DNA of 64,000 nucleotides from Candidatus Krumholzibacteriia bacterium. GTDB taxonomy: Bacteria; Krumholzibacteriota; Krumholzibacteriia; Krumholzibacteriales; Krumholzibacteriaceae. Below, piece after piece: positions 1-64,000 of the stretch. Made by a program: the position numbers and the translations under genes. Each line of letters opens with the position of its first letter. Within the stretch, counting starts at the first letter, position 1. The stretch is taken from NCBI GenBank assembly GCA_963836185.1, contig CAWIIQ010000003.1, forward strand, positions 416,001-480,000, read 5' to 3'. Below the pieces are notes generated by a model. It was not told where the DNA came from. It was given only the letters and a program-made list of their open reading frames with translations, and did not search any database.

Positions 1-50
1 ATGAGGATGCGGCGGAAGGTTCCTATTTTTTTCACCCAGGAGGTGTGGTG

Positions 51-488
51 ATGAGTGGTGTGAACAAGGTCATACTCATCGGCAATCTCGGAGCGGACCC
101 AGAGGTCCGTTCTACGGGCGGCGGAACGCCCGTGGCAAACTTTCGTCTCGCTACAAGCGAAACCTACAAGACCCGCGAGGGTCAGCGTGAGACACGGACC
201 GAATGGCACCGTGTCGTCACATTCGGCAAGCTCGCCGAGATCTGCGGCCAGTACCTGAAGAAGGGAAAGCAGGTCTACATCGAGGGCCGGATCCAGACGC
301 GGGAATGGGAGGACCAGACGGGCAACAAGCGGTGGACGACCGAGATCGTCGCGAACCAGATGACGATGCTCGGCCGCGCCGGTGACAGCGGCGGGTACTC
401 TCCCGAGGGTTCGCAGGAGACCCAGTACGCCGACGGCGGCTCCCAGGCTCCCGCGGCTACTGACGATGACGACGATCTGCCGTTCTGA
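51..488 (+). CDS. ssb: Single-stranded DNA-binding protein
   Basis: [22 protein letters not shown] and [12 protein letters not shown]-fold motifs; acidic DDDLPF tail; AGGAGG at 38-43 favours the ATG at 51. Confidence 0.98.
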
Positions 489-520
489 TCAGGCAGGCCT
501 GAAAAGCGTCTGAAATGACT

Positions 521-558
521 CGAGGGAAGCAGGCTTCAGCTCTGCTTCCCTCGTTTTT
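521..558 (+). terminator. Rho-independent terminator after ssb
   Basis: 12-bp stem CGAGGGAAGCAG (521-532) / CTGCTTCCCTCG (542-553) followed by TTTTT. Confidence 0.9.
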
Positions 559-561
559 ACC

Positions 562-590
562 TTGCATTCATCCGCCGGGCTGTTTACATT
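562..590 (+). promoter_or_regulatory. Sigma70-type promoter of tRNA-Lys
   Basis: TTGCAT-N17-TACATT about 30 nt upstream of the tRNA. Confidence 0.6.
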
Positions 591-622
591 ATTGGCCTGC
601 AAAAAGATACGGTTTCTTGGGT

Positions 623-698
<76 letters not shown>

Positions 699-918
699 CT
701 TGATTCCCGCAATAACAGCCCATCACATCTAACAAAGAAATATTCTTGACTCACTCTGTAACACTATGTCAATATTTTGTCAGCGGGACAGCGCTCCTGT
801 ATTTATCATCTATTGAGGCAACCGCCGCGCCAGCAGGCGATCGCAGCTGTAGCTGTACGTCAGGCAGGAAGAGAAATCGACCCAGGGCAGGGTATAACCC
901 AGTAATGAGGAGGGCAGG

Positions 919-2544
919 ATGAAAAAGTACTATAAATTGTTGACGGCGCTTATGCTCTGCTGTGCGGCGGTCACGACCGCAGCCGCACAGGAGTACGATC
1001 TGGTCATCAACAACGGCCGGGTCATGGACCCGGAAACGAAGTACGACGCAGTAGCCAACGTTGGTATCAAAGACGGCCGGATTGCCATCATCACTAAAGA
1101 CAAGATCAAAGGTAAGGAGACCATCGACGCCAAGGGGCTGGTGGTGGCGCCGGGATTTATCGATGGGCACCAACATTGTATTGAGCCCTATCAATACCGG
1201 TTGATGCTACGCGACGGTCGTACGACGCTTCTGGACACAGAGATCGGCGCTCACGGTCCAAAGCTCGACGAGTGGTACAAACGACGAGAAGGAAAAGCAC
1301 CGGTGAATTACGGTGTGGCGGTGGCTCACGAATTTGCGCGGGCGGAGGTCTTGGACGGCTTTACCGATTGGAAATATCTCTACACTCCCGATGCTGGCCA
1401 ATCCCGTCTCACAAAGGAGGGTTGGTCAAAGACCCGGCCGACCCTGGAGCAGGGAAACCAGATCCTTTCCCTGATTGACGAAGGCTTACAGCAGGGAGGA
1501 CTTGGCATTGGCTCTACCGTTGGCTACATGCGTGAAGGGGTCTCGACTCGCGAGATATTCGAACTGCAAAAGCTGGGAGGGCTATACGGCCGTTTTATCG
1601 CCATGCATTTCCGCTATACGCCCGGTGATGATATCACCGAAGTCAACGGTATCCAGGAGATGCTCGCAAATGCGGCGGCATTAGGGACGCCGGCCATCGC
1701 CTCCCATTTCAATAATCCGGGATACAATATGGTGCATGAGCTTTTGGTGAGGATGCGTGAGAAAGGCTATAACGTCTGGGGTGAGATCTATCCATACGCC
1801 GCAGGTTCTACGGCTTTGAATGCCGTTTTTCTCGAACCCGAAGTCTGGGTAAAGGCCCTGGGCAACAAATACGAAGAGACGATTCAAGATGTTGCCACCG
1901 GCGAATTCTACACCCAGGAATCGCGTGAGGAGATGCTCAAAAAGGAACCCACGCGTCTCGTGCTTGTCTACAAGATCCCGGAATCGGCTATTGTTGATTG
2001 GCTCAAAATGCCCGGCGTGGCCATTGGCAGTGACGGCATGCCGATGATCCCCGACGACAACCTGACCTGGGACACTCCCTTCGAAGATCTGCCCAATACC
2101 CACCCGCGGACTACCGGGTCTTTTGGCACAGTGCTTCGCCTTGCCAGGGAAAACAATATTCCGCTGATGCAGGCCGTATCCATGACCAGTTACAATTATG
2201 CGAAGCCTCTGGGTGAAATGGGCCTCAAGGCCATGCAGGAACGCGGCCGGATGCAGGAAGGCATGGTCGCTGATATCACCATATTCGATCCTGAAACGGT
2301 ACGGGATAATTCGACCTATGCAAAAGGGACGCTGCCGTCCACAGGGATTTTGCATGTGATTGTTAACGGGACCCTTGTCATGAAAGACCAGAAGCCTTTG
2401 AAAGGAGTGAATCCGGGTCAGCCGATCCGCTTCGAGCGGGTCGAGAGCAAGTTCGAACCGCTCACCATAGAGAGCTGGACCCAGACCTACTATGCCTCCC
2501 CGATCGATTTCGGCGGTGGGGTTCCTTGTTGTGACTTTCATTGA
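919..2544 (+). CDS. Exported metal-dependent amidohydrolase (N-acyl-D-amino acid / D-glutamate deacylase-like)
   Basis: Signal peptide; DLVINNGRVMDPE, VAPGFIDGHQH (HxH), IGSDG, HPR, RGRMQEGMVADITIFDP. Confidence 0.85.
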   Translation: MKKYYKLLTALMLCCAAVTTAAAQEYDLVINNGRVMDPETKYDAVANVGIKDGRIAIITKDKIKGKETIDAKGLVVAPGFIDGHQHCIEPYQYRLMLRDGRTTLLDTEIGAHGPKLDEWYKRREGKAPVNYGVAVAHEFARAEVLDGFTDWKYLYTPDAGQSRLTKEGWSKTRPTLEQGNQILSLIDEGLQQGGLGIGSTVGYMREGVSTREIFELQKLGGLYGRFIAMHFRYTPGDDITEVNGIQEMLANAAALGTPAIASHFNNPGYNMVHELLVRMREKGYNVWGEIYPYAAGSTALNAVFLEPEVWVKALGNKYEETIQDVATGEFYTQESREEMLKKEPTRLVLVYKIPESAIVDWLKMPGVAIGSDGMPMIPDDNLTWDTPFEDLPNTHPRTTGSFGTVLRLARENNIPLMQAVSMTSYNYAKPLGEMGLKAMQERGRMQEGMVADITIFDPETVRDNSTYAKGTLPSTGILHVIVNGTLVMKDQKPLKGVNPGQPIRFERVESKFEPLTIESWTQTYYASPIDFGGGVPCCDFH

Positions 2545-2554
2545 TGAGCATGTA

Positions 2555-2781
2555 TTTTAATGTGAATACGCCACCGGCTAAAACTGGCGGGTTTAGATTA
2601 CGGCTAAAAGCTGATTGTTTCCCTCTCCCAAAACTGGGAGAGGGCTGGGGTGAGGGTTCATGAAACAAGCTCAATACTAACCCCCTCATCCCTACCTTCT
2701 CCCATCAAGGGGAGAAGGAGTAAAAGAAAATATGCCGCCTAAAGGCGTGGGATTTCAAATCCCCTATTTAAGACATTAAAA
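2555..2781. mobile_element. Non-autonomous MITE-like element with IS200/IS605-type terminal hairpins and an internal REP-like pair
   Basis: 9-bp inverted ends TTTTAATGT (2555-2563) / ACATTAAAA (2773-2781); subterminal hairpins CCACCGGCTAAAACTGGCGG and CGCCTAAAGGCG; no ORF. Confidence 0.55.
2621..2718. repeat. Pair of REP-like palindromes in inverted arrangement
   Basis: CCCTCTCCCA-AAAC-TGGGAGAGGG (2621-2644) and CCTTCTCCC-ATCAAG-GGGAGAAGG (2695-2718), with complementary GGGGTGAGGG / CCCTCATCCC arms between them. Confidence 0.8.
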
Positions 2782-2808
2782 ATAAACGAGGACAAGGGAG
2801 ACTTAATT

Positions 2809-4272
2809 ATGAAAGACTCAGAGCTTAATTCTTCTACAACGGACCAAAACAAGAACACCGATGCAGTAACGGATGGAGTAACGAGTGAAGTGGTAGATGT
2901 GGGCCGCAGAAAATTCATGGCGACAAGCGCATTGTTGGGTGCAGCAGGCACAATCGGTTTAGGGCTTAATTCAACAGCGGTGCAGGCAGAAAGCGGCGGC
3001 TTGAATAAGGGTTGCATGTCTGGCTTTAAACCTCTTGAGGTCGACAGCCCGATGGCTAGGTGGAAAAAGCCTCAGTCAGTTGAGTTTGTCGAGAAGGCGA
3101 CTAAAAACTACAGTTTCCCAAACTGGCAGTCGGGCAACGATGACTCGATCTATTACAACATGAACCTGCCTGAGTTCTTTAAGTGTTCCTACATCGCGCC
3201 GCCGGACGGCTTCTCGCAGCTTGAACGGGCTATTAATTCGGGGCTTTTGGATCTCACTTTTACTGCCCGTGACCGTAAGACCACGCCGCCGCTAAAGGAA
3301 TATCTTGTCGGTAAGCGTCAAGTTCAGGCCATGTTGATGGCTCACAAGGGCAAGGTTGTGTTCGAGACTTATCCTGGCATGAATCCCACTGGTATTCACG
3401 TGTGGATGTCCGCCTCCAAAACAACAGTAGGCTTGCTGATCTCCATGCTAGCCGATGAAGGCAAGATCGATTTAAACAAACCTATTCCAACCTTCGTGCC
3501 TGAACTCAGAGGTTCCTCATGGGAGCAAGCTACGGTAGCGAATGTTATGAATATGGCATCGGGGCTCGATATCGAAGAGACCATCGCTAACTTGCTAAAC
3601 CCCGAGTCGTGGATTGCCAAGTGGTTCACCGCCGCATTCGAAAATAAGGGCGATTTTCGTGAGATTGCCAAAAACGCGAAGCCGCTGGCAAATGAGCCTG
3701 CTGGCTCACATTTCAGATACTCTGGCGCGAATACACAAGCATTAGTATTGGCAACGGAATTTGTTACGGGCATACGGTGGCAGGAGTACTTCAACCAAAA
3801 GGTGTGGTCAAAGATCGGTGCTAAGGGCCCATTTATTACTGGCCTCGCACCGGATGGAACACCGCTGGGAGCAGGTCTGCACAACTCCACTCCCGAAGAT
3901 TTTCTGCGGTATGCAATGATCTATACCCCAAGCTGGGATCGGGTGGCAAAGGAGCAGATCATTTCTGCCAAACTTCTTAAAAGTATTCAGTCGCTTGGTA
4001 ATCCTGCAGCCTATAAGAACTCCACTGAAGAGGGGTATGGCACCGACTGGTTTGGAGAAACCCCAGAGCGAAACACCGCGCAATGGGACCATGCCTTTCC
4101 TGACGGAGCCATGTTTAAACATGGCAACATGGGACAAGGTATTTATGTTGATCCAAAGCGCGATTTCTGCGGCGTTTATTTTGGGCTGGCACCGAACCCA
4201 GACGAGATATCGGGCATCGATCACTCGCCTGGTTATCTTCGTGCTGCTGCGAAACGACTTGCCGGTAAGTAA
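2809..4272 (+). CDS. Tat-exported serine hydrolase, beta-lactamase class C / NylB-like fold
   Basis: GRRKFM twin-arginine signal; WMSASK (SxxK), FRYSG, HGNMGQ motifs. Confidence 0.85.
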   Translation: MKDSELNSSTTDQNKNTDAVTDGVTSEVVDVGRRKFMATSALLGAAGTIGLGLNSTAVQAESGGLNKGCMSGFKPLEVDSPMARWKKPQSVEFVEKATKNYSFPNWQSGNDDSIYYNMNLPEFFKCSYIAPPDGFSQLERAINSGLLDLTFTARDRKTTPPLKEYLVGKRQVQAMLMAHKGKVVFETYPGMNPTGIHVWMSASKTTVGLLISMLADEGKIDLNKPIPTFVPELRGSSWEQATVANVMNMASGLDIEETIANLLNPESWIAKWFTAAFENKGDFREIAKNAKPLANEPAGSHFRYSGANTQALVLATEFVTGIRWQEYFNQKVWSKIGAKGPFITGLAPDGTPLGAGLHNSTPEDFLRYAMIYTPSWDRVAKEQIISAKLLKSIQSLGNPAAYKNSTEEGYGTDWFGETPERNTAQWDHAFPDGAMFKHGNMGQGIYVDPKRDFCGVYFGLAPNPDEISGIDHSPGYLRAAAKRLAGK

Positions 4273-4335
4273 CTGATGAAAAGGATAGTCAGGCACTCAA
4301 ATATGATAGACGCAATTATTCAAAGGAGAAGACCC

Positions 4336-5334
4336 ATGAAACGAAACATAGCACTATTTTTCATTGCAATGGTCTCGTTATTTGTTGCAGTTCAACCTGC
4401 ACTTGCTCAGGAATATAATGTTCAAGATATTTCTCAAAAGATTGAGAAACTTTCGGAGGGGCTGGTTGGCCGCATTGGTGTGGCAGCACAGGAAATTGGC
4501 TCGGGAGTAAATATCACCATAAACGGAGATGAATCGTTTGTGATGGCGAGCACCTATAAAGTGGCGATTGCAGTCGCCTTATTAGACCGTGTCGATAAAG
4601 GCGAGCTTCAACTTACTGATTTAATTGATGTACCATTAGAAGAGATGGTGGTAGGTCCCAATCCGATCGCCATGAACTTTGTGCATCCAGGTGTAAAGTT
4701 GTCTATAGCCAATTTGATTGAACCTATGATAACGGAAAGCGACAATACCGCAACGGATGTCTGCCTAAAAGTAGTGGGAGGTCCGGAAGTGGTAAATAAA
4801 ATGTTGCGCAGCATTGGGATAAAAGACCTAAGAGTTGACCGGTCTACTGCCGAAATTTTAAGAGACTTTTATGGTTTAACTGATAAAGCCTACGTATCCG
4901 TAGCTGCAGCGGCCTATGCCAAAGACCCAACGCTTGCAGCAAGACAATCTGATCGAAACCTTGATTTCGAAAAGGACCCTCGTGACCACTCCACACCAAA
5001 AGCTATGTTGGAATTACTTCTGGCTGTCGATAGCGGAAAAATTTTAAGTGAGAAAAGCCGCGAATTCCTGCTTGCTACAATGTCGCGCACACGTACAGGT
5101 GGCGGAAGGTTAAAAGGACTTCTGCCAAAAGGTACACCGGTTGGTCACAAAACAGGAACTATTGGCGGTGTGGCTAATGATGTGGGTTACGTTACGCTGC
5201 CGGATGGCCGACGTTTTGCGATTGTGGTATTCACAAAAAGCAGTACGACCTCTGAAGCTGATCGGGATAGAGCCATTGCCGAAGTTACCCGAGCTTTATA
5301 CGACTTTTATTATTTAACGGCACAAGACAAATAA
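4336..5334 (+). CDS. Class A beta-lactamase-like protein with an atypical omega loop
   Basis: Signal peptide; MASTYK, SDN and KTGT motifs; AAGGAG RBS supports the start at 4336. Confidence 0.88.
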   Translation: MKRNIALFFIAMVSLFVAVQPALAQEYNVQDISQKIEKLSEGLVGRIGVAAQEIGSGVNITINGDESFVMASTYKVAIAVALLDRVDKGELQLTDLIDVPLEEMVVGPNPIAMNFVHPGVKLSIANLIEPMITESDNTATDVCLKVVGGPEVVNKMLRSIGIKDLRVDRSTAEILRDFYGLTDKAYVSVAAAAYAKDPTLAARQSDRNLDFEKDPRDHSTPKAMLELLLAVDSGKILSEKSREFLLATMSRTRTGGGRLKGLLPKGTPVGHKTGTIGGVANDVGYVTLPDGRRFAIVVFTKSSTTSEADRDRAIAEVTRALYDFYYLTAQDK

Positions 5335-5393
5335 CCTTTGTCATGCCTAAAAAGCTTTGATTGATAAATGTTCTTTTATACCTGAAAGTAGAA

Positions 5394-6782
5394 ATGAAAA
5401 ATAGACCATTATGTCTATTTTGCTTCCTGGTGGTTTGTTTATTGGCAACAACTATCCACGCACAGGAAGTAGATTCATTAAAAAATGAAATCGAGCATCT
5501 TAAACAAAAACTGAATAAAATTGATGAGTTGGAATTGCGCTTAGCAGAACTTGAGGGGGACAGTGTTGCAGTTCAACAAAATCTTTCACCGAAATTTGCT
5601 GCAGATAGCACAAAAAAAGGACTTGAGCAAATTCCAAAGCAGGATTTACGTGATCAGAATATTGTGCCGCTTTCAGGCAGTGATCTTGTTGCCTCCGAGT
5701 TTCTAGGCTCATGGCCTATGTTCGGCACAATTTTTAGAATGAAAATCGGTGGTAAAGTCAAAACCGATTTTCTTTATGATATACATGGAAGTAATGATCG
5801 GACTCAATTTTTATTGTCGACTATACCAGTAGAAGGAACATTGGAATACGGAAATAGCGGGTATTTCAATGCTTTTGCACGGGAAACCAGGTTTAATATT
5901 GATATGCGAAGGGTGATTCCAGATGCTGTCCCTTTAAGAATTTTTATAGAAGGTGATTTCTGGACTTCAGGTAGTCAATTCAGACTACGCCATGCTTATA
6001 TCACCGTGGGTAATTTTACTATCGGACAAACCTGGACTACCATTTCTTTTCTTGAAACAATAACAATTTACATTGATTTTGCTGCAGGTGATGCCTTGTA
6101 TGGTGGGCGGACTGCTCAAATACGTTATGATCATAGTATAAATGATAATTGGAAATTCGCAGTCGGTTTAGAAATGCTCGACTATATGGGAATCGAAAAC
6201 ACTTACAGGCTGGATGGAGAAGCCAGTTTGGGATTACCTCTTTTGGCAGGGCGAATGGGCTATAACTGGTCCACCGGATTAGCACTGCTTGGAGCTCAGG
6301 TTGCTCAATTACGATGGGATGGTGGGGGTACCGGTCCTTATGACACAGCATTACAGGCATCTGTTGTTTTTGGTGGACGACAATACATTGGGAAAAATGA
6401 CTTCTTGACCTGGAATATCTCTTACGGTAAGGGATCAGGTGAAAACATTATGGCTTTTGCAGGTAGTCAGGCTAATGCGGTATTAAACAATCAGGGCAAT
6501 CTGGAAACTATGCCCGCATTATCATTTGTCGTTGGTTATATGCATCGATGGAATGATCAATATTCTTCAAATCTTGGTTATGCTTATGGATGGTTGGAAA
6601 CGCCGGAATCCAGGGATCCGTGGGCACTGGCACAGGGCGGAATAGGCCATGTCAATCTTTTCTATAGGCTCTCTAATGAATTGTCTACAGGTATAGAATA
6701 TATGTGGGGTACACAGAAGACAACAAATGATGCTTTGGGAAGAGCGAGCAGGGTTCAGTGTATGGTTGCATTTGAATTTTGA
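5394..6782 (+). CDS. DcaP-family outer-membrane porin
   Basis: Signal peptide, N-terminal coiled coil, FIEGDF, FRLRHAY, GQTWT, terminal aromatic FEF. Confidence 0.8.
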   Translation: MKNRPLCLFCFLVVCLLATTIHAQEVDSLKNEIEHLKQKLNKIDELELRLAELEGDSVAVQQNLSPKFAADSTKKGLEQIPKQDLRDQNIVPLSGSDLVASEFLGSWPMFGTIFRMKIGGKVKTDFLYDIHGSNDRTQFLLSTIPVEGTLEYGNSGYFNAFARETRFNIDMRRVIPDAVPLRIFIEGDFWTSGSQFRLRHAYITVGNFTIGQTWTTISFLETITIYIDFAAGDALYGGRTAQIRYDHSINDNWKFAVGLEMLDYMGIENTYRLDGEASLGLPLLAGRMGYNWSTGLALLGAQVAQLRWDGGGTGPYDTALQASVVFGGRQYIGKNDFLTWNISYGKGSGENIMAFAGSQANAVLNNQGNLETMPALSFVVGYMHRWNDQYSSNLGYAYGWLETPESRDPWALAQGGIGHVNLFYRLSNELSTGIEYMWGTQKTTNDALGRASRVQCMVAFEF

Positions 6783-6798
6783 AATAATGAGTATCTAA

Positions 6799-7530
6799 AT
6801 GAAATCAAAATATATTGCTCCGATAATTTTATTATTTCTACTATCAGGCTCGGGTCTAGCTCAGCAATTCAACACCGATAATTACCTGGCTATGCCGCAC
6901 GGAACCACTACATTTGTTTTGACCACAGGAGAACGAAACGCGACATTTATCAACTCATTCGCTTTAATTCAGAATTGGGAGTTTTTTGCCCAGGCAAACC
7001 TATATTGGGAAAATAGAGAACTGGAGCTTTCGCAGCACTTTACAACAACTGTTTACTTTAAATATATGTTTTACGAAAATTCAGATAAAACAGGTGGATT
7101 TGCTGCATTCTTGGGTTATGGGGAATCACCAGGATATCACGATCAAACACAATTCCTTGATCGTCATACAAACTTATGGACTGCAGTCCCAATAACAATT
7201 CCTTTTTTTGAAAACACGTTCTCATGGGACATTATGCTCGGAGGTATGGTTGATTTTGATTATGGTAATAATAAAAAGACAGCTTGGGGATTTACATATA
7301 CTACCAGACTAGCAATTTATAAGGTAATCCCACAGAGTGCCATTGTAGGTGAGTACTATGGCACTGCTGGTGAGCTTTATTCAGAGCCGGAATATAAGAT
7401 CGGTATTCGCTGGGAACCAAATAATACTGTTGTTCCCGCGATTAGTTATGGTTCAGCAATTAATGGAATGCGGGCAGCCGGTTTTGAGATTGGTATAGTG
7501 ATATATTCACCTCAATTTTTAAAATTATAA
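6799..7530 (+). CDS. Exported hypothetical protein, probable small beta-barrel
   Basis: Signal peptide, aromatic/Gly-rich alternating strands, co-oriented 16 bp after the porin. Confidence 0.6.
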   Translation: MKSKYIAPIILLFLLSGSGLAQQFNTDNYLAMPHGTTTFVLTTGERNATFINSFALIQNWEFFAQANLYWENRELELSQHFTTTVYFKYMFYENSDKTGGFAAFLGYGESPGYHDQTQFLDRHTNLWTAVPITIPFFENTFSWDIMLGGMVDFDYGNNKKTAWGFTYTTRLAIYKVIPQSAIVGEYYGTAGELYSEPEYKIGIRWEPNNTVVPAISYGSAINGMRAAGFEIGIVIYSPQFLKL

Positions 7531-7596
7531 TTTGAAAGAAGGATTTTACTTATCACTGATTAACCATTTATTAATAAACGGAGGGCAAATAAAACG

Positions 7597-8020
7597 TGTA
7601 CAGTGATAGTATTGACCTGACACCTGTCTCTGCCCGGGTGTCTGTTTAGGCCGCGTTCACCTCCTTCTTCTTCCCATCTTTTGATTTTTTCTTCAAGCCT
7701 TTTATAAAGGCTTTTTCCGGAGTGCTTCCTAGCATTCCGCGTCCCTGATGAGGACGCTTTGTGTTGTGGTGATCAAGTTCTCCGGTGTAGTGGGTCTCGA
7801 TGTGCCGATCTCTAAACTCGGGACTGAACCGCTCGAGAAGCCGTATCTGATCGTCGCTGAGCTTTATCTTACGTTTTCTCGTGTGTTCCTCGAGCCGAAG
7901 CAGCCTCTGATGACGGAGCAACAGGTTGTGGCGGTTCCAGACACCCCTGACGCCTCCAGAGCTTACCTGCACGCCTCGAAGTGCCAGCTCCTGGGCCACA
8001 CGAAGTCATCCATGGGAGGG
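7597..8020 (-). pseudogene. IS481-family transposase relic with its right end
   Basis: PSHG*LRVAQELALRGVQVSSGGVRGVW...RHIET joined directly to HNTKRPHQG, so the DDE core is deleted; end sequence TGTCAGGTCAATACTATCACTGTACA on the minus strand. Confidence 0.8.
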
Positions 8021-8165
8021 GCTCTTGCCCCCGGTATTTGGACAACCGCTACTCGCATTTATGCTAGACTTTCGGGGTCTACTATAGTGCAAGTATTGTA
8101 AGGCGGGCGGGAGAGACCGACATCGGTGCGTGGCGACATTTCGGGTCCGGAGTCCACAAAAACAC

Positions 8166-8216
8166 TTGACATAATAGGCTATTAATGTATAGTATGTCCA
8201 CGAAACATGGACATAC
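8166..8216 (+). promoter_or_regulatory. abiE promoter with inverted-repeat operator
   Basis: TTGACA-N16-TATAGT; perfect IR GTATGTCCA-N7-TGGACATAC (8192-8216); imperfect IR at 8169-8188. Confidence 0.7.
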
Positions 8217-8226
8217 ATGCTAATGT

Positions 8227-8895
8227 ATGGTGGAGCAGAAGATGGAAGAGATCACTCGCATACGCCGGGAAATATCCCTGGAGGTCTTTGACTACCAGGT
8301 TCTCACCGATGCCCTGTCTGGTTACAGCAAGCCGCGCGACAAGATCACAAGGTTGCTTGCGGGCGGCGCCATCGTCCGGATCAAGAAGGGATTGTATTGT
8401 TTCGGTGAGGGCTTGCGAAGGGAACATGTCAGCCGGGAGCAGGCCGCCAACCTGATCTACGGCCCTTCCTATATCAGCCTGGACTATGCTCTCAGTTACC
8501 ATGGCCTGATTCCGGAACGGGTCGAGGTCATTACTTCTGTAACGACGCAGCGTTCTCGCAACTTTGAGACACCTCTCGGTTCATTCTCTTACCGCATGCT
8601 GAAGGAAGCCAGGTATGCAACCGGTGCAATCCTTGAGGCGACAGACAAGACTACGTTTCTGATCGCTACTCCCGAGAAGGCACTCGTGGACAAGGTCTGG
8701 ACAGACAGACGGTTCGGCGGCAACCGCATCTCTGACTTCGGAGCTTATCTGCTGGATGATCTTCGGATCGATGAGGGGGCCCTGAGCCGGCTCGTCGAGT
8801 CCCGTCTTGATTCGATTGCCCTCGCCTATGATTCAGCTAAGATCAACAGACTGGTACGCTACCTGAGACACTTGGGAAGGGGTTCTGATGCATGA
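8227..8895 (+). CDS. abiEi: Type IV toxin-antitoxin antitoxin, AbiEi family
   Basis: IVRIKKGLY wHTH, PSYISLDYALSYHGLIPE, IATPEKALVD. Confidence 0.9.
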   Translation: MVEQKMEEITRIRREISLEVFDYQVLTDALSGYSKPRDKITRLLAGGAIVRIKKGLYCFGEGLRREHVSREQAANLIYGPSYISLDYALSYHGLIPERVEVITSVTTQRSRNFETPLGSFSYRMLKEARYATGAILEATDKTTFLIATPEKALVDKVWTDRRFGGNRISDFGAYLLDDLRIDEGALSRLVESRLDSIALAYDSAKINRLVRYLRHLGRGSDA

Positions 8896-9753
8896 GGCTG
8901 TCAGCAACATGCTGGAACGCTACGAGTGTCGCACCCGGGATGATTACGCCAATGCGCTCAGGGAAATCCTGCAGGATGTTGCTCTGCTTGGCCTCTGGCG
9001 CAGCAAGTTTTTCGAACATGCGGCCTTCTATGGTGGCACGGCTCTCAGGCTTCTCTACGGATTGGACGATACTCGGAAGATCTGGATTTTTCGCTTCTTA
9101 AGACTGACGACGATTTTTCACTCGGGAATTACGGTGAAGCGCTATGCCGGGAAATCAGCAGTTTCGGATTCGACGTGGATTTCGAGGACCGGAAGAAGGT
9201 GCGGACGAGCGCTATCGAATCGGCATTTCTCAAGGCAAACACTCTCAAGGAATTGATCGTGATCGGGGTCACCGGGGAACTTCTACTCGATCTTCACCCT
9301 GCGAAGAGCCTCAAGATCAGGCTGGAAGTCGATACCGATCCGCCAGGCGACTTTGAAACAGAAACGAGATATGTTTTACTGCCTGTACCCTTTCCCATCC
9401 GCACTTACAGGCTGCCGGATCTCTTCGCCGGCAACCTGCATGCAATCCTGTGTCGCAGGTGGAAGACTCGTGTAAAGGGCCGGGACTGGTATGATCTGGT
9501 CTGGTATATCGCCCACCATCCGAAGGTCAGACTGGCTCACCTCGAATCCAGGATGAGGCAATCCGGCGACCACACCGACGATGAATCGCTCACGCCCGAA
9601 ATCCTGCAGGCGCTCCTGCGCCGAGCCGTGGATGGTCTGGATGTCGAGAAGGCGCGACAGGAAGTCGTACCTTTCACCAGAGATCAACGAGCGCTTGAAA
9701 TCTGGTCTCATGAGTTCTTCGCAGAAATAATTACACGCATTGTGACGATATGA
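8888..9753 (+). pseudogene. abiEii: AbiEii nucleotidyltransferase toxin, frameshifted
   Basis: FYGGTALR..GLD continues as (R)YSEDLDFS in another frame after a 1-nt loss near 9068; C-terminal KGRDWYD. Confidence 0.85.
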
Positions 9754-9806
9754 CCGGTAGAGATGCATGTTGCGGGTGTTCGGAAAAGTGGGATTGTGCC
9801 TTCTGT

Positions 9807-12800
9807 TTATTCCGGCGGCGGTTTCCCCATGCGTACGAGGATCCGGTGCTTGATCAGGTCCCGGTGCAACGTAATCACGCCATCGGGCACATGCTGTCCG
9901 TCCATCTCCACCCGTGAGACGCCTCGCTCGCAGCCTTCCGGGTTCTCGACCTGGATCTCGTATACCGCCTCTCCATGACGATAGCTCATACTGAACCCTT
10001 TCCACCATCCGGGAATGACCGGATCCACCTGCATCTGATCTCCCTGTACCTTAAGACCCAGGACCTCTTCGACCCAGGTCCGGTACATCAAAGCAGCCGA
10101 ACCGGTATACCATGACCACCCGCCGTTACCGATCCGCCCCGGCAACCGGTACACATCAGCGGAGACCACGTAGGGCTCGACACCGTAGCGCCATACCGTT
10201 TCCGGATCGCGCGCATGCTCGATCGGGTTGAGCATGTGCAGGATCTTCGATGCGCGCGTACCATCTCCCCGGCGTGCCATTGCCATGGCGAGCCACAAAG
10301 CGGCGTGGGTGTACTGGCCTCCGTTCTCACGTACTCCCGGGGGGTACCCTTTGATGTATCCGGGTGACGGCTCTGATCTGTCAAAGGGAGGTGCGAGAAG
10401 CAGCACCAGGCCTTCGTCCTCGCGAACAAGATGTTCCCACGCCGAGTCCAGTGCAGTGTCAGCGCGATTCGCGTCGGCTGCGCCGCTCAGCCACGCCCAG
10501 GATTGGGGCAGGGAATCGATCATCGCCTCATCGTTCGCTGATGAACCAAGCAACGTGCCGTCGTCGAAGATCGCTCGTAGATACCATTTCCCATCCCAGG
10601 CCGCTCGCTCGACACGCTGAATCAGCGTCTTTCTCTCCTTCTGATAGATCCGGCTAAGGTCCGGCCGATCGAGCAGGTCAGACAGCTCGGCCATGCCTTT
10701 GAGCACATCCGCGATGAACCACCCAAGCCAGACACTCTCTCCCCTTCCCCCGGCACCGACAAGGTTCATCCCGTCGTTCCAGTCTCCTGTCCCGATCAAT
10801 GGCAACCCGTTGGGCCCAAAAGTCAGGCCTCGTGTGACTGAGTGCTGGCAGTGCTCGAAGAGCGTACCTCGCTTGAACGAGACCTCCGGTGTGGAAAAGA
10901 AATCGTGCTGACCGTCTTCCAGCGCGGGAGCGTTGAGGAATGGGACCACCTCGTGCAGGATGTCCATATCCCCGGTGGTCCGGATGTAATGGGCAACGAC
11001 GTAGGGCAGCCACAGAAGGTCATCGGAAATACGCGACCGGATACCTGAGCCCCCCGGTGGGTGCCACCAGTGTTGCACATCGCCTTCCTCGAACTGACGG
11101 CTTGCTGCGAGCAGTATATGCTCGCGCGCCAGTCCGGGATGCGCGAGCGGGAAGGCCATGATATCCTGCAATTGATCCCGGAAGCCGAATGCGCCGCTGG
11201 GCTGGTAAAAGGCGGAACGCCCCCAGATCCGGCAGGTGAGGCTCTGGTACAGAAGCCAGCGGTTGATCAGGAAATCCGCCGCGAGCTCGGGAGTGTGCAC
11301 TTCGATCGTCCCCAGCAGATCGTCCCACCACGCTGTCGTCCGGTTTAACGCGTTGTCGAAAGCCGTGTTTTCCCGGTATGTCCGGACAAGTGTATGGGCC
11401 TCCTCCACTGACCCTGCCTGGCCCAGCATGCATGTGATCTCTGATCTTTCGCCGGGAGCCAGCTCGACGGTGATTCGCAGCGCGGCACACGGATCGAATC
11501 CCGCTCCCGTCCGTTTCGAAAGGCCGGTCTGTTCCATCGCTGCCGGCTCTGACATCGGGCGATTGCGCCCCAGGAAGGAGGTGCGGTCGCCGCTGTACGA
11601 CTCCGCCGGTGGGGTCATGGCGGCGAAAGCCACCCGATCCCCGTAATCGGGGTGGTAACGGTTCCGGGCGAGCAACGCCCGGGCTTCGTCATCCCAGGAG
11701 GTCGTGACATGCATCTGGGAATCTTCACGGTTCTCACCCAGCGTCCATTCGACATAATAAGTGATCGACAGCACGCGCTGACGTGAGGAGTCGTTACGCA
11801 GCAGCAGTCTTTGCAGCTTGATCGGTTCGCCGCCGTCCTCATCCACCGGGACGAAGACCGTCAGTTCCTGCTCGATCCCATTGCTGTTATGCTCGAATAC
11901 CGTGTACCCCGCCCCGTGCCGTGCCCGATAGGCGGGCTCATCACGGATCGGCAACGGGGTCGGCGTCCAGCAGTCGCCGGTTTCTTCATCCCGGATGTAT
12001 ATCGCCTCGGAGGGTGGATCCATCACGGGATCGTTTGACCACTGCGTCAGGCGGTTGCGCTGGCTGTTGCCATACCAGGTAACCCCGGACCCCGTTTCAC
12101 TGACCGATGTCCCGAATGTAGGGTTGGCGATGATGTTGATCCAGGGCGCGGGCGTGTTGATACCGGGACCGAGATAGATCGCGTATTCACGCCCGTCCGG
12201 GGTAAACCCGCCCAGGCTGTTGAAGTAGGACAGCTCCATGAATGGGAGCGAAGGCGAAGGTTCCCTTGGAGCACTTTTTCTGGCGATGAGCTCCGGCAGC
12301 TCGGGAGTTTCCATGGTCATGCCTAATTGCTGGGGCAATGTGCCCCTGGCAGCGACCAGGACAACAGCCGCCGCGGCTCTGAGCAGCATGAGGTCTTCCT
12401 CCGGGATGAGATCCGCGCTGCGCAGATAGATCCCCCCTGGCCGATCGACCCCTGTATGCATCGAATGTGAATGGATCAGGCCCTCGATCCGTTCACGCAG
12501 CGGCTGCTCATAGCCGCTCGCCTCCTCGTTGAGGATCACCAGGTCCGCAGTCAACCCGCGCATCTGCCAAAGGGCGTGCGCCTGGAATATTTGACGGACC
12601 AGTGTGATATCCCGCTCCTGGCTTATGACGATCAGGACGATCGGCATATCACCAGAGATCCCGTAGGGCCAAAGGCCGGCCTGGCCCTTGCGGTTCTTTT
12701 CGATGCGTTCGGCGGGAGACCGAAGGTGAGGATTGGGGAACAGCAGGTGGCTTGCCAGCTGCTGGAAACGGCGGGCTTCGTCCGGCTGGATGCGAAGAAG

Positions 12801-15800
12801 GCGCAACTCGAGCTGGGCGGAGGCCCAGGCGATATCCATCGCCCGATCGATCGCATGGACATCGCTGTATTTACTCATCAGCTCCAGGACATGCTGGCGG
12901 TCTTCGCCGGCAGCGATGACCAGGGAAATCTGGATGCGCTTGCCCGGACCTATAGTCACGCTGCGCCGCAGGCTGAGGATCGGGTCGAGGACAAAACCCT
13001 GGTTGTTACCGGGTTCCTCGAATACACCCATAGGGTTCGCGAGTGTCCGTCCGATTCCGATGAACTGTCGCCGGTCGGTCTCGAACTGCAGGGCTTCATC
13101 CCCGGCATCGTTATGGGTAAAGCGGTGTGCGACATAGATGGGCGGATCGTCCTTGCTGCGAGGCCGGCGGTATGCAAGGAGCGCTTCATGTTCCGGCACT
13201 GCCTCGGTCTGGATGAACAGTTTGTTGAAGGCCGGATGCTGCCTGTCCGCGTTATGCGGCGCCATCGAGAGTTCAACGTAGCTCGTCAGATCGAGGCGGC
13301 GGGTGCGAACGGTCCGATTGAATAGAGTGATCCGTCGGATTTCTACATCGTCTTCCGGCGAGACGATGATCTCTGTTTCGGTCTGAATGCCGTTATCCTC
13401 TCGCCGGAAGACGGCACGGTCAAGCGCGAAGTCGGCGGAATACGCTTCGACCGTTCCGCCGGTCGGATGATACGCGTTGGACCATAACAGGTCCTGATCG
13501 GCTTCACGTATGTAACAGAAGGTTCCCCACGGATCCCTGGTGCGATCCGACCGCCAGCGGGTGATCTCAAAGTCGCCCCAGCGGCTGTATCCGCTGCCGG
13601 CGTTTGTGAGCATCAGACAATAATGGCCGTTACTGAGCAGCTGTGTCTTGGGTGTGGCGGTATGGGGCGTGTCGAACTTGCTTATTGATGGCGCCACCTC
13701 GCCGACGCTCATTACCGACGGCATACTGTCCCGCGTGGGGATGTGGTGCAGAGAAGGAAAGAGGGGGATGCGTTCGTGGAGCAATGGCTCGACCGCGCGT
13801 GCGCGCGGGTCGGCATGGAACCGGCGCTGGATGGGATTCCCGTGAATGAAGTTTGTCAGAGACAGGAACCCCATGCCCTGATGATGGGCCATGAAGGCCC
13901 GAACGATCACGCCGCGCTCGCTCTCGCGTCGCGGCCGCCGGCCGAAGTCCAGCGATTCATAGTAGCCGTAATCCTGAAGAAGCCCCGAGCTGGCCAATCG
14001 TTTCAGATTCTGCACTGTCTCTCTCGGCGCCGCGTTCACCGCAAGCAGGGTGGCATAAGGCGCTACGACTACCTCTTCCCTGGCGCTGCGCTTCAGCCCG
14101 AGCTCGGGTACGCCGAAGGCCTTGTACTGGTAGACCTTATTGACGTCCAGATCTCCAAAAGCAGATTCCGAGATCCCCCACGGCACGCGGCGCTTGCGGC
14201 CATACGCGATGTGGATCGCAACGGTTTCACTGGTCGCTTTATCCAGGAGTGAGTTTCCGTACGAGCGCTGGAAGATCAACGGCATCATATATTCGAACAT
14301 GCTCCCCGCCCAGCTCAGAAGCGCCCGGTGCCGGCCGATAGAGCCGTAGGGCCGGCTCATGGAAAACCAGTGCTCGATCGGGACATCCCCCCTGGCAATC
14401 GCGATGAAACTTCCAAGCCGCGCTTCACTCGCCAGGAGATCGTAATAGGATTTATCCAGGCGGCCTTCAGAGACGTTGTAGCCGATCGAAAAAAGCCGGC
14501 GTCTGGTGTCGTACAGGAAGCGCATGTTGATCGATTCGGATAACTCGCGTCCGTCCAGTATGAACTGCCTTCCCAGCGCAAGCATTTCTCCAGCCAGCCA
14601 GGTTGACTCCGCGAAGGACAGCAGAAGGCGGTCGATCCATTCGAAGAGAGGGGCCGCGTCTGCGGGAGCCTCTTCCCGGATCATTCTGAATATATGAATG
14701 CAGGCGACGTTTTCGTTGGCGAGATCGAGAAGCGAAGGCGCGCGACGCAGATCGCTCCTGCATGCGAGCAGCAGATCCCGGCCAAGCGGCGCGATCTCCT
14801 CTTCCGTCTTTTCAGCGAGGATCTCGATCCAGGCGAGGTAGCGATCCGCGATCCCGAGCCAGGCCGCTGCTTGACCCTGCATCTGCCTCGCCCAGAAGAC
14901 CGCACTCGCTTCAGCATCAGTGGACGCACGTACCTCATCGGCAATGGCCCATACGCGGCCTTCCACCTGACGCAGCAGGCGTATGGCATCGGCGATCCGC
15001 TCCGGCGGACTTTTCAACGTGTGCAGCAGTTCATCGAGGCCCCGGGCATCGAACCGGGACAGGGTTTCCTCTTCGACTGCCTCTTTCAGGATCTCCGCGG
15101 TGTCCCGCAGGCCCTCAAAGGCTTTCGAATCCAGAACATGCGCCTGGATCAACTCGTCGAGCCCCTGCTCCAGGGCCCACAGGCAACCAAGGAGGTTTCC
15201 ACTGTCCACCATGGATACGTATCGGGGCTCAAGAGGGGCCAGAGTCTTAATATCGTACCAGTTCAGCAGATGGCCTTCATAGCGCTCCAGCTTGCCGAGC
15301 GTCTCCGCGGTGCGCGTCAGATCTTCGATGACCTGGTCCACCGTCACATATCCGAAATCATGCGCGCCGAGCGCGCTGAGCATCCAGAAACCGATATTGG
15401 TAGGGCTGGTGCGCATCGACAGCTGGTCCGTATGGGAGACCTGGTAATTGTCGGGGGGGAGCCACGAGCTCTCATCATTGACAAACTCCGAGAAATAGCT
15501 CCAGGTTCGCCTGGCGACTCTTCTGAGGAACCGGATATCGCTTTCAGGAAGGTGGGAGCGCCGGGGGCTCACAATCGGTCGACCGGCCAGGAGCCATCCG
15601 ATCAGAGGAGATACGAACCACAACACGAGCCATGGAGCGGCTGCCGGAAGGCTCGAAGGAGCCCAGCGCTGCACCGCCCATCCCGCTGTCACACTGAAGA
15701 TGCTCGACAAACCCAGTGAAATGACGAATGTCCGGACCTTCCCGGGAGCGTTCCAATGCATCGCCTGTGCGGAGGTCCACTCGAGCAACTTCCGATGTGT

Positions 15801-18800
15801 GATGAAGCGGCGATAACAGACCCGCGAAAAGGCATCCAGAGTCAGCCACGCCTGGTGCGGAAGGAGCGCGGCCTCGACGATCGCCCGCAGAAGGTCGTGA
15901 ATCGATTTCGAGAATGAAAAGCCCTTCAGCCATCGACCGGTGGTTGCCCATGTAAATGGCTGCACCAGGGGGTGGAAGAGCAGCTGTATGGCGACGACGC
16001 AGGAAGATATCAACCCCAACCGGGAGGAGATCAGCCAGGAGGCCATGAGCAGGCCCAGGCTGGTCATGGGCACCAGGCTTCGGCGCAGGTTATCGAAGAT
16101 CTTCCAGCGGTCGAACCCGGAAAGCGGATTTTGTTCCCGCCGTCCCGCAGGTCGGGGGACACGCGGGAAGATCCAGTCCGCGATCTGCCAGTCCCCACGG
16201 ATCCACCGGTGCTGGCGGCTACTGTAACTCAGGTAATCCTGCGGGAATTGATCATAAAGCTCGATATCGCTGGCCAGGCCCACTCGCACGTGAGCACCTT
16301 CGATCAGATCGTGGCTCAGCAGGCATTCTTCAGGAAACCTTCCGGAAAGCACCCTGCTGAAGGCGCGCACATCGTAGATGCCCTTGCCATGGTATGACCC
16401 TTCGCCGGTGAGATCCTGATTTACATCGGAAACGGCTCTCGAATAAGGGTCGATTCCGACAGGGTCCGAGAATAGCCGGCTGAAAAGCGAGGCGTTCGTG
16501 CTAGGCAGGGAGGGGCTGACGCGGGGTTGGATTATAGAATAGGAGCCGGCGCTGATATTGCCTTCGGCATCAAAGCGCGGCTGGTTGAGAGGGTGTGCCA
16601 GCGTCTCGATCATCCTGCGCGCGGTGTCGTGAGGCAGCTGTGTATCGCTGTCGAGTGTGATGACGAATCTTACGTCGTATAGATGATCCGGATCACCGAC
16701 GTATACCAGCCTGCCGGCATCCTCGGGCCGCGTTCCATCGATAAGACGATTGAGTTCTTCCAGCTTCCCGCGCTTGCGCTCCCAGCCGATGAATTTCTGT
16801 TCGGACTCGCTCCATTTTCGCTCCCGGTGGAAGAGGAAGAAACGCTCATCACCATACCGAAGATTGAGGGCCTCGATACCTTCGGTCACCGCTCGGATCA
16901 GGAGCTCGTCATCCTCACCATGTTCCTGATCCGAATCCGTATGATCCGAGTAGAGGCCGAAGAGCAGATTGGACTCTTTATTGGCCAGGTACCGGATCTC
17001 AAGATTTTCCGCCGCGGCCCTGATTGTATCCGTATTCACCAGCATCATAGGTACGACGACGAGCGTGCGAAATTCATCGGGGATCCCCGAATCCTCGAAA
17101 TCCATCTTTGGAAGTGTGCGCGGCGGAAGCAGCCGCGTGATGACGTAGTTTACGATCTCGAGCGAGAGCTGGCTGGCTGGGATCGACAAGAGGAGGGCTA
17201 TCAGAAGCCGTCTCCCCGTGGTCTGTCCACTCATGCCGGACAGGACAATCAGTGTGATGAATGCGGTGGAGAAAATACCGACCCCGAGAAAATACACTGC
17301 GGAATGATGGCGGTAGACCCAGTGCAGGAGGCGGAAACGAAGCTTTTCTCGGCATCCTGCGAGCCTCGCCAGCTCCTGTCTTCCTTCATCGATCAGATAC
17401 GTTCCGACATGGGCCCAACGTTCATCCGCTGCCGGTTCACGGGCGGAGCGTGCCGCCAGATCGATGGCCTGCCGGGCAACCTGGTCCTCAGGCTGGCCGG
17501 ACCCGCGGGCGAGTTCTTCGATCATCCGGCGATACCGGTCGCGTGTGTCGAAATCCATCCGGGGATAGATACCCGAAGGATCCAGGCGTAGCAGCCGTTC
17601 AACCCGGCTGAGCTTTTCGAATATTTTTCTCCAGTCCAGAAGGGCGAGTTGCCGCAGGCTGGTGAACGCGTTCCCGATCGATATCTGATCTTTCATCTGA
17701 CGGGTGTGCTCGCGAGGGTTGAGATCGCCGAGAGGTTTCCGGAACGCCCGCTCGAGCCATCCCTGGACCGGTGCCAGCGCTGCTTCCTGATCGTAGAGGT
17801 TCTCGATCAGTTGAGAAGCGAAATAAGTGCTCGGGCTCGGCTGTATTTCGGCGAGTTCCGCGAGAATCGAGAAGAGTTGATTGGGATCTCGCCGGGTGGC
17901 GATAATCAGCCGGTTCGCCCAGAAATCGGCGATTTCACGCTCTCGCAACTCTGTCAGTGCATTTTCCGCGAGGTTCGAGATGCTCTCTATCAACACCGCG
18001 CGCAACATCTGCGGGACGGCCCAGAGTTCTCCGATCGACAGCGTGCTGATGGACTGATATGCCTCGATAAACGCGAGGATGTTCTCCTGGTCCAGACGAA
18101 GGTCCGTGCGGGAGACGAGATCCCTCGCGAGGCCGTAGATGCGAGGCAAGCCGCGGCAGGGCTCGTCGGCGAGTGACGGCAGATCAAGGTAATAGTGCCT
18201 GGGAAGGTTCATCTGGATCTCGCGGACATTGCTCTCGACGATGTACTCGTTGTCCAGGAGCCATTCGGCAGTCGGAGGCGTGCTCTGTCCAAGCCGACTC
18301 GCTTCGGCGAGATCCGTGCATGCCCGGTGTATCCATCGTCTGGTCTGTTCGAGCCGCTTGAGCAGTCCGATGTCCGGACGGGTATCCGGGTCCACACGTT
18401 GTTCCCCGGCGAGACGCTCCGCGTACTCCGGGATCTGCACAGCCGAAAGCGGATTTCCGAGGTTCTCCATCTCGCCAACGAGACTCTCTCGCTTCGGATG
18501 CAGTATGAATATGGCAGGAGGGATCTCGCCGCTCTCCCGCAGAATCGCCACCGGGGAATGCAGCTTTTCGACAGGCGTCCGGAGAATCAGAACGGTCTCC
18601 CCGGAAACCAGCCAGCGCGTGTGATCCTCGATCAGTCTTCGTTCCAGGCCGAACCTCGATCGACGTATCCATATTGCGCTGAAGAGGATTCCCGCTAATC
18701 CCCCCGCAAGGCCCTGAACCAGGGTGGAAGGGACTCCGCTCAGAACAGGCGCCTGCCAATCGAGGATTATAGAAATAACTCCGGCGAGTACCCCGAACAG

Positions 18801-18983
18801 GATGAAAGCAACGGCCGCCCAGAAAATCTTACGCCATGGGAAGGGGTCCCGCGTATGTATATCTCCATTCGTAGTCTTGCTTACAAGTGCAGCGCGGCGG
18901 AACCCTTTCCTCTGCAGCTTCTTGAAGACTGCGCGGGCTTCATCCCGTTTCGCGAAGTAAGCTATGAGAATGCCTGTTTCCAT
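9807..18983 (-). CDS. ndvB: Cyclic beta-1,2-glucan synthase (Cgs/NdvB/ChvB: GT84, cyclising glucoamylase-like domain, GH94)
   Basis: 3058 aa; EWLLDN, GWERKRGK, LSHDLIEG, RWIRGDWQ, LPPDNYQ, YYDLLASEARL, GFRDQLQD, GDWNDGMN, GVRENGGQYTH. Confidence 0.95.
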   Translation of the reverse strand: METGILIAYFAKRDEARAVFKKLQRKGFRRAALVSKTTNGDIHTRDPFPWRKIFWAAVAFILFGVLAGVISIILDWQAPVLSGVPSTLVQGLAGGLAGILFSAIWIRRSRFGLERRLIEDHTRWLVSGETVLILRTPVEKLHSPVAILRESGEIPPAIFILHPKRESLVGEMENLGNPLSAVQIPEYAERLAGEQRVDPDTRPDIGLLKRLEQTRRWIHRACTDLAEASRLGQSTPPTAEWLLDNEYIVESNVREIQMNLPRHYYLDLPSLADEPCRGLPRIYGLARDLVSRTDLRLDQENILAFIEAYQSISTLSIGELWAVPQMLRAVLIESISNLAENALTELREREIADFWANRLIIATRRDPNQLFSILAELAEIQPSPSTYFASQLIENLYDQEAALAPVQGWLERAFRKPLGDLNPREHTRQMKDQISIGNAFTSLRQLALLDWRKIFEKLSRVERLLRLDPSGIYPRMDFDTRDRYRRMIEELARGSGQPEDQVARQAIDLAARSAREPAADERWAHVGTYLIDEGRQELARLAGCREKLRFRLLHWVYRHHSAVYFLGVGIFSTAFITLIVLSGMSGQTTGRRLLIALLLSIPASQLSLEIVNYVITRLLPPRTLPKMDFEDSGIPDEFRTLVVVPMMLVNTDTIRAAAENLEIRYLANKESNLLFGLYSDHTDSDQEHGEDDELLIRAVTEGIEALNLRYGDERFFLFHRERKWSESEQKFIGWERKRGKLEELNRLIDGTRPEDAGRLVYVGDPDHLYDVRFVITLDSDTQLPHDTARRMIETLAHPLNQPRFDAEGNISAGSYSIIQPRVSPSLPSTNASLFSRLFSDPVGIDPYSRAVSDVNQDLTGEGSYHGKGIYDVRAFSRVLSGRFPEECLLSHDLIEGAHVRVGLASDIELYDQFPQDYLSYSSRQHRWIRGDWQIADWIFPRVPRPAGRREQNPLSGFDRWKIFDNLRRSLVPMTSLGLLMASWLISSRLGLISSCVVAIQLLFHPLVQPFTWATTGRWLKGFSFSKSIHDLLRAIVEAALLPHQAWLTLDAFSRVCYRRFITHRKLLEWTSAQAMHWNAPGKVRTFVISLGLSSIFSVTAGWAVQRWAPSSLPAAAPWLVLWFVSPLIGWLLAGRPIVSPRRSHLPESDIRFLRRVARRTWSYFSEFVNDESSWLPPDNYQVSHTDQLSMRTSPTNIGFWMLSALGAHDFGYVTVDQVIEDLTRTAETLGKLERYEGHLLNWYDIKTLAPLEPRYVSMVDSGNLLGCLWALEQGLDELIQAHVLDSKAFEGLRDTAEILKEAVEEETLSRFDARGLDELLHTLKSPPERIADAIRLLRQVEGRVWAIADEVRASTDAEASAVFWARQMQGQAAAWLGIADRYLAWIEILAEKTEEEIAPLGRDLLLACRSDLRRAPSLLDLANENVACIHIFRMIREEAPADAAPLFEWIDRLLLSFAESTWLAGEMLALGRQFILDGRELSESINMRFLYDTRRRLFSIGYNVSEGRLDKSYYDLLASEARLGSFIAIARGDVPIEHWFSMSRPYGSIGRHRALLSWAGSMFEYMMPLIFQRSYGNSLLDKATSETVAIHIAYGRKRRVPWGISESAFGDLDVNKVYQYKAFGVPELGLKRSAREEVVVAPYATLLAVNAAPRETVQNLKRLASSGLLQDYGYYESLDFGRRPRRESERGVIVRAFMAHHQGMGFLSLTNFIHGNPIQRRFHADPRARAVEPLLHERIPLFPSLHHIPTRDSMPSVMSVGEVAPSISKFDTPHTATPKTQLLSNGHYCLMLTNAGSGYSRWGDFEITRWRSDRTRDPWGTFCYIREADQDLLWSNAYHPTGGTVEAYSADFALDRAVFRREDNGIQTETEIIVSPEDDVEIRRITLFNRTVRTRRLDLTSYVELSMAPHNADRQHPAFNKLFIQTEAVPEHEALLAYRRPRSKDDPPIYVAHRFTHNDAGDEALQFETDRRQFIGIGRTLANPMGVFEEPGNNQGFVLDPILSLRRSVTIGPGKRIQISLVIAAGEDRQHVLELMSKYSDVHAIDRAMDIAWASAQLELRLLRIQPDEARRFQQLASHLLFPNPHLRSPAERIEKNRKGQAGLWPYGISGDMPIVLIVISQERDITLVRQIFQAHALWQMRGLTADLVILNEEASGYEQPLRERIEGLIHSHSMHTGVDRPGGIYLRSADLIPEEDLMLLRAAAAVVLVAARGTLPQQLGMTMETPELPELIARKSAPREPSPSLPFMELSYFNSLGGFTPDGREYAIYLGPGINTPAPWINIIANPTFGTSVSETGSGVTWYGNSQRNRLTQWSNDPVMDPPSEAIYIRDEETGDCWTPTPLPIRDEPAYRARHGAGYTVFEHNSNGIEQELTVFVPVDEDGGEPIKLQRLLLRNDSSRQRVLSITYYVEWTLGENREDSQMHVTTSWDDEARALLARNRYHPDYGDRVAFAAMTPPAESYSGDRTSFLGRNRPMSEPAAMEQTGLSKRTGAGFDPCAALRITVELAPGERSEITCMLGQAGSVEEAHTLVRTYRENTAFDNALNRTTAWWDDLLGTIEVHTPELAADFLINRWLLYQSLTCRIWGRSAFYQPSGAFGFRDQLQDIMAFPLAHPGLAREHILLAASRQFEEGDVQHWWHPPGGSGIRSRISDDLLWLPYVVAHYIRTTGDMDILHEVVPFLNAPALEDGQHDFFSTPEVSFKRGTLFEHCQHSVTRGLTFGPNGLPLIGTGDWNDGMNLVGAGGRGESVWLGWFIADVLKGMAELSDLLDRPDLSRIYQKERKTLIQRVERAAWDGKWYLRAIFDDGTLLGSSANDEAMIDSLPQSWAWLSGAADANRADTALDSAWEHLVREDEGLVLLLAPPFDRSEPSPGYIKGYPPGVRENGGQYTHAALWLAMAMARRGDGTRASKILHMLNPIEHARDPETVWRYGVEPYVVSADVYRLPGRIGNGGWSWYTGSAALMYRTWVEEVLGLKVQGDQMQVDPVIPGWWKGFSMSYRHGEAVYEIQVENPEGCERGVSRVEMDGQHVPDGVITLHRDLIKHRILVRMGKPPPE

Positions 18984-19300
18984 TCTCTATCCTTTTGTCA
19001 CACTGGTTTTAGCCTCGAGGTATTGCGCTGGATTTCACAGGGCGGGAATCTTCAATGCAACTTCGGAGCGTCAATCAGGCTGCGTCTCTGATCAAGAGTA
19101 CATGGGTGTATGAGATTTCACTGTAGCCCCGACACGAGAGTAAGTCCATACTTATAATCGGTTGTAGGAAGCGGTATCATCGGTCGTTCGGCGACAGCCT
19201 TCATCGATCTATCCCTGTGTAAGCCCAAACGCAGGATCGGCACCCCGACTCAGTCTTTTCCTTCCCTACCCGGGTCCATATTCCCCGCTCCATTCAAAGC

Positions 19301-19345
19301 AAAGAAAAACCCGGCCCTGAAGTCTCGGATCACTCCAGGGCCGGG
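19301..19345 (-). terminator. Rho-independent terminator of the subtilase gene
   Basis: Stem CCCGGCCCTG / CAGGGCCGGG followed on the minus strand by TTTTTCTTT. Confidence 0.85.
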
Positions 19346-19381
19346 CACCCTTTAAGTACTTTTTCTCAAAAGAGACACGTA

Positions 19382-21037
19382 CTACCGTAGCAGAACCATC
19401 TTTCGTGTCTTTTCGAACTCCCCGGCGGAGAGACGGTAAAAGTAAACGCCGCTGGCCATCGGGCGGCCATCGGTGCCTCGTCCCTCCCAGTTCACCGTGT
19501 GATATCCCGCGGACCTTTGGCCGTTTACCAGGACCTCGACCAGCCGACCGGCAGCGTCGTAGATGCCGAGTGTTACATGTGACGGCGCTGTGAGGCTGAA
19601 CGTGATTTCGGTGACCGGGTTGAACGGATTGGGGAAGTTCTGGTCCAGAGCGGACCGGCGGGGCAGATGGTTCCGTGGATAATCGGCAGTTTCGATCGTG
19701 GCCGATACTGCCGCAAACGCATTCACGATACCACCTGTTGCGGTTAAACCGCTTAGAGCCTGGTGTGGCTCCGCGTTATCGAGTATTAAATCCCGGAGTA
19801 CGACCGGAGGCAGCGTCGGATCGACTGACAGGAGCAGAGCTGCCACACCGCTGACGTGAGCTGTCGCTATCGATGATCCGGAGAACAATTCCCAGCCTCC
19901 GGGGAACGTTGAGAGGATCTCGTCACCAGGCGCCGCGATATGAACTGTCATAGGGCCCCAGTTTGAGCCGTCCTCAACACCCCAATAGCATAGATCGCCA
20001 GTCTGGTCGATCGCAGTTACCGATATCAGGTTGGGTAGAGAATAACAGGCAGGGTAGTACGGGGTGACATCCGTGTCGACATTATCATTTCCAGCCGAAG
20101 CAATGAAAAGGATATCCGGGTGTGCTGCAATCGCGGCTTCTTCGGTTGCAGAGAAGCCGTACCCTCCAAACGACGCATTGATGATACGAGCGCCATTATC
20201 AGATGCATATTGAATTCCCTCGATCTCATGGGAGACAGAACCGCCATCATTTCCGATGAACTTTAATCCCATCAGATTTACACCCCAGTTGATTCCTGCG
20301 GTGCCTGCAGAGTTGTTTCCCTGGGCTCCGATGACACCTGCGACATGGGTTCCGTGATCATCCCGGTAGTCTCCCGGAAACAATTGACTATTGTCATTGT
20401 AAAAATTCCAACCGGCAATATCGTCGACGTATCCATTTAAGTCATCGTCTATTCCGTTGCCGGGTATCTCCCCGGGATTGACCCACATATTGGGATTAAG
20501 ATCTTGATGTGTGACGTCGATACCGCCGTCGAGAATTCCTACGATCACGCTTGGATCGCCGGTCGTCAGGTCCCAGGCTTCCGGTGCGTCGATATCGATA
20601 TCGGAATTATTGTCAAGTGCCCACTGGCTGACGAAATAAGGATCGTCGGGGACCCCTGCCGGCTGGCGGAGATAGTCGGGTTCGACGTAGTCGACTGCCG
20701 GATTGTGGTCCCACGCGTCCAAAAATGACTCGACATCCGACACGGGAACAACAGCTGCGATGACCGGTACACAGGTAAAGACGCGCTTCACCCTGCCACC
20801 CTGCTGCTCGATCGCGAGCACGTCCTGCTGGCCGGGAGCGGAATGGTACCCGATAAGTACTTTTCCCCCGAGATCACGCACGGTCGCCAGGCGCATCTCC
20901 CGGGCGGACCCGTCCTTCCCGGGAGGTTCAGCGTGACCTGCGGCAGGCCACTGGGATAACAGAAGTACAATCACGGATATAAAAATCCAAGTAATGGCAA
21001 ATGGTGTGTTCTTGAAAAACGAAAGATTAAATAACAT
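19382..21037 (-). CDS. Secreted S8 subtilase with C-terminal FlgD-Ig / T9SS-CTD-like domain
   Basis: ILDGG, HGTHVAG, SAGND, SGSSIA (variant of GTSMA); tail QNFPNPFNP...SGVYFYRL...KMVLLR. Confidence 0.9.
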   Translation of the reverse strand: MLFNLSFFKNTPFAITWIFISVIVLLLSQWPAAGHAEPPGKDGSAREMRLATVRDLGGKVLIGYHSAPGQQDVLAIEQQGGRVKRVFTCVPVIAAVVPVSDVESFLDAWDHNPAVDYVEPDYLRQPAGVPDDPYFVSQWALDNNSDIDIDAPEAWDLTTGDPSVIVGILDGGIDVTHQDLNPNMWVNPGEIPGNGIDDDLNGYVDDIAGWNFYNDNSQLFPGDYRDDHGTHVAGVIGAQGNNSAGTAGINWGVNLMGLKFIGNDGGSVSHEIEGIQYASDNGARIINASFGGYGFSATEEAAIAAHPDILFIASAGNDNVDTDVTPYYPACYSLPNLISVTAIDQTGDLCYWGVEDGSNWGPMTVHIAAPGDEILSTFPGGWELFSGSSIATAHVSGVAALLLSVDPTLPPVVLRDLILDNAEPHQALSGLTATGGIVNAFAAVSATIETADYPRNHLPRRSALDQNFPNPFNPVTEITFSLTAPSHVTLGIYDAAGRLVEVLVNGQRSAGYHTVNWEGRGTDGRPMASGVYFYRLSAGEFEKTRKMVLLR

Positions 21038-21169
21038 TCGAACTCCCCCAGATCCGAAGCAAAGTATCCCGCCGAGTATAACCCGCGCGGCCCCAGTGAT
21101 CCTTGCGATTCAAGCAGATATAAATTATAACATATCCGAATACCTCTCCGGTTAAATTATTGGAATTTA

Positions 21170-21192
21170 GATTCCCTGGCGGCGTCCCACTT
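21170..21192 (+). repeat. att-like duplicate of the tRNA-Lys 3' end
   Basis: GATTCCCTGGCGGCGTCCCACTT versus GATTCCCTGGCGGCGTACCACTT at 679-701. Confidence 0.88.
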
Positions 21193-21348
21193 ACACGTAT
21201 TTTCGATATCCCATCCCCGCAAGCTCCAAGGGTCGAATACGCTCTTGAATTACCCTCGGCAGGTGGAGTATCCTCGACTACGGACGATATATCAAAAAGT
21301 TATCAATTCCAGCCGCAGTGGCGGTGTGCGTTCTCCAACGGGGGAAGT

Positions 21349-22020
21349 ATGATGAGGTTTTCGAGACTATTTCTTGTCACTCTGCTCGCTTCACTGACCT
21401 TCAGCTGCACGGAATCGACAGAGCCGCATCCAGTGCCGCGGGTTCTGGCCATCGTCGATGTCATGACACTCAACCATTACGAGTTCGTGCCGGAGGGATT
21501 TACCGGGCTGGCTTTCAGTACATGTACCGATCCCTATATCCCCCTGGTCACTGGAGAGCATACAACTCCATCTGACGTCAACTTCGGGATCGGCGGCGAC
21601 ACCAAATTCATATGGGTGAAGTACAGGGAGCTTCCCGTGAACTCCGATGTGCCGGTGCTGGTCGATATAGAGGTCGCGCACTGGCCCTACTGGCGGCCCT
21701 ATTACCCTGAAGGGTGGGAGCCGGCCGGTCCACTCACGACCGGCACATGGGGTGACTGCTGGCGCAACGGACTCAATGTCAAATACCTGCCGCTCGGTGA
21801 GACAGACACCTACGTATCGACGCTCTGTCTCAGTATCACGGAATCCGGGTATTATAACAGCTGCCCCGATTCGATTCTTACAGATGAAGAATACTGGCCC
21901 CGTGAGATGAGCGGGCTGGATATCCACAGAGGCTGCGGAGACGACTACTATGTCTTTGTTTCCTATTACCGCCCGGCGATTACCCATCCGGACGAATGGG
22001 AATGGAGGCGGGAAAGATGA
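21349..22020 (+). CDS. Lipoprotein with MABP (beta-prism)-like repeats
   Basis: Lipobox TFSC; DVNFGIGGDTKFIWVKY and DIHRGCGDDYYVFVSY resemble the DLNxGxGGxxxYxxY repeat. Confidence 0.6.
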   Translation: MMRFSRLFLVTLLASLTFSCTESTEPHPVPRVLAIVDVMTLNHYEFVPEGFTGLAFSTCTDPYIPLVTGEHTTPSDVNFGIGGDTKFIWVKYRELPVNSDVPVLVDIEVAHWPYWRPYYPEGWEPAGPLTTGTWGDCWRNGLNVKYLPLGETDTYVSTLCLSITESGYYNSCPDSILTDEEYWPREMSGLDIHRGCGDDYYVFVSYYRPAITHPDEWEWRRER

Positions 22021-22991
22021 GAAAAACATTCCTGATATTCTTCGGCATGCTGATGATCCTGACGATAAGCTGCTCCCAAGATACGATTATAACCGGAACG
22101 ATGTCTCACGAGGAAGTGAAGGCGGCGATCCTCGAGAGATATGCTCCGAGGATGTGGTTCGCTACGGACGAGATCTATTACGCTTCTTCTGTCGAATGGG
22201 CATACCCGAATCTGAAACGGGTCCTGATCGGGGGCAGATATTGGCTGGTCACAAAATCGCCCCTGCTGGGCGAGTACCTTCTCGAGGGACCGGAATACAA
22301 GGACGTCTACGTGCATCCATACTTCACCGGCGACCTCGAATCAGCTGCCATCTACGCGTTCTGGGTCGAGAAGATGATAGGGCCGGTGGGCAGCAAGGTG
22401 GCCTATGTAGATCTCGTCTACTATGTCTTTTATCCCTACAACGCGGGCAAGAAATGCGGGGGCGTCCGGTACGAGAACCATGTCGGGGACTGGGAGTACC
22501 TGGTCGTGAGGATTCTCAAGGACGATCCGGACAATCCGCTGCAGGTTGCATACTCGGCTCACGATTTCGTCGGTGTATATGAATGGAATGATATAGATAA
22601 GGCCGAGGGGACTCATCCTGTAGCCCACGTGGCGTGGGGATCGCACGGCAACTGGAAGGACGAGGGAGCCCACTATTACAACACGATTGTCTGCGAGCTC
22701 CACGACTATTGCAGCAGGGGTACGGCCTGGGATACGTGGCATCAGGTCAGGGCTTTCGATTTCAATGAGCGCAAGGGACTGGCTGGCGATACATGGCCGG
22801 TATGGATGGGAGAGAATTTTTCTGATCCGGGCAGAGGCAATCCGTACGATCCCGCTGCCGGGGCGGTCTATCGCTGGGGCAATCCTGAAGCTTACTGCTG
22901 GGGTTGGATACTGTACGAAGCCTGCGTGCTGACGACCGGGCCGACCGGCCCGATATCGAAGGGCGTCTTTTATTCAGAGGGGTATGAGTAG
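22017..22991 (+). CDS. Lipoprotein with Vps62/DUF946-like domain
   Basis: Lipobox TISC; YAPRMWF, FYPYN, HVGDWE, YSAH, HPVAHVAWGSHGNW, GPTGP; ATGA overlap with the upstream gene. Confidence 0.75.
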   Translation: MRKTFLIFFGMLMILTISCSQDTIITGTMSHEEVKAAILERYAPRMWFATDEIYYASSVEWAYPNLKRVLIGGRYWLVTKSPLLGEYLLEGPEYKDVYVHPYFTGDLESAAIYAFWVEKMIGPVGSKVAYVDLVYYVFYPYNAGKKCGGVRYENHVGDWEYLVVRILKDDPDNPLQVAYSAHDFVGVYEWNDIDKAEGTHPVAHVAWGSHGNWKDEGAHYYNTIVCELHDYCSRGTAWDTWHQVRAFDFNERKGLAGDTWPVWMGENFSDPGRGNPYDPAAGAVYRWGNPEAYCWGWILYEACVLTTGPTGPISKGVFYSEGYE

Positions 22992-23077
22992 GCCAGCTTC
23001 CGGGGGGGGCAGGTAGAGGTTCCTGGAATCTGGATGTTGCTGCTGATTATTCCCTGAATCTGTGCTAAAATGTCTGC

Positions 23078-24640
23078 ATGAAGCGGCCAAGAATTGCTAC
23101 ATCATTATCTTTCATACTTATCGCCGGATTCTTCTGTGTGAATGCCGGCGCTCAGCAGGTTCCCGCTCCGCACGACACACTCTTTTTGACCGCTTCAATC
23201 CCGTTTGATGGGAGGTACGGCACCGGGATGGCGTACGTATACATGGAGGATTCGCTCGGCGTCCTGGATAACCCGGTCATCGCCGTCGAAGGATTCGACC
23301 TCGACAACAGCTGGGACTGGGACGATCTTTATAACCACCTCAACACGGAGGATCTGCTCGAGACGCTTCGCGACGGCGGATTCGATATCGTGATACTCGA
23401 TTTCACCGACGCGACCGATTACGTCCAGCTCAACAGCTTCGTGCTGGTCGAGCTTATCAAGCAAGTGCAGTCGATGATATTCCCAAACCGCACGATTGCG
23501 GTCGCCGGGGCCAGCATGGGCGGCCTCTGCGCCCGCTATGCGCTGGCGTACATGGAGACGCACGGCATCGAGCACCGCGTGCGAAACTATATCTCGTTCG
23601 ACGCGCCCCACACGGGGGCGAACATCCCGCTGGGAGTCCAGTACTGGCTCGATTTCTTCTCGGGGCTCTCTGACGCTGCGGCTGGTATGCTCGCCAGCCT
23701 GAACCGCCCGGCGGCGCGGCAGATGCTCGTATATCATTATACCGACCCCGCCGGCGCGACGGGAGAGCCCGATCTGCTTCGCGCAGAAATGCTCGCCGAT
23801 TTCGCCGCTGTCGGCGAATACCCGCAGAACCTGCGCAAGGTGGCGATAGCCAACGGCAGCGGCAATATGCTCGGACAGGGATTCGGGCCGGGGGACCAGA
23901 TCATCTCGTACGAGCACGAGGAACTGCTGACGACTATCACCGGCAATGTATGGTCGGTACCTGACGGCGCCGCACAGACCATCTTCGACGGGTATATCAG
24001 GATCATCATCCTGCCGACGTCGATGACGGTGAACGTATCAGGAACTAAACCTTATGACAGTGCGCCGGGAGGCTGGCGAGAATCGATGGCCGACATGGAT
24101 TCGACCGAGGCGCCGTACGGAGATATCGTCGCGCTCCATGAACATCACTGCTTCATCCCTACGGTAAGCGCCCTGGCGATAGATACCGGGGACCTCTTCT
24201 ACAATATCGGGGGAGATGCGGATCTGCTGAGCCACACTCCGTTCGATGAGGTCTATTACCCCGCGGCGAACCAGGACCATGCCTCGGTCACGGCAGAGAA
24301 CAGGCAGTGGTTCCTCGACGAGATACGGCTCGGGGTGACTGACGGATCCCTTCCTCCGCTTGGCGATGTGGTGCTGCACCAGAACTATCCGAATCCGTTC
24401 AATCCGAATACGGTCATCCGGTTCGATCTGCCCCGGCCCGCGTATGTGAGGCTGCGTGTCTATAACGTGAAGGGCGAGCTTGTCTCGACGCTGGTCGATG
24501 GACACTTCGCCGAGGGGAGCCGGGAGATTGCCTGGAACGCCACGGATAGCCGTGGCCGCCGGGTCTCGAGCGGCGTCTACTTCTATCGTCTTGCCGCTGG
24601 CGAACAGGTCCGGACAAGAAAGATGATCCTTCTTCGGTAA
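23078..24640 (+). CDS. Secreted alpha/beta hydrolase (PGAP1/lipase-like) with FlgD-Ig tail
   Basis: VEGFD, GASMGG nucleophile elbow, SFDAPHTGANIP; tail QNYPNPFNP...KMILLR. Confidence 0.85.
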   Translation: MKRPRIATSLSFILIAGFFCVNAGAQQVPAPHDTLFLTASIPFDGRYGTGMAYVYMEDSLGVLDNPVIAVEGFDLDNSWDWDDLYNHLNTEDLLETLRDGGFDIVILDFTDATDYVQLNSFVLVELIKQVQSMIFPNRTIAVAGASMGGLCARYALAYMETHGIEHRVRNYISFDAPHTGANIPLGVQYWLDFFSGLSDAAAGMLASLNRPAARQMLVYHYTDPAGATGEPDLLRAEMLADFAAVGEYPQNLRKVAIANGSGNMLGQGFGPGDQIISYEHEELLTTITGNVWSVPDGAAQTIFDGYIRIIILPTSMTVNVSGTKPYDSAPGGWRESMADMDSTEAPYGDIVALHEHHCFIPTVSALAIDTGDLFYNIGGDADLLSHTPFDEVYYPAANQDHASVTAENRQWFLDEIRLGVTDGSLPPLGDVVLHQNYPNPFNPNTVIRFDLPRPAYVRLRVYNVKGELVSTLVDGHFAEGSREIAWNATDSRGRRVSSGVYFYRLAAGEQVRTRKMILLR

Positions 24641-24716
24641 GGGCCTGCCCTCTCTGATTCTTGTGCAAGAGAAAGCTTCCTGTGTGGTATATTCGGTCGG
24701 CGGACTGGAGACTCTC

Positions 24717-27104
24717 ATGATCGGGAAAACATTCTCACATTACACTATAGTCGAGGAGCTCGGGCGCGGCGGGATGGGTATCGTATACAGGGCCGAGGAT
24801 ACCGACCTGAAACGGGACGTCGCCCTCAAATTCCTGCCTGCCGATCTCGACCGTACCCCCGGAGCCAGGGAAAGGTTCGTGCATGAGGCGCGGGCCGCCG
24901 CGTCTCTAAGCCATCCCAATATATGCACGATACATGAGATCGGCGAGTACGAGGGATCTCCCTTTATTTCTATGGAATTTGTCGATGGCGAGAGTCTCAG
25001 GGAGAAGATCGACGCGGGGCTGATCGAGATGGATGACGTGGTTGATATAGCGATAGAGACTGCCGAGGGTCTCGCCGCCGCCCATGAGAAGGGGATCGTA
25101 CACAGGGATATCAAGTCGTCCAACATCATGGTCACCGGCAAGGGAAAGCCCATGATCATGGATTTCGGGCTGGCCAGATCGGCGGAGCGGACCCAACTCA
25201 CGACGGACGGAACCACGCTTGGAACAGCTGCGTATATGTCGCCTGAACAAGCTCAGGGACAGGCGGCCGACCACCGATCGGACATCTGGTCCCTCGGAGT
25301 GGTCCTGTACGAGATGATCACGGGCGGCAAGCCCTTCCAGGGGGATTACGAGCACGCAGTCGTATATTCCATCATCCATACGGAGCCCGATCCACCGGCC
25401 GCCGTTCGGGCAGATATCACGCCGGAGATCGACAGGATAGTCTCCCGCTGTCTGCAGAAGGATCCTGCAGATCGCTATCAGACGGCTTCGGAGCTTGTTT
25501 CAGATCTTAAGAGATTTCAGCGGCAGGTATCGTCAGGGCAATGGTCCGGACGGGTCGAGGAAGCAAAGACACGCGGAAAAGACAGGAGAAGATTTCCCAA
25601 GCCCATGAGTCGTGGTCTCTGGCTCCTGCTGTTTTGTATTCCCGCCGTTGCTTTCCTGATCGCGAGGGTGATCGTCCCTCACTATTTTTCTCCCGAGGTT
25701 TATGATCCGGAGCCTGAAAGAAAAAGACTCGCCGTTCTGCCGTTCGAGAATCTCGGTCCGCCCGGAGAGGAGTATTTCGCAGACGGTATAACCGAGGAAC
25801 TGATAGCGAGGCTTGCAAAGGTCGAGGACCTCGGGGTTATCGCCCGGACCAGTGTAATGCGCTACAAGGACACAGACATGTCTATCGATGAGATCGGGGC
25901 CGAACTGGAAGTAGACTATATCCTCGAGGGGACGGTACGCTGGCAGAAGCTTTCCAATGCGGACAGCCGCGTGCGCATAACACCGCAGCTTATCAGGGTG
26001 TCGGACGAGACGCATCTCTGGGCCGAGGTCTACCAACGGGACATGACAGACATTTTCCTTGTCCAGGAGGAGATAGCCGGCAGGGTCGCAAGCTCCCTCG
26101 GCACGGCCCTTCAGGGTGACGGATCAAAGGGTGTTCTCGCTCCTGTTCCGACAGAAAACACGGATGCATATCACGCCTACCTCGAAGGCCGGTTCTGGTG
26201 GAACAAGCGTTCGCAGGAGGGATTTGACAGGGCGATCGAGTTCTTCGACAAGGCGATCCGCGTCGATCCCGGATACGCGCTGGCATACGCGGCTAAGGCG
26301 GAATGTTATGCGATGTTCGCCATACACCTCGCAAGGCCAGCCGAGTATAACGAGACCGCCCGCGTTGCGGCAAGCAGGGCGCTCGAGCTCGATGATTCCC
26401 TTCCCGAGGCGTACTCCGCTCTCGGGTGGGTATCATTTGTCTACGACTACGATTTTCCTGAAGCCGAGCGACTTTTCCTGAAGGCAATCGATCTCGATCC
26501 GCGTTATGCCACGGCGTATAACTGGTACGGCGTATTGCTTTCGTGCGTCGGCCGTGACGACGAAGCGATAGAGATGATGACCAGGGCCCGGCAGCTCGAT
26601 CCAGCCTCGATGATCATCAACCGTGACCTCGGCTGTGTCCTGTCGTGGGCGGGAAAGCTCGATGAGGCACAAAGCCAGCTCGAGAAGACGCTCGCCATGG
26701 ACCCGGATTTTACTCCGGCACTGGCGCATCTTGGGCGGATCTTCGCGGTCAAGGGGATGTTAACGGAGGCATTCGCCGTCTTCGACAGGCTGAGGGCGAT
26801 AGACAGCGAGTACTTCAATCTCGATATGATGACGTCTTACGCCCACGCCAAAGCCGGGAACAGGGAGGAAAGCCGGAGGATTCTAGACGGCTTGCTCGCT
26901 TTGGCCGATACCCAGAAAGGCAACGCCTTCGAGATAGCGGTTCTTTACGGTGCGCTCAATGAAAACGATTCGGCCTTCGAATGGTTCGATAGGGCCCTGA
27001 AGAACCGTGAGTTCACAATGGTGCTGCTGGACGCTACCATAATGATCGACGAGTTGCGAGAGGACCCGCGGTACGATGAATTGAAAAAGAGAATCGGACT
27101 GTGA
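24717..27104 (+). CDS. Ser/Thr protein kinase with TM, TolB-like and TPR domains
   Basis: LGRGGMG, VALK, HRDIKSSN, DFG, YMSPE; LAVLPFENL; TPR repeats; GGAG RBS. Confidence 0.95.
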   Translation: MIGKTFSHYTIVEELGRGGMGIVYRAEDTDLKRDVALKFLPADLDRTPGARERFVHEARAAASLSHPNICTIHEIGEYEGSPFISMEFVDGESLREKIDAGLIEMDDVVDIAIETAEGLAAAHEKGIVHRDIKSSNIMVTGKGKPMIMDFGLARSAERTQLTTDGTTLGTAAYMSPEQAQGQAADHRSDIWSLGVVLYEMITGGKPFQGDYEHAVVYSIIHTEPDPPAAVRADITPEIDRIVSRCLQKDPADRYQTASELVSDLKRFQRQVSSGQWSGRVEEAKTRGKDRRRFPKPMSRGLWLLLFCIPAVAFLIARVIVPHYFSPEVYDPEPERKRLAVLPFENLGPPGEEYFADGITEELIARLAKVEDLGVIARTSVMRYKDTDMSIDEIGAELEVDYILEGTVRWQKLSNADSRVRITPQLIRVSDETHLWAEVYQRDMTDIFLVQEEIAGRVASSLGTALQGDGSKGVLAPVPTENTDAYHAYLEGRFWWNKRSQEGFDRAIEFFDKAIRVDPGYALAYAAKAECYAMFAIHLARPAEYNETARVAASRALELDDSLPEAYSALGWVSFVYDYDFPEAERLFLKAIDLDPRYATAYNWYGVLLSCVGRDDEAIEMMTRARQLDPASMIINRDLGCVLSWAGKLDEAQSQLEKTLAMDPDFTPALAHLGRIFAVKGMLTEAFAVFDRLRAIDSEYFNLDMMTSYAHAKAGNREESRRILDGLLALADTQKGNAFEIAVLYGALNENDSAFEWFDRALKNREFTMVLLDATIMIDELREDPRYDELKKRIGL

Positions 27105-27194
27105 CAATAGAACAAATTGCATTTATTCTCAGCAACACCTGCTGGTATAGCGATTCTTCACCGTTACCGTGCCACAGACAGGGAGATTCATAGG

Positions 27195-27752
27195 ATGCAG
27201 GGAGTAATGGCATTTTTTGTCGGTGTGGGGCTGAGCGCTACATGCGGATTCAGGATATTCGTGCCCCTGCTGGGAATGAGCATCGCCCACCATGCAGGGC
27301 AGATAACCTTGTCTCATGGATTCGAATGGATCGGGTCCTGGCCGGCAACGATCGCTTTCGCTGTCGCGATGGTAGTCGAAGTGATCGCTTATTACATACC
27401 GTGGGTGGATAATCTCCTGGACACGATCGCTACGCCTGCCGCGGTAGTGGCGGGCACGATAACGACCGCTTCGATGATCGGCGATATGTCGCCGATGCTT
27501 CAGTGGCCGCTGGCGATAATCGCTGGAGGCGGCGTGGCCGGCCTGATACAGGGCTCGACCGTTCTTACGCGCGGCACATCATCGGCGACGACTGCTGGAC
27601 TGGGTAATCCGGTCTTATCAACTGGCGAATTTCTGGCCTCGATCGCAGGGACCATTGTCTCTCTTGTTCTGCCGGTCCTCGCTATAATCCTGGTTGCATT
27701 GATTGTGATTTTCGCATTCAGGAGGATTCTCCGCCTCAGGGAATCAGGTTGA
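27195..27752 (+). CDS. DUF4126-family membrane protein
   Basis: GLSATCGFRIFVPLL, YYIPWVDNLLD, GLGNPVLSTGE. Confidence 0.85.
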   Translation: MQGVMAFFVGVGLSATCGFRIFVPLLGMSIAHHAGQITLSHGFEWIGSWPATIAFAVAMVVEVIAYYIPWVDNLLDTIATPAAVVAGTITTASMIGDMSPMLQWPLAIIAGGGVAGLIQGSTVLTRGTSSATTAGLGNPVLSTGEFLASIAGTIVSLVLPVLAIILVALIVIFAFRRILRLRESG

Positions 27753-27874
27753 ATGTTCAGCCAAATCTCTTTCGCGTAAGCGTTCCAGTCTGGTATAATC
27801 TCCAGCGTAAAAGCGACTCTTTCTAGACACAGAATATTACAGGCAGTTTCAGGATCTTTACCGATGGGGGAACC

Positions 27875-30829
27875 ATGAATATCCGCGTCATTCCTGTTGT
27901 GGTGCTTGCGGTTGCCGCCGCATGTCTTCCTTTAGTCTCGTGCAGCGACAGTTCGACGGAACCGGAGGCGGAGATCCTCAAATCTTTCAGCCTCGATGTG
28001 CCCGATACCGTTACGACAGGGGAATCGTTTGCCCTGTCGGTGACAGCTGTCGGGTCCGAGGGGACCAGCCCGTTCAGTTCGTTTGCTGAGACGGTCTTTC
28101 TCTCAGCATCGGGCGGATCGGTCACTCCCGACAGTCTCGTGCTGACAGGCGGCGAAGGTAGCGGCCAGGTCGTGCTCAGCGGGAGCAGCGATGCGCAGAC
28201 GATCACCGCGACGTATGGAAGCGTTACCGGTTCCGCTGTCGTGAACGCTGAATTTATGACCATACTCGAGGGCGGCTCAGACGATTCTGCGAACGAGGCG
28301 ATTCCTGGATTCCCGTTCATTGCCGATGGCGACGATTACTCTGATACGCATCCATCACTGGGAACGATGTTCGTTTCGTACAACACGATCATGCTTTCAT
28401 TCGAGCCTGGGACTACTGTCGGCCAGGCTAATACTGTCCTCGCGGATATTGGAGCAAGCATCGTCGGCGGTATAACCGGAACAGATGGTGATGCGCCCGG
28501 GGTCCTCTTCCTGAAGCTTCCGACGGTTACACATGCCGAACTCGATGCTGTGATAAGCACACTCGATGCGAACTCATCCGTGGAGACGGTTGTTCAGGAT
28601 ATTCTGATGGGACCGAACGCGACCCCGAAGCCAAACGACGGAGATCCTTCGACATGGACGTGGGAGAGTACACCTGCCGGCGCTAATTGGGGGCTCGAGC
28701 GGATACGTGTCCCCCAGATGTGGAACTTCAACGAAGCTGTGGCGAAGAAACGCGCTACTCAGGCTTTTTCGGCGGCGGCTGTTCTTATAATCGATACCGG
28801 TTTTTCAAGGAATCATCCCGATGTCTACACAGCCAATTTCAGGCCCGAAGTCCTTGATCCGCACGGCGCGCACGTATCTGGAATCATCGGAGCGAGATAC
28901 GATAATGGAAAAGGGATCGATGGTATCTGTCCGGATGTTTACATGATGGGGCAGAGTGCTATGGTCGATGCAGGTATGGGGGTTTTCACTGGTCGTATCA
29001 GTGCAGGGGAAGCAATCATCAGCGGGATGTACTGGGGCCTGCGGGCTTATACTGATATCGTGAATGTAAGCCTCGGGTACAACTGGGCCGCTGCGGGGAT
29101 AGATTCAGACACGGATGTCCTGGCGCAGGCTATCGCGGCGAAGCAGGCACAGCTCCTCGTCAATACGCTTCGCCTCCAGTCACTTTACTACGGCTCTGTT
29201 GTCATTGTCTGTTCCGCAGGGAACGACAGCGGTCAGGGCTTCGGGGAGCAGGACGCGAGGTATAACAGCCCGATGTGCTATGCTGCGCTAGGGATGGGTA
29301 TCGAAAACATCATTGTAGTCGAGGCGGTCATGGACAGCCCCGGGACGGGTGACGGCGACGTTACGCGTTATTCCGGGTCGTCTGTCGGAGGGCACGTTTC
29401 CGCGCCTGGGCAAGATGTCTGGGGGACGACGGGGACATCTCCTCTTTACAGCGCGGCCGACGGGACATCTTACGCCGCGGCGATGGTGTCGGGTCTTGCC
29501 GCATACATCAGCAATATCGAGCCCTACATAACATACAACGATATGATCGATGTGATACGGGTCAATGCTCTGTCGGCTGGAGGGAACGCTCAGCCGCGCA
29601 TTGACGCCTGGGCGAGTATCGTCGACATCGACAGGGTGCGAGGGGGAACTACCGTGCTCGAGATGATGTGCGACATAGATGACGGAACCCTTGACGGCAA
29701 CCAGCGGGTATTCTACGCAGACGGCACTGAATATTATGAAGAAGACGGTGACGGGGATGGAGGTATCGGCGACGGAAATATCGATATGAGTGACTTCCGC
29801 AGGTGGCGCGACTGGTACCTGATTGTGACAGCGCCGATCGAAGTAGATCTCGACGGCTCATCGAGTCACCCGAAGATGGATGTCAACGGCAATGGGTCAG
29901 CTGAAGGACCGGTGGGCGAGAGCGTTTATCCCCGAGGAGACTTCAACGGGGACGGTACGCTCAGCGAGACGGCGATGAGTTATGTGCCAGGCGCGATCGG
30001 AGATGTCGTTACCGATCTCGAGGTCCTGATGGAGGTGTTTGACGATCCGGAGTATGAAGCCATGGATCTTCCCGGCCTCGTCGAATCGTTCGATATCACA
30101 CTCGACCTTACGTTTTTCTTCGTCGAATCCGGGATGACATCAGTGACCGTCAGGGCCTGGTATCACGACGGGACCCCTTACTGGGAACATGTGATGACCG
30201 ACGCCGATCCGGTGAAGGTGATCACCGAGCCGTGCGATCCACAGGGATACTACCTGCATCTGTATCTCGACGGAATAATGGGAGCCGACTACTTTGAGTT
30301 CGCCCATGATCCTTCGGTGTTCGCCATGGAGCCCGGAGAGGATGTGTGGCTCTTTCCTATCGGGGGGATGCTGCTGGATCCCAAAGCCTCATTCCTGCAT
30401 ACCTGTGACGATCCGGGCGCGCTCAACACAGCGCCGGTCGATCTTGCCGCACACGGGATACTGCCTGGTGACTGGATCCTGATCGATCAGATCGGCTCAT
30501 ATGATGGTGGCGGGGGGTGGCATGATCTTACGAACATGCACGGGGTTTTCAGTTCGAGCAGTACCCTGCTGGCCGGGGACCAGCTCAACCGGGTGCCGGG
30601 TGCCATCGATGCGGGAGAGGATATAGTGACAATACCGACATTCAACTGCAGCGGTGAACCGACCGATATCGCGGAGGATTTCGATATTGATCCTTATGTC
30701 ATCATCCAGGTGCCGGCAGGGGCCAAGTATATATTCATGGCACCTAACGAGTCGAAATACGAGGACAACTACAATACTGGCGGGTATGGCGTGCAGATAT
30801 CGAAGATCAGGATGAAGGGATACAGATAG
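27875..30829 (+). CDS. Lipoprotein S8 peptidase with Ig-like and Ca-binding (DxNGDG) regions
   Basis: Lipobox LVSC; IIDTG, HGAHVSG, SAGND, GTSYAA; DVNGNG, GDFNGDG. Confidence 0.85.
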   Translation: MNIRVIPVVVLAVAAACLPLVSCSDSSTEPEAEILKSFSLDVPDTVTTGESFALSVTAVGSEGTSPFSSFAETVFLSASGGSVTPDSLVLTGGEGSGQVVLSGSSDAQTITATYGSVTGSAVVNAEFMTILEGGSDDSANEAIPGFPFIADGDDYSDTHPSLGTMFVSYNTIMLSFEPGTTVGQANTVLADIGASIVGGITGTDGDAPGVLFLKLPTVTHAELDAVISTLDANSSVETVVQDILMGPNATPKPNDGDPSTWTWESTPAGANWGLERIRVPQMWNFNEAVAKKRATQAFSAAAVLIIDTGFSRNHPDVYTANFRPEVLDPHGAHVSGIIGARYDNGKGIDGICPDVYMMGQSAMVDAGMGVFTGRISAGEAIISGMYWGLRAYTDIVNVSLGYNWAAAGIDSDTDVLAQAIAAKQAQLLVNTLRLQSLYYGSVVIVCSAGNDSGQGFGEQDARYNSPMCYAALGMGIENIIVVEAVMDSPGTGDGDVTRYSGSSVGGHVSAPGQDVWGTTGTSPLYSAADGTSYAAAMVSGLAAYISNIEPYITYNDMIDVIRVNALSAGGNAQPRIDAWASIVDIDRVRGGTTVLEMMCDIDDGTLDGNQRVFYADGTEYYEEDGDGDGGIGDGNIDMSDFRRWRDWYLIVTAPIEVDLDGSSSHPKMDVNGNGSAEGPVGESVYPRGDFNGDGTLSETAMSYVPGAIGDVVTDLEVLMEVFDDPEYEAMDLPGLVESFDITLDLTFFFVESGMTSVTVRAWYHDGTPYWEHVMTDADPVKVITEPCDPQGYYLHLYLDGIMGADYFEFAHDPSVFAMEPGEDVWLFPIGGMLLDPKASFLHTCDDPGALNTAPVDLAAHGILPGDWILIDQIGSYDGGGGWHDLTNMHGVFSSSSTLLAGDQLNRVPGAIDAGEDIVTIPTFNCSGEPTDIAEDFDIDPYVIIQVPAGAKYIFMAPNESKYEDNYNTGGYGVQISKIRMKGYR

Positions 30830-30843
30830 CGGGATATATGAGC

Positions 30844-31407
30844 CTACTGCCTGTACTGTGACTTGATGGAGCCCCAACTGGACTCCCGAGTGGGGGAAGG
30901 TCAGGCGCTGCATCCAATATTGTACCCGAATAATGTCCTGACACCCGCATCCATCCGCGGCTGGCCCGTTTCGCATGTATTAATGCTGAGGAATCCGCTG
31001 GTCTCATGCGCTTCTATCTTGAAGTATCCGGGAGTAGTGTCCATCCCGAGAAACGTAAACCAGGTGATAATTATAATGCCGGTCTGACAGCTCGTGAACG
31101 GGGCTGATATCCCGGGAGATCCGAGCCAGCTGCCCGTTATCGTCTCCGAGACGAAAGGAGCGATCTCCTGCTCCATCATGACACAGTTCGGAAGGGTAGT
31201 CATTTTATACTCTGCCGCGGATGCTCCTTCCTCCGGCGTTTCCAGATAGACATAGACGGTAAACGTCTCGAAGGAGGTGGTGGGGAAGAAATCACAGGAG
31301 CACATCCTGTCATCCTCCCACAGACTGTACATCTGGGCAGCCGCCTGTCCAGCGATGAACAGAGACATGAATATAATGACGAATCCGCGCAGTATCTTTC
31401 CTGGCAT
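30844..31407 (-). CDS. Secreted Cys-rich hypothetical protein; in-frame TGA at 30903-30901 precedes an SSWGSIKSQY tail
   Basis: Paralog of 31414-31995; the frame continues *PSPTRESSWGSIKSQYRQ to a TAG at 30846-30844 (the ORF track stops at 30901). Confidence 0.7.
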
Positions 31408-31413
31408 GAGGGC

Positions 31414-31995
31414 CTACTTCCTGTACAGCGCCTTGATCGTGCCCCAGCTTGAAGTCTCCGTGCCGTAATACCACATGCACGATTCATTGTACCCGAATAC
31501 ACCATGAACGGTAACGGGATGTTCCGGACGATCGCCGGAGCAGATGAAGACACACAAGGAGCCCGTATCATCATGCGGCTCGAAGGTATAGAACCCGGCC
31601 TCAATGTCCGGAGCCAGCATCGTCATGTGTACTATCCATGTCAGCTCGGTCTGGCATTCCGTAAATGGTGCGGTGATACCCGGGGCGCCGGCCCATGATC
31701 CCATGGAAGCGAGAGATATGAACGGCGCCAGGGTCACCTGGTCAGTGTAATGTCCGGGGAGGATGTCGAGCTTGTACTCGACCGCGAAGACACCGCCTGT
31801 ATCTGGATCTATGAACACGTAGATCTCAAAAGGAACAAGAGGGCTTTCGTGCAATACATCACACGCGGACATGTTCGCGTCTGACCAGAGGCTGAATACG
31901 TGCTGCTGTGCATGCGATGATATCGATCCAAGCATGAGGACAGCCGCACACAGCACAACGGATGCCGATAATTTTCTCTCTGTTCTTCCGGCCAT
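31414..31995 (-). CDS. Secreted Cys-rich hypothetical protein with C-terminal SSWGTIKALY motif
   Basis: Signal peptide, AAGGAG RBS; shares SLWxDxxMxxCD and GSWxGxPGIxAPFTxCQT with its neighbour. Confidence 0.8.
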   Translation of the reverse strand: MAGRTERKLSASVVLCAAVLMLGSISSHAQQHVFSLWSDANMSACDVLHESPLVPFEIYVFIDPDTGGVFAVEYKLDILPGHYTDQVTLAPFISLASMGSWAGAPGITAPFTECQTELTWIVHMTMLAPDIEAGFYTFEPHDDTGSLCVFICSGDRPEHPVTVHGVFGYNESCMWYYGTETSSWGTIKALYRK

Positions 31996-32308
31996 ACATG
32001 CTCTCCTTGCGCTGCACACAGTGAGACTGCATGCCTGTTCTTCAGATAACCTGATTGTGACTGGAATCGTTAGCTAAAGTCCGATATACCCCTCCTCGAC
32101 GGAATTATCAGGATACCATTTACATTATAGCAGAGTCCGGGCTTTCTGTCCATGAGGCGCATGCCGGGGTGCATGAATTGAGAAAATCGAAAAGATTGTA
32201 TTCTGTATCTTGACCTTTTGCAGCAGGTTCGGGTATTATGCATATTGGTTGTCAGGTATTCAGGGGTGAGATCATTTTACATTTTTCAGGTTCGGGAAGG
32301 AGCGCGGT

Positions 32309-33157
32309 ATGGCCAGTTCACCGGGACGTACATCTCTATCGGGGATTGCATCAGTATTATTGCTTCTGGGCGCCATGATCTTTTCGGGATGCAGTGATTC
32401 CGATTCCGGGACCGCGCCTGCGGCGGATGAGACTGATCCGACTGTTTCGTTGTCCGCCTCTTCGAATCTTGTATTAGCTGAAGGCAACGTCGTCTATACG
32501 GCGGATGCTTCGGACAACGAGGGTGTGACCGAAGTCGAGTTCTACGACGAGAACTCGCTGGTCGGAACCGACGTTTCGGCTCCATTCACGCATACGGTCA
32601 GTTACGGAGAGATAGATAACGGCGAACATGAATGCTGGACGATAGCAAGGGATGCCGCCGGCAATACGGGCCACAGTGATACCCTTGAAGTGATCGTGGC
32701 GATCAATGTGACGGCTGAATTCACCAACCCCGGCTTTACTGCCGACGGCTTGGGATGGACGGAGCATAACTTCGATGAGTGGAGCGGATGGACCGATGAA
32801 GCGGGAAATCCTCCCGGATGCTACAGGCTGAACGAATATGGCAATCCCGAAATCGACCCGGGGATCCAGCAGGATGTCTCCGGATTTGTTCCGGGGCTTA
32901 CATACGAGATCACCGGTGAATACCGGCCGTATGTCGAATGGATCGGGAGCCCTTCAGCCGAGAGCTTTGCCGTGACCGTAGATAGTGTCCTGGTCGGCTC
33001 TTTTCCACGCGGTCCGAACGGACTGGACTGGTCGACTTTCTCGGCAGAGTTCACGGCGACAAGTTTTTCCCATGTGATCGGGTTCTGGGGTGAGCACCTT
33101 GATGATTCCTCGTATGAGCTCGACAATGTCTCGTTGTCGATAAAGGCGCCGGACTGA
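32309..33157 (+). CDS. Lipoprotein with bacterial Ig-like and jelly-roll / CBM-like domains
   Basis: Lipobox FSGC; ADASDNEGVTEVEFY...ARDAAGN Ig-like domain; NPGF...LDNVSL. Confidence 0.75.
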   Translation: MASSPGRTSLSGIASVLLLLGAMIFSGCSDSDSGTAPAADETDPTVSLSASSNLVLAEGNVVYTADASDNEGVTEVEFYDENSLVGTDVSAPFTHTVSYGEIDNGEHECWTIARDAAGNTGHSDTLEVIVAINVTAEFTNPGFTADGLGWTEHNFDEWSGWTDEAGNPPGCYRLNEYGNPEIDPGIQQDVSGFVPGLTYEITGEYRPYVEWIGSPSAESFAVTVDSVLVGSFPRGPNGLDWSTFSAEFTATSFSHVIGFWGEHLDDSSYELDNVSLSIKAPD

Positions 33158-33160
33158 GGA

Positions 33161-34111
33161 TCAGCCGGGATATCCGGGAAAGGATTCAGCGGGGACGAGC
33201 CGTTGCTCGATTAGCCATTCGATCAAAGTATTGCTTATCAGCTGATGGAACTCCTCGTCGCGTATCGTGACGTGTCCCGTGTCGAGCCATTTCACCGTTT
33301 TCGGCTCGCCAGCCGCGTCGTGGAGGAGCCGGCTGCACCTGGCCGGGATCCTCGGGTCCTGTATCCCGCTTATCATCAGAAGGGGCCGAGGCGCTATATC
33401 GCCTGCATATTTCAGCGGCTCGACAGGTGAGAGGAGGACAGCGCCGAGCCAGCCTGCGGGCCTTGTGAGGAACCGGGGTATGTCATGGCTCGCTTTGAGT
33501 ATCGACTGTATATCGCCGGCGCCGTATATCATCACCGCCGCCGCCGGGCGGTCGTCTATCGCCGCGTGAGCGGGAACGAAGAAGGCGCCGAGGCTACCGC
33601 CGATCACGATGATCCGGGCAGGGTCGACATCTTCCCGCTCAAGGAGATAGTCGACGGCAGTCATCGCCGCCGGAGCCGTATCGATCACCGCGCGCCGGAT
33701 GCGCGGTACAGATCCTATGAACTCCCACACATTCATCCTGCTCGTCTTTCCCTCGTAAGGGTAGTCGAGGGCGAGCATGACGATGCCGCGCGTATTGTCT
33801 ATGTATTCGAGGGTCTTCCTTCCGGTACGCAGGCCGCCGAGGATGAGAAAGGCGGGGTGCATGGAGCCGCCGTCGGACGGGACCTTGAGAAAACCGTTCG
33901 TCCTGATACCGGTCGAGCTCTCCAGACTGATATCGAAGAGCAGGTGCCCGTCGCTTTCTCCCGCGAGATGTTCTTCGGATTTTTCGAGGGTCCCACGGCG
34001 CTCGATGAATTTGTCGCTGTAGTCAAGGGAGCGGTATATCTCACCTGTGATGTAGATGGCGAGAAGCGCTATCACGATCGAGAGAAAAATGACTGTCAGA
34101 GTCTTCTTCAT
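33161..34111 (-). CDS. Membrane-anchored alpha/beta hydrolase
   Basis: N-terminal TM; GGSLG nucleophile, D (QDPRIP), H (TGH). Confidence 0.85.
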   Translation of the reverse strand: MKKTLTVIFLSIVIALLAIYITGEIYRSLDYSDKFIERRGTLEKSEEHLAGESDGHLLFDISLESSTGIRTNGFLKVPSDGGSMHPAFLILGGLRTGRKTLEYIDNTRGIVMLALDYPYEGKTSRMNVWEFIGSVPRIRRAVIDTAPAAMTAVDYLLEREDVDPARIIVIGGSLGAFFVPAHAAIDDRPAAAVMIYGAGDIQSILKASHDIPRFLTRPAGWLGAVLLSPVEPLKYAGDIAPRPLLMISGIQDPRIPARCSRLLHDAAGEPKTVKWLDTGHVTIRDEEFHQLISNTLIEWLIEQRLVPAESFPGYPG

Positions 34112-34203
34112 AGTGTATATCGTTGCCCCGGCAGAGGATAATCTGGTATCCTGACCGTGCTCATTATACAGGCGGCTTATAACAAAACAACAGGGGGTTT
34201 TCC

Positions 34204-34457
34204 GTGCGACTTCGTACTGCGCTCGTAATCTCAATATTTGTAATTATGGTTTTTTGCGGAGTGTCCGCGGTTCAGGCCGGCTGGACTCTCGACGGCGCGC
34301 CGATCTGTGTCGCGGGGGCGAACCAGCAGATTCCGCAGGTCCTTCCAGATGGGGAGGGCGGGGCATTTATCGTCTGGAACGATCACCGGGCATCTACCTC
34401 TATCGCCTGACCGTGGGCAAGAGGGCCTTTACGAGGAAGATGGCCCTTCTCAGATGA
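34204..34457 (+). pseudogene. Internally deleted secreted FlgD-tail protein
   Basis: Signal peptide + WTLDGAPIC...DGEGGAFIVWNDHR joined out of frame to SPGIYLYRL...TRKMALLR. Confidence 0.7.
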
Positions 34458-34555
34458 GGTTTGTCGCCGTGAATCGGCTTTACTATTTATGACGATTCCG
34501 GTACAATATAAATGAGCTCATCAATCAACCTGAAACCGTTTCGAGAGGGGAAGAT

Positions 34556-35476
34556 ATGGATTTCTCTTCCACATTCCGCAGGGGAATCTGGTCTGCCGTG
34601 CTCGTACTGCTTCTTGCTTCACCACTATCGGCCCAGATCGAAGATCATCTCTCCGCCTACACGGGGAAAAACGCCGAAGGATATCTCAATCCGCTTGTCA
34701 GCGCGATGGGGACGACTCTCGGCGGGGGGTTGTGGCGCTCTGGCCATATACCGAAATCGGGATTGAACATCGCTGTCGAATTCCCGTTCGTGGGACTCTA
34801 CTTCTCCGATGATGACAAGTATTTCACGGGGACGACAGAGGGGGGCTTCTCTCCCGAGCAGTCGGCCCAGGCCTCGACGGTCGTCGGCCCGACAGATGCG
34901 GTGCTTGTATCGGGAGACGGGGGGACTATATTCGCCTTCCCCGGAGGGTTCGATATCGGATCCTTCGCGATAACGGCTCCGCAGATAAGAGTCGGTGCCT
35001 TATTTGGCACCGAGGCGATGGTCCGGTTCATCGCATTCAGGATCGGTGACAGCGAGCTCGGCGACGTCATGCTCGCCGGGTTTGGCGTAAGGCACAGTCT
35101 GTCCCAGTACATGGGGCCAACGCCTCCCGTCGACCTCGCTGCGAGTTTTTACTGGCAGACCCTGAAGCTCGGAGAAAACTCTGATGGAGAGGACCTGGCC
35201 ACTACGTCGAACTATTCGCTCGGAGCACAGGCCAGCAAGAAGCTCGGCACCGTTCTCAATCCGTACGCGGGACTCTATTACAACACCTACAAGACCGACA
35301 TTAAATACACCAGTGAGGCTTCCGGCGAACCGGAATCGACCGAGATATCGTTCGATGACGGATACGTCCAGTTCACCTTGGGTCTGGAGTTGAATCTCTG
35401 GATCTTCAATGTATGGGGTGAATACAACATTGCCGAGCGTCAGAGCTTCGGCGCCGGTTTCGGCCTCGCGCTGTGA
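34556..35476 (+). CDS. Outer-membrane beta-barrel protein, DUF6588-like
   Basis: Signal peptide; NAEGYLNPL, APQIRVG..FGTE...RF, GFGVRHSLSQY. Confidence 0.7.
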   Translation: MDFSSTFRRGIWSAVLVLLLASPLSAQIEDHLSAYTGKNAEGYLNPLVSAMGTTLGGGLWRSGHIPKSGLNIAVEFPFVGLYFSDDDKYFTGTTEGGFSPEQSAQASTVVGPTDAVLVSGDGGTIFAFPGGFDIGSFAITAPQIRVGALFGTEAMVRFIAFRIGDSELGDVMLAGFGVRHSLSQYMGPTPPVDLAASFYWQTLKLGENSDGEDLATTSNYSLGAQASKKLGTVLNPYAGLYYNTYKTDIKYTSEASGEPESTEISFDDGYVQFTLGLELNLWIFNVWGEYNIAERQSFGAGFGLAL

Positions 35477-35493
35477 CCACAGGAGGTTCCGAG

Positions 35494-36131
35494 ATGAAGA
35501 AAGTATTATTGAGCGCAGCCCTGATGATCCCGATAGTCCTTGCTCTAGGGCTCGGCGGCTGCCTGCTCGAGGACAGGGATGTCCAGATCGTGCTGAACCA
35601 GGACTTCTGCAAGGTGTTCCCGGAGGACCACGCGTCGGAGACCTGGACACATTCCGAGACCCTGGAGGTCGGAGAGGATCTCGACCAGCTCCTCGCCGAT
35701 AACGAGGTCTCGATGGATCAGATCGACAGTATATTCGTTTCCGGCGGGAATTATGACGTGATCGAATATACAGCGATAGACCATGACTGGCGGATCAGGG
35801 GCTCGATCATGATCGAGCGAACCGATGTAGTCAGGCTCTGGCTCCTGTCACCCTGATAGCCTACGATGATGTATCGATAGAAGAAGAGTACGCTTCGGGG
35901 CCGCAGGCGGTTTCCCTGGAGCCTGCCGGCGTTGCCCTGATCAATCAGGCCCTGTATGAGTACCTCCATGCCGGGGCGACTCCGGAATTCGAGCTTTCCG
36001 TGGTCATGGGTGACGTCGACCCGTCGCCGAGCACCGAAGACAGGATCATGTTCGACTGGAAAGCCTGCATCCTGGTACAGGTCATCTCGACTCTTGATGT
36101 CGAGATAGTAAACTGGATAGGCGGTTCCTGA
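35494..36131 (+). CDS. Hypothetical lipoprotein, frameshifted near 35830-35840
   Basis: AGGAGG RBS, lipobox LGGC; a second frame continues APVTLIAYDD...NWIGGS* to 36131. Confidence 0.6.
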
Positions 36132-36179
36132 TAGCAGGGAGTCGAACGGAAAATATTAATTTTCGACAGGACGGATATA

Positions 36180-36578
36180 TTGTCACTGAAACTACACGTC
36201 ATCCACGCGAAGGAATTCGTGCAGATGACACCTGAAGGCAAATACGACTTCGAGTCGACGCGGAAGATGCTTATCGAAGCGGTAGCGGCAAGCGCGAAGA
36301 GTCCGGATCACGAGATACTCCTGGACCTGAGAGGCGCGCGTGCCGATCTCAGCATGGTGGACGTCTATTACTTGGCAGCGGAACTGGACCGGAGCGACAC
36401 TGTATTCAAGGAGAGGATCGCGCTTCTTCTCACCCCGGAGCAGAAGTGGGACCAGGCAAAGTTCTTCGAGCTCTGCGCGGTCAACCGGGGACTCGACGTT
36501 GCCGCATTCAATTCGTACGAGGAAGCCATCAACTGGCTCTTCCCGTCTAGCGAGGTCAAGTCCGGGGATGACGGGTAA
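36180..36578 (+). CDS. Hypothetical protein, STAS/SpoIIAA-like alpha/beta fold
   Basis: ILLDLRGA, RIALL, FFELCAVNRG, FNSYEEAINWL pattern. Confidence 0.65.
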   Translation: MSLKLHVIHAKEFVQMTPEGKYDFESTRKMLIEAVAASAKSPDHEILLDLRGARADLSMVDVYYLAAELDRSDTVFKERIALLLTPEQKWDQAKFFELCAVNRGLDVAAFNSYEEAINWLFPSSEVKSGDDG

Positions 36579-36606
36579 CTGAGTTCCTGCGATTTCCTGC
36601 TTCACG

Positions 36607-36628
36607 ATAGTGAGAATCTCACTATATT
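36607..36628 (+). promoter_or_regulatory. Palindromic operator overlapping the -10 box of the RHH gene
   Basis: ATAGTGAGA-A-TCTCACTAT (36607-36625); TATATT at 36623-36628, 6 nt before the ATG. Confidence 0.7.
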
Positions 36629-36634
36629 TGATGT

Positions 36635-36877
36635 ATGAAGATCTCGATTTCAATACCTGACGTGCTTTTTCATGCTGCAGAGAAACTCATGAAACGGATG
36701 GGTGTGTCCAGAAGCGAATTCTATCAACGCGCAGTTCGTTCGTATATCGAGCAGCATCGCTCAGACAGAATTACCGAAGCACTTGATGTGCTTTACGGCT
36801 CCATCAACATGGAAAGTGGTGTTGATGCCGTAATACAGCAACTACAGGGCGCTTCTCTCTCGACAACGGATTGGTGA
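36635..36877 (+). CDS. Ribbon-helix-helix antitoxin-like protein (CopG/MazE6/ChpI-like), orphan
   Basis: MKISISIPDVLF..AE......GVSRSEFY..AV, ITEALD.LY, terminal W. Confidence 0.8.
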   Translation: MKISISIPDVLFHAAEKLMKRMGVSRSEFYQRAVRSYIEQHRSDRITEALDVLYGSINMESGVDAVIQQLQGASLSTTDW

Positions 36878-36916
36878 TCTGGTCGTTGCTGACCTGTTTG
36901 ACCGTCCGCGGACGAT

Positions 36917-38840
36917 CTATTTGACCAATATCGTCCGTCCGGCCTTGTCTTCCGCCTCAAGCAGCAGCGCACGCAGGTGCGGCCACCCTTCCGGCTCTAC
37001 CTTGCCGCCGGCCAGTGTCAGGCTGCGTTCTATTGTCACCCAGCCTTCATTCATCTCCACAGATATCGTGAAGCTTCCCGCCTCGTTCTTCAGTGAGCGG
37101 GCCTCAGGCAGGTGAAGGATGCTCTTCTTGCTTGCCTTTACGCGGACCTTCACCGTCTGCGACATCGCGCCGGGTATTATGACCGGCGATGTTCGCTGAG
37201 CATGATAGAGGTGGACATCGGCAGGGAGAACACCGGCGATACCACCGAGAGGGTCTCCGATCGTGATTCCCATGCGGCCGTGTCCGTCTGGCTCAGTTTT
37301 TTTCATCTCAAATTCGAAACCCGCAGCTACGTGAGTCTTCTCGAAGGCCGCCGGGTTGTATCCGGTCACTTCGGCGCCGGCAACGACCGATCCGGCGATC
37401 GCGTTGATCGCTGCTTTCGCCTCACCGCCGAGGCCGGTCATGTCTGCATACGGGCAGAAGATGCCGTCTGCGTCGAGATACCCCGTCCCCGTCCATCCCT
37501 CTTTGCCCGGTTCGAGAGTCATTGTGATATCGATCGAGCTCGGCCCGGCATCGGCCGGAGGATAGCTCCAGGGCGCGTCATCCGAGGCAGGTTTCCACGC
37601 CGTTCTGCCGAATACCGCGCGCGGTCCTTCCGAGAGTGTTCCCGCGGCAGGGTCATATATCGCCCTGAACGATCCGCTGTGAACACAGATCCTCATCTCG
37701 CCGAACCGGACGAGTCCCGGAAGGTCTGCGTCAACCCCGCTCGGTCCTGACGAGACCAGTACCGGCTCCGCTTTCAATCCCGCTTCACCGAACATCGCAG
37801 CGGCCAGCACGGCCCGGTCGAGTGCGTGCCCGTATGCAGTCTCATAGGTGCGTGATGCCGGGCGGGGAGAGAACTGCCAGTAGCGTGAATCGTAATGTAT
37901 GCTTCGGGTATACTTGTTGACGAGCTCGGCGACCTTTCTCGCCCTGGCCGCTTCACTCGGCTCGTGTTTCAGAGGTCCCCTGATCTTGTCTTTCAGTTCC
38001 GTGTCCGGGGTTGACCGCTTCGTCAAAGCTGGCCATGACCGCGTCTCTGACTGCTGCCCAGTCCGGCCAGGTCGACCAGGCCACTGCTGGCGCGTAGACC
38101 GCAGGATCGGCGATCCTCGGCGAACCGAGCCTGTCGAGGTTCTCCAGCGTGACAATATGGATCGCTTTACTGTCGCCTCCCGCTTCATCGGGAACGGGGG
38201 CGCCGTTGTATCCCTTGATCCGCAGGGTGACATCGTCGGGCAGGGTTATCTTCAGTTCGGCCTTCACGACAGGGTCCCTGCGCTGCATGACGAAGAATCC
38301 GTCGTGTCCGGTCGCTCCGGGCTGTTCCTCTATCTCGTAAGCGGTCTCCATGATGCATGGCAGCTCTACACCGTCGTGAAGGAGCATCGCCTCGCGCATC
38401 ATCGTGTAATCATCAGCGGTGGCGACGGCGCCGGGAAGGGTCTCGACGACCGCGGTCGGGCTCACCTTTGACTCGTGCGGCCACCACCTGCCCTCGCGCC
38501 AGGTCCTGAGAAGGTGCACCCTGAATGTCGAGACGGCCGAGTTCCAGGGGATCCTCAGGTCCGCGTGGTCGCGCAGCCCGGGCGGCGTTCCGATCCAGAC
38601 GACGCGGTGGACCGTTGTCCGTCGTCCGCCGTTTTCGAGGATCGTCTCGTGCCTGCTCTCGAGGAGCAGGATCGCGTCGTGCTTTGTGATGTCGAACTCT
38701 TTCTGAGCCTGCGACCAGAGGGCATCGAGGTCATGGCCGCGGGATGTGCCCATCGTCTCCGCGCCGGATGCGCCCGCCGCGGCGAGCGAAAGGAGGGCAA
38801 TGACGATCGCTGTTCTGATTGTATTCCGGTAGTTCATCAC
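36917..38840 (-). CDS. DUF3857 / transglutaminase-like / DUF3858 protein, probably catalytically inactive; frameshift near 38010
   Basis: ORFs 37953-38840 and 36917-38233 join at a GGGGTT run; GHALDRA occupies the GxCxD position. Confidence 0.75.
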
Positions 38841-40891
38841 TTGCCTCCTTTCTCGATGCGGTAGACATTTCCGCCGAACTCCTTCGCCTCATCCATCGCT
38901 TTCTTGAATCCCCCGTATCCGTCAGGCGGTATCTGCCGCCTTCTTATCTCGGCATGCTGACTTATCTTCAGCACTCGTCCATCCATCTCGCTCGTTCCAT
39001 TGAATGCGGCGTATGTCTCGTCGATCTTTTCCGACGACGGCGGATCGACCGCCTTGAATCCCTTCGGCAGGCGGATCTTCTCCGTTCCGTCTATCAGCTG
39101 GGTGTAATAGAGGAAAACGTCGGTCTCGCGCTCATCCTCCCAGCGCGCCGTGGCGGCGCGGAAGAGGTTGCCGTTGTTGATCACTACCTGCATCATCGGG
39201 CTCTGGAACTCGAAGCCGTCCGCTATCGGGTCGGCGAAACGGGGGATGCGGTACTTGATCTCGATCCACATGTCCTTGCTGAAATCCTCGGGCGTATGAT
39301 GAGTGATACTGATCCCCTCGACGCGGTCGCTCACGTGGGCGAAGAGCTGCGCCACGGTATGTTCGACATCCTGGCGCCTCGTATTGGCGACCATCCGGCG
39401 CAGCCTCCCATCGAGGGCTCCCGATCCGGACATTTTCAGCGTTCCCTCAAGCGTGCCGTCAGCGCTCATCTTAGCGTCGTGCCTGACTATAAGGGGTGAT
39501 TCTTCCGGGGGAGAGTAATCGATACGCGAGAGGAACTCTCCATCGGGCGTGCCGACGAGGTAATGCTGCTCGGCCTCGAGCAGGGACCAGATCGAGTTGT
39601 TGTACGGCACCCAGGTCGGGTCGTACATCTCGAATGTCCCGTCCTCTTTCTTCAGGGCGCAGACACAGTGGTTGAACTGGTCGGCCGGTACGAGGTCGAT
39701 CCTGCTTCCCGCCATCGTCATAGCGGCGTAGCTGTCCATCCCCGCTCCGCGCATCATCGCGATCAGCATCCCCGCTATGTCCTTGCAGACTCCGCTGCGC
39801 TGCTCGAATATCATCGTCGACGGATGCAGGGTGAATCCCTCGCCCTCGCCCATCGTCTGGCCGCTGTACCGGATGTTCTGCGCGACCCAGTGGACAAGCG
39901 CCTTGGCTTTCTTCTCCTCGGACGCATTCGAGACCCCGGCATCTTTCAAGATCTCGTCGACCTTTTCCTGTATCTCCGGCGACACCTCGAACTGGTCGCG
40001 GTTCACGTCGAAGAACCAGCGGCTCTTCGCCTCCCAGCTCTCGGCGGTCGCCATCACGGCCTTGGGAACGAAGTCGCTGCGGTCCGGCTGGCGCGTCTCG
40101 TGCTTTGCCGCAGGGAGATTCAGTCCCCACCACGAATACTCGGTCCTGTCGCCATCGTAGGTAGTGGCCGAGTAGAGGGGACCGTTGTAGATCTCCGAAT
40201 GGAGCCGCTTGCCGGCAGGCAGGCTGAGTATGTATTTCTTCTCGATGATCGGCGCAGAGCCGGCAAACAGGACTATATCGAAATATTCGCCCGGCATCGG
40301 CGGGATGTATCGGTCATCGTCGGGGGCCCCGGCCGATGTGTCCTGCGGCGGGCCGTCGAGCAGGGCGTATGTGAATCCCTTTCGGAAGACCGTTATCTCG
40401 ATCCCGTCGTTTATCTCAAGCCTCGGCAGCTGCAGGGTCTTGATCCTGTCCTTCCAGTATATCGCCCGCTGGGGCGCCGGCAGTTCATGGACCTTTGAGA
40501 CGTCGACCGGGATCTTTTTTCCGTCGCGGATGATATTTACCTCTCGCACCTCTACATAGCTGCTCTGCGGGTCGAAGTTCCACCTCAGGACCGACCTGTC
40601 GCGGCAGCCGGCATCGGTGAGGACCTTGTAGATGATGTAGCTGTCTACGTAGGTGACCCCGGAGGGCTTCATGTGATTCTTCGCGTAGTCGTAGACGACG
40701 AGGTGATCCGCCCCTTTATGATCGTCGGCGGTCCCGGCGTCTTCGACGCGAGAGAATACGTCCGCGGGCGGTTTCTCGCCGGGTGGGGGTCCTGTCTCGT
40801 CGGCGAAGGCCGGCGAGATAGAGAGGATGCACATTAAAAGTGCGAGGATGATGATCGAAGCTGGACGTCCGGCCGGTCTGCTGGCGCTCAA
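38837..40891 (-). CDS. DUF3857 / transglutaminase / DUF3858 protein
   Basis: GGAGG RBS + TTG start; WVAQNIRY, GVCKD, FNHC, YDPT triad. Confidence 0.88.
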   Translation of the reverse strand: MSASRPAGRPASIIILALLMCILSISPAFADETGPPPGEKPPADVFSRVEDAGTADDHKGADHLVVYDYAKNHMKPSGVTYVDSYIIYKVLTDAGCRDRSVLRWNFDPQSSYVEVREVNIIRDGKKIPVDVSKVHELPAPQRAIYWKDRIKTLQLPRLEINDGIEITVFRKGFTYALLDGPPQDTSAGAPDDDRYIPPMPGEYFDIVLFAGSAPIIEKKYILSLPAGKRLHSEIYNGPLYSATTYDGDRTEYSWWGLNLPAAKHETRQPDRSDFVPKAVMATAESWEAKSRWFFDVNRDQFEVSPEIQEKVDEILKDAGVSNASEEKKAKALVHWVAQNIRYSGQTMGEGEGFTLHPSTMIFEQRSGVCKDIAGMLIAMMRGAGMDSYAAMTMAGSRIDLVPADQFNHCVCALKKEDGTFEMYDPTWVPYNNSIWSLLEAEQHYLVGTPDGEFLSRIDYSPPEESPLIVRHDAKMSADGTLEGTLKMSGSGALDGRLRRMVANTRRQDVEHTVAQLFAHVSDRVEGISITHHTPEDFSKDMWIEIKYRIPRFADPIADGFEFQSPMMQVVINNGNLFRAATARWEDERETDVFLYYTQLIDGTEKIRLPKGFKAVDPPSSEKIDETYAAFNGTSEMDGRVLKISQHAEIRRRQIPPDGYGGFKKAMDEAKEFGGNVYRIEKGGK

Positions 40892-40919
40892 GGCGACCTC
40901 CTGTTGATGATTGTAAATC

Positions 40920-41936
40920 TCACAAAAATAGAAACGTAATAATAAAAAAAATAGCGAATACAGACGGGAAGAGTATTCTGGCGGCATTATCGAATTTCTC
41001 AGCCAGAGTATTATGTCCGTTGTCAGAGAGCGTACCTGTTGTCACAGCTTCTACCAGGGCGAGAAATACAAATGCCGTCGATCCCGTGATGAAGATGTCC
41101 ATCCTCGTCAGGTACGGGACCGGTGGAAGGACAGTGGCAATGGCGAACCTGTAGGCAATAAGTGTCAGCATTGATGTCGCAGCCATCGTCAACTGCGAGC
41201 CAAGATGATGCGGCTTCACGAAAAATACACTCCACGACATCATGACGATCAGGATCAGAGGTATGACGACGCTCCACACGTAATAGTTGGATTTTCTGCT
41301 GCCTTCCAACATGATCTCGAACTGCAGGAATTCCCTTCCGTCGAGAACACGGAATACTCCCGTTTTCGGAATAACATCTCCCAGGGTCCAGTTGGGTATA
41401 GAGAATACTTCGGCCCTGCTGATAGTCGCTTCTGTGAAAACGAGGTGAATATCTGACGGCGGATGATCGACCGTTCCCATAGTGATTCTGATAGTTCTTT
41501 TATCAAAGGGGAACTGGTGGATATCGGCTATTGTAGTGAAGATGCCCGTATAGCGCTGTTCGTATATGACAATTCCAGAATTGTCGATGCGCGCTACTTC
41601 AGGGAAGTGCTTCTTTACATCCCTCTGATTGAGAATCCGCAGGCGAGGGTTCCAGATGTCGGAAAGGGGGAGGGCGATCACTTTATTCTCATCGGGCCGG
41701 GTTAGCCTCGGGTCGTGCCACTCCAGGCGGATAGAAAAATCGGCCAGGAAAGTCTGTTCGTGGTCGTCTATCTTCGCGATGTCGATGACGTATAGTTCTA
41801 TGGTTACTTCGGTCGGCTCTCCATCGGTGCCTGGCCGTGCTATCATCCCCGCGTCGATATCGACCGCGGCAGAAGGTATTGTGATAGAAGCCGTAAGAAT
41901 GATCGTTAAAGCAGCGATTATAGTCAGTGTCTTCAT
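40920..41936 (-). CDS. Pentameric ligand-gated ion channel (GLIC/ELIC-type)
   Basis: Signal peptide; WHDPRL, IWNPRLRILN, FPFD Pro-loop, M1 IPLILIVMMSW, M2-M3 LPPVPYLTRMD, four TM helices. Confidence 0.92.
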   Translation of the reverse strand: MKTLTIIAALTIILTASITIPSAAVDIDAGMIARPGTDGEPTEVTIELYVIDIAKIDDHEQTFLADFSIRLEWHDPRLTRPDENKVIALPLSDIWNPRLRILNQRDVKKHFPEVARIDNSGIVIYEQRYTGIFTTIADIHQFPFDKRTIRITMGTVDHPPSDIHLVFTEATISRAEVFSIPNWTLGDVIPKTGVFRVLDGREFLQFEIMLEGSRKSNYYVWSVVIPLILIVMMSWSVFFVKPHHLGSQLTMAATSMLTLIAYRFAIATVLPPVPYLTRMDIFITGSTAFVFLALVEAVTTGTLSDNGHNTLAEKFDNAARILFPSVFAIFFIITFLFL

Positions 41937-42104
41937 GATATTGTTCCGCCTTGTAAATATGGTCATTGAAATCCGGGCGAGTATAACTGAAATCCCCGCC
42001 AAATTCCAGTATTCAGGGCAATCGGTCCTCACCACACCCGAAATCGTTGTTGTTGATATCGTGGACGGTATACGTGGTATAATCGCCCCATCCAGAGGAC
42101 TCAC

Positions 42105-44732
42105 ATGATAGGCAAAAACATATCTCACTATACGATACTCGAGGAGCTCGGGCGGGGTGGAATGGGTGTGGTCTACCTCGCCGAGGATACAAAGCTCGAC
42201 CGGACAGTTGCGCTTAAATTTCTCGCGTCACGCGCGATAGGCGGAGAAGAGGACAGGGCACGCTTTCTCCACGAAGCGAAGGCCGCGGCAGCGCTCAGCC
42301 ATCCGAACATATGCACGATCTACGAGGTCGACGAGGCTGACGGGCAGCCGTTCATCGCGATGCAGCATGTAACAGGGCAGGACCTCGGTGATCGTATAGC
42401 GCTGGGTCCTCTCAAGATAGATGCAGTTGTAGATATCGTTCTTCAGGCTGCCGCCGGTCTCCAGGATGCCCACGAGAAGGGGATCGTTCACCGCGACATC
42501 AAGCCGGCCAACATCATGATAAGCGACAAGGGCCGGGTGAAGATCATGGACTTCGGCCTGGCCAAGGCGCTCGGACGGACGATGCTGACGAGGGCCGACT
42601 CCACGCTGGGCACTTACGCGTACATGTCTCCTGAGCAGTCGAGGGGAGATGACGTCGACAGTCGAAGCGACATATGGTCGCTCGGTGTAGTCATGTACGA
42701 GATGATAACGGGCCGACAGCCGTTCAAGGGGGATTATGAGCAGGCTGTAGTCTACTCGATCATGAACGAGGAGCCGGAACCGTTGACTGCCCTTCGTACC
42801 GGAGTATCATTGGAGCTCGAGCGCATCGTCATGAAATGCCTGCGAAAGGATCCGGGCAGGAGATACCAGGGGATGGCGGATCTGATGGCCGACCTGAAGC
42901 AGGCCGGGGAGGGTTCCGGGAGGATTGCAGGACGGAAATCCGCCTCAAGGTCTCCTGTAGCTCGCTGGCCATGGATCGCCGCGGCCGTTCTGCTCGTCGT
43001 CTCGGTGGCATTGATCGGTCCGAAGATTATCCACAGGAATCAGGAAACAACACCTGTGGATACGAGGAAGATGCTCGTCGTGCTCCCCTTCGAGAACCTC
43101 GGCTCTCCCGATGACGAATATTTCGCCGACGGGATGGCTGAGGAGATCACAAGCCGCCTGGCGGTGGTGAGCGGCCTCGGTGTGATATCGCGCACAAGCG
43201 CTGTCCAGTACGACAGCGAGGGGAAGACGCTCCGTGAGATCGGAGAGGATCTTGGCGTCGATTACGTGCTTGAGGGAACGGTGCGCTGGAGCAAAGGCGC
43301 CGAGGGAGGTAACCGCGTCAGGGTCACTCCGCAGCTTATCCAGGTATCGGACGATACGCATCTCTGGGCGGAGACGTATGACAGGGTGCTGGAAGACATT
43401 TTCGCTGTTCAATCGGAGATCGCGGAGAAGATAATCGGGCAACTCGGCGTGAAGATGCTCGAGCGTGAACGTGAACTCATCGAAGCAAGACCCACCGAGA
43501 ACCTGCTCGCATATGAGACCTACCTGCGGGGTATCAACTATGCGCGGGGTGCGGGCGCTGTCGAGGAAAGATGGGAAAAGGCGGAGACCCTGCTGAAGCA
43601 GGCGACCGAACTCGATCCAGGATTTGCGCTGGCCTACGCGAGACTGTCGATAGTCCATTCCGAATTCTACTTCTGGGGATACGACAGGACATCCGGGCGC
43701 GTGGTCAAGGCAAAAGCTGCAGCTGATAAAGCCTGCGAGATAGACCCCGGCCTTCCCGAATGTTCTGCCGCTCTTGGCTCCTATTACTACATATGTCATC
43801 AGGATTTCGAAACAGCCCTGCATTACCACTCGATCGCGTTACGCAGCATGCCAAACAATCCGGAGGAGATCGAGGCGATCGCATATATCTGGCGACGACA
43901 GGGACTTTTCGAGGAGGCCCTCGAGTATCTAGAGAAGGCGGCTGTGCTTGCTCCCGGGCAGTACTGGTACCAGATGCAGATGGGAATTACGAATATGTTC
44001 CTGAGAAGATACGAAGAGGCGGACAGGCAATTCGTCCGCTCGCTTGAGCTCGAACCGGACCAGGTCGCGTCATATACGATGCGATGGATCAACGGGCTTC
44101 TCTGGACAGGAGATATTCCCAGATCCCGTGCGATACTTGAAGCGGCCCCTCAAGCGAGGTGGAATGAGCTGGCGGTGGGTTTCTACAGCCAGTGTATGGC
44201 GGAGAGGGATCCCGAGGGGGCTCTCAGGGAACTCAGGGTGATGCCTGAGACAGAGACTTACTTCTTTGGCAGGGATCTCACTGTCCGGCCTCTCCTCGAA
44301 GGATTAGCATACAGGATGATGGGTGACTCCTCCATGGCTCGCGAGCGATTCAGGTCGGCTGAGGTTATCCTGGAAGAACGGGCTGGTAATAGCGGAGGCG
44401 ACAGGGTGCTGGAAAGCACTGTCCGCAGTTCTCTCGGTAAGGCCTACGCCGGTCTCGGGCGAAAAGATGACGCTATCCGTGAGGGGCAGCGGGCCATTGA
44501 GCTTGTGAAATGGGACAAGCTTCTGTCGAAATACAGGATTTGGGATATGGCAGTCATATATATCATGGTCGGTGAATATGATGCGGCAATGGATAATCTC
44601 GAGCATCTTCTCTCTACGCCTGCCCTCGTTTCAGTTCCACACATTGTTGCCTCATCAATGGTCGATCCGATCCGCGAGCTTCCCCGTTACAAGAATATCA
44701 TCAGAAAGTACTCCGGGAGGGGCGGTTCATGA
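42105..44732 (+). CDS. Ser/Thr protein kinase with TM, TolB-like and TPR domains (paralog of 24717)
   Basis: LGRGGMG, HRDIKPAN, DFG, YMSPE; LVVLPFENL; TPR repeats. Confidence 0.95.
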   Translation: MIGKNISHYTILEELGRGGMGVVYLAEDTKLDRTVALKFLASRAIGGEEDRARFLHEAKAAAALSHPNICTIYEVDEADGQPFIAMQHVTGQDLGDRIALGPLKIDAVVDIVLQAAAGLQDAHEKGIVHRDIKPANIMISDKGRVKIMDFGLAKALGRTMLTRADSTLGTYAYMSPEQSRGDDVDSRSDIWSLGVVMYEMITGRQPFKGDYEQAVVYSIMNEEPEPLTALRTGVSLELERIVMKCLRKDPGRRYQGMADLMADLKQAGEGSGRIAGRKSASRSPVARWPWIAAAVLLVVSVALIGPKIIHRNQETTPVDTRKMLVVLPFENLGSPDDEYFADGMAEEITSRLAVVSGLGVISRTSAVQYDSEGKTLREIGEDLGVDYVLEGTVRWSKGAEGGNRVRVTPQLIQVSDDTHLWAETYDRVLEDIFAVQSEIAEKIIGQLGVKMLERERELIEARPTENLLAYETYLRGINYARGAGAVEERWEKAETLLKQATELDPGFALAYARLSIVHSEFYFWGYDRTSGRVVKAKAAADKACEIDPGLPECSAALGSYYYICHQDFETALHYHSIALRSMPNNPEEIEAIAYIWRRQGLFEEALEYLEKAAVLAPGQYWYQMQMGITNMFLRRYEEADRQFVRSLELEPDQVASYTMRWINGLLWTGDIPRSRAILEAAPQARWNELAVGFYSQCMAERDPEGALRELRVMPETETYFFGRDLTVRPLLEGLAYRMMGDSSMARERFRSAEVILEERAGNSGGDRVLESTVRSSLGKAYAGLGRKDDAIREGQRAIELVKWDKLLSKYRIWDMAVIYIMVGEYDAAMDNLEHLLSTPALVSVPHIVASSMVDPIRELPRYKNIIRKYSGRGGS

Positions 44733-46543
44733 AAGGCGGAGAGAATACCCTGACGATCTGCGGTGTCTTCTCCGAATCGGTCCGTCTCCACAGCGACAAG
44801 ACCGCGCTTCAGTACAAGGACAGCACAGGGAAGTACCGGGGGATCAGCTACGGGGAGCTCGACCGGCTTTCCGGCCAGCTCGCCTCTTCGCTGCGCGGGC
44901 TGGGAGTCAGGCGGGGAGACAGGGTCGCCGTCATCTCATACCACGGCCCCGAGTGGGTCATAGCCGACCTTGCCGTACTCAAACTCGGAGCTGTCATCGT
45001 TCCTGTCTATCATACGCTGACACCATCGGCGATGAGCTATATACTCTCCGACGCCGGATGCAGACTCGTCTTTGTCGAGAACGCACTGATGCTTTCGTCA
45101 GTCGATGCGGTCAAGGAGGATCTGCCCACTCTCGAGCACGCCGTGATGTTCGAGGACGAGGGAGAATGCAGGAGGGACACCTGCCTCTATATCAAGGATC
45201 TTATCGATGGTGGTCATGGGACGGGCGAGACCACGATAGATCTGCCTGATGTATCTCCAGATGATACCGCCACGATAGTCTATACGTCGGGCACCACGGG
45301 TGAGCCGAAGGGCGTGGTCCTCTCGCACGGGAACATCGCCTCTAACGCGCTGGCTATCGCGGCGAGATTCAGGGTCAACAGCGAGGATTCCTTCCTCTCG
45401 TTCCTGCCCCTCTGCCACATGCTCGAGAAGACGTGCGGTTACTATGCGATGCTGTTCAGTGGGGTGACAATAGCTTACGCGGGTGACCTGACGACGATAG
45501 TCGATGACGTTCAGACGATAAGGCCTACGATCCTGATAATAGTGCCTCGTGTCGTCGAGAAGATATATGAAGCGGTCGAGAAGAAGGTGCTGGATAGCTC
45601 CGTTGTCAGGCGAAGCATGGTCCTTGGCGCGATCCGTGTGCTGAACGAGCGCACCAACCGCGAGTACAGGGGGGAGAGTATCTCTCCGTCACTGAGATTC
45701 AGGGCAGCGCTTGCTGACCGGTTCGTCGCATCGAAGTTCAGGATGATCGCCGGCGGAAGGGTCCGCCTGCTTGTCTCGGGGGGCGCCCCCCTCGACAGGG
45801 GGCTGGCCAAGACGCTCCTTGTCCTTGGATTCAATATCCTCGAAGGGTACGGGTTGACAGAGGCGTCGCCTGTGGTCGCTTCGGCGCTGCTCGAGGACAA
45901 CAGGCTCGGCACGGTCGGCAAGCCTCTCGATGGTGTCGACATAAGGATCGGCGGCGACGACGAGATTCTCGTGCGCGGCCCGAACGTCATGAAGGGATAT
46001 TTTAACAGACCGGATGAGACGGCTAAGGTGATAGATTCCGACGGGTGGCTTCATACGGGTGACCAGGGAAGGTTCGACGAGCAGGGCAACCTGATAATAA
46101 CGGGCAGGATCAAGGAACTGATTGTCACTTCGTACGGGAAGAATGTCGCCCCGGTCCCTATCGAGGCGGAGATCACTAAGAGCCCGTACATCGACCAGGC
46201 GCTTCTGTACGGCGACAATAGAAAATACATAACGGCGCTTGTCGTTCCCGAGAAATGCGCCATCGAGGGTTACGCGCGGGAGAACGACCTGATCTCGACC
46301 GGGTACGAGGAACTTCTCGGGAGCGGCGAGATCAGGAAACTGATCGCGGGTGAGATCGAGAAGGCTACGGCTGACCGTGCCAGGTACGAGAAGGTCAAAT
46401 CGTTCTCCATCGTGCCGGAGAGCTTCACCGTCGCTAACAAGCTCCTTACGCCGACTCTGAAACTGAGAAGAAAACGTGTGATAGATAAATACAGTGACGT
46501 GATCGCGGCCATGTACGACGGCCGGGATGGAGGGACGGGATGA
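44729..46543 (+). CDS. Long-chain fatty acid-CoA ligase (AMP-binding)
   Basis: YTSGTTGEPKG, EGYGLTE, GWLHTGD, GRIKELI, LTPTLKLRR. Confidence 0.93.
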   Translation: MKGGENTLTICGVFSESVRLHSDKTALQYKDSTGKYRGISYGELDRLSGQLASSLRGLGVRRGDRVAVISYHGPEWVIADLAVLKLGAVIVPVYHTLTPSAMSYILSDAGCRLVFVENALMLSSVDAVKEDLPTLEHAVMFEDEGECRRDTCLYIKDLIDGGHGTGETTIDLPDVSPDDTATIVYTSGTTGEPKGVVLSHGNIASNALAIAARFRVNSEDSFLSFLPLCHMLEKTCGYYAMLFSGVTIAYAGDLTTIVDDVQTIRPTILIIVPRVVEKIYEAVEKKVLDSSVVRRSMVLGAIRVLNERTNREYRGESISPSLRFRAALADRFVASKFRMIAGGRVRLLVSGGAPLDRGLAKTLLVLGFNILEGYGLTEASPVVASALLEDNRLGTVGKPLDGVDIRIGGDDEILVRGPNVMKGYFNRPDETAKVIDSDGWLHTGDQGRFDEQGNLIITGRIKELIVTSYGKNVAPVPIEAEITKSPYIDQALLYGDNRKYITALVVPEKCAIEGYARENDLISTGYEELLGSGEIRKLIAGEIEKATADRARYEKVKSFSIVPESFTVANKLLTPTLKLRRKRVIDKYSDVIAAMYDGRDGGTG

Positions 46544-47637
46544 ACGGAACACTCTTTATGACGGGAGTGACCGGGTATATAGGTTCGAGCCTTCTGCAGA
46601 AGTACCTCGATGAAACAGAGATGGAGATCGATCTTCTCGTCCGAGGCCGGCGCGAGAAGAGCCCGGGCGACAGGCTGGATGCAGTGTTGGCGGAGCTATA
46701 CCCCGGAGATGATACGGGGAGATACGCGGAGAGGATCAGGGTGCACGAGGGGGATCTCGCCTTTGAGAACCTCGGGCTCGACAAGAATGAATACAGCGAT
46801 CTCGCTTCACGGACCACGCGAATCATCCACTGCGCGGCGGCCGCCCGGTTCGATCTCGACCTGGAGGACGCGCGCTCGATCAATGTCGGAGGTACCCGCA
46901 ACATGCTCGATCTGGCGCAGTCGTGCACCGGCCTCGAGAAGTTCGACTATATAGGCACAGCATACGTTTCAGGCGGCAGGAACGGGCTTATCCTCGAGGA
47001 CGAACTCGACACCGGACAGGAGCACCGTAATACGTACGAGCGGAGCAAGATGGAAGCGGAGAAGGTCGTACGCGGACACTTCGGAGAACTGCCGATAACC
47101 GTCATGCGCCCCAGTATCGTGATCTGCGACTCGAAGACGGGCCGTGCTTCCGACTTCAACGGGTTCTACAGAGCGCTGCGGCTCTACTGGCACGGATTGA
47201 TGAAGATGCTCCCGGGCGATCCGTCGTGCCGGATGGATCTCGTTCCGGTCGATTACGTGACCGACGCAATATTTGCCCTTTCCGGAAGCGAGGCAAGTAT
47301 CGGCAGGGGGTATCATCTGACGACCGGGGCTGAAAAGGCTGCGACTCTTGCTGAGATCAGTGATCTGTCAGCCGAGCATTTTGGGCTGGATCCATTCACG
47401 ATAATCCCTCCCGAACATTTTCTCGCCGGGCTGTCGGCGAGAAAAAGTGAGCTGACCGATGACGAGAAACAGGCGGCGGAGGAACTGAAGCTGTACATGC
47501 CCTATCTCAGCACGAAGATGTCTTTCGACAATTCAGGCGCTGTCCGGGACGCCGGACTCGAACCACCGCCTGTAGGTGAGTACTTCGGCACGATGGCCCG
47601 CTATATCAAGGAGCGTGAGCCCCGGGGCCTCGCTTGA
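46540..47637 (+). CDS. Extended SDR thioester reductase (NAD_binding_4 / fatty acyl-CoA reductase-like)
   Basis: TGVTGYIG, GDL...LGL, IIHCAA, NTYERSK, RPSIV, DLVPVDYV. Confidence 0.88.
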   Translation: MNGTLFMTGVTGYIGSSLLQKYLDETEMEIDLLVRGRREKSPGDRLDAVLAELYPGDDTGRYAERIRVHEGDLAFENLGLDKNEYSDLASRTTRIIHCAAAARFDLDLEDARSINVGGTRNMLDLAQSCTGLEKFDYIGTAYVSGGRNGLILEDELDTGQEHRNTYERSKMEAEKVVRGHFGELPITVMRPSIVICDSKTGRASDFNGFYRALRLYWHGLMKMLPGDPSCRMDLVPVDYVTDAIFALSGSEASIGRGYHLTTGAEKAATLAEISDLSAEHFGLDPFTIIPPEHFLAGLSARKSELTDDEKQAAEELKLYMPYLSTKMSFDNSGAVRDAGLEPPPVGEYFGTMARYIKEREPRGLA

Positions 47638-47704
47638 TCCGGAATGTCGACGGGCAGGACTTTTCCGGTACCTGCCTGAGAACACAACCTGTATAATCCG
47701 CTGC

Positions 47705-48853
47705 ATGACAGATAATGGACTTTCCGCGGCAAACGGTCCTGTCCGAGGCTTGAGCGTGACCGTGGTCACTATAATCTGCACGCTTTTCGTCTTCGTGCTG
47801 GCGCGCAGCGTCGATCCGATGACCTCGGACCATCCGGCGTTCGGCGCGGGCGGCGACCACCTGTACTATATCGCGATGGCTGAGGAGCCGGGCGGAGAGT
47901 ACCAGGCGCCATTCTGCTTTCGCGTGCTGACGCCGGCGCTGGCCAGGCTGATGCCATTCGGGACCGCCGACAGTTTCTATTTCCTCACAGTCATCTTTCT
48001 TGTCGGAACCGGCGTGCTCGCCTACTACATCGTTCTTGAGACGGCGAAAGACGGTTATCTCGCGCTGGCAGGTATTGCCATCTTCTATTCCCTCAGCGCC
48101 GCGGCGAAGTTCTGTCTCTACGATTTCTGGCTGACTGAACCGGCTCTCTTCTTCTTCAGCACGCTCGCCGTGCTTCTACTGCTGAAAAACCATGACATAT
48201 GGCTCAGTGTCGCGCTTGCCGTCGCCGTTCTTGCCAAGGAGAGCGCGCTATTTCTCATTCCGCTCGTCTATGCGGTCAGGGCGGAGAGTCTCTTTGACAG
48301 GAAGGCTGCGGTTCGCGCTCTGGCAGTGGCCGTCCTGCCTGTCATCGTCTATCTCGGTGTCCGGATGGTGGTGCCGTCGCTCCCGCAGTCATCTCCGGCC
48401 GAACTTTTCAGGGTGGTCGGCCTCGCGCGGTTGATCGAAGGCCTGGCAGGTTTCCTTCGCGGCGGCACGGTGGGAACGTGGGGAGTCCTGATACCGGCCC
48501 TGATCCTGCTTTCGGGAAAGAAGGGGGGCAGGATCCTGCTGCGCGCACTGCCGTTCCTTATCCTCGTCTACATCCAGCCCCTGTTCGCGAAGAATGTAGA
48601 CCGGCTTCTCGTCTTTGCATTCATAGCAATGATCCCTGCCTCCGTGGAGGGATTACGCAGGATGACAGACCGGTTTCTGCTTTCACGATGGATGGCGGGC
48701 GGATTCATCATCATCCCATTCATCCTTACCGCGCTGAAGAGCGGATACAACCCCCCCAGCCCCGAGCAGCAGCTCGCCGTGCTGGCTGGATGGACCACGA
48801 TCGTCGCGATATCTGTCTCCGTGAGGAAAAAGAAAACGGGACTCGAACCCTGA
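47705..48853 (+). CDS. Polytopic membrane protein, GT-C-like
   Basis: About 10 hydrophobic segments; DHLYYIAMA, PFCFRVLTP, LAKES. Confidence 0.6.
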   Translation: MTDNGLSAANGPVRGLSVTVVTIICTLFVFVLARSVDPMTSDHPAFGAGGDHLYYIAMAEEPGGEYQAPFCFRVLTPALARLMPFGTADSFYFLTVIFLVGTGVLAYYIVLETAKDGYLALAGIAIFYSLSAAAKFCLYDFWLTEPALFFFSTLAVLLLLKNHDIWLSVALAVAVLAKESALFLIPLVYAVRAESLFDRKAAVRALAVAVLPVIVYLGVRMVVPSLPQSSPAELFRVVGLARLIEGLAGFLRGGTVGTWGVLIPALILLSGKKGGRILLRALPFLILVYIQPLFAKNVDRLLVFAFIAMIPASVEGLRRMTDRFLLSRWMAGGFIIIPFILTALKSGYNPPSPEQQLAVLAGWTTIVAISVSVRKKKTGLEP

Positions 48854-48918
48854 GGTCCGGCCCCGTTTTCCCTGAAGACTCATGTTCTTCAGCAGGAACA
48901 ACGCGATACAGCCAGGTG

Positions 48919-49878
48919 CTATTTCTTGATCTTCGCTCTGCCCGTACCTGTACTTATCTCTATCTTCCTCGCGCCGCTTCCCTTTGTGAACCATTTCCGG
49001 ATGTACGTTTCGTCGTTGCGCTCGTACTCTTCCTCGTCCTCAAAATCGAAAGAGGATGATATCTTGCCGTCCCGTTTTCTTGCCGACATCACGACGTGCG
49101 CGTCCAGGTCGGAGCCTCCGCATTCGATGGTGGCCCTGCCTGTCCCCGAGCTTATCTCGAGTTCGTAGGATTCCCCTTCGGGGAGGTCGATCGTGGCATT
49201 TCCCGTTCCGGACGAGAACTCACCAAAATCCTTCAGCGCCAGGCCGGACGCTTCGACGTGGCCCGTTCCTGAATTCGCGTCGAAATCACCCTTTGAGTTG
49301 CTGATCTCTACATCGCCCGTTCCTGAGGAGGCATCGAAGTTTCCGTCCGCGTCTTTGACAGTGACATCGCCGGTGCCGGAGCTGAGCTCGAATTCACCAT
49401 CGGCATCCGACAATATGATATCACCTGTGCCGCTGCTCGCTTCGATGTCGCCTTTGAATCCCGAGATGACGATCGAGCCAGTTCCTGAACTGGCATCCAG
49501 TTCTCCGCTGAGCCCGGAAGCTTTCAATCCGCCGGTAGCGGAACTGAACTCTATTTCGATTCCTTTGGGCACAACGATGACCCATTCCGACTCGCCCTTG
49601 ACATCATTTCCATCGATGTCTTCCTCGACTGACAGGGAGCCGCCCCTCTCCTTGAACTTAACCTCGAACTCGTCGTCATCGTACGTGTACTCGACGCGGA
49701 TCTGGATGTCGCTTCCGCTGCCCTGCTTGATGACGCAGTCGCCGAGAACGGTCTTCACCTTCAGCGTCTCGACCCGGTCGAACGTCTTCTCGATCACCTT
49801 CGCCTTTTTCGCGAAAGCGGCCGATGACAGTGAGCATACGATCATGACGAGCACGAGTATCCCCAGAGTCCTTTTCAT
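48919..49878 (-). CDS. DUF4097-family beta-strand repeat protein
   Basis: Signal peptide, GGAGG RBS, repeated SSGTGxV units. Confidence 0.85.
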   Translation of the reverse strand: MKRTLGILVLVMIVCSLSSAAFAKKAKVIEKTFDRVETLKVKTVLGDCVIKQGSGSDIQIRVEYTYDDDEFEVKFKERGGSLSVEEDIDGNDVKGESEWVIVVPKGIEIEFSSATGGLKASGLSGELDASSGTGSIVISGFKGDIEASSGTGDIILSDADGEFELSSGTGDVTVKDADGNFDASSGTGDVEISNSKGDFDANSGTGHVEASGLALKDFGEFSSGTGNATIDLPEGESYELEISSGTGRATIECGGSDLDAHVVMSARKRDGKISSSFDFEDEEEYERNDETYIRKWFTKGSGARKIEISTGTGRAKIKK

Positions 49879-50069
49879 CGCTCCTCCTTCTGTGAGCGTA
49901 AATTTCCGGATACGCAATACAGCCACATATATAGGTACGAAGCAGGAGGGATCCTGTTGCACAGGAAAAGTGGAATCATTGGATATTGTTGATTATAAGA
50001 GAGATAAAGGCGGTGGGTGCCGCCGGCCGCTCACGTCTGACCGGCAGCAATGTCGCAGATCATCGCTGA

Positions 50070-50507
50070 TCAGTCTTTCAGGTCCCACCATCCATACCAG
50101 TTGACGTAGATGATCACTTTCTGATCCATAACATCGTTTCCGTCGAACATCTGTTTTTCCCAGGCGTACTCCGCGCCGAGGGATCCCGAGAGACCGGATG
50201 CCACGAAGGTATCCAGTGATATTCCAAGTGTCGGGCCCATGAGGTTGTTCCACGGCAATCCTTCGGTATCCCACTTGAAACGCAGCTTCGCGTAGGTGTT
50301 CAATGACGTGTTGCCCCACTTGCCCCAGTCGAGGCCCTGTTTGATCCAGCCGTCAAGCACGAGGTTCTCAACACCTTCCTTCGGAATCTCATACCTCAGC
50401 TCACCCCAGGAAGCTCCGCGCAGTCCCGCGATCTCCGCACGTGCTCCTCCGGTGCCGGCCACCATCATGAGCAGCAGCACCAGAATTCCACCGATAAACC
50501 GGTTCAT
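50070..50507 (-). CDS. Small Trp-rich exported beta-barrel-like protein
   Basis: Signal peptide, amphipathic strands, C-terminal WYGWWDLKD; starts 2 bp after the GT-C gene. Confidence 0.65.
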   Translation of the reverse strand: MNRFIGGILVLLLMMVAGTGGARAEIAGLRGASWGELRYEIPKEGVENLVLDGWIKQGLDWGKWGNTSLNTYAKLRFKWDTEGLPWNNLMGPTLGISLDTFVASGLSGSLGAEYAWEKQMFDGNDVMDQKVIIYVNWYGWWDLKD

Positions 50508-50509
50508 TG

Positions 50510-51919
50510 TTATCTCCTTCCGAAAACCAGGGCGTGTGTCTCGCCCCACGAATGCTCAATAGTAAAATCCTCGAGCAGCCTGCAGTCACCATCCAGGATG
50601 TCCCGGAAGCTCTCGCTCGGGTATTGCTTCCCGTAGTAATCGTCCTCGCAGATGACGAAATCGACCCGCTTGTCGAGTCTGCGTGCATCCTCGTCGCCGC
50701 GGATGAACCACGTTATATGGTCGAACCTCGCACCGGGATATTTCGACTCGAGGGCGTATTCGTACATGACTCCGTCCCAGCCGTTCGTCGCGACGGTCAT
50801 GCCGTCAAATCCGTTGTACATGAGGTATTCGATGACGGGACTGACGTCGGGGTGCTGCTTCTCGAGCCACCTGAGGTTGTTGATCCCGTATGCCCACACG
50901 ACGGTGACGACAGAAACGGTGAAGAAGACCTTCACCGCGCGGCTCGTCTCACGCATCGAGAAGAGGTGCGCTATGTGGTCTATTCCCATCGCGCCGGCGG
51001 GGGCGAGGAAGAGCAGGGCGAATACGACATTCTTGTTCACCGATGCCTCTGCCCTCGTGATAATGTGAATAAGGAGAATCGGCATCGAGGCGAGTATAAG
51101 CAGGGCGGCAAGATGCCTGTACCTCTCGTGAAAGAGGCCGAAGGCGGCGAGCAGGTAAGCGAGCGAGAGCCAGCGGAAGGTCCAGTCGAATATCGTCGCC
51201 AACGGCATATTCGAGGCCTCCCTGGCATTCTCGATCTGGTAGATCACCTGCGGATTCGGTGGATATGGAGTAAGCCAGAAAAAGAGTGTCATGAATATGG
51301 TCAGCGGCGCGAGTCCGAAGAGGACCGACTTCATCGCGCCGTGCCTCAGGATGACATATATCAGGAACGCGGGAATGAATACCGGCAGAAGGTACTTCGT
51401 TATCGCCGCGAGGCAGAGCAGGATCGTCGCCGTGACCAGTGCCGCCGCCTCGAATCCGGCCGAGCCGGCCTTGTGAGCTGCGACCGTCATAAGCAGGGCC
51501 CCTCCGAGGAAGAGGGCCGCCGTCATGTCGTATGTCGCCAGTTTCATCAGGTAGAGGGCCTGTCCGGAGAACATGAATATCGCGGCTGCCAGCAGTCCGA
51601 GGTCCCTGCCGGCGAGCATCCTCGTCGCTAGGTATATACAGCCGGTAAGCATCAGCCCCAGGATGATGTTCATCATCCTGGCGCCGTAGAGCCCGCCGAA
51701 CGAGTCGCCGAACGAGGCGAACAGCGGCCACGTCATCACCGACCCGGTATGTGCGGGGCAGCCGGGGCAGTATTCGCCGGCGACGAGCTGGCGCCCCATC
51801 ACGATGTGATAAGCCTCGTCGACGAAGACCGAGTTATAGTCGAGCTTCACCAGGCTGATCACAAGGCCGTAGGCGAGGATGCCGCCAAGGAGGATGTAAT
51901 GTATCCTTCGCGATCTCAT
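50510..51919 (-). CDS. GT-C glycosyltransferase (GT39/ArnT/PMT_2-like)
   Basis: FVDEAYH after TM1, ATYD, TKY; many TM helices and a C-terminal periplasmic domain. Confidence 0.85.
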   Translation of the reverse strand: MRSRRIHYILLGGILAYGLVISLVKLDYNSVFVDEAYHIVMGRQLVAGEYCPGCPAHTGSVMTWPLFASFGDSFGGLYGARMMNIILGLMLTGCIYLATRMLAGRDLGLLAAAIFMFSGQALYLMKLATYDMTAALFLGGALLMTVAAHKAGSAGFEAAALVTATILLCLAAITKYLLPVFIPAFLIYVILRHGAMKSVLFGLAPLTIFMTLFFWLTPYPPNPQVIYQIENAREASNMPLATIFDWTFRWLSLAYLLAAFGLFHERYRHLAALLILASMPILLIHIITRAEASVNKNVVFALLFLAPAGAMGIDHIAHLFSMRETSRAVKVFFTVSVVTVVWAYGINNLRWLEKQHPDVSPVIEYLMYNGFDGMTVATNGWDGVMYEYALESKYPGARFDHITWFIRGDEDARRLDKRVDFVICEDDYYGKQYPSESFRDILDGDCRLLEDFTIEHSWGETHALVFGRR

Positions 51920-54132
51920 TATTCCACCAGCTCCTCGATCTGGTCGGCGATCATCACGAGATACTTCGCCGACTCGCTGTGCGGCTTGTCGAATTCGATT
52001 CCCATAAGGGCCTCGGGGAAGTCCTCGACCGGCAGAAGGGTCGTGCGGGCGACTTTACCCTCGATATCGATTATGTCCTGGCCGACGATGACCCTCATCT
52101 TCACCGGGTCGCCCGGTTCGACGGGGATCTCGGTGGCGATCATGCAGCCCGTCTCAGATACGTTTCTGATAGCCGAGTATCGCGGTTTCCTGTCGCCGTT
52201 CGTAACGACGGCGGGCAGCCAGGCCCGGACCCTCCGCGCCCTCTCGGGAATCTCCTCATCCTTCTTCAGTCGCCTGTCGAGGTATGTCTCGTATCTCGTC
52301 GAGTACTCGCTGAGAAACTTCGATACCGATGACGCTGAGAGGTAACGGGTGAGGCGGTCCCTTCGTGCTCGCGGCATGCCGTTGAGCTTTATGCCGAGCC
52401 TCGATGCGAGGTGGCCGTTAGCTTTGACCGTTCTGCTGTGCGTGATGTAGCCTTCCGTCTCGATGTTGCCGCCGGGCAGGATCAACTCGAGGCCGATCTT
52501 CCTGACGGCCGGAGCCTTATCGAGCGTCATTATAGAGATGCCCTCGTGTGTGAGGTTGTCGGCGACGGCGATCCGTTTCTCTCTGCCCTCGCCGTTCTCG
52601 TAGCGGTAGAACATCGGAACGTTGTCGGCGATCCGGAAATTCTCCCTCTTCTGGGAGAACTTCTTCCGCGCGTACTGTATGATCCCTATCCCCAGGCCGG
52701 TGTTGTAGAGGGCCCAGAGACTGTTGACTGCGATTATGAATTCGTCGCTCCGCTCGCCGAGCAGCAGGAAGGTAAGGGCCCAGACGATAGCGGTGATGCT
52801 TACGAGCACTACGACTATCTGCGGTATCAGATACCTTCCGGACGATCCACCGCTTCCCTTCGGCGTGACCGCGAACTTCCGCGACCGTTTCGGCATCAGG
52901 AAGGCGAAGAGCGAACTGAGGTATGTGATGAACTTGCCCATGCTGAACTGCTCGAGCAGCAGGTTCCCCCCGAATCCGCGTCCCATCTCATTGAAGGCGA
53001 ATATCGATATCGCGTAGTACGGTATGAAATGGAGGAGGTACTTTATATCGATCGCGTGCATCGGCAAGACGCCTGTGAACAGGATTATCGGCGGAGTGAC
53101 GTAGAAGACAAGCTTCTGGAATCCCTCGAAAGGATAGATCAGGCTCGCCAGGTAACAGAGGCGCTGCGGAAAGCTCAGCCCCTTTATGAAGAGGGGATTA
53201 GCCTTGAAGAAGACCTGCCAGCCGCCGAGCCCCCAGCGGCGCCGCTGGATGTGGAATGGCACGATCGTTTCGGCGGCGATACCGTAGGCGAGCGGTTCGT
53301 TGTGATAGACCGATCCCCACCCTTCCGACTGCAGCCTGATCGAGGTCATCATGTCCTCGGTGATCGAGTCGGTGGCGAAGCCGTCGATGTCGTCGAGCGC
53401 CTTCCTGCGGATGATCGCGCACGTGCCGACGAAGTAGGCGGCGTTCCAGTGATCCCTGCCGGGCTGGATGATGTAGTAGAAGAGCCCCTGCTCGGCCCAG
53501 ATGTATTTCTTCTCGGGAGCTACCCGGTGCTGGAACGAGTCGATATTGTAGAACTCCTGGGGCGCCTGCGCGAATCCGAGCTCGTCATCCTCGAAGTACC
53601 CGAGCAGGCGGTCGATGAAATGGGGCAGTGGGGCATGGTCGGCGTCGAATACCGCGACGAACTCCGCCTCGGAATGCTCGAGGCCGAAGTTGAGGTTTCC
53701 CGCTTTTGCGTTCTCGTGTTCCTCTCGGGCGAGGTATATGCAGCCGAGCTCCTCGCAGAGCTCGACGACTTCGTCGCGGCCGCCGTCGTCGAGGACGAGG
53801 GTCCTGTGGGGATATTTCAGGTCGTTGCAGGCGAGCAGGGTCTTACGTAGTACCTCGACCGGTTCGTTGATCGTCGGTATAAGGACGTCGACCGTCCTGT
53901 CCTCGAGCGGTTCGGGGGCCTCGCGCGTCTTCGGTTTCCAGACAGTGAAGTAGAAGAGGATCGTTGTGAAGAAGCCGAAGACTTCGGCGCACCAGAGCGA
54001 CCACGAGAAGAAGAGAGCGTTCGGATTGAACGTCTCTGTGACTCGCCAGTACAGGTAGTAGATCGTTACGGCGACCGCCAGTACGGCTATGACACGCCTG
54101 AAGCGTTCGCCTTTAAGGTTCCTGAAGTCCAT
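51919..54132 (-). CDS. Cellulose synthase (BcsA)-like processive GT2 with two PilZ domains
   Basis: DDG, AKAGNLN, FDADH, TED, QRRRW; PilZ-like RENFR/NLTHEG and RARRVR/NVSETG. Confidence 0.9.
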   Translation of the reverse strand: MDFRNLKGERFRRVIAVLAVAVTIYYLYWRVTETFNPNALFFSWSLWCAEVFGFFTTILFYFTVWKPKTREAPEPLEDRTVDVLIPTINEPVEVLRKTLLACNDLKYPHRTLVLDDGGRDEVVELCEELGCIYLAREEHENAKAGNLNFGLEHSEAEFVAVFDADHAPLPHFIDRLLGYFEDDELGFAQAPQEFYNIDSFQHRVAPEKKYIWAEQGLFYYIIQPGRDHWNAAYFVGTCAIIRRKALDDIDGFATDSITEDMMTSIRLQSEGWGSVYHNEPLAYGIAAETIVPFHIQRRRWGLGGWQVFFKANPLFIKGLSFPQRLCYLASLIYPFEGFQKLVFYVTPPIILFTGVLPMHAIDIKYLLHFIPYYAISIFAFNEMGRGFGGNLLLEQFSMGKFITYLSSLFAFLMPKRSRKFAVTPKGSGGSSGRYLIPQIVVVLVSITAIVWALTFLLLGERSDEFIIAVNSLWALYNTGLGIGIIQYARKKFSQKRENFRIADNVPMFYRYENGEGREKRIAVADNLTHEGISIMTLDKAPAVRKIGLELILPGGNIETEGYITHSRTVKANGHLASRLGIKLNGMPRARRDRLTRYLSASSVSKFLSEYSTRYETYLDRRLKKDEEIPERARRVRAWLPAVVTNGDRKPRYSAIRNVSETGCMIATEIPVEPGDPVKMRVIVGQDIIDIEGKVARTTLLPVEDFPEALMGIEFDKPHSESAKYLVMIADQIEELVE

Positions 54133-54312
54133 GGCACAGATGCTCGTCTATTGAAGTATGACCTCAGGTCAGGGGGCAATTGAAAACTGCGAGATTCCCG
54201 TTGCGGCCCTGGACCCAATTGTTCGAACAACACCGTTCCCATTCGTGTGGGAACATGTCATAATTATACCATAGATCAACTGGTTATAACAATAGACGAG
54301 GAGGCGTAACGA

Positions 54313-54879
54313 ATGGCTGAACGTGTATGTCCATGGTGGATGGGGTACTTCCTCATGACTCCGTTCAGAAAATTAATCGAAAATCCCCGGAAAATCCTCT
54401 CTCCATTCGTGAAAAAGGGGATGAAAGTCCTCGAACCGGGGTGCGGGATGGGTTTTTTCACTATCGAGGCGGCCAGGCTGACAGGGCCGGAAGGCAGGGT
54501 CTACGCCGTCGATCTGCAGGAGAAGATGATCAGTGCCCTCGAGCGCCGTGTGCGCAGGGCGAAGATGTCAGATGTCATCGAGGCGAGGGTCTGCCCGGCC
54601 GATACGATGGATGTCGGTGACCTGGACGGATCGATCGACCTCGTCCTCGCCTTCTGCCTCGTTCACGAGGTGCCCGATGCTGACAGGCTCTTCAGGGAGT
54701 TCCGGCAGGCGCTGAAGTCCGATGGATGCTGTCTTGTAATCGAGCCACCAGGGCATGTCACGGAGGAGGCTTTCGAGGTGACGCTTGAAACTGCCCGAGC
54801 GGCTGGATTTACCATCAGCCCGGGGCCGGATTTAGGGAAGAACCTTACGGCTGTGCTGGAGCTGGAGATCGGGGAGTAA
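54313..54879 (+). CDS. Class I SAM-dependent methyltransferase
   Basis: VCPWW, VLEPGCGMG, YAVDLQ, VHEVPD. Confidence 0.9.
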   Translation: MAERVCPWWMGYFLMTPFRKLIENPRKILSPFVKKGMKVLEPGCGMGFFTIEAARLTGPEGRVYAVDLQEKMISALERRVRRAKMSDVIEARVCPADTMDVGDLDGSIDLVLAFCLVHEVPDADRLFREFRQALKSDGCCLVIEPPGHVTEEAFEVTLETARAAGFTISPGPDLGKNLTAVLELEIGE

Positions 54880-54880
54880 G

Positions 54881-55954
54881 ATGGATCTGGAAATACTTGG
54901 TTGGGATTCGCAGTTAAGCGCTGCATTCGAGGCATATCAGGGGGATGACTATGTCCCTTTGCGGGTAACAAGGGATAATCGAAACATATATTCGGCCATC
55001 GGTGAATCTGGCGAATACTGGTGTGAAGTTTCCGGCAAATTCAGGTATGGCACCGGGGAAAAGAGCGGTTATCCCGTTGTCGGTGACTGGGTGGCAGTAA
55101 CGACACGGCCAGATGAAAAGAAAGCCACCATTCACGCGATACTCCCCAGAAAAAACAGGTTCAGCAGGAAAGTGGCCGGCGAAGTCACAGACGAACAGGT
55201 GATCGCCACAAATATCGACACTGTATTTATTGTTACCGGGTTGGATGAAAACTACAACCTGAGGCGGATCGAACGATATCTTTCGGTCGCCTGGGACAGC
55301 GGGATCATCCCTGTTATCCTTTTGAATAAATCTGATCTTTGCCCCGAGTACGATGCCCGGGTGAATGAAGTCGAATCGATCGCGATCGGAACGGACGTGC
55401 TGGCTGTCAGCGCGCTGGAATCAACAGGAATAGATTGCCTGGATAAGTATATCAGGAAAGGGAAGACCGTAGCCTTTTTAGGATCATCCGGAGTGGGGAA
55501 ATCGACGATAATCAACTCACTTCTCGGCACCGAATATATGAAGGTCAACGAAGTGAATGAAACGGGAAGCAGGGGGCGGCATACTACTACCCACCGTGAA
55601 CTTATAGTCCTGCCGGACGGGGGAATGGTGATCGATACTCCCGGTATGCGTGAGTTGCAGGTCTGGGGTGATGAAGACGGGTTGAGACAGGTATTCGAAG
55701 ATATTGAACGCCTGGCGGAATCCTGTCAGTTCCGGGACTGTAATCATGAAGCCGAACCGGGCTGCGCGGTGCGGGAAGCCCTGGAGACCAATACACTGTC
55801 AGCTGAACGATTCGAAAGTTATCTGAAACTGAAAAAGGAATACGAATATCTGGCAAGCAGGCAGACGATGAAACCAAGCGCGATCGAGAAAGCTAAATGG
55901 AAAGACATCAAGATATTTGCCAGGCATATCAAGAACCGGGATAAACACAGATAG
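54881..55954 (+). CDS. rsgA: Ribosome small subunit-dependent GTPase A
   Basis: PVVGDWV, NKSD, GSSGVGKS, GRHTT, DTPGMRE, CQFRDCNHEAEPGC. Confidence 0.96.
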   Translation: MDLEILGWDSQLSAAFEAYQGDDYVPLRVTRDNRNIYSAIGESGEYWCEVSGKFRYGTGEKSGYPVVGDWVAVTTRPDEKKATIHAILPRKNRFSRKVAGEVTDEQVIATNIDTVFIVTGLDENYNLRRIERYLSVAWDSGIIPVILLNKSDLCPEYDARVNEVESIAIGTDVLAVSALESTGIDCLDKYIRKGKTVAFLGSSGVGKSTIINSLLGTEYMKVNEVNETGSRGRHTTTHRELIVLPDGGMVIDTPGMRELQVWGDEDGLRQVFEDIERLAESCQFRDCNHEAEPGCAVREALETNTLSAERFESYLKLKKEYEYLASRQTMKPSAIEKAKWKDIKIFARHIKNRDKHR

Positions 55955-55975
55955 AATCGGATTCGTGTAGGATTG

Positions 55976-57175
55976 TCAGCGATCCGGACCGAGGAGATGC
56001 CCGTCGAAGTCGAACTGGAAGTTCATGTAGAGGATGTCGTCGTCGATATCTGACTCGAATTCGTTTGTTGCCTGCTTGCTGACGTAATTGAGCTGGAGCC
56101 TCAGGTGTTCCATAGGTGACCAGTTGATCCCCGCTGTCCAGTCATCCTGTATCGTCTCGTTTCCATCCTGTCCAGACTCGCTGACAAACCGGTCGAATCT
56201 CACGGCCAGCTCAAGACGGCCCTTGAATAGCGGCCAGACCCCCTGAATCCCCCATCCCGAGTAGTCATAGAGGTATTGAACGGCATCGAAGTAGTCGTCC
56301 ATCTCACCGGCGCCGTAGAATCCGTAGAGCCGCGGCGCGTGCTCGTGCCCGATTGCGATGTCGGCCGACCATACCTTCCGGTCGATATCCATCACCGGCC
56401 CGCGGTCGCCGAGCAGAACGTCGCTGTGGCTGTTGTAGCTCGCGTGAAAGCCAGCGGTAAGCCAGTGAGTAGGATCGAACTCGAGCCGTCCCCCGTAGTA
56501 CATGTCGCCAAACGAATTGGTGTAGAGGAACTCCTCATTCTCACGCCCCCCGATATACCTGTTGGCGCCCATCCCGTTTCCCGCCATCAGGAACCACCGG
56601 ATCTCCCACTGCCTGCCGCCCGGATACGCTCCCTTGATGGCAAGCCCGAGGTCCCTGTCGTACGACTTCGCTGACATGACCGAAGATATGTAGGGGGTCC
56701 TGGTCATCGAATAGTCCCCGACCCTCCTGCCGAATGTCGTCCTCGACGCGAAATCGAGATCGTTATAGGCAGTGAGCACCTCGGCGGTCGAGGGAAACTT
56801 CATCTGCCCGATATACAGCCTGAAATACTCGGCAGGGAGCCAGCCGCCGTAGAAATCGACGACATCTGTCCTCTCCTCGAGCCGGATCCGCAGGAGGAGC
56901 TGGAGGTCGCCCTTCGGGGATCCGAGGATGAATGCGATACGGCCGTGCCTGAAGGCGAATCCGGAGGCATAGCTGTCAGCCTGGTCCCCGCTTCCCGGCT
57001 GGACCAGTCCGTTCTGGACCTGCTCGTAGATCGTCCACCAGAAACTCGCCGTCGCTTCCATGTCGAGGGTCGGGGATGAACCCGCGTCCTCATCCGCCGC
57101 TGCCGGACAGGGAAGGGCCGCCTGGAGCAGCAGGGCTGCCAGGACAGGTATAAGATATGAACGCACATTTATCAT
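55976..57175 (-). CDS. Porin (OprO/OprP-like)
   Basis: Signal peptide; GQMKFP, DRDLG, ELAVRFD, GINW...LRLQLNY, FQFDF. Confidence 0.75.
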   Translation of the reverse strand: MINVRSYLIPVLAALLLQAALPCPAAADEDAGSSPTLDMEATASFWWTIYEQVQNGLVQPGSGDQADSYASGFAFRHGRIAFILGSPKGDLQLLLRIRLEERTDVVDFYGGWLPAEYFRLYIGQMKFPSTAEVLTAYNDLDFASRTTFGRRVGDYSMTRTPYISSVMSAKSYDRDLGLAIKGAYPGGRQWEIRWFLMAGNGMGANRYIGGRENEEFLYTNSFGDMYYGGRLEFDPTHWLTAGFHASYNSHSDVLLGDRGPVMDIDRKVWSADIAIGHEHAPRLYGFYGAGEMDDYFDAVQYLYDYSGWGIQGVWPLFKGRLELAVRFDRFVSESGQDGNETIQDDWTAGINWSPMEHLRLQLNYVSKQATNEFESDIDDDILYMNFQFDFDGHLLGPDR

Positions 57176-57177
57176 TT

Positions 57178-58418
57178 CTATTCCGCTGGTACTCCGTGTC
57201 CGTAGATCAGGATCGCGTTCTCATCGATCAGGGCCCATCCGCCGTTTATGATGTCGAACTCCTCGCATCCTGACGGCATCGGGTTGATCCGGATTATCAC
57301 GGCCCCCTTGATCATGCTTCCCGCGTTGTGGTCCTTGAAATCGTCGAAATCCCACTCGAGCAGGGTGCATCCGGTGTTGTCCTGGTTCTTGCCCCTGTCG
57401 GGAGTGTTGTATTCATCGGTGGCCGAGCCGGGGGGGATGATATTTCTCAAGCGGGCCCTCCCCGTTGATCCTGCCTGTGACAGGATCTAGGTACGACGCT
57501 TCGAGGGGGGCGCCGTCGCGCTCCCAGGCGAGTATGTGCCACTGCTCGTGACCGGTCTCGGCGCCGATCCAGTCCCCGTTACCGAGGCCGTATGTTTCGG
57601 GGGGATACTCGACAAAGGCGCAGTCGGTGCCGAGGGCATCTGCGTCGAACCCTGCCCAGAACCGGTGATCGGGATACTCCTGCGTGATCTGCTCTATCGT
57701 GAACGAGCGGGCATATCCGTCGGGAGCGAGGATATCGACGCTCGTCGCGCCGGTCAGGTCGACCCCGACTTCTGAAAGCAGGTCGACGATCTTGACCCCG
57801 GTATATGTCGCGTAATAGTCGTACTGCTGCTTCGTCGTGTTTGCCAGCCCGAACTGCGTATGGGATAGGCATCTCGAGCAGATCGGCCATCGTAACCTTT
57901 ACCGTCGCGCAGAGCTCCAGGCCGGGATAGCTTCCCGCGTCACCGGGGTATCTCAGGTCGTCTATCTCTTCATCATTGTCGAAGCCGTCTCCATCACTGT
58001 CCAGGCCATCGATCGCCGCCAGCGCCGCGCCGTCCCTGCCGGCATCGTCATAAGCTGTTCCGTAGGGATTCAGGGTCTCGGCGAAGCTCGTCGGCAGGCC
58101 TGTCCATCCAGCCGGCGGATGTATCACGAAGTGGCAGTAATCGCAGGGATTCGCCGTGACGGGGCCCCTGTCGCTTGTGACCTCGCCTCCTTTGTGGCAG
58201 GTCTGGCAGTCATCGAGGCGTGTTCCCACCGTGTGGGGGTTGGCCTTGACGAAGTTGTTGATGTCGGTGTCCGAGGCGTGCCCCTGGTATGACCGCGAGG
58301 ACCTGATCTCATCGGGAGCGAGAGGGTCGTCATCGGAACAGTTGATAAGAAGCCCCATGGCCAGTGCCAGGAGGGGCAGGATGATAAACTGTGATCGAAA
58401 GCGCTGCGGGACCCTCAT
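57178..58418 (-). CDS. GEGP-motif diheme cytochrome c lipoprotein; two frameshifts (~57866, ~57450)
   Basis: Lipobox LINC; CQTCH, CDYCH, LNPYG, DSDGDG; middle frame YTGVKIVDLL..APDGY..LAWERDG..GRINGEGP; last frame LRNIIPP..PDRG. Confidence 0.8.
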
Positions 58419-58665
58419 CGATACCTTCCTTTGGGACAGAGCGATATGCACAAAAACGCATAACGGTAATAAAAAGTAATCCGGCTCGTGTTCGCCGGTC
58501 TTCTCCGGGCAGTTCCCGAAGCGAAAGATTACCTTTCGGGCCGGTCCGAATCAAGGACAAAGTGGCTTGTAAATATTCTTGTTTGTTGAATATCCACCGG
58601 AAGAGGTGTATAATAGTCTGAAATCACTTGCTTACTTCACTGGTCTGAAACATCGGAGGACTGAG

Positions 58666-59715
58666 ATGAAAAGAATGACGATCCTTGCCGCCGCGCTGAT
58701 CATACCGGCGGCGCTTCTGTTTTATGGAGGCTGCAGTAACGACGACAGCCCTGTCGCTGGCGACGCTTCAATGAGTTTCGCAAGCTTCGAGAGCATGGAC
58801 TACGGTCCGGACACATTGACGATATACAGCGGTATGGATACGTGCGGCGGCGTCGATGAAGAGATCACGGTGACCGTTCCGCCTCTCGAGGCGATATGGC
58901 CGGCCCTGGTGGGCGGCGGCGGACTGGCGCCGGATTGTTCCTGCGACGTGACTGGCGACAGGCTTCCCAATTCAATGCCCGTCACTACGCATGACATGAC
59001 AGACTCGCTCGGCATATTCGAGACGACGTTCATGCTTCCCGACGGGATCTCCGGCATCTCGATGGATCTCAAGGTCATCGCCGATGACGGCGCTGAGATC
59101 TACCTCAACGACACACACATCGGTACGGCCAGCATTAACGGCGGAGTATGGGAGAGGACGGTCCCGGTCGATTCTCTCTTCAACTATATCCCGGACACAT
59201 GCCCTGCGGGCGGCGAACCGTGCAGCACAATCTCGAAGATCAATACTCTGAGATTCGAGCTGGTCAACACCGGTACCGGCGATTTCGGTGAACCGGTCGC
59301 GCGAGCCGATACGGCGGACTGCATGTATGTCCAGTTCGAGGCCGAGATCACATGGATGGCGGCTCCGGATGTCACGATCGACATCAAGCCGGGAAGCGAC
59401 AGGAATCCGGTTAACTGCAACGGCAAGGGGAACGGGGTCATCCCGGTCGCGATCCTGACGACCGACGGATTTGACGCACAGGCCGTCGACTGTATGACGG
59501 TGAGGTTCGGCCCTCTCGGCGCGTACGAGACCCACGGCAAGTGCCATCTCAGCGATGTCGATGATGACGGTGACCTCGACATGATGCTCCACTTCCGCAG
59601 GAACGAGACGGGAGTCGCGTGCGGCGACACGATGATGACCCTGTGGGGCATGACACTCGACGGGTTCGAGTTCGAGGCCTGGGATCATATACGATACCGT
59701 GCGACGCGACGATGA
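58666..59715 (+). CDS. Hypothetical lipoprotein with jelly-roll domain and DIKPGS..PVAIL..DVDDDGDLD C-terminal domain
   Basis: GGAGG RBS, lipobox YGGC, ADDGAEIYLN. Confidence 0.75.
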   Translation: MKRMTILAAALIIPAALLFYGGCSNDDSPVAGDASMSFASFESMDYGPDTLTIYSGMDTCGGVDEEITVTVPPLEAIWPALVGGGGLAPDCSCDVTGDRLPNSMPVTTHDMTDSLGIFETTFMLPDGISGISMDLKVIADDGAEIYLNDTHIGTASINGGVWERTVPVDSLFNYIPDTCPAGGEPCSTISKINTLRFELVNTGTGDFGEPVARADTADCMYVQFEAEITWMAAPDVTIDIKPGSDRNPVNCNGKGNGVIPVAILTTDGFDAQAVDCMTVRFGPLGAYETHGKCHLSDVDDDGDLDMMLHFRRNETGVACGDTMMTLWGMTLDGFEFEAWDHIRYRATRR

Positions 59716-59767
59716 CGATATGACGACTGACAGGTAACCGCCGCCCCTGTTCACCGATTGCGGCGAT

Positions 59768-59810
59768 GCCCCGGTATCCGGCCCTGCGGCCGGGCACCGG
59801 GGCTTTTTTT
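59768..59810 (+). terminator. Rho-independent terminator
   Basis: GCCCCGGT...ACCGGGGC long stem followed by T7. Confidence 0.9.
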
Positions 59811-60027
59811 GTCTTTCGCGGGAACAATACTCCTGGATCCCGGTATAAGTCTCCTGTAGGACAGGCAGAGCGCCGCAAAACGGCATTTTGGGGTTGAAAC
59901 GCAACGCCGGGGGCCGTTAGAATTCTGCACCTGTTTATGAAACGGCAGAAACAGGGGCGCCCGCACCGCCGGACGCCTCTTTGCGACAGCGGAACCTATA
60001 ATCAAACAAAAAGGAAAGGAGCCGTGC

Positions 60028-60967
60028 ATGATCGAGATTTCAGGACTGACGAGATACTACGGCGACCTTTGCGCCCTCGATCATATCAGCCTGACGATCG
60101 AGAGAGGAAAGATCCTCGGGCTGCTCGGGCCGAACGGGGCCGGAAAGACGACCGCGATGCGGATTCTTACCGGCTTTCTCGCACCGACTGAGGGCACGGT
60201 CACCGTGAAGGGGCATTCGATCGACAGCGAGATGCTCGAGATCAAGAAACTGATCGGGTATCTTCCCGAGTCTGCCCCTGTATACCAGGACATGCTCGTC
60301 TACGACTATCTCCAGTACGTCGCCGATATCCGCGAGATGCCGGCGGGAGAGCCGGGAAGACAGGATAAGGGAGATCGCCGCGATATGCGGCCTCGAGAGC
60401 GTGATGCACAGGTCGATCCACGAGCTTTCAAAAGGGTACAAGCAGCGGGTCGGGCTTGCTCACGCGATGATGAGCGATCCGGAGATCCTTATCCTCGATG
60501 AGCCCACTACAGGCCTCGACCCGAACCAGATCGTCGAGATCCGTGACATCATAAAGAAGATAGGCCGTGAGAAGACGGTCATCCTCTCGACTCACATCCT
60601 CAGCGAGGTCGAGGCGACCTGCGACCGGGTCGTCATCATCAACCAGGGGAGGATCGTCGCTGACGGCTCGACCGAGGAGATCAGGCGCACGACGGCGGAG
60701 GATTACTCGATAAGCCTCCTGCTCAAGGGCGCTCCGGAAAGCGAAGCGATGCAGCTCTTCGAGGGCGTCGAGGGTGTCGCCTCTGTAGACGCGAGCGGGG
60801 AGGGCGGCATGACGCGCCTGCGCCTCTCCTGCATGACGGGCGATGACCTTCGCGAGCAGGTCTATTCGCGGGTCAAGACGAAGGACTGGGCGCTTCTCGA
60901 GCTTACGCGGGAAGCGAAGAGCTTCGAGAGCATCTTCAGTGAACTGACACAGGAAAAGGAGGGTTGA
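60028..60967 (+). CDS. ABC transporter ATPase (GldA-like); frameshift near 60351
   Basis: GPNGAGKT in the first frame; LSKGYKQR, LILDEPT and STH in the second. Confidence 0.9.
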
Positions 60968-60968
60968 G

Positions 60969-61683
60969 ATGACGGCCGCGGCAAATACAATGCATATATT
61001 CAGGCGGGAGTTCAGGCACTACTTCGTGTACTCCGATCGCCTACATCGTGATAGCGATATTCCTCGTGCTGACAGGCTGGTTCTTCTTTTCGACCTTCTT
61101 CCTGTACAGCCAGGCGGAGCTGAGGAATTTCTTCTCTCTTCTTCCGTTGATATTCTCGTTCATCATTCCGACGATCACGATGAGGCTCTTCTCCGAGGAG
61201 TACAATGTCGGCTCGTACGAGATACTCGTCACGATGCCGGTGACCGATCGCGATATCATCCTCGGCAAGTTCTTCGCCGCGCTGGCTTTCATCGCGGTGA
61301 TGCTCCTGCCGACGCTCAGCTACGCGATCTCGGTCTCCTTCCTCGGCGATCTCGACTGGGGGCCGGTCATCGGAGGATATGTCGGGGCGCTCCTGCTCGG
61401 AGCGGCCTTCTGCGCCGTCGGGCTCTTCGCCTCGGCGCTGACGAAGAACCAGATCATCGCCTTCATCATCGGGATGATCATCTGCTTCGCCCTGACGATG
61501 GTCGACAAGATACTCTTTTTCCTCCCCGAGTCGATGCTCGGATTCTTCCAGTTTATCGGGGCGGACTATCATTTCGAGAACGTGGCGAGGGGAATACTCG
61601 ACACGAGAGACATCCTTTACTTTGTGAGCGTCGTATTCGTGGCGCTCTACGGAACATTCCTGGTGCTCCAGGAAAAGAAATAG
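60969..61683 (+). CDS. ABC-2 permease (GldF-like); frameshift near 61028
   Basis: IFRREFRHYF then TPIAYIV in the next frame; TMRLFSEE, ILGKF, TKNQIIAF. Confidence 0.88.
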
Positions 61684-61695
61684 GAAGGGGGAGAG

Positions 61696-63898
61696 ATGAA
61701 CAGGCAGATGAGAATGGGCAAGTATTACAGATTCCTCGTTTACCTTGTGGTCGTCATCCTGGTCAATGTCGCCGGGCAGACCCTCTTCCTCAGGGCCGAC
61801 CTCACATCAAACGGGATCTATTCGCTGTCAAAGGCGAGCAGTGAAGCGGTCGGGAACCTCTCCGAGCCGCTGACGATCAATGTGTTCTTCACGAGGAACC
61901 TGCCCGCTCCGCACAATAACACGGAGCGGTACCTGAGGGACCTTCTCGAGGAATACTCGGTCAAATCGAACAGGTACTTCAACTACCGGTTCTACGATGT
62001 CAGCCCGGAGGAGGGTGACATCGGCGAGGACGAGAAGCACAACCAGCAGCTCGCCCGCGATTTCGGGATCCAGCCCGGTGCAGATACAGGACGTCGAGCA
62101 GGACGAGGTGAAGTTCAAGAGGGCCTACATGGGCATGGTCTTCATACACGGCGATGTCGTCGACAAGATCCCCGCGATCACCTACGACAGACGGGCTCGA
62201 GTATACGATCACTTCGAAGATCGAGAAGATGAACAACAAGATCAGCGCTCTTGTGGGGATGCAGGAACCGGTCGAGATCAAGCTTATGTTCTCGCCCGCG
62301 CTGATCGAGATCGCGCCGCAGATACGGATGGAAGGGCTCGGGGAGATGCCTGTCCCGCATAGAGGAGATAGTGACGGAGCTCGGCGGGAAGTATTACGGC
62401 AAGCTCCGAGTTCTCCGTGACCGACCCGACGGCCGACGCGGCAACAGAAGGCGAAAACAGCAAGTACAACATCGTCACCCTGAGGTGGCGCGAGAGCACC
62501 GACGCGAGCGGCGCGGTAGTGACGCCCGCCGGACGCGGGGCCGCATCGATCGTCGTCGTGAAGGGCGAGAATTTCAGGACGCTGCCGCTGATCGAGGTCT
62601 TCAACGTACCTCTCTTCGGTACGCAGTACAAGCTGGCCGACATGAACACGCTCGGCGAGCGGATCGGCGAGGCTATAGACGACGTGATCGATATCAACAA
62701 GAAGATCGGCTACCTGGCGAGCCACGGCACCGCTCCGCTGAGGGGCGCGCAGCCGATGCCCGGTCAGCCGCAGCCGCCTGCGACGGGGCTGACCAATTTC
62801 AACAGCCTGATCTCGCAGAACTATTCGATCAGCGAGATCACGCTCGACGACGGTATCCCCGACGGGATCGACTGCCTCATTATGGCCGGCCCGAAGGAGA
62901 CGCTCAGCGACTACGAGCTCTTTCAGATCGACCAGTTCCTGATGAAAGGCAAATCTCTGGCGATCTTCTACGATGCCTTCAACGAGATGAACATGCCTCA
63001 GAACCAGATGGGACGTCAGCAGGGGCCCGTCTTCCTGCCGGTCAGCACCGGCCTGGAGACGATGCTCGATCATTACGGCGTGTCGATAAAGCCGTCCTAT
63101 GTGCTCGACAAAAGCTGCTTTGAGCAGCAGATGCCCCAGCAGTACGGCGGCGGCAAGCAGGCGATATACTTCGCTCCGATAATCAAGCAGGAGAAGATAA
63201 ACGACGGTCTCGATTTTATGAAGTATGTCAAATCGCTGATCATGCTCAAGGTATCCCCTGTCGAGTTGAAGGAGATCGCGCTCTCAGGCGCCGGGCTGTC
63301 GGCCGACGTTCTCTTTTCCTCGTCCGATGAATCGTGGGAGATGAGCGGACGCATTGACCTCAGTCCGTGGGCGATGCAGCCCCCGGAGGATCCGGCGGAG
63401 ATGGAGAGCTATGACATCGCGGCGCTGATAACGGGTGAGTTCCCCAGTTATTTCGCGGGAAAACCGGTTCCGGAGAAGCCGGCTCCTGAGTCCGGGGAGG
63501 CTGATTCGATCGCTGCGGCCGGCGCATCGGCGGAGCAGGGAACGGATCTCGTAACAGGCGATGGCGCCGTGATCGAGAAGGGAAGGCCGGGGAAGGTCTT
63601 TATCATCACCAGCTCGGAGATCCTCGGGAACAATATCCTCGACGAGGGGGGAGCCTCGACCCAGGCGACCTTTATCCTGAACGTCCTGGATCATCTCAAC
63701 GGACGGGACGCCTACGCCGATATGCGGGGGAAGACGCAGCGCTTCAATCCCCTCGGTGATACAGGCGCCGGCACCAGGACTTTCGTCAAGACTCTCAATA
63801 TAGCCGGGCTGCCCGTACTCGTCGTGGCGCTCGGGATCGTTGTATGGGCGAGGCGCTCGAACAGGAAGCGCCGCATCCAGGCGATGTTCGCCAGGTAG
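61696..63898 (+). CDS. GldG-like ABC auxiliary protein; about four frameshifts (~62075, ~62183, ~62355, ~62406)
   Basis: RADLT.NGIYSLS, DLLEEY, AYMG, LEYTITSKI, IDQFLMKG, LNVLDHL, C-terminal TM. Confidence 0.85.
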
Positions 63899-63919
63899 AG
63901 CAGGCTGGAGGAAATAGCA

Positions 63920-64000
63920 ATGAAGAAGGAATACATTTTGCTCGCGGTAGCCATCGTGGCCCTCGGCCTCTATCTCTTGTTGCGCAACACCGACAAGACT
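63920..64000 (+). CDS. Partial CDS, probably a DUF4340 protein (by position after the GldG-like gene)
   Basis: GGAGG RBS; MKKEYILLAVAIVALGLYLLL N-terminal TM; cut off by the window end. Confidence 0.5.
   Translation, partial: MKKEYILLAVAIVALGLYLLLRNTDKT

Follow-up and report, generated by a model that had tools for sequence, protein, structure and literature searches.

A decayed, accreted island as the probable origin of a 20.5-kb region at a tRNA-Lys gene in a Krumholzibacteriia genome

The window, a stretch of 64,000 nucleotides from a Candidatus Krumholzibacteriia bacterium, contains a 20.5-kb region bounded by a tRNA-Lys(CTT) gene and a distal copy of its 3' end. We consider this region to be best explained, with a probability of about 0.65, as a decayed and accreted island that goes back to old insertions of P4-type-integrase elements at the tRNA-Lys, and that resembles a CIME except that its right att is not intact. 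The features on which the argument draws are:

51..488, + strand: ssb, a conserved backbone gene upstream (PF00436) that precedes tRNA-Lys in many relatives
623..698, + strand: tRNA-Lys(CTT), the integration target
676..701, + strand: tRNA 3' end that the distal copy repeats, from the T-loop to CCA and 3 bp beyond
767..783, + strand: probable doubled arm-type motif, made of two 6-mers with a period of 11 bp and lying +88 from where the repeat begins
817..864, + strand: 3' half of an attC of the type of this genome's own IntI integron (85% over 48 bp), hairpin lost
919..2544, + strand: amidohydrolase family protein (NF006560, above cut-off)
2809..4272, + strand: beta-lactamase-fold serine hydrolase (PF00144)
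4276..5334, + strand: class A beta-lactamase-like protein (NF033103, 236.8 bits against a cut-off of 200; SxxK, SDN and KTG motifs present)
5361..6782, + strand: DcaP-like outer-membrane protein (PF19577), GC 0.41
6799..7530, + strand: hypothetical exported protein without a Pfam match, GC 0.38
7646..7999, - strand: internally deleted remnant of an IS481-family transposase (71% over 75 aa to an ISAs19-family transposase)
8227..9753, + strand: AbiEi/AbiEii pair, a type IV toxin-antitoxin system (matches to PF13338 and PF08843 are weak or partial)
9807..18983, - strand: ndvB/cgs-like cyclic beta-1,2-glucan synthase homologue, 3058 aa (Pfam GH94 domains; E=0 to PDB 8rf0/8rf9)
19382..21037, - strand: S8 subtilase with a FlgD-type C-terminal tail (PF13860), in the relatives' integrase position
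21167..21192, + strand: right att copy, truncated to tRNA positions 54-76 and 3 further bp (24/26), lacking the anticodon loop and arm
21349..22991, + strand: lipoprotein and Vps62-like gene pair, accessory, outside the repeat

The repeat of the tRNA 3' end reported by an earlier, sequence-only reading of this DNA is real. The 23-mer at 679-701 recurs in the same orientation at 21170-21192, 20.5 kb downstream and identical at 22/23 positions, and far from being scattered over unrelated sites it has only these two copies in the whole 3.5-Mb genome, even allowing up to 4 mismatches. When extended, the match covers 24/26 positions beginning at tRNA position 54, the mismatches in the right copy falling in the T-loop and at the discriminator base; an Rfam search of the window found no RNA other than the tRNA. 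The interpretation as a scar of site-specific integration is supported, and the relatives do not all carry the same genes contiguously.

In the relatives the tRNA-Lys(CTT) is a hotspot for elements with P4-type (Arm-DNA-bind_3) tyrosine integrases, whose att copies start at the anticodon loop and whose integrase lies just inside the right end. In the congener G006 the cognate integrase adjoins a tRNA-Lys(CTT) copy that spans positions 26-74 and is followed by the window's backbone genes, and L087 has a 58%-identical integrase beside such a copy. Strong homologues of the integrase occur in 7/60 relatives, 4 of them beside anticodon-loop fragments of tRNA-Lys or tRNA-Val, and each of the 3/3 integrase-adjacent tRNA-Lys(CTT) copies has the anticodon-loop segment. 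Partial copies start at or before position 36 in 19/23 cases (17/21 without the contig-end copies L028 and L037), a count skewed by the preference of the blastn search for long copies; it leaves out L043 (noise, E 0.45) as well as L021 and L022 (full tRNA-Arg matches), and a scan of 61 genomes with an 18-mer pattern and 2 mismatches was too noisy for counting copies. Short att copies in relatives are demonstrably eroded longer ones: the L080 copy starts at 51 and has the same downstream flank as the L087 copy starting at 32, and the copy at L035:8533 starts at 42 and keeps its arm. Of the two att sites originally proposed for our region, then, the tRNA-end repeat stands, but the right copy is only the part of the lineage's att from the T-loop to the 3' end. 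The 45 bp preceding the right copy gave no significant alignment with tRNA positions 26-56 (P=0.24), so the case for truncation comes from the relatives only. The relatives also stack 2–4 kb att-flanked modules without an integrase, often single FlgD-tailed or kinase genes, and in G015 att copies are found at several widely separated loci of a single contig. The tRNA-Leu of the present genome likewise has integrase-less modules.

At the left junction the tRNA is intact, and the motif at 767-783, which has the expected offset, probably marks the left end of an element. The same doubled motif is found at offsets 84-91, behind the T-loop, in 13/35 relatives' junctions; its chance of occurrence in an 8-bp window is about 8e-4, a figure to be read knowing that the pattern was written after viewing the sequences. 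A PWM built from the arm sites of 11 relatives did not pick out the motif, its best score near the junction being at another position, and 135 sites in the window score equally high.

The absence of a recombinase gene between the repeats, likewise reported earlier, was confirmed for the entire window, which has no Phage_integrase, Resolvase or Recombinase match (Pfam profiles searched: PF00589, PF00239, PF07508 and PF13356) and yields no remnant in tblastn searches with the genome's four tyrosine recombinases (best E 0.20) or a congener's P4-type integrase (best E 0.48). Pfam and NCBIfam annotation of the main island ORFs gave neither a relaxase nor a T4SS. The genome-wide search for integrases that had been proposed recovered from the assembly XerC, XerD and two integron-type integrases, the cognate (Arm-DNA-bind_3) family being represented by nothing more than an N-terminal fragment of 88 aa; this stub abuts a repeat at the tRNA-Val of the same genome, in a comparable state of decay. 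Of the two fates envisaged for the island, stranding is favored because no integrase is present, and mobilisation in trans is not, since the right copy is truncated and armless and the assembly holds no helper. We conclude that the 20.5-kb region can probably no longer excise. An empty site with the tRNA followed directly by the lipoprotein gene at 21349 had been predicted; none joining both flanks appeared among the relatives' fetched tRNA-Lys loci or 8 metagenome matches.

The cargo includes the 9-kb ndvB-like gene. By its domains and structure-database match its product is a Cgs/NdvB homologue and putative cyclic beta-1,2-glucan synthase, a membrane protein of ~3000 aa that carries both glucoamylase-like and GH94 domains and is homologous to the solved Cgs. 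Pairwise identities indicate that this gene has spread laterally across genera and families of the order: fourfold-site identity of ndvB across genera and families is 68-73%, against 27-37% for core genes, and the gene is found in 8/36 genomes of the family. It lies behind an arm-bearing tRNA-Lys in G014, on one contig with a cognate integrase in G013, and 40 bp behind an intact tRNA in L081. In congeners, ndvB, a lipase gene and a DUF4126 gene follow in the same order with no repeat, and here the lipase and DUF4126 genes lie outside the repeat; the idea that the 20.5 kb is a single unit is accordingly unsupported. Because G001 and G003 have ndvB upstream of the lipase gene with no repeat between, the repeat need not end the ndvB element. 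Conversely, fourfold-site identity to congeners is 69-77% in ndvB but falls to 49-50% in the lipase gene, pointing to a boundary of acquired DNA near the repeat, a contrast weakened within the genus by the similarly high 57-69% of the backbone gene ssb.

In the block between the tRNA and ndvB, the hydrolase/porin genes are compositionally foreign and begin at the half attC site. The amidohydrolase has up to 91% identical homologues in Desulfobacterota, Acidobacteriota, Planctomycetota and others, and in these 70 foreign loci it is adjoined by the class A beta-lactamase-like gene in 19/70 and the serine hydrolase in 6/70, with the DcaP-like gene present in 13/70 and the exported protein in 6/70. 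The mosaic composition previously described, with AT-rich genes (about 4300-7560) beside a GC-rich ndvB, is confirmed: the genes at 4276-7530 have GC contents of 0.44, 0.41 and 0.38, whereas ndvB has 0.60 and the genome about 0.57. In tetranucleotide deviation, the three 3-kb bins of 700-9700 rank at percentiles 97.7, 99.5 and 97.7 among 1138 genome bins. There is no att copy between this block and ndvB. The abiEii gene is split into two frames, possibly by an assembly indel, with frame breaks seen in 7/45 loci of this assembly tested against congeners; if intact, the AbiE pair may slow the loss of the block. We rejected the notion that these genes are integron cassettes in their donors, as 0/70 foreign amidohydrolase loci have an attC of the model used.

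Under our preferred reading, the history would have begun with the integration of an ndvB-carrying element at the anticodon loop. Either a deletion or the incoming subtilase gene would next have cost this element its integrase, its right arm and the 5' half of its right att, of which 23-26 bp would remain. Finally, the 9-kb 5' block, with the hydrolase/porin cluster, the IS481 remnant and AbiE, would have joined beside the tRNA, either by insertion into the first element or as a second element of which the left arm survives and the right end was deleted. Decay by deletion and tandem accretion are both described in published accounts (PMC5704250, PMC7563491, bioRxiv 10.1101/2020.12.28.424599), which this reading matches.

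A broader reading, which we offer only as a doubtful possibility, is that the lineage runs tRNA-anchored cassette arrays, in which a rare P4-type integrase would stack and reshuffle non-autonomous 2-4 kb modules at tRNA-Lys, -Leu and -Val, with cargo exchanged with host integrons, and that the window is an old fused stack. The modules meant are of one or two genes (for FlgD-tailed secreted proteins, Ser/Thr kinases or lipoproteins) with conserved att cores and arm ends.

It is unlikely that the 20.5 kb was never one element and that the right copy merely ends a small integrase-less cassette carrying the subtilase gene (about 19.2-21.2 kb), or is a passenger scar between ndvB and the lipase gene. 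The single-gene modules of the relatives and the scattered copies of G015 agree with such an origin, as does the corresponding interval in congeners, which lacks the subtilase, the repeat and the lipoprotein pair; against it, there is no left att or arm motif between the subtilase and ndvB, the sequence in front of the right copy does not show the conserved right end of the modules, and that copy is oriented and placed as expected of a terminal attR derived from the tRNA 20.5 kb away. The host-type FlgD tail of the subtilase, noted at the outset, was confirmed by PF13860 and by 70-83% DNA similarity to several loci in the same genome; among 60 relatives the subtilase has no close homologue (E<=1e-90). 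Its start codon is 133 bp from the repeat; in G006 and L087 the corresponding distance of the integrase is 208-213 bp. Beyond the repeat, the Vps62-like gene occurs in 2/40 relatives, each time with the lipoprotein; the short flanks retrieved with them contain no fragment of tRNA-Lys(CTT).

Integrases that target the T-loop are a known class, and it is conceivable, though improbable, that the two copies are the complete att pair of such an enzyme; an incoming or unassembled element could then mobilise the island in trans. The match does begin at the T-loop (position 54), three more copies start at 50-53 (L038, L080, L083) and the 23-bp block is still 96% identical; yet the T-loop of the right copy is itself mismatched, no tyrosine integrase lies beside the relatives' short copies, and L080 is explained by erosion. 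Tyrosine integrases tend to require identity in the 7-bp exchange segment (PMC10111431). A helper could sit in the unassembled part of the genome (the assembly is 92.5% complete), but with the cognate family represented in the assembly solely by the 88-residue fragment, trans-mobilisation is improbable. None of 12 sequencing runs contained half of the sequence words. Short contigs from such runs (four at 88% likeness, one at 98%) gave no att-to-att joint, a weak test in that no stretch spanned both att copies, contigs lose rare variants and uncovered bins are uninformative. Lastly, although the repeat is short and the assembly has indel errors, a chance match or artefact is already effectively refuted by its uniqueness and orientation downstream of the tRNA, by the shuffle test, in which 0/100 shuffles gave 2 matches, by similar copies in many relatives and by a separate 365-bp contig from run X1 (possibly the source population) that bridges the right repeat (21041-21405) with zero differences, the right copy thus being probably no assembly artefact.

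A literature search gave no description of this locus. Tandemly accreted CIMEs, for example at the tRNA-Lys(CTT) of Streptococcus agalactiae, are alike in having cargo that lacks an integrase and is flanked by a tRNA 3' end and a copy of it, in arising by deletion with the most decayed parts farthest from the target gene, and in that intact elements of relatives use the same site (PMC7563491, PMC5704250). The window differs in lineage and integrase family and in its right att, which CIMEs keep in usable form and which here lacks the anticodon-loop segment and arm, rendering cis-mobilisation doubtful. The tRNA-anchored islands and tycheposons of Prochlorococcus similarly have partial tRNAs and fragmented integrases from older insertions, newer elements that displace older DNA from the tRNA, and most island DNA outside active elements (bioRxiv 10.1101/2020.12.28.424599); the window has no tycheposon replication or packaging genes. 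The G006 integrase shares the architecture (Arm-DNA-bind_3, Phage_int_M, Phage_integrase) of P4/IntS-like islands, and the relatives share the doubled arm motifs of the HE-PICI attP, which have an 11-bp period and stand at a constant distance to either side of the att core (PMC10111431, PMC2951348); in contrast, the window lacks the integrase and right arm, and the relatives' integrase lies at the tRNA-distal end. Such scars are common and already described, and a decayed island in itself carries little weight. Its use is as a worked example of gene gain at one tRNA hotspot in an uncultured sediment lineage, with the likely integrase family named; if a shared integrase does still move integrase-less modules, this would be a testable integron-like gene-capture system on tRNA genes.

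A further parallel is with decayed integron cassette DNA, as a half attC of the host-integron type precedes the first cargo gene, in this case as one half-site without an array. It is the sole nhmmer match with E<0.01 outside the host integron array (E 2.8e-4); it has no attC-like fold and is missed by the structure model, a covariance model of six attC sites that reports nothing significant in the window (best E 0.1), and no complete attC hairpin follows the first cargo gene. The hydrolase/porin cluster probably once passed through an integron. One cassette of the host integron has a gene with a near-identical signal peptide.

The 20.5 kb between tRNA-Lys(CTT) and the distal copy of its 3' end are layered, and the repeat is a genuine att scar enclosing genes that were acquired laterally:

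623-698: tRNA-Lys(CTT), directly after ssb (ARAGORN)
679-701: 3' end of the tRNA, first copy of the 23-base repeat
between the copies, in order: amidohydrolase; PF00144 serine hydrolase; class A beta-lactamase-like protein (4276-5334); DcaP-like porin; hypothetical protein; IS481 remnant; AbiEi/AbiEii pair; ndvB; S8 subtilase with FlgD tail
21170-21192: second copy, one mismatch; the match reaches back to tRNA position 54 (24/26)

The best reading of the region is an ordinary island in decay, a known kind of thing. A P4-type element with ndvB would have integrated at the anticodon loop and then, by deletion or gene insertion, lost the integrase along with most of the right att; a second block would have been added adjacent to the tRNA, and the locus would now be fixed. 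We give this whole reading odds of about two in three (0.65); both the succession of these steps and the loss of mobility are inferred. The island works like a cis-mobilizable element (CIME), defined in PMC7563491 and PMC5704250 as a decayed element that has kept its att sites and lost its recombination and transfer genes; the island is no full member of that class, as it keeps no usable right att. In Prochlorococcus islands, partial tRNAs together with fragments of integrases have been described as traces of older insertions (bioRxiv 10.1101/2020.12.28.424599).

No recombinase was found between the two copies, as the sequence-only reading had held, nor was a remnant of one. A PF00589 profile search for integrases elsewhere in the genome, a check which that reading had proposed, recovered four proteins from an assembly that is 92.5% complete, in whose missing part a helper may exist. 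Two are integron-type integrases, each adjoining a repeat array, and the others we take, by sequence and context, to be XerD and XerC (names taken from the neighbouring genes). No serine recombinase was found in the genome search, and the only match to Arm-DNA-bind_3 there is an N-terminal stub of 88 residues, situated by a tRNA-Val repeat at another place on the contig.

Comparison shows that tRNA-Lys is a hotspot, which family the integrase belongs to and that ndvB has spread laterally. A DNA search found partial tRNA-Lys copies in many of 40 relatives. In a collection of 23 partial copies, skewed to long ones and with two at contig ends, 19 start at or before position 36. The congener G006 encodes an integrase of 396 aa (Arm-DNA-bind_3, Phage_int_M and Phage_integrase) that begins 177 bp within a copy of tRNA positions 26-74; homologues of the window genes at 33161, 50510, 51919 and 55976 come after it. 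Strong homologues of this integrase occur in 7 of 60 relatives, and four of them adjoin an anticodon-loop fragment of tRNA-Lys(CTT), -Lys(TTT) or -Val. At 13 of 35 junctions in relatives, a 6-mer occurs doubled, with an 11-bp period, 84-91 bp past the T-loop; in G006 the doubled 6-mer is 164 bp upstream. We infer that these motifs are integrase arm sites. Their geometry is similar to the doubled attP motif in PMC10111431, and arm-type binding is described in PMC2951348.

The gene ndvB is present in 8 of 36 family genomes. Its identity at fourfold-degenerate sites is 68-73% against other genera and another family, whereas core genes of the xerC-xerD region reach 27-37%; against congeners the values are 69-77% and 36-41%. 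It lies 40 bp past an intact tRNA-Lys (L081), behind an arm-bearing tRNA-Lys (G014), on one contig with the integrase (G013) and between tRNA-His and ssb (G009). The congeners G001 and G003 carry ndvB, other genes, and then the lipase, DUF4126 and 33-40 kb genes in the order of the window; their ndvB-to-lipase interval is without the subtilase, the repeat and the lipoprotein pair. From the lipase onward, fourfold identity to these congeners is only 48-59%, so that the acquired DNA stops close to the repeat; ssb, with 57-69%, keeps this contrast from being clean, and the lipoprotein pair beyond the repeat is accessory too. An empty site with the tRNA directly before the 21349 lipoprotein, as the sequence-only reading had predicted, was found neither in the relatives' tRNA-Lys loci that were retrieved nor in 8 metagenome matches. 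The lipoprotein at 21996-22991 has a Vps62-like domain and is paired with the upstream one in 2 of 40 relatives. Further on, 40920-42128 (minus strand) encodes a homologue of prokaryotic pentameric ligand-gated ion channels (PF02931, PF02932).

In tetranucleotide usage the first 9 kb stand at the 97.7-99.5th percentile of deviation among 1138 bins, whereas ndvB and the downstream DNA are not deviant, which agrees with the mosaic cargo proposed earlier. Among the tRNA-Lys loci retrieved from relatives, none carries a counterpart of this 5' block. Its amidohydrolase shows as much as 91% identity to proteins of several phyla and is accompanied by at least one of the other four genes in 30 of 70 such loci. 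At its start the block has half an attC (the 3' part) of the type of this genome's IntI integron, its hairpin lost. Since frame breaks occur at 7 of 45 tested loci (some double-counted on opposite strands), the abiEii split may be an assembly error. The class A protein has a long insertion in the omega-loop region; the usual deacylation glutamate is not evident where it would be expected, so this may not be an efficient beta-lactamase. Palindromic repeat-like sequence lies between the amidohydrolase and serine hydrolase genes (2600-2720).

At the left end the tRNA is intact, and a match to the doubled motif lies at offset 88 (767-783); its chance within an 8-bp window is ~8e-4, for a pattern drawn up only after inspecting the data and with a PWM that did not recover this match. 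At the right copy there is no arm motif upstream or downstream. The subtilase starts 133 bp from the right repeat as against 208-213 bp for the integrases in G006 and the metagenome contig L087, leaving no space for the usual right end. That contig carries an integrase element, an att, a 3.8-kb integrase-less module and a second att. It is conceivable, though we think it unlikely, that the repeat of the window belongs to a small passenger module. Still less probable is that the copies form a complete att pair of the T-loop class that is moved in trans. The right copy is without the anticodon loop, and its sequence departs from that of the tRNA in the T-loop and at the discriminator base. T-loop-specific integrases exist; none was seen next to the short copies. 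Erosion is demonstrable in short copies of relatives (L080 compared with L087; L035:8533); in the window itself, direct alignment for an eroded anticodon half gave no significant match. A chance match or artefact is scarcely credible: two matches of the 23-mer were never obtained with shuffled sequence, the 3.5-Mb genome (6 contigs) holds no third copy at up to 4 mismatches, and a 365-bp contig from sequencing run X1, which may be the source population, spans the right copy with zero differences.

The more interesting lead lies outside the island, in integrase-less modules with conserved ends: in G015 they are scattered, in G018 and L087 they form stacks at tRNA-Lys, and this genome has a stack at tRNA-Leu(CAA). 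In the last case (contig C1, 1603983-1608946), the tRNA is followed by two modules of 2.2 and 2.6 kb ending in tRNA copies of 57-58 bp (100% and 95% identical), whose 130-bp upstream flanks are clearly homologous, with direct repeats; these are the cleanest candidate non-autonomous att cassettes in the genome. In G015 and G018 (L033-L036, L020), a tRNA-Lys half with arm motif is repeatedly flanked by Ser/Thr kinase-TPR and FlgD-tailed genes; one contig of G015 has it at four places far apart, and no intact tRNA-Lys(CTT) was found there; in G018 a 140-bp junction occurs twice, identical, 2.6 kb apart. L082, where roughly 200 bp span tRNA-Lys, an arm motif and then a 3' fragment of tRNA-Val, is a gene-less mini-element uniting two target specificities of one integrase family.

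The 6.6-kb tRNA-Val(TAC) island of this genome (C3, 545057-551792; L055/L169), with a 63-bp repeat, an 88-aa P4-type integrase stub and an ORF that we take to be IS481-like, is integrase decay caught midway. Partial or degenerate copies also lie behind tRNA-Pro(TGG) (4.3 kb; C3, 340963-345421) and tmRNA (1 kb; C3, 488202-489553), and a lone degenerate tRNA-Val copy at C1, 1445824-1445910. The two integron-like arrays (L012, C1, 2063394-2073128; L011, C1, 1091773-1106500) differ in repeat family, and one L012 cassette encodes a serine hydrolase whose signal peptide is the same as that of the class A protein in the window, together with an amidohydrolase fragment.
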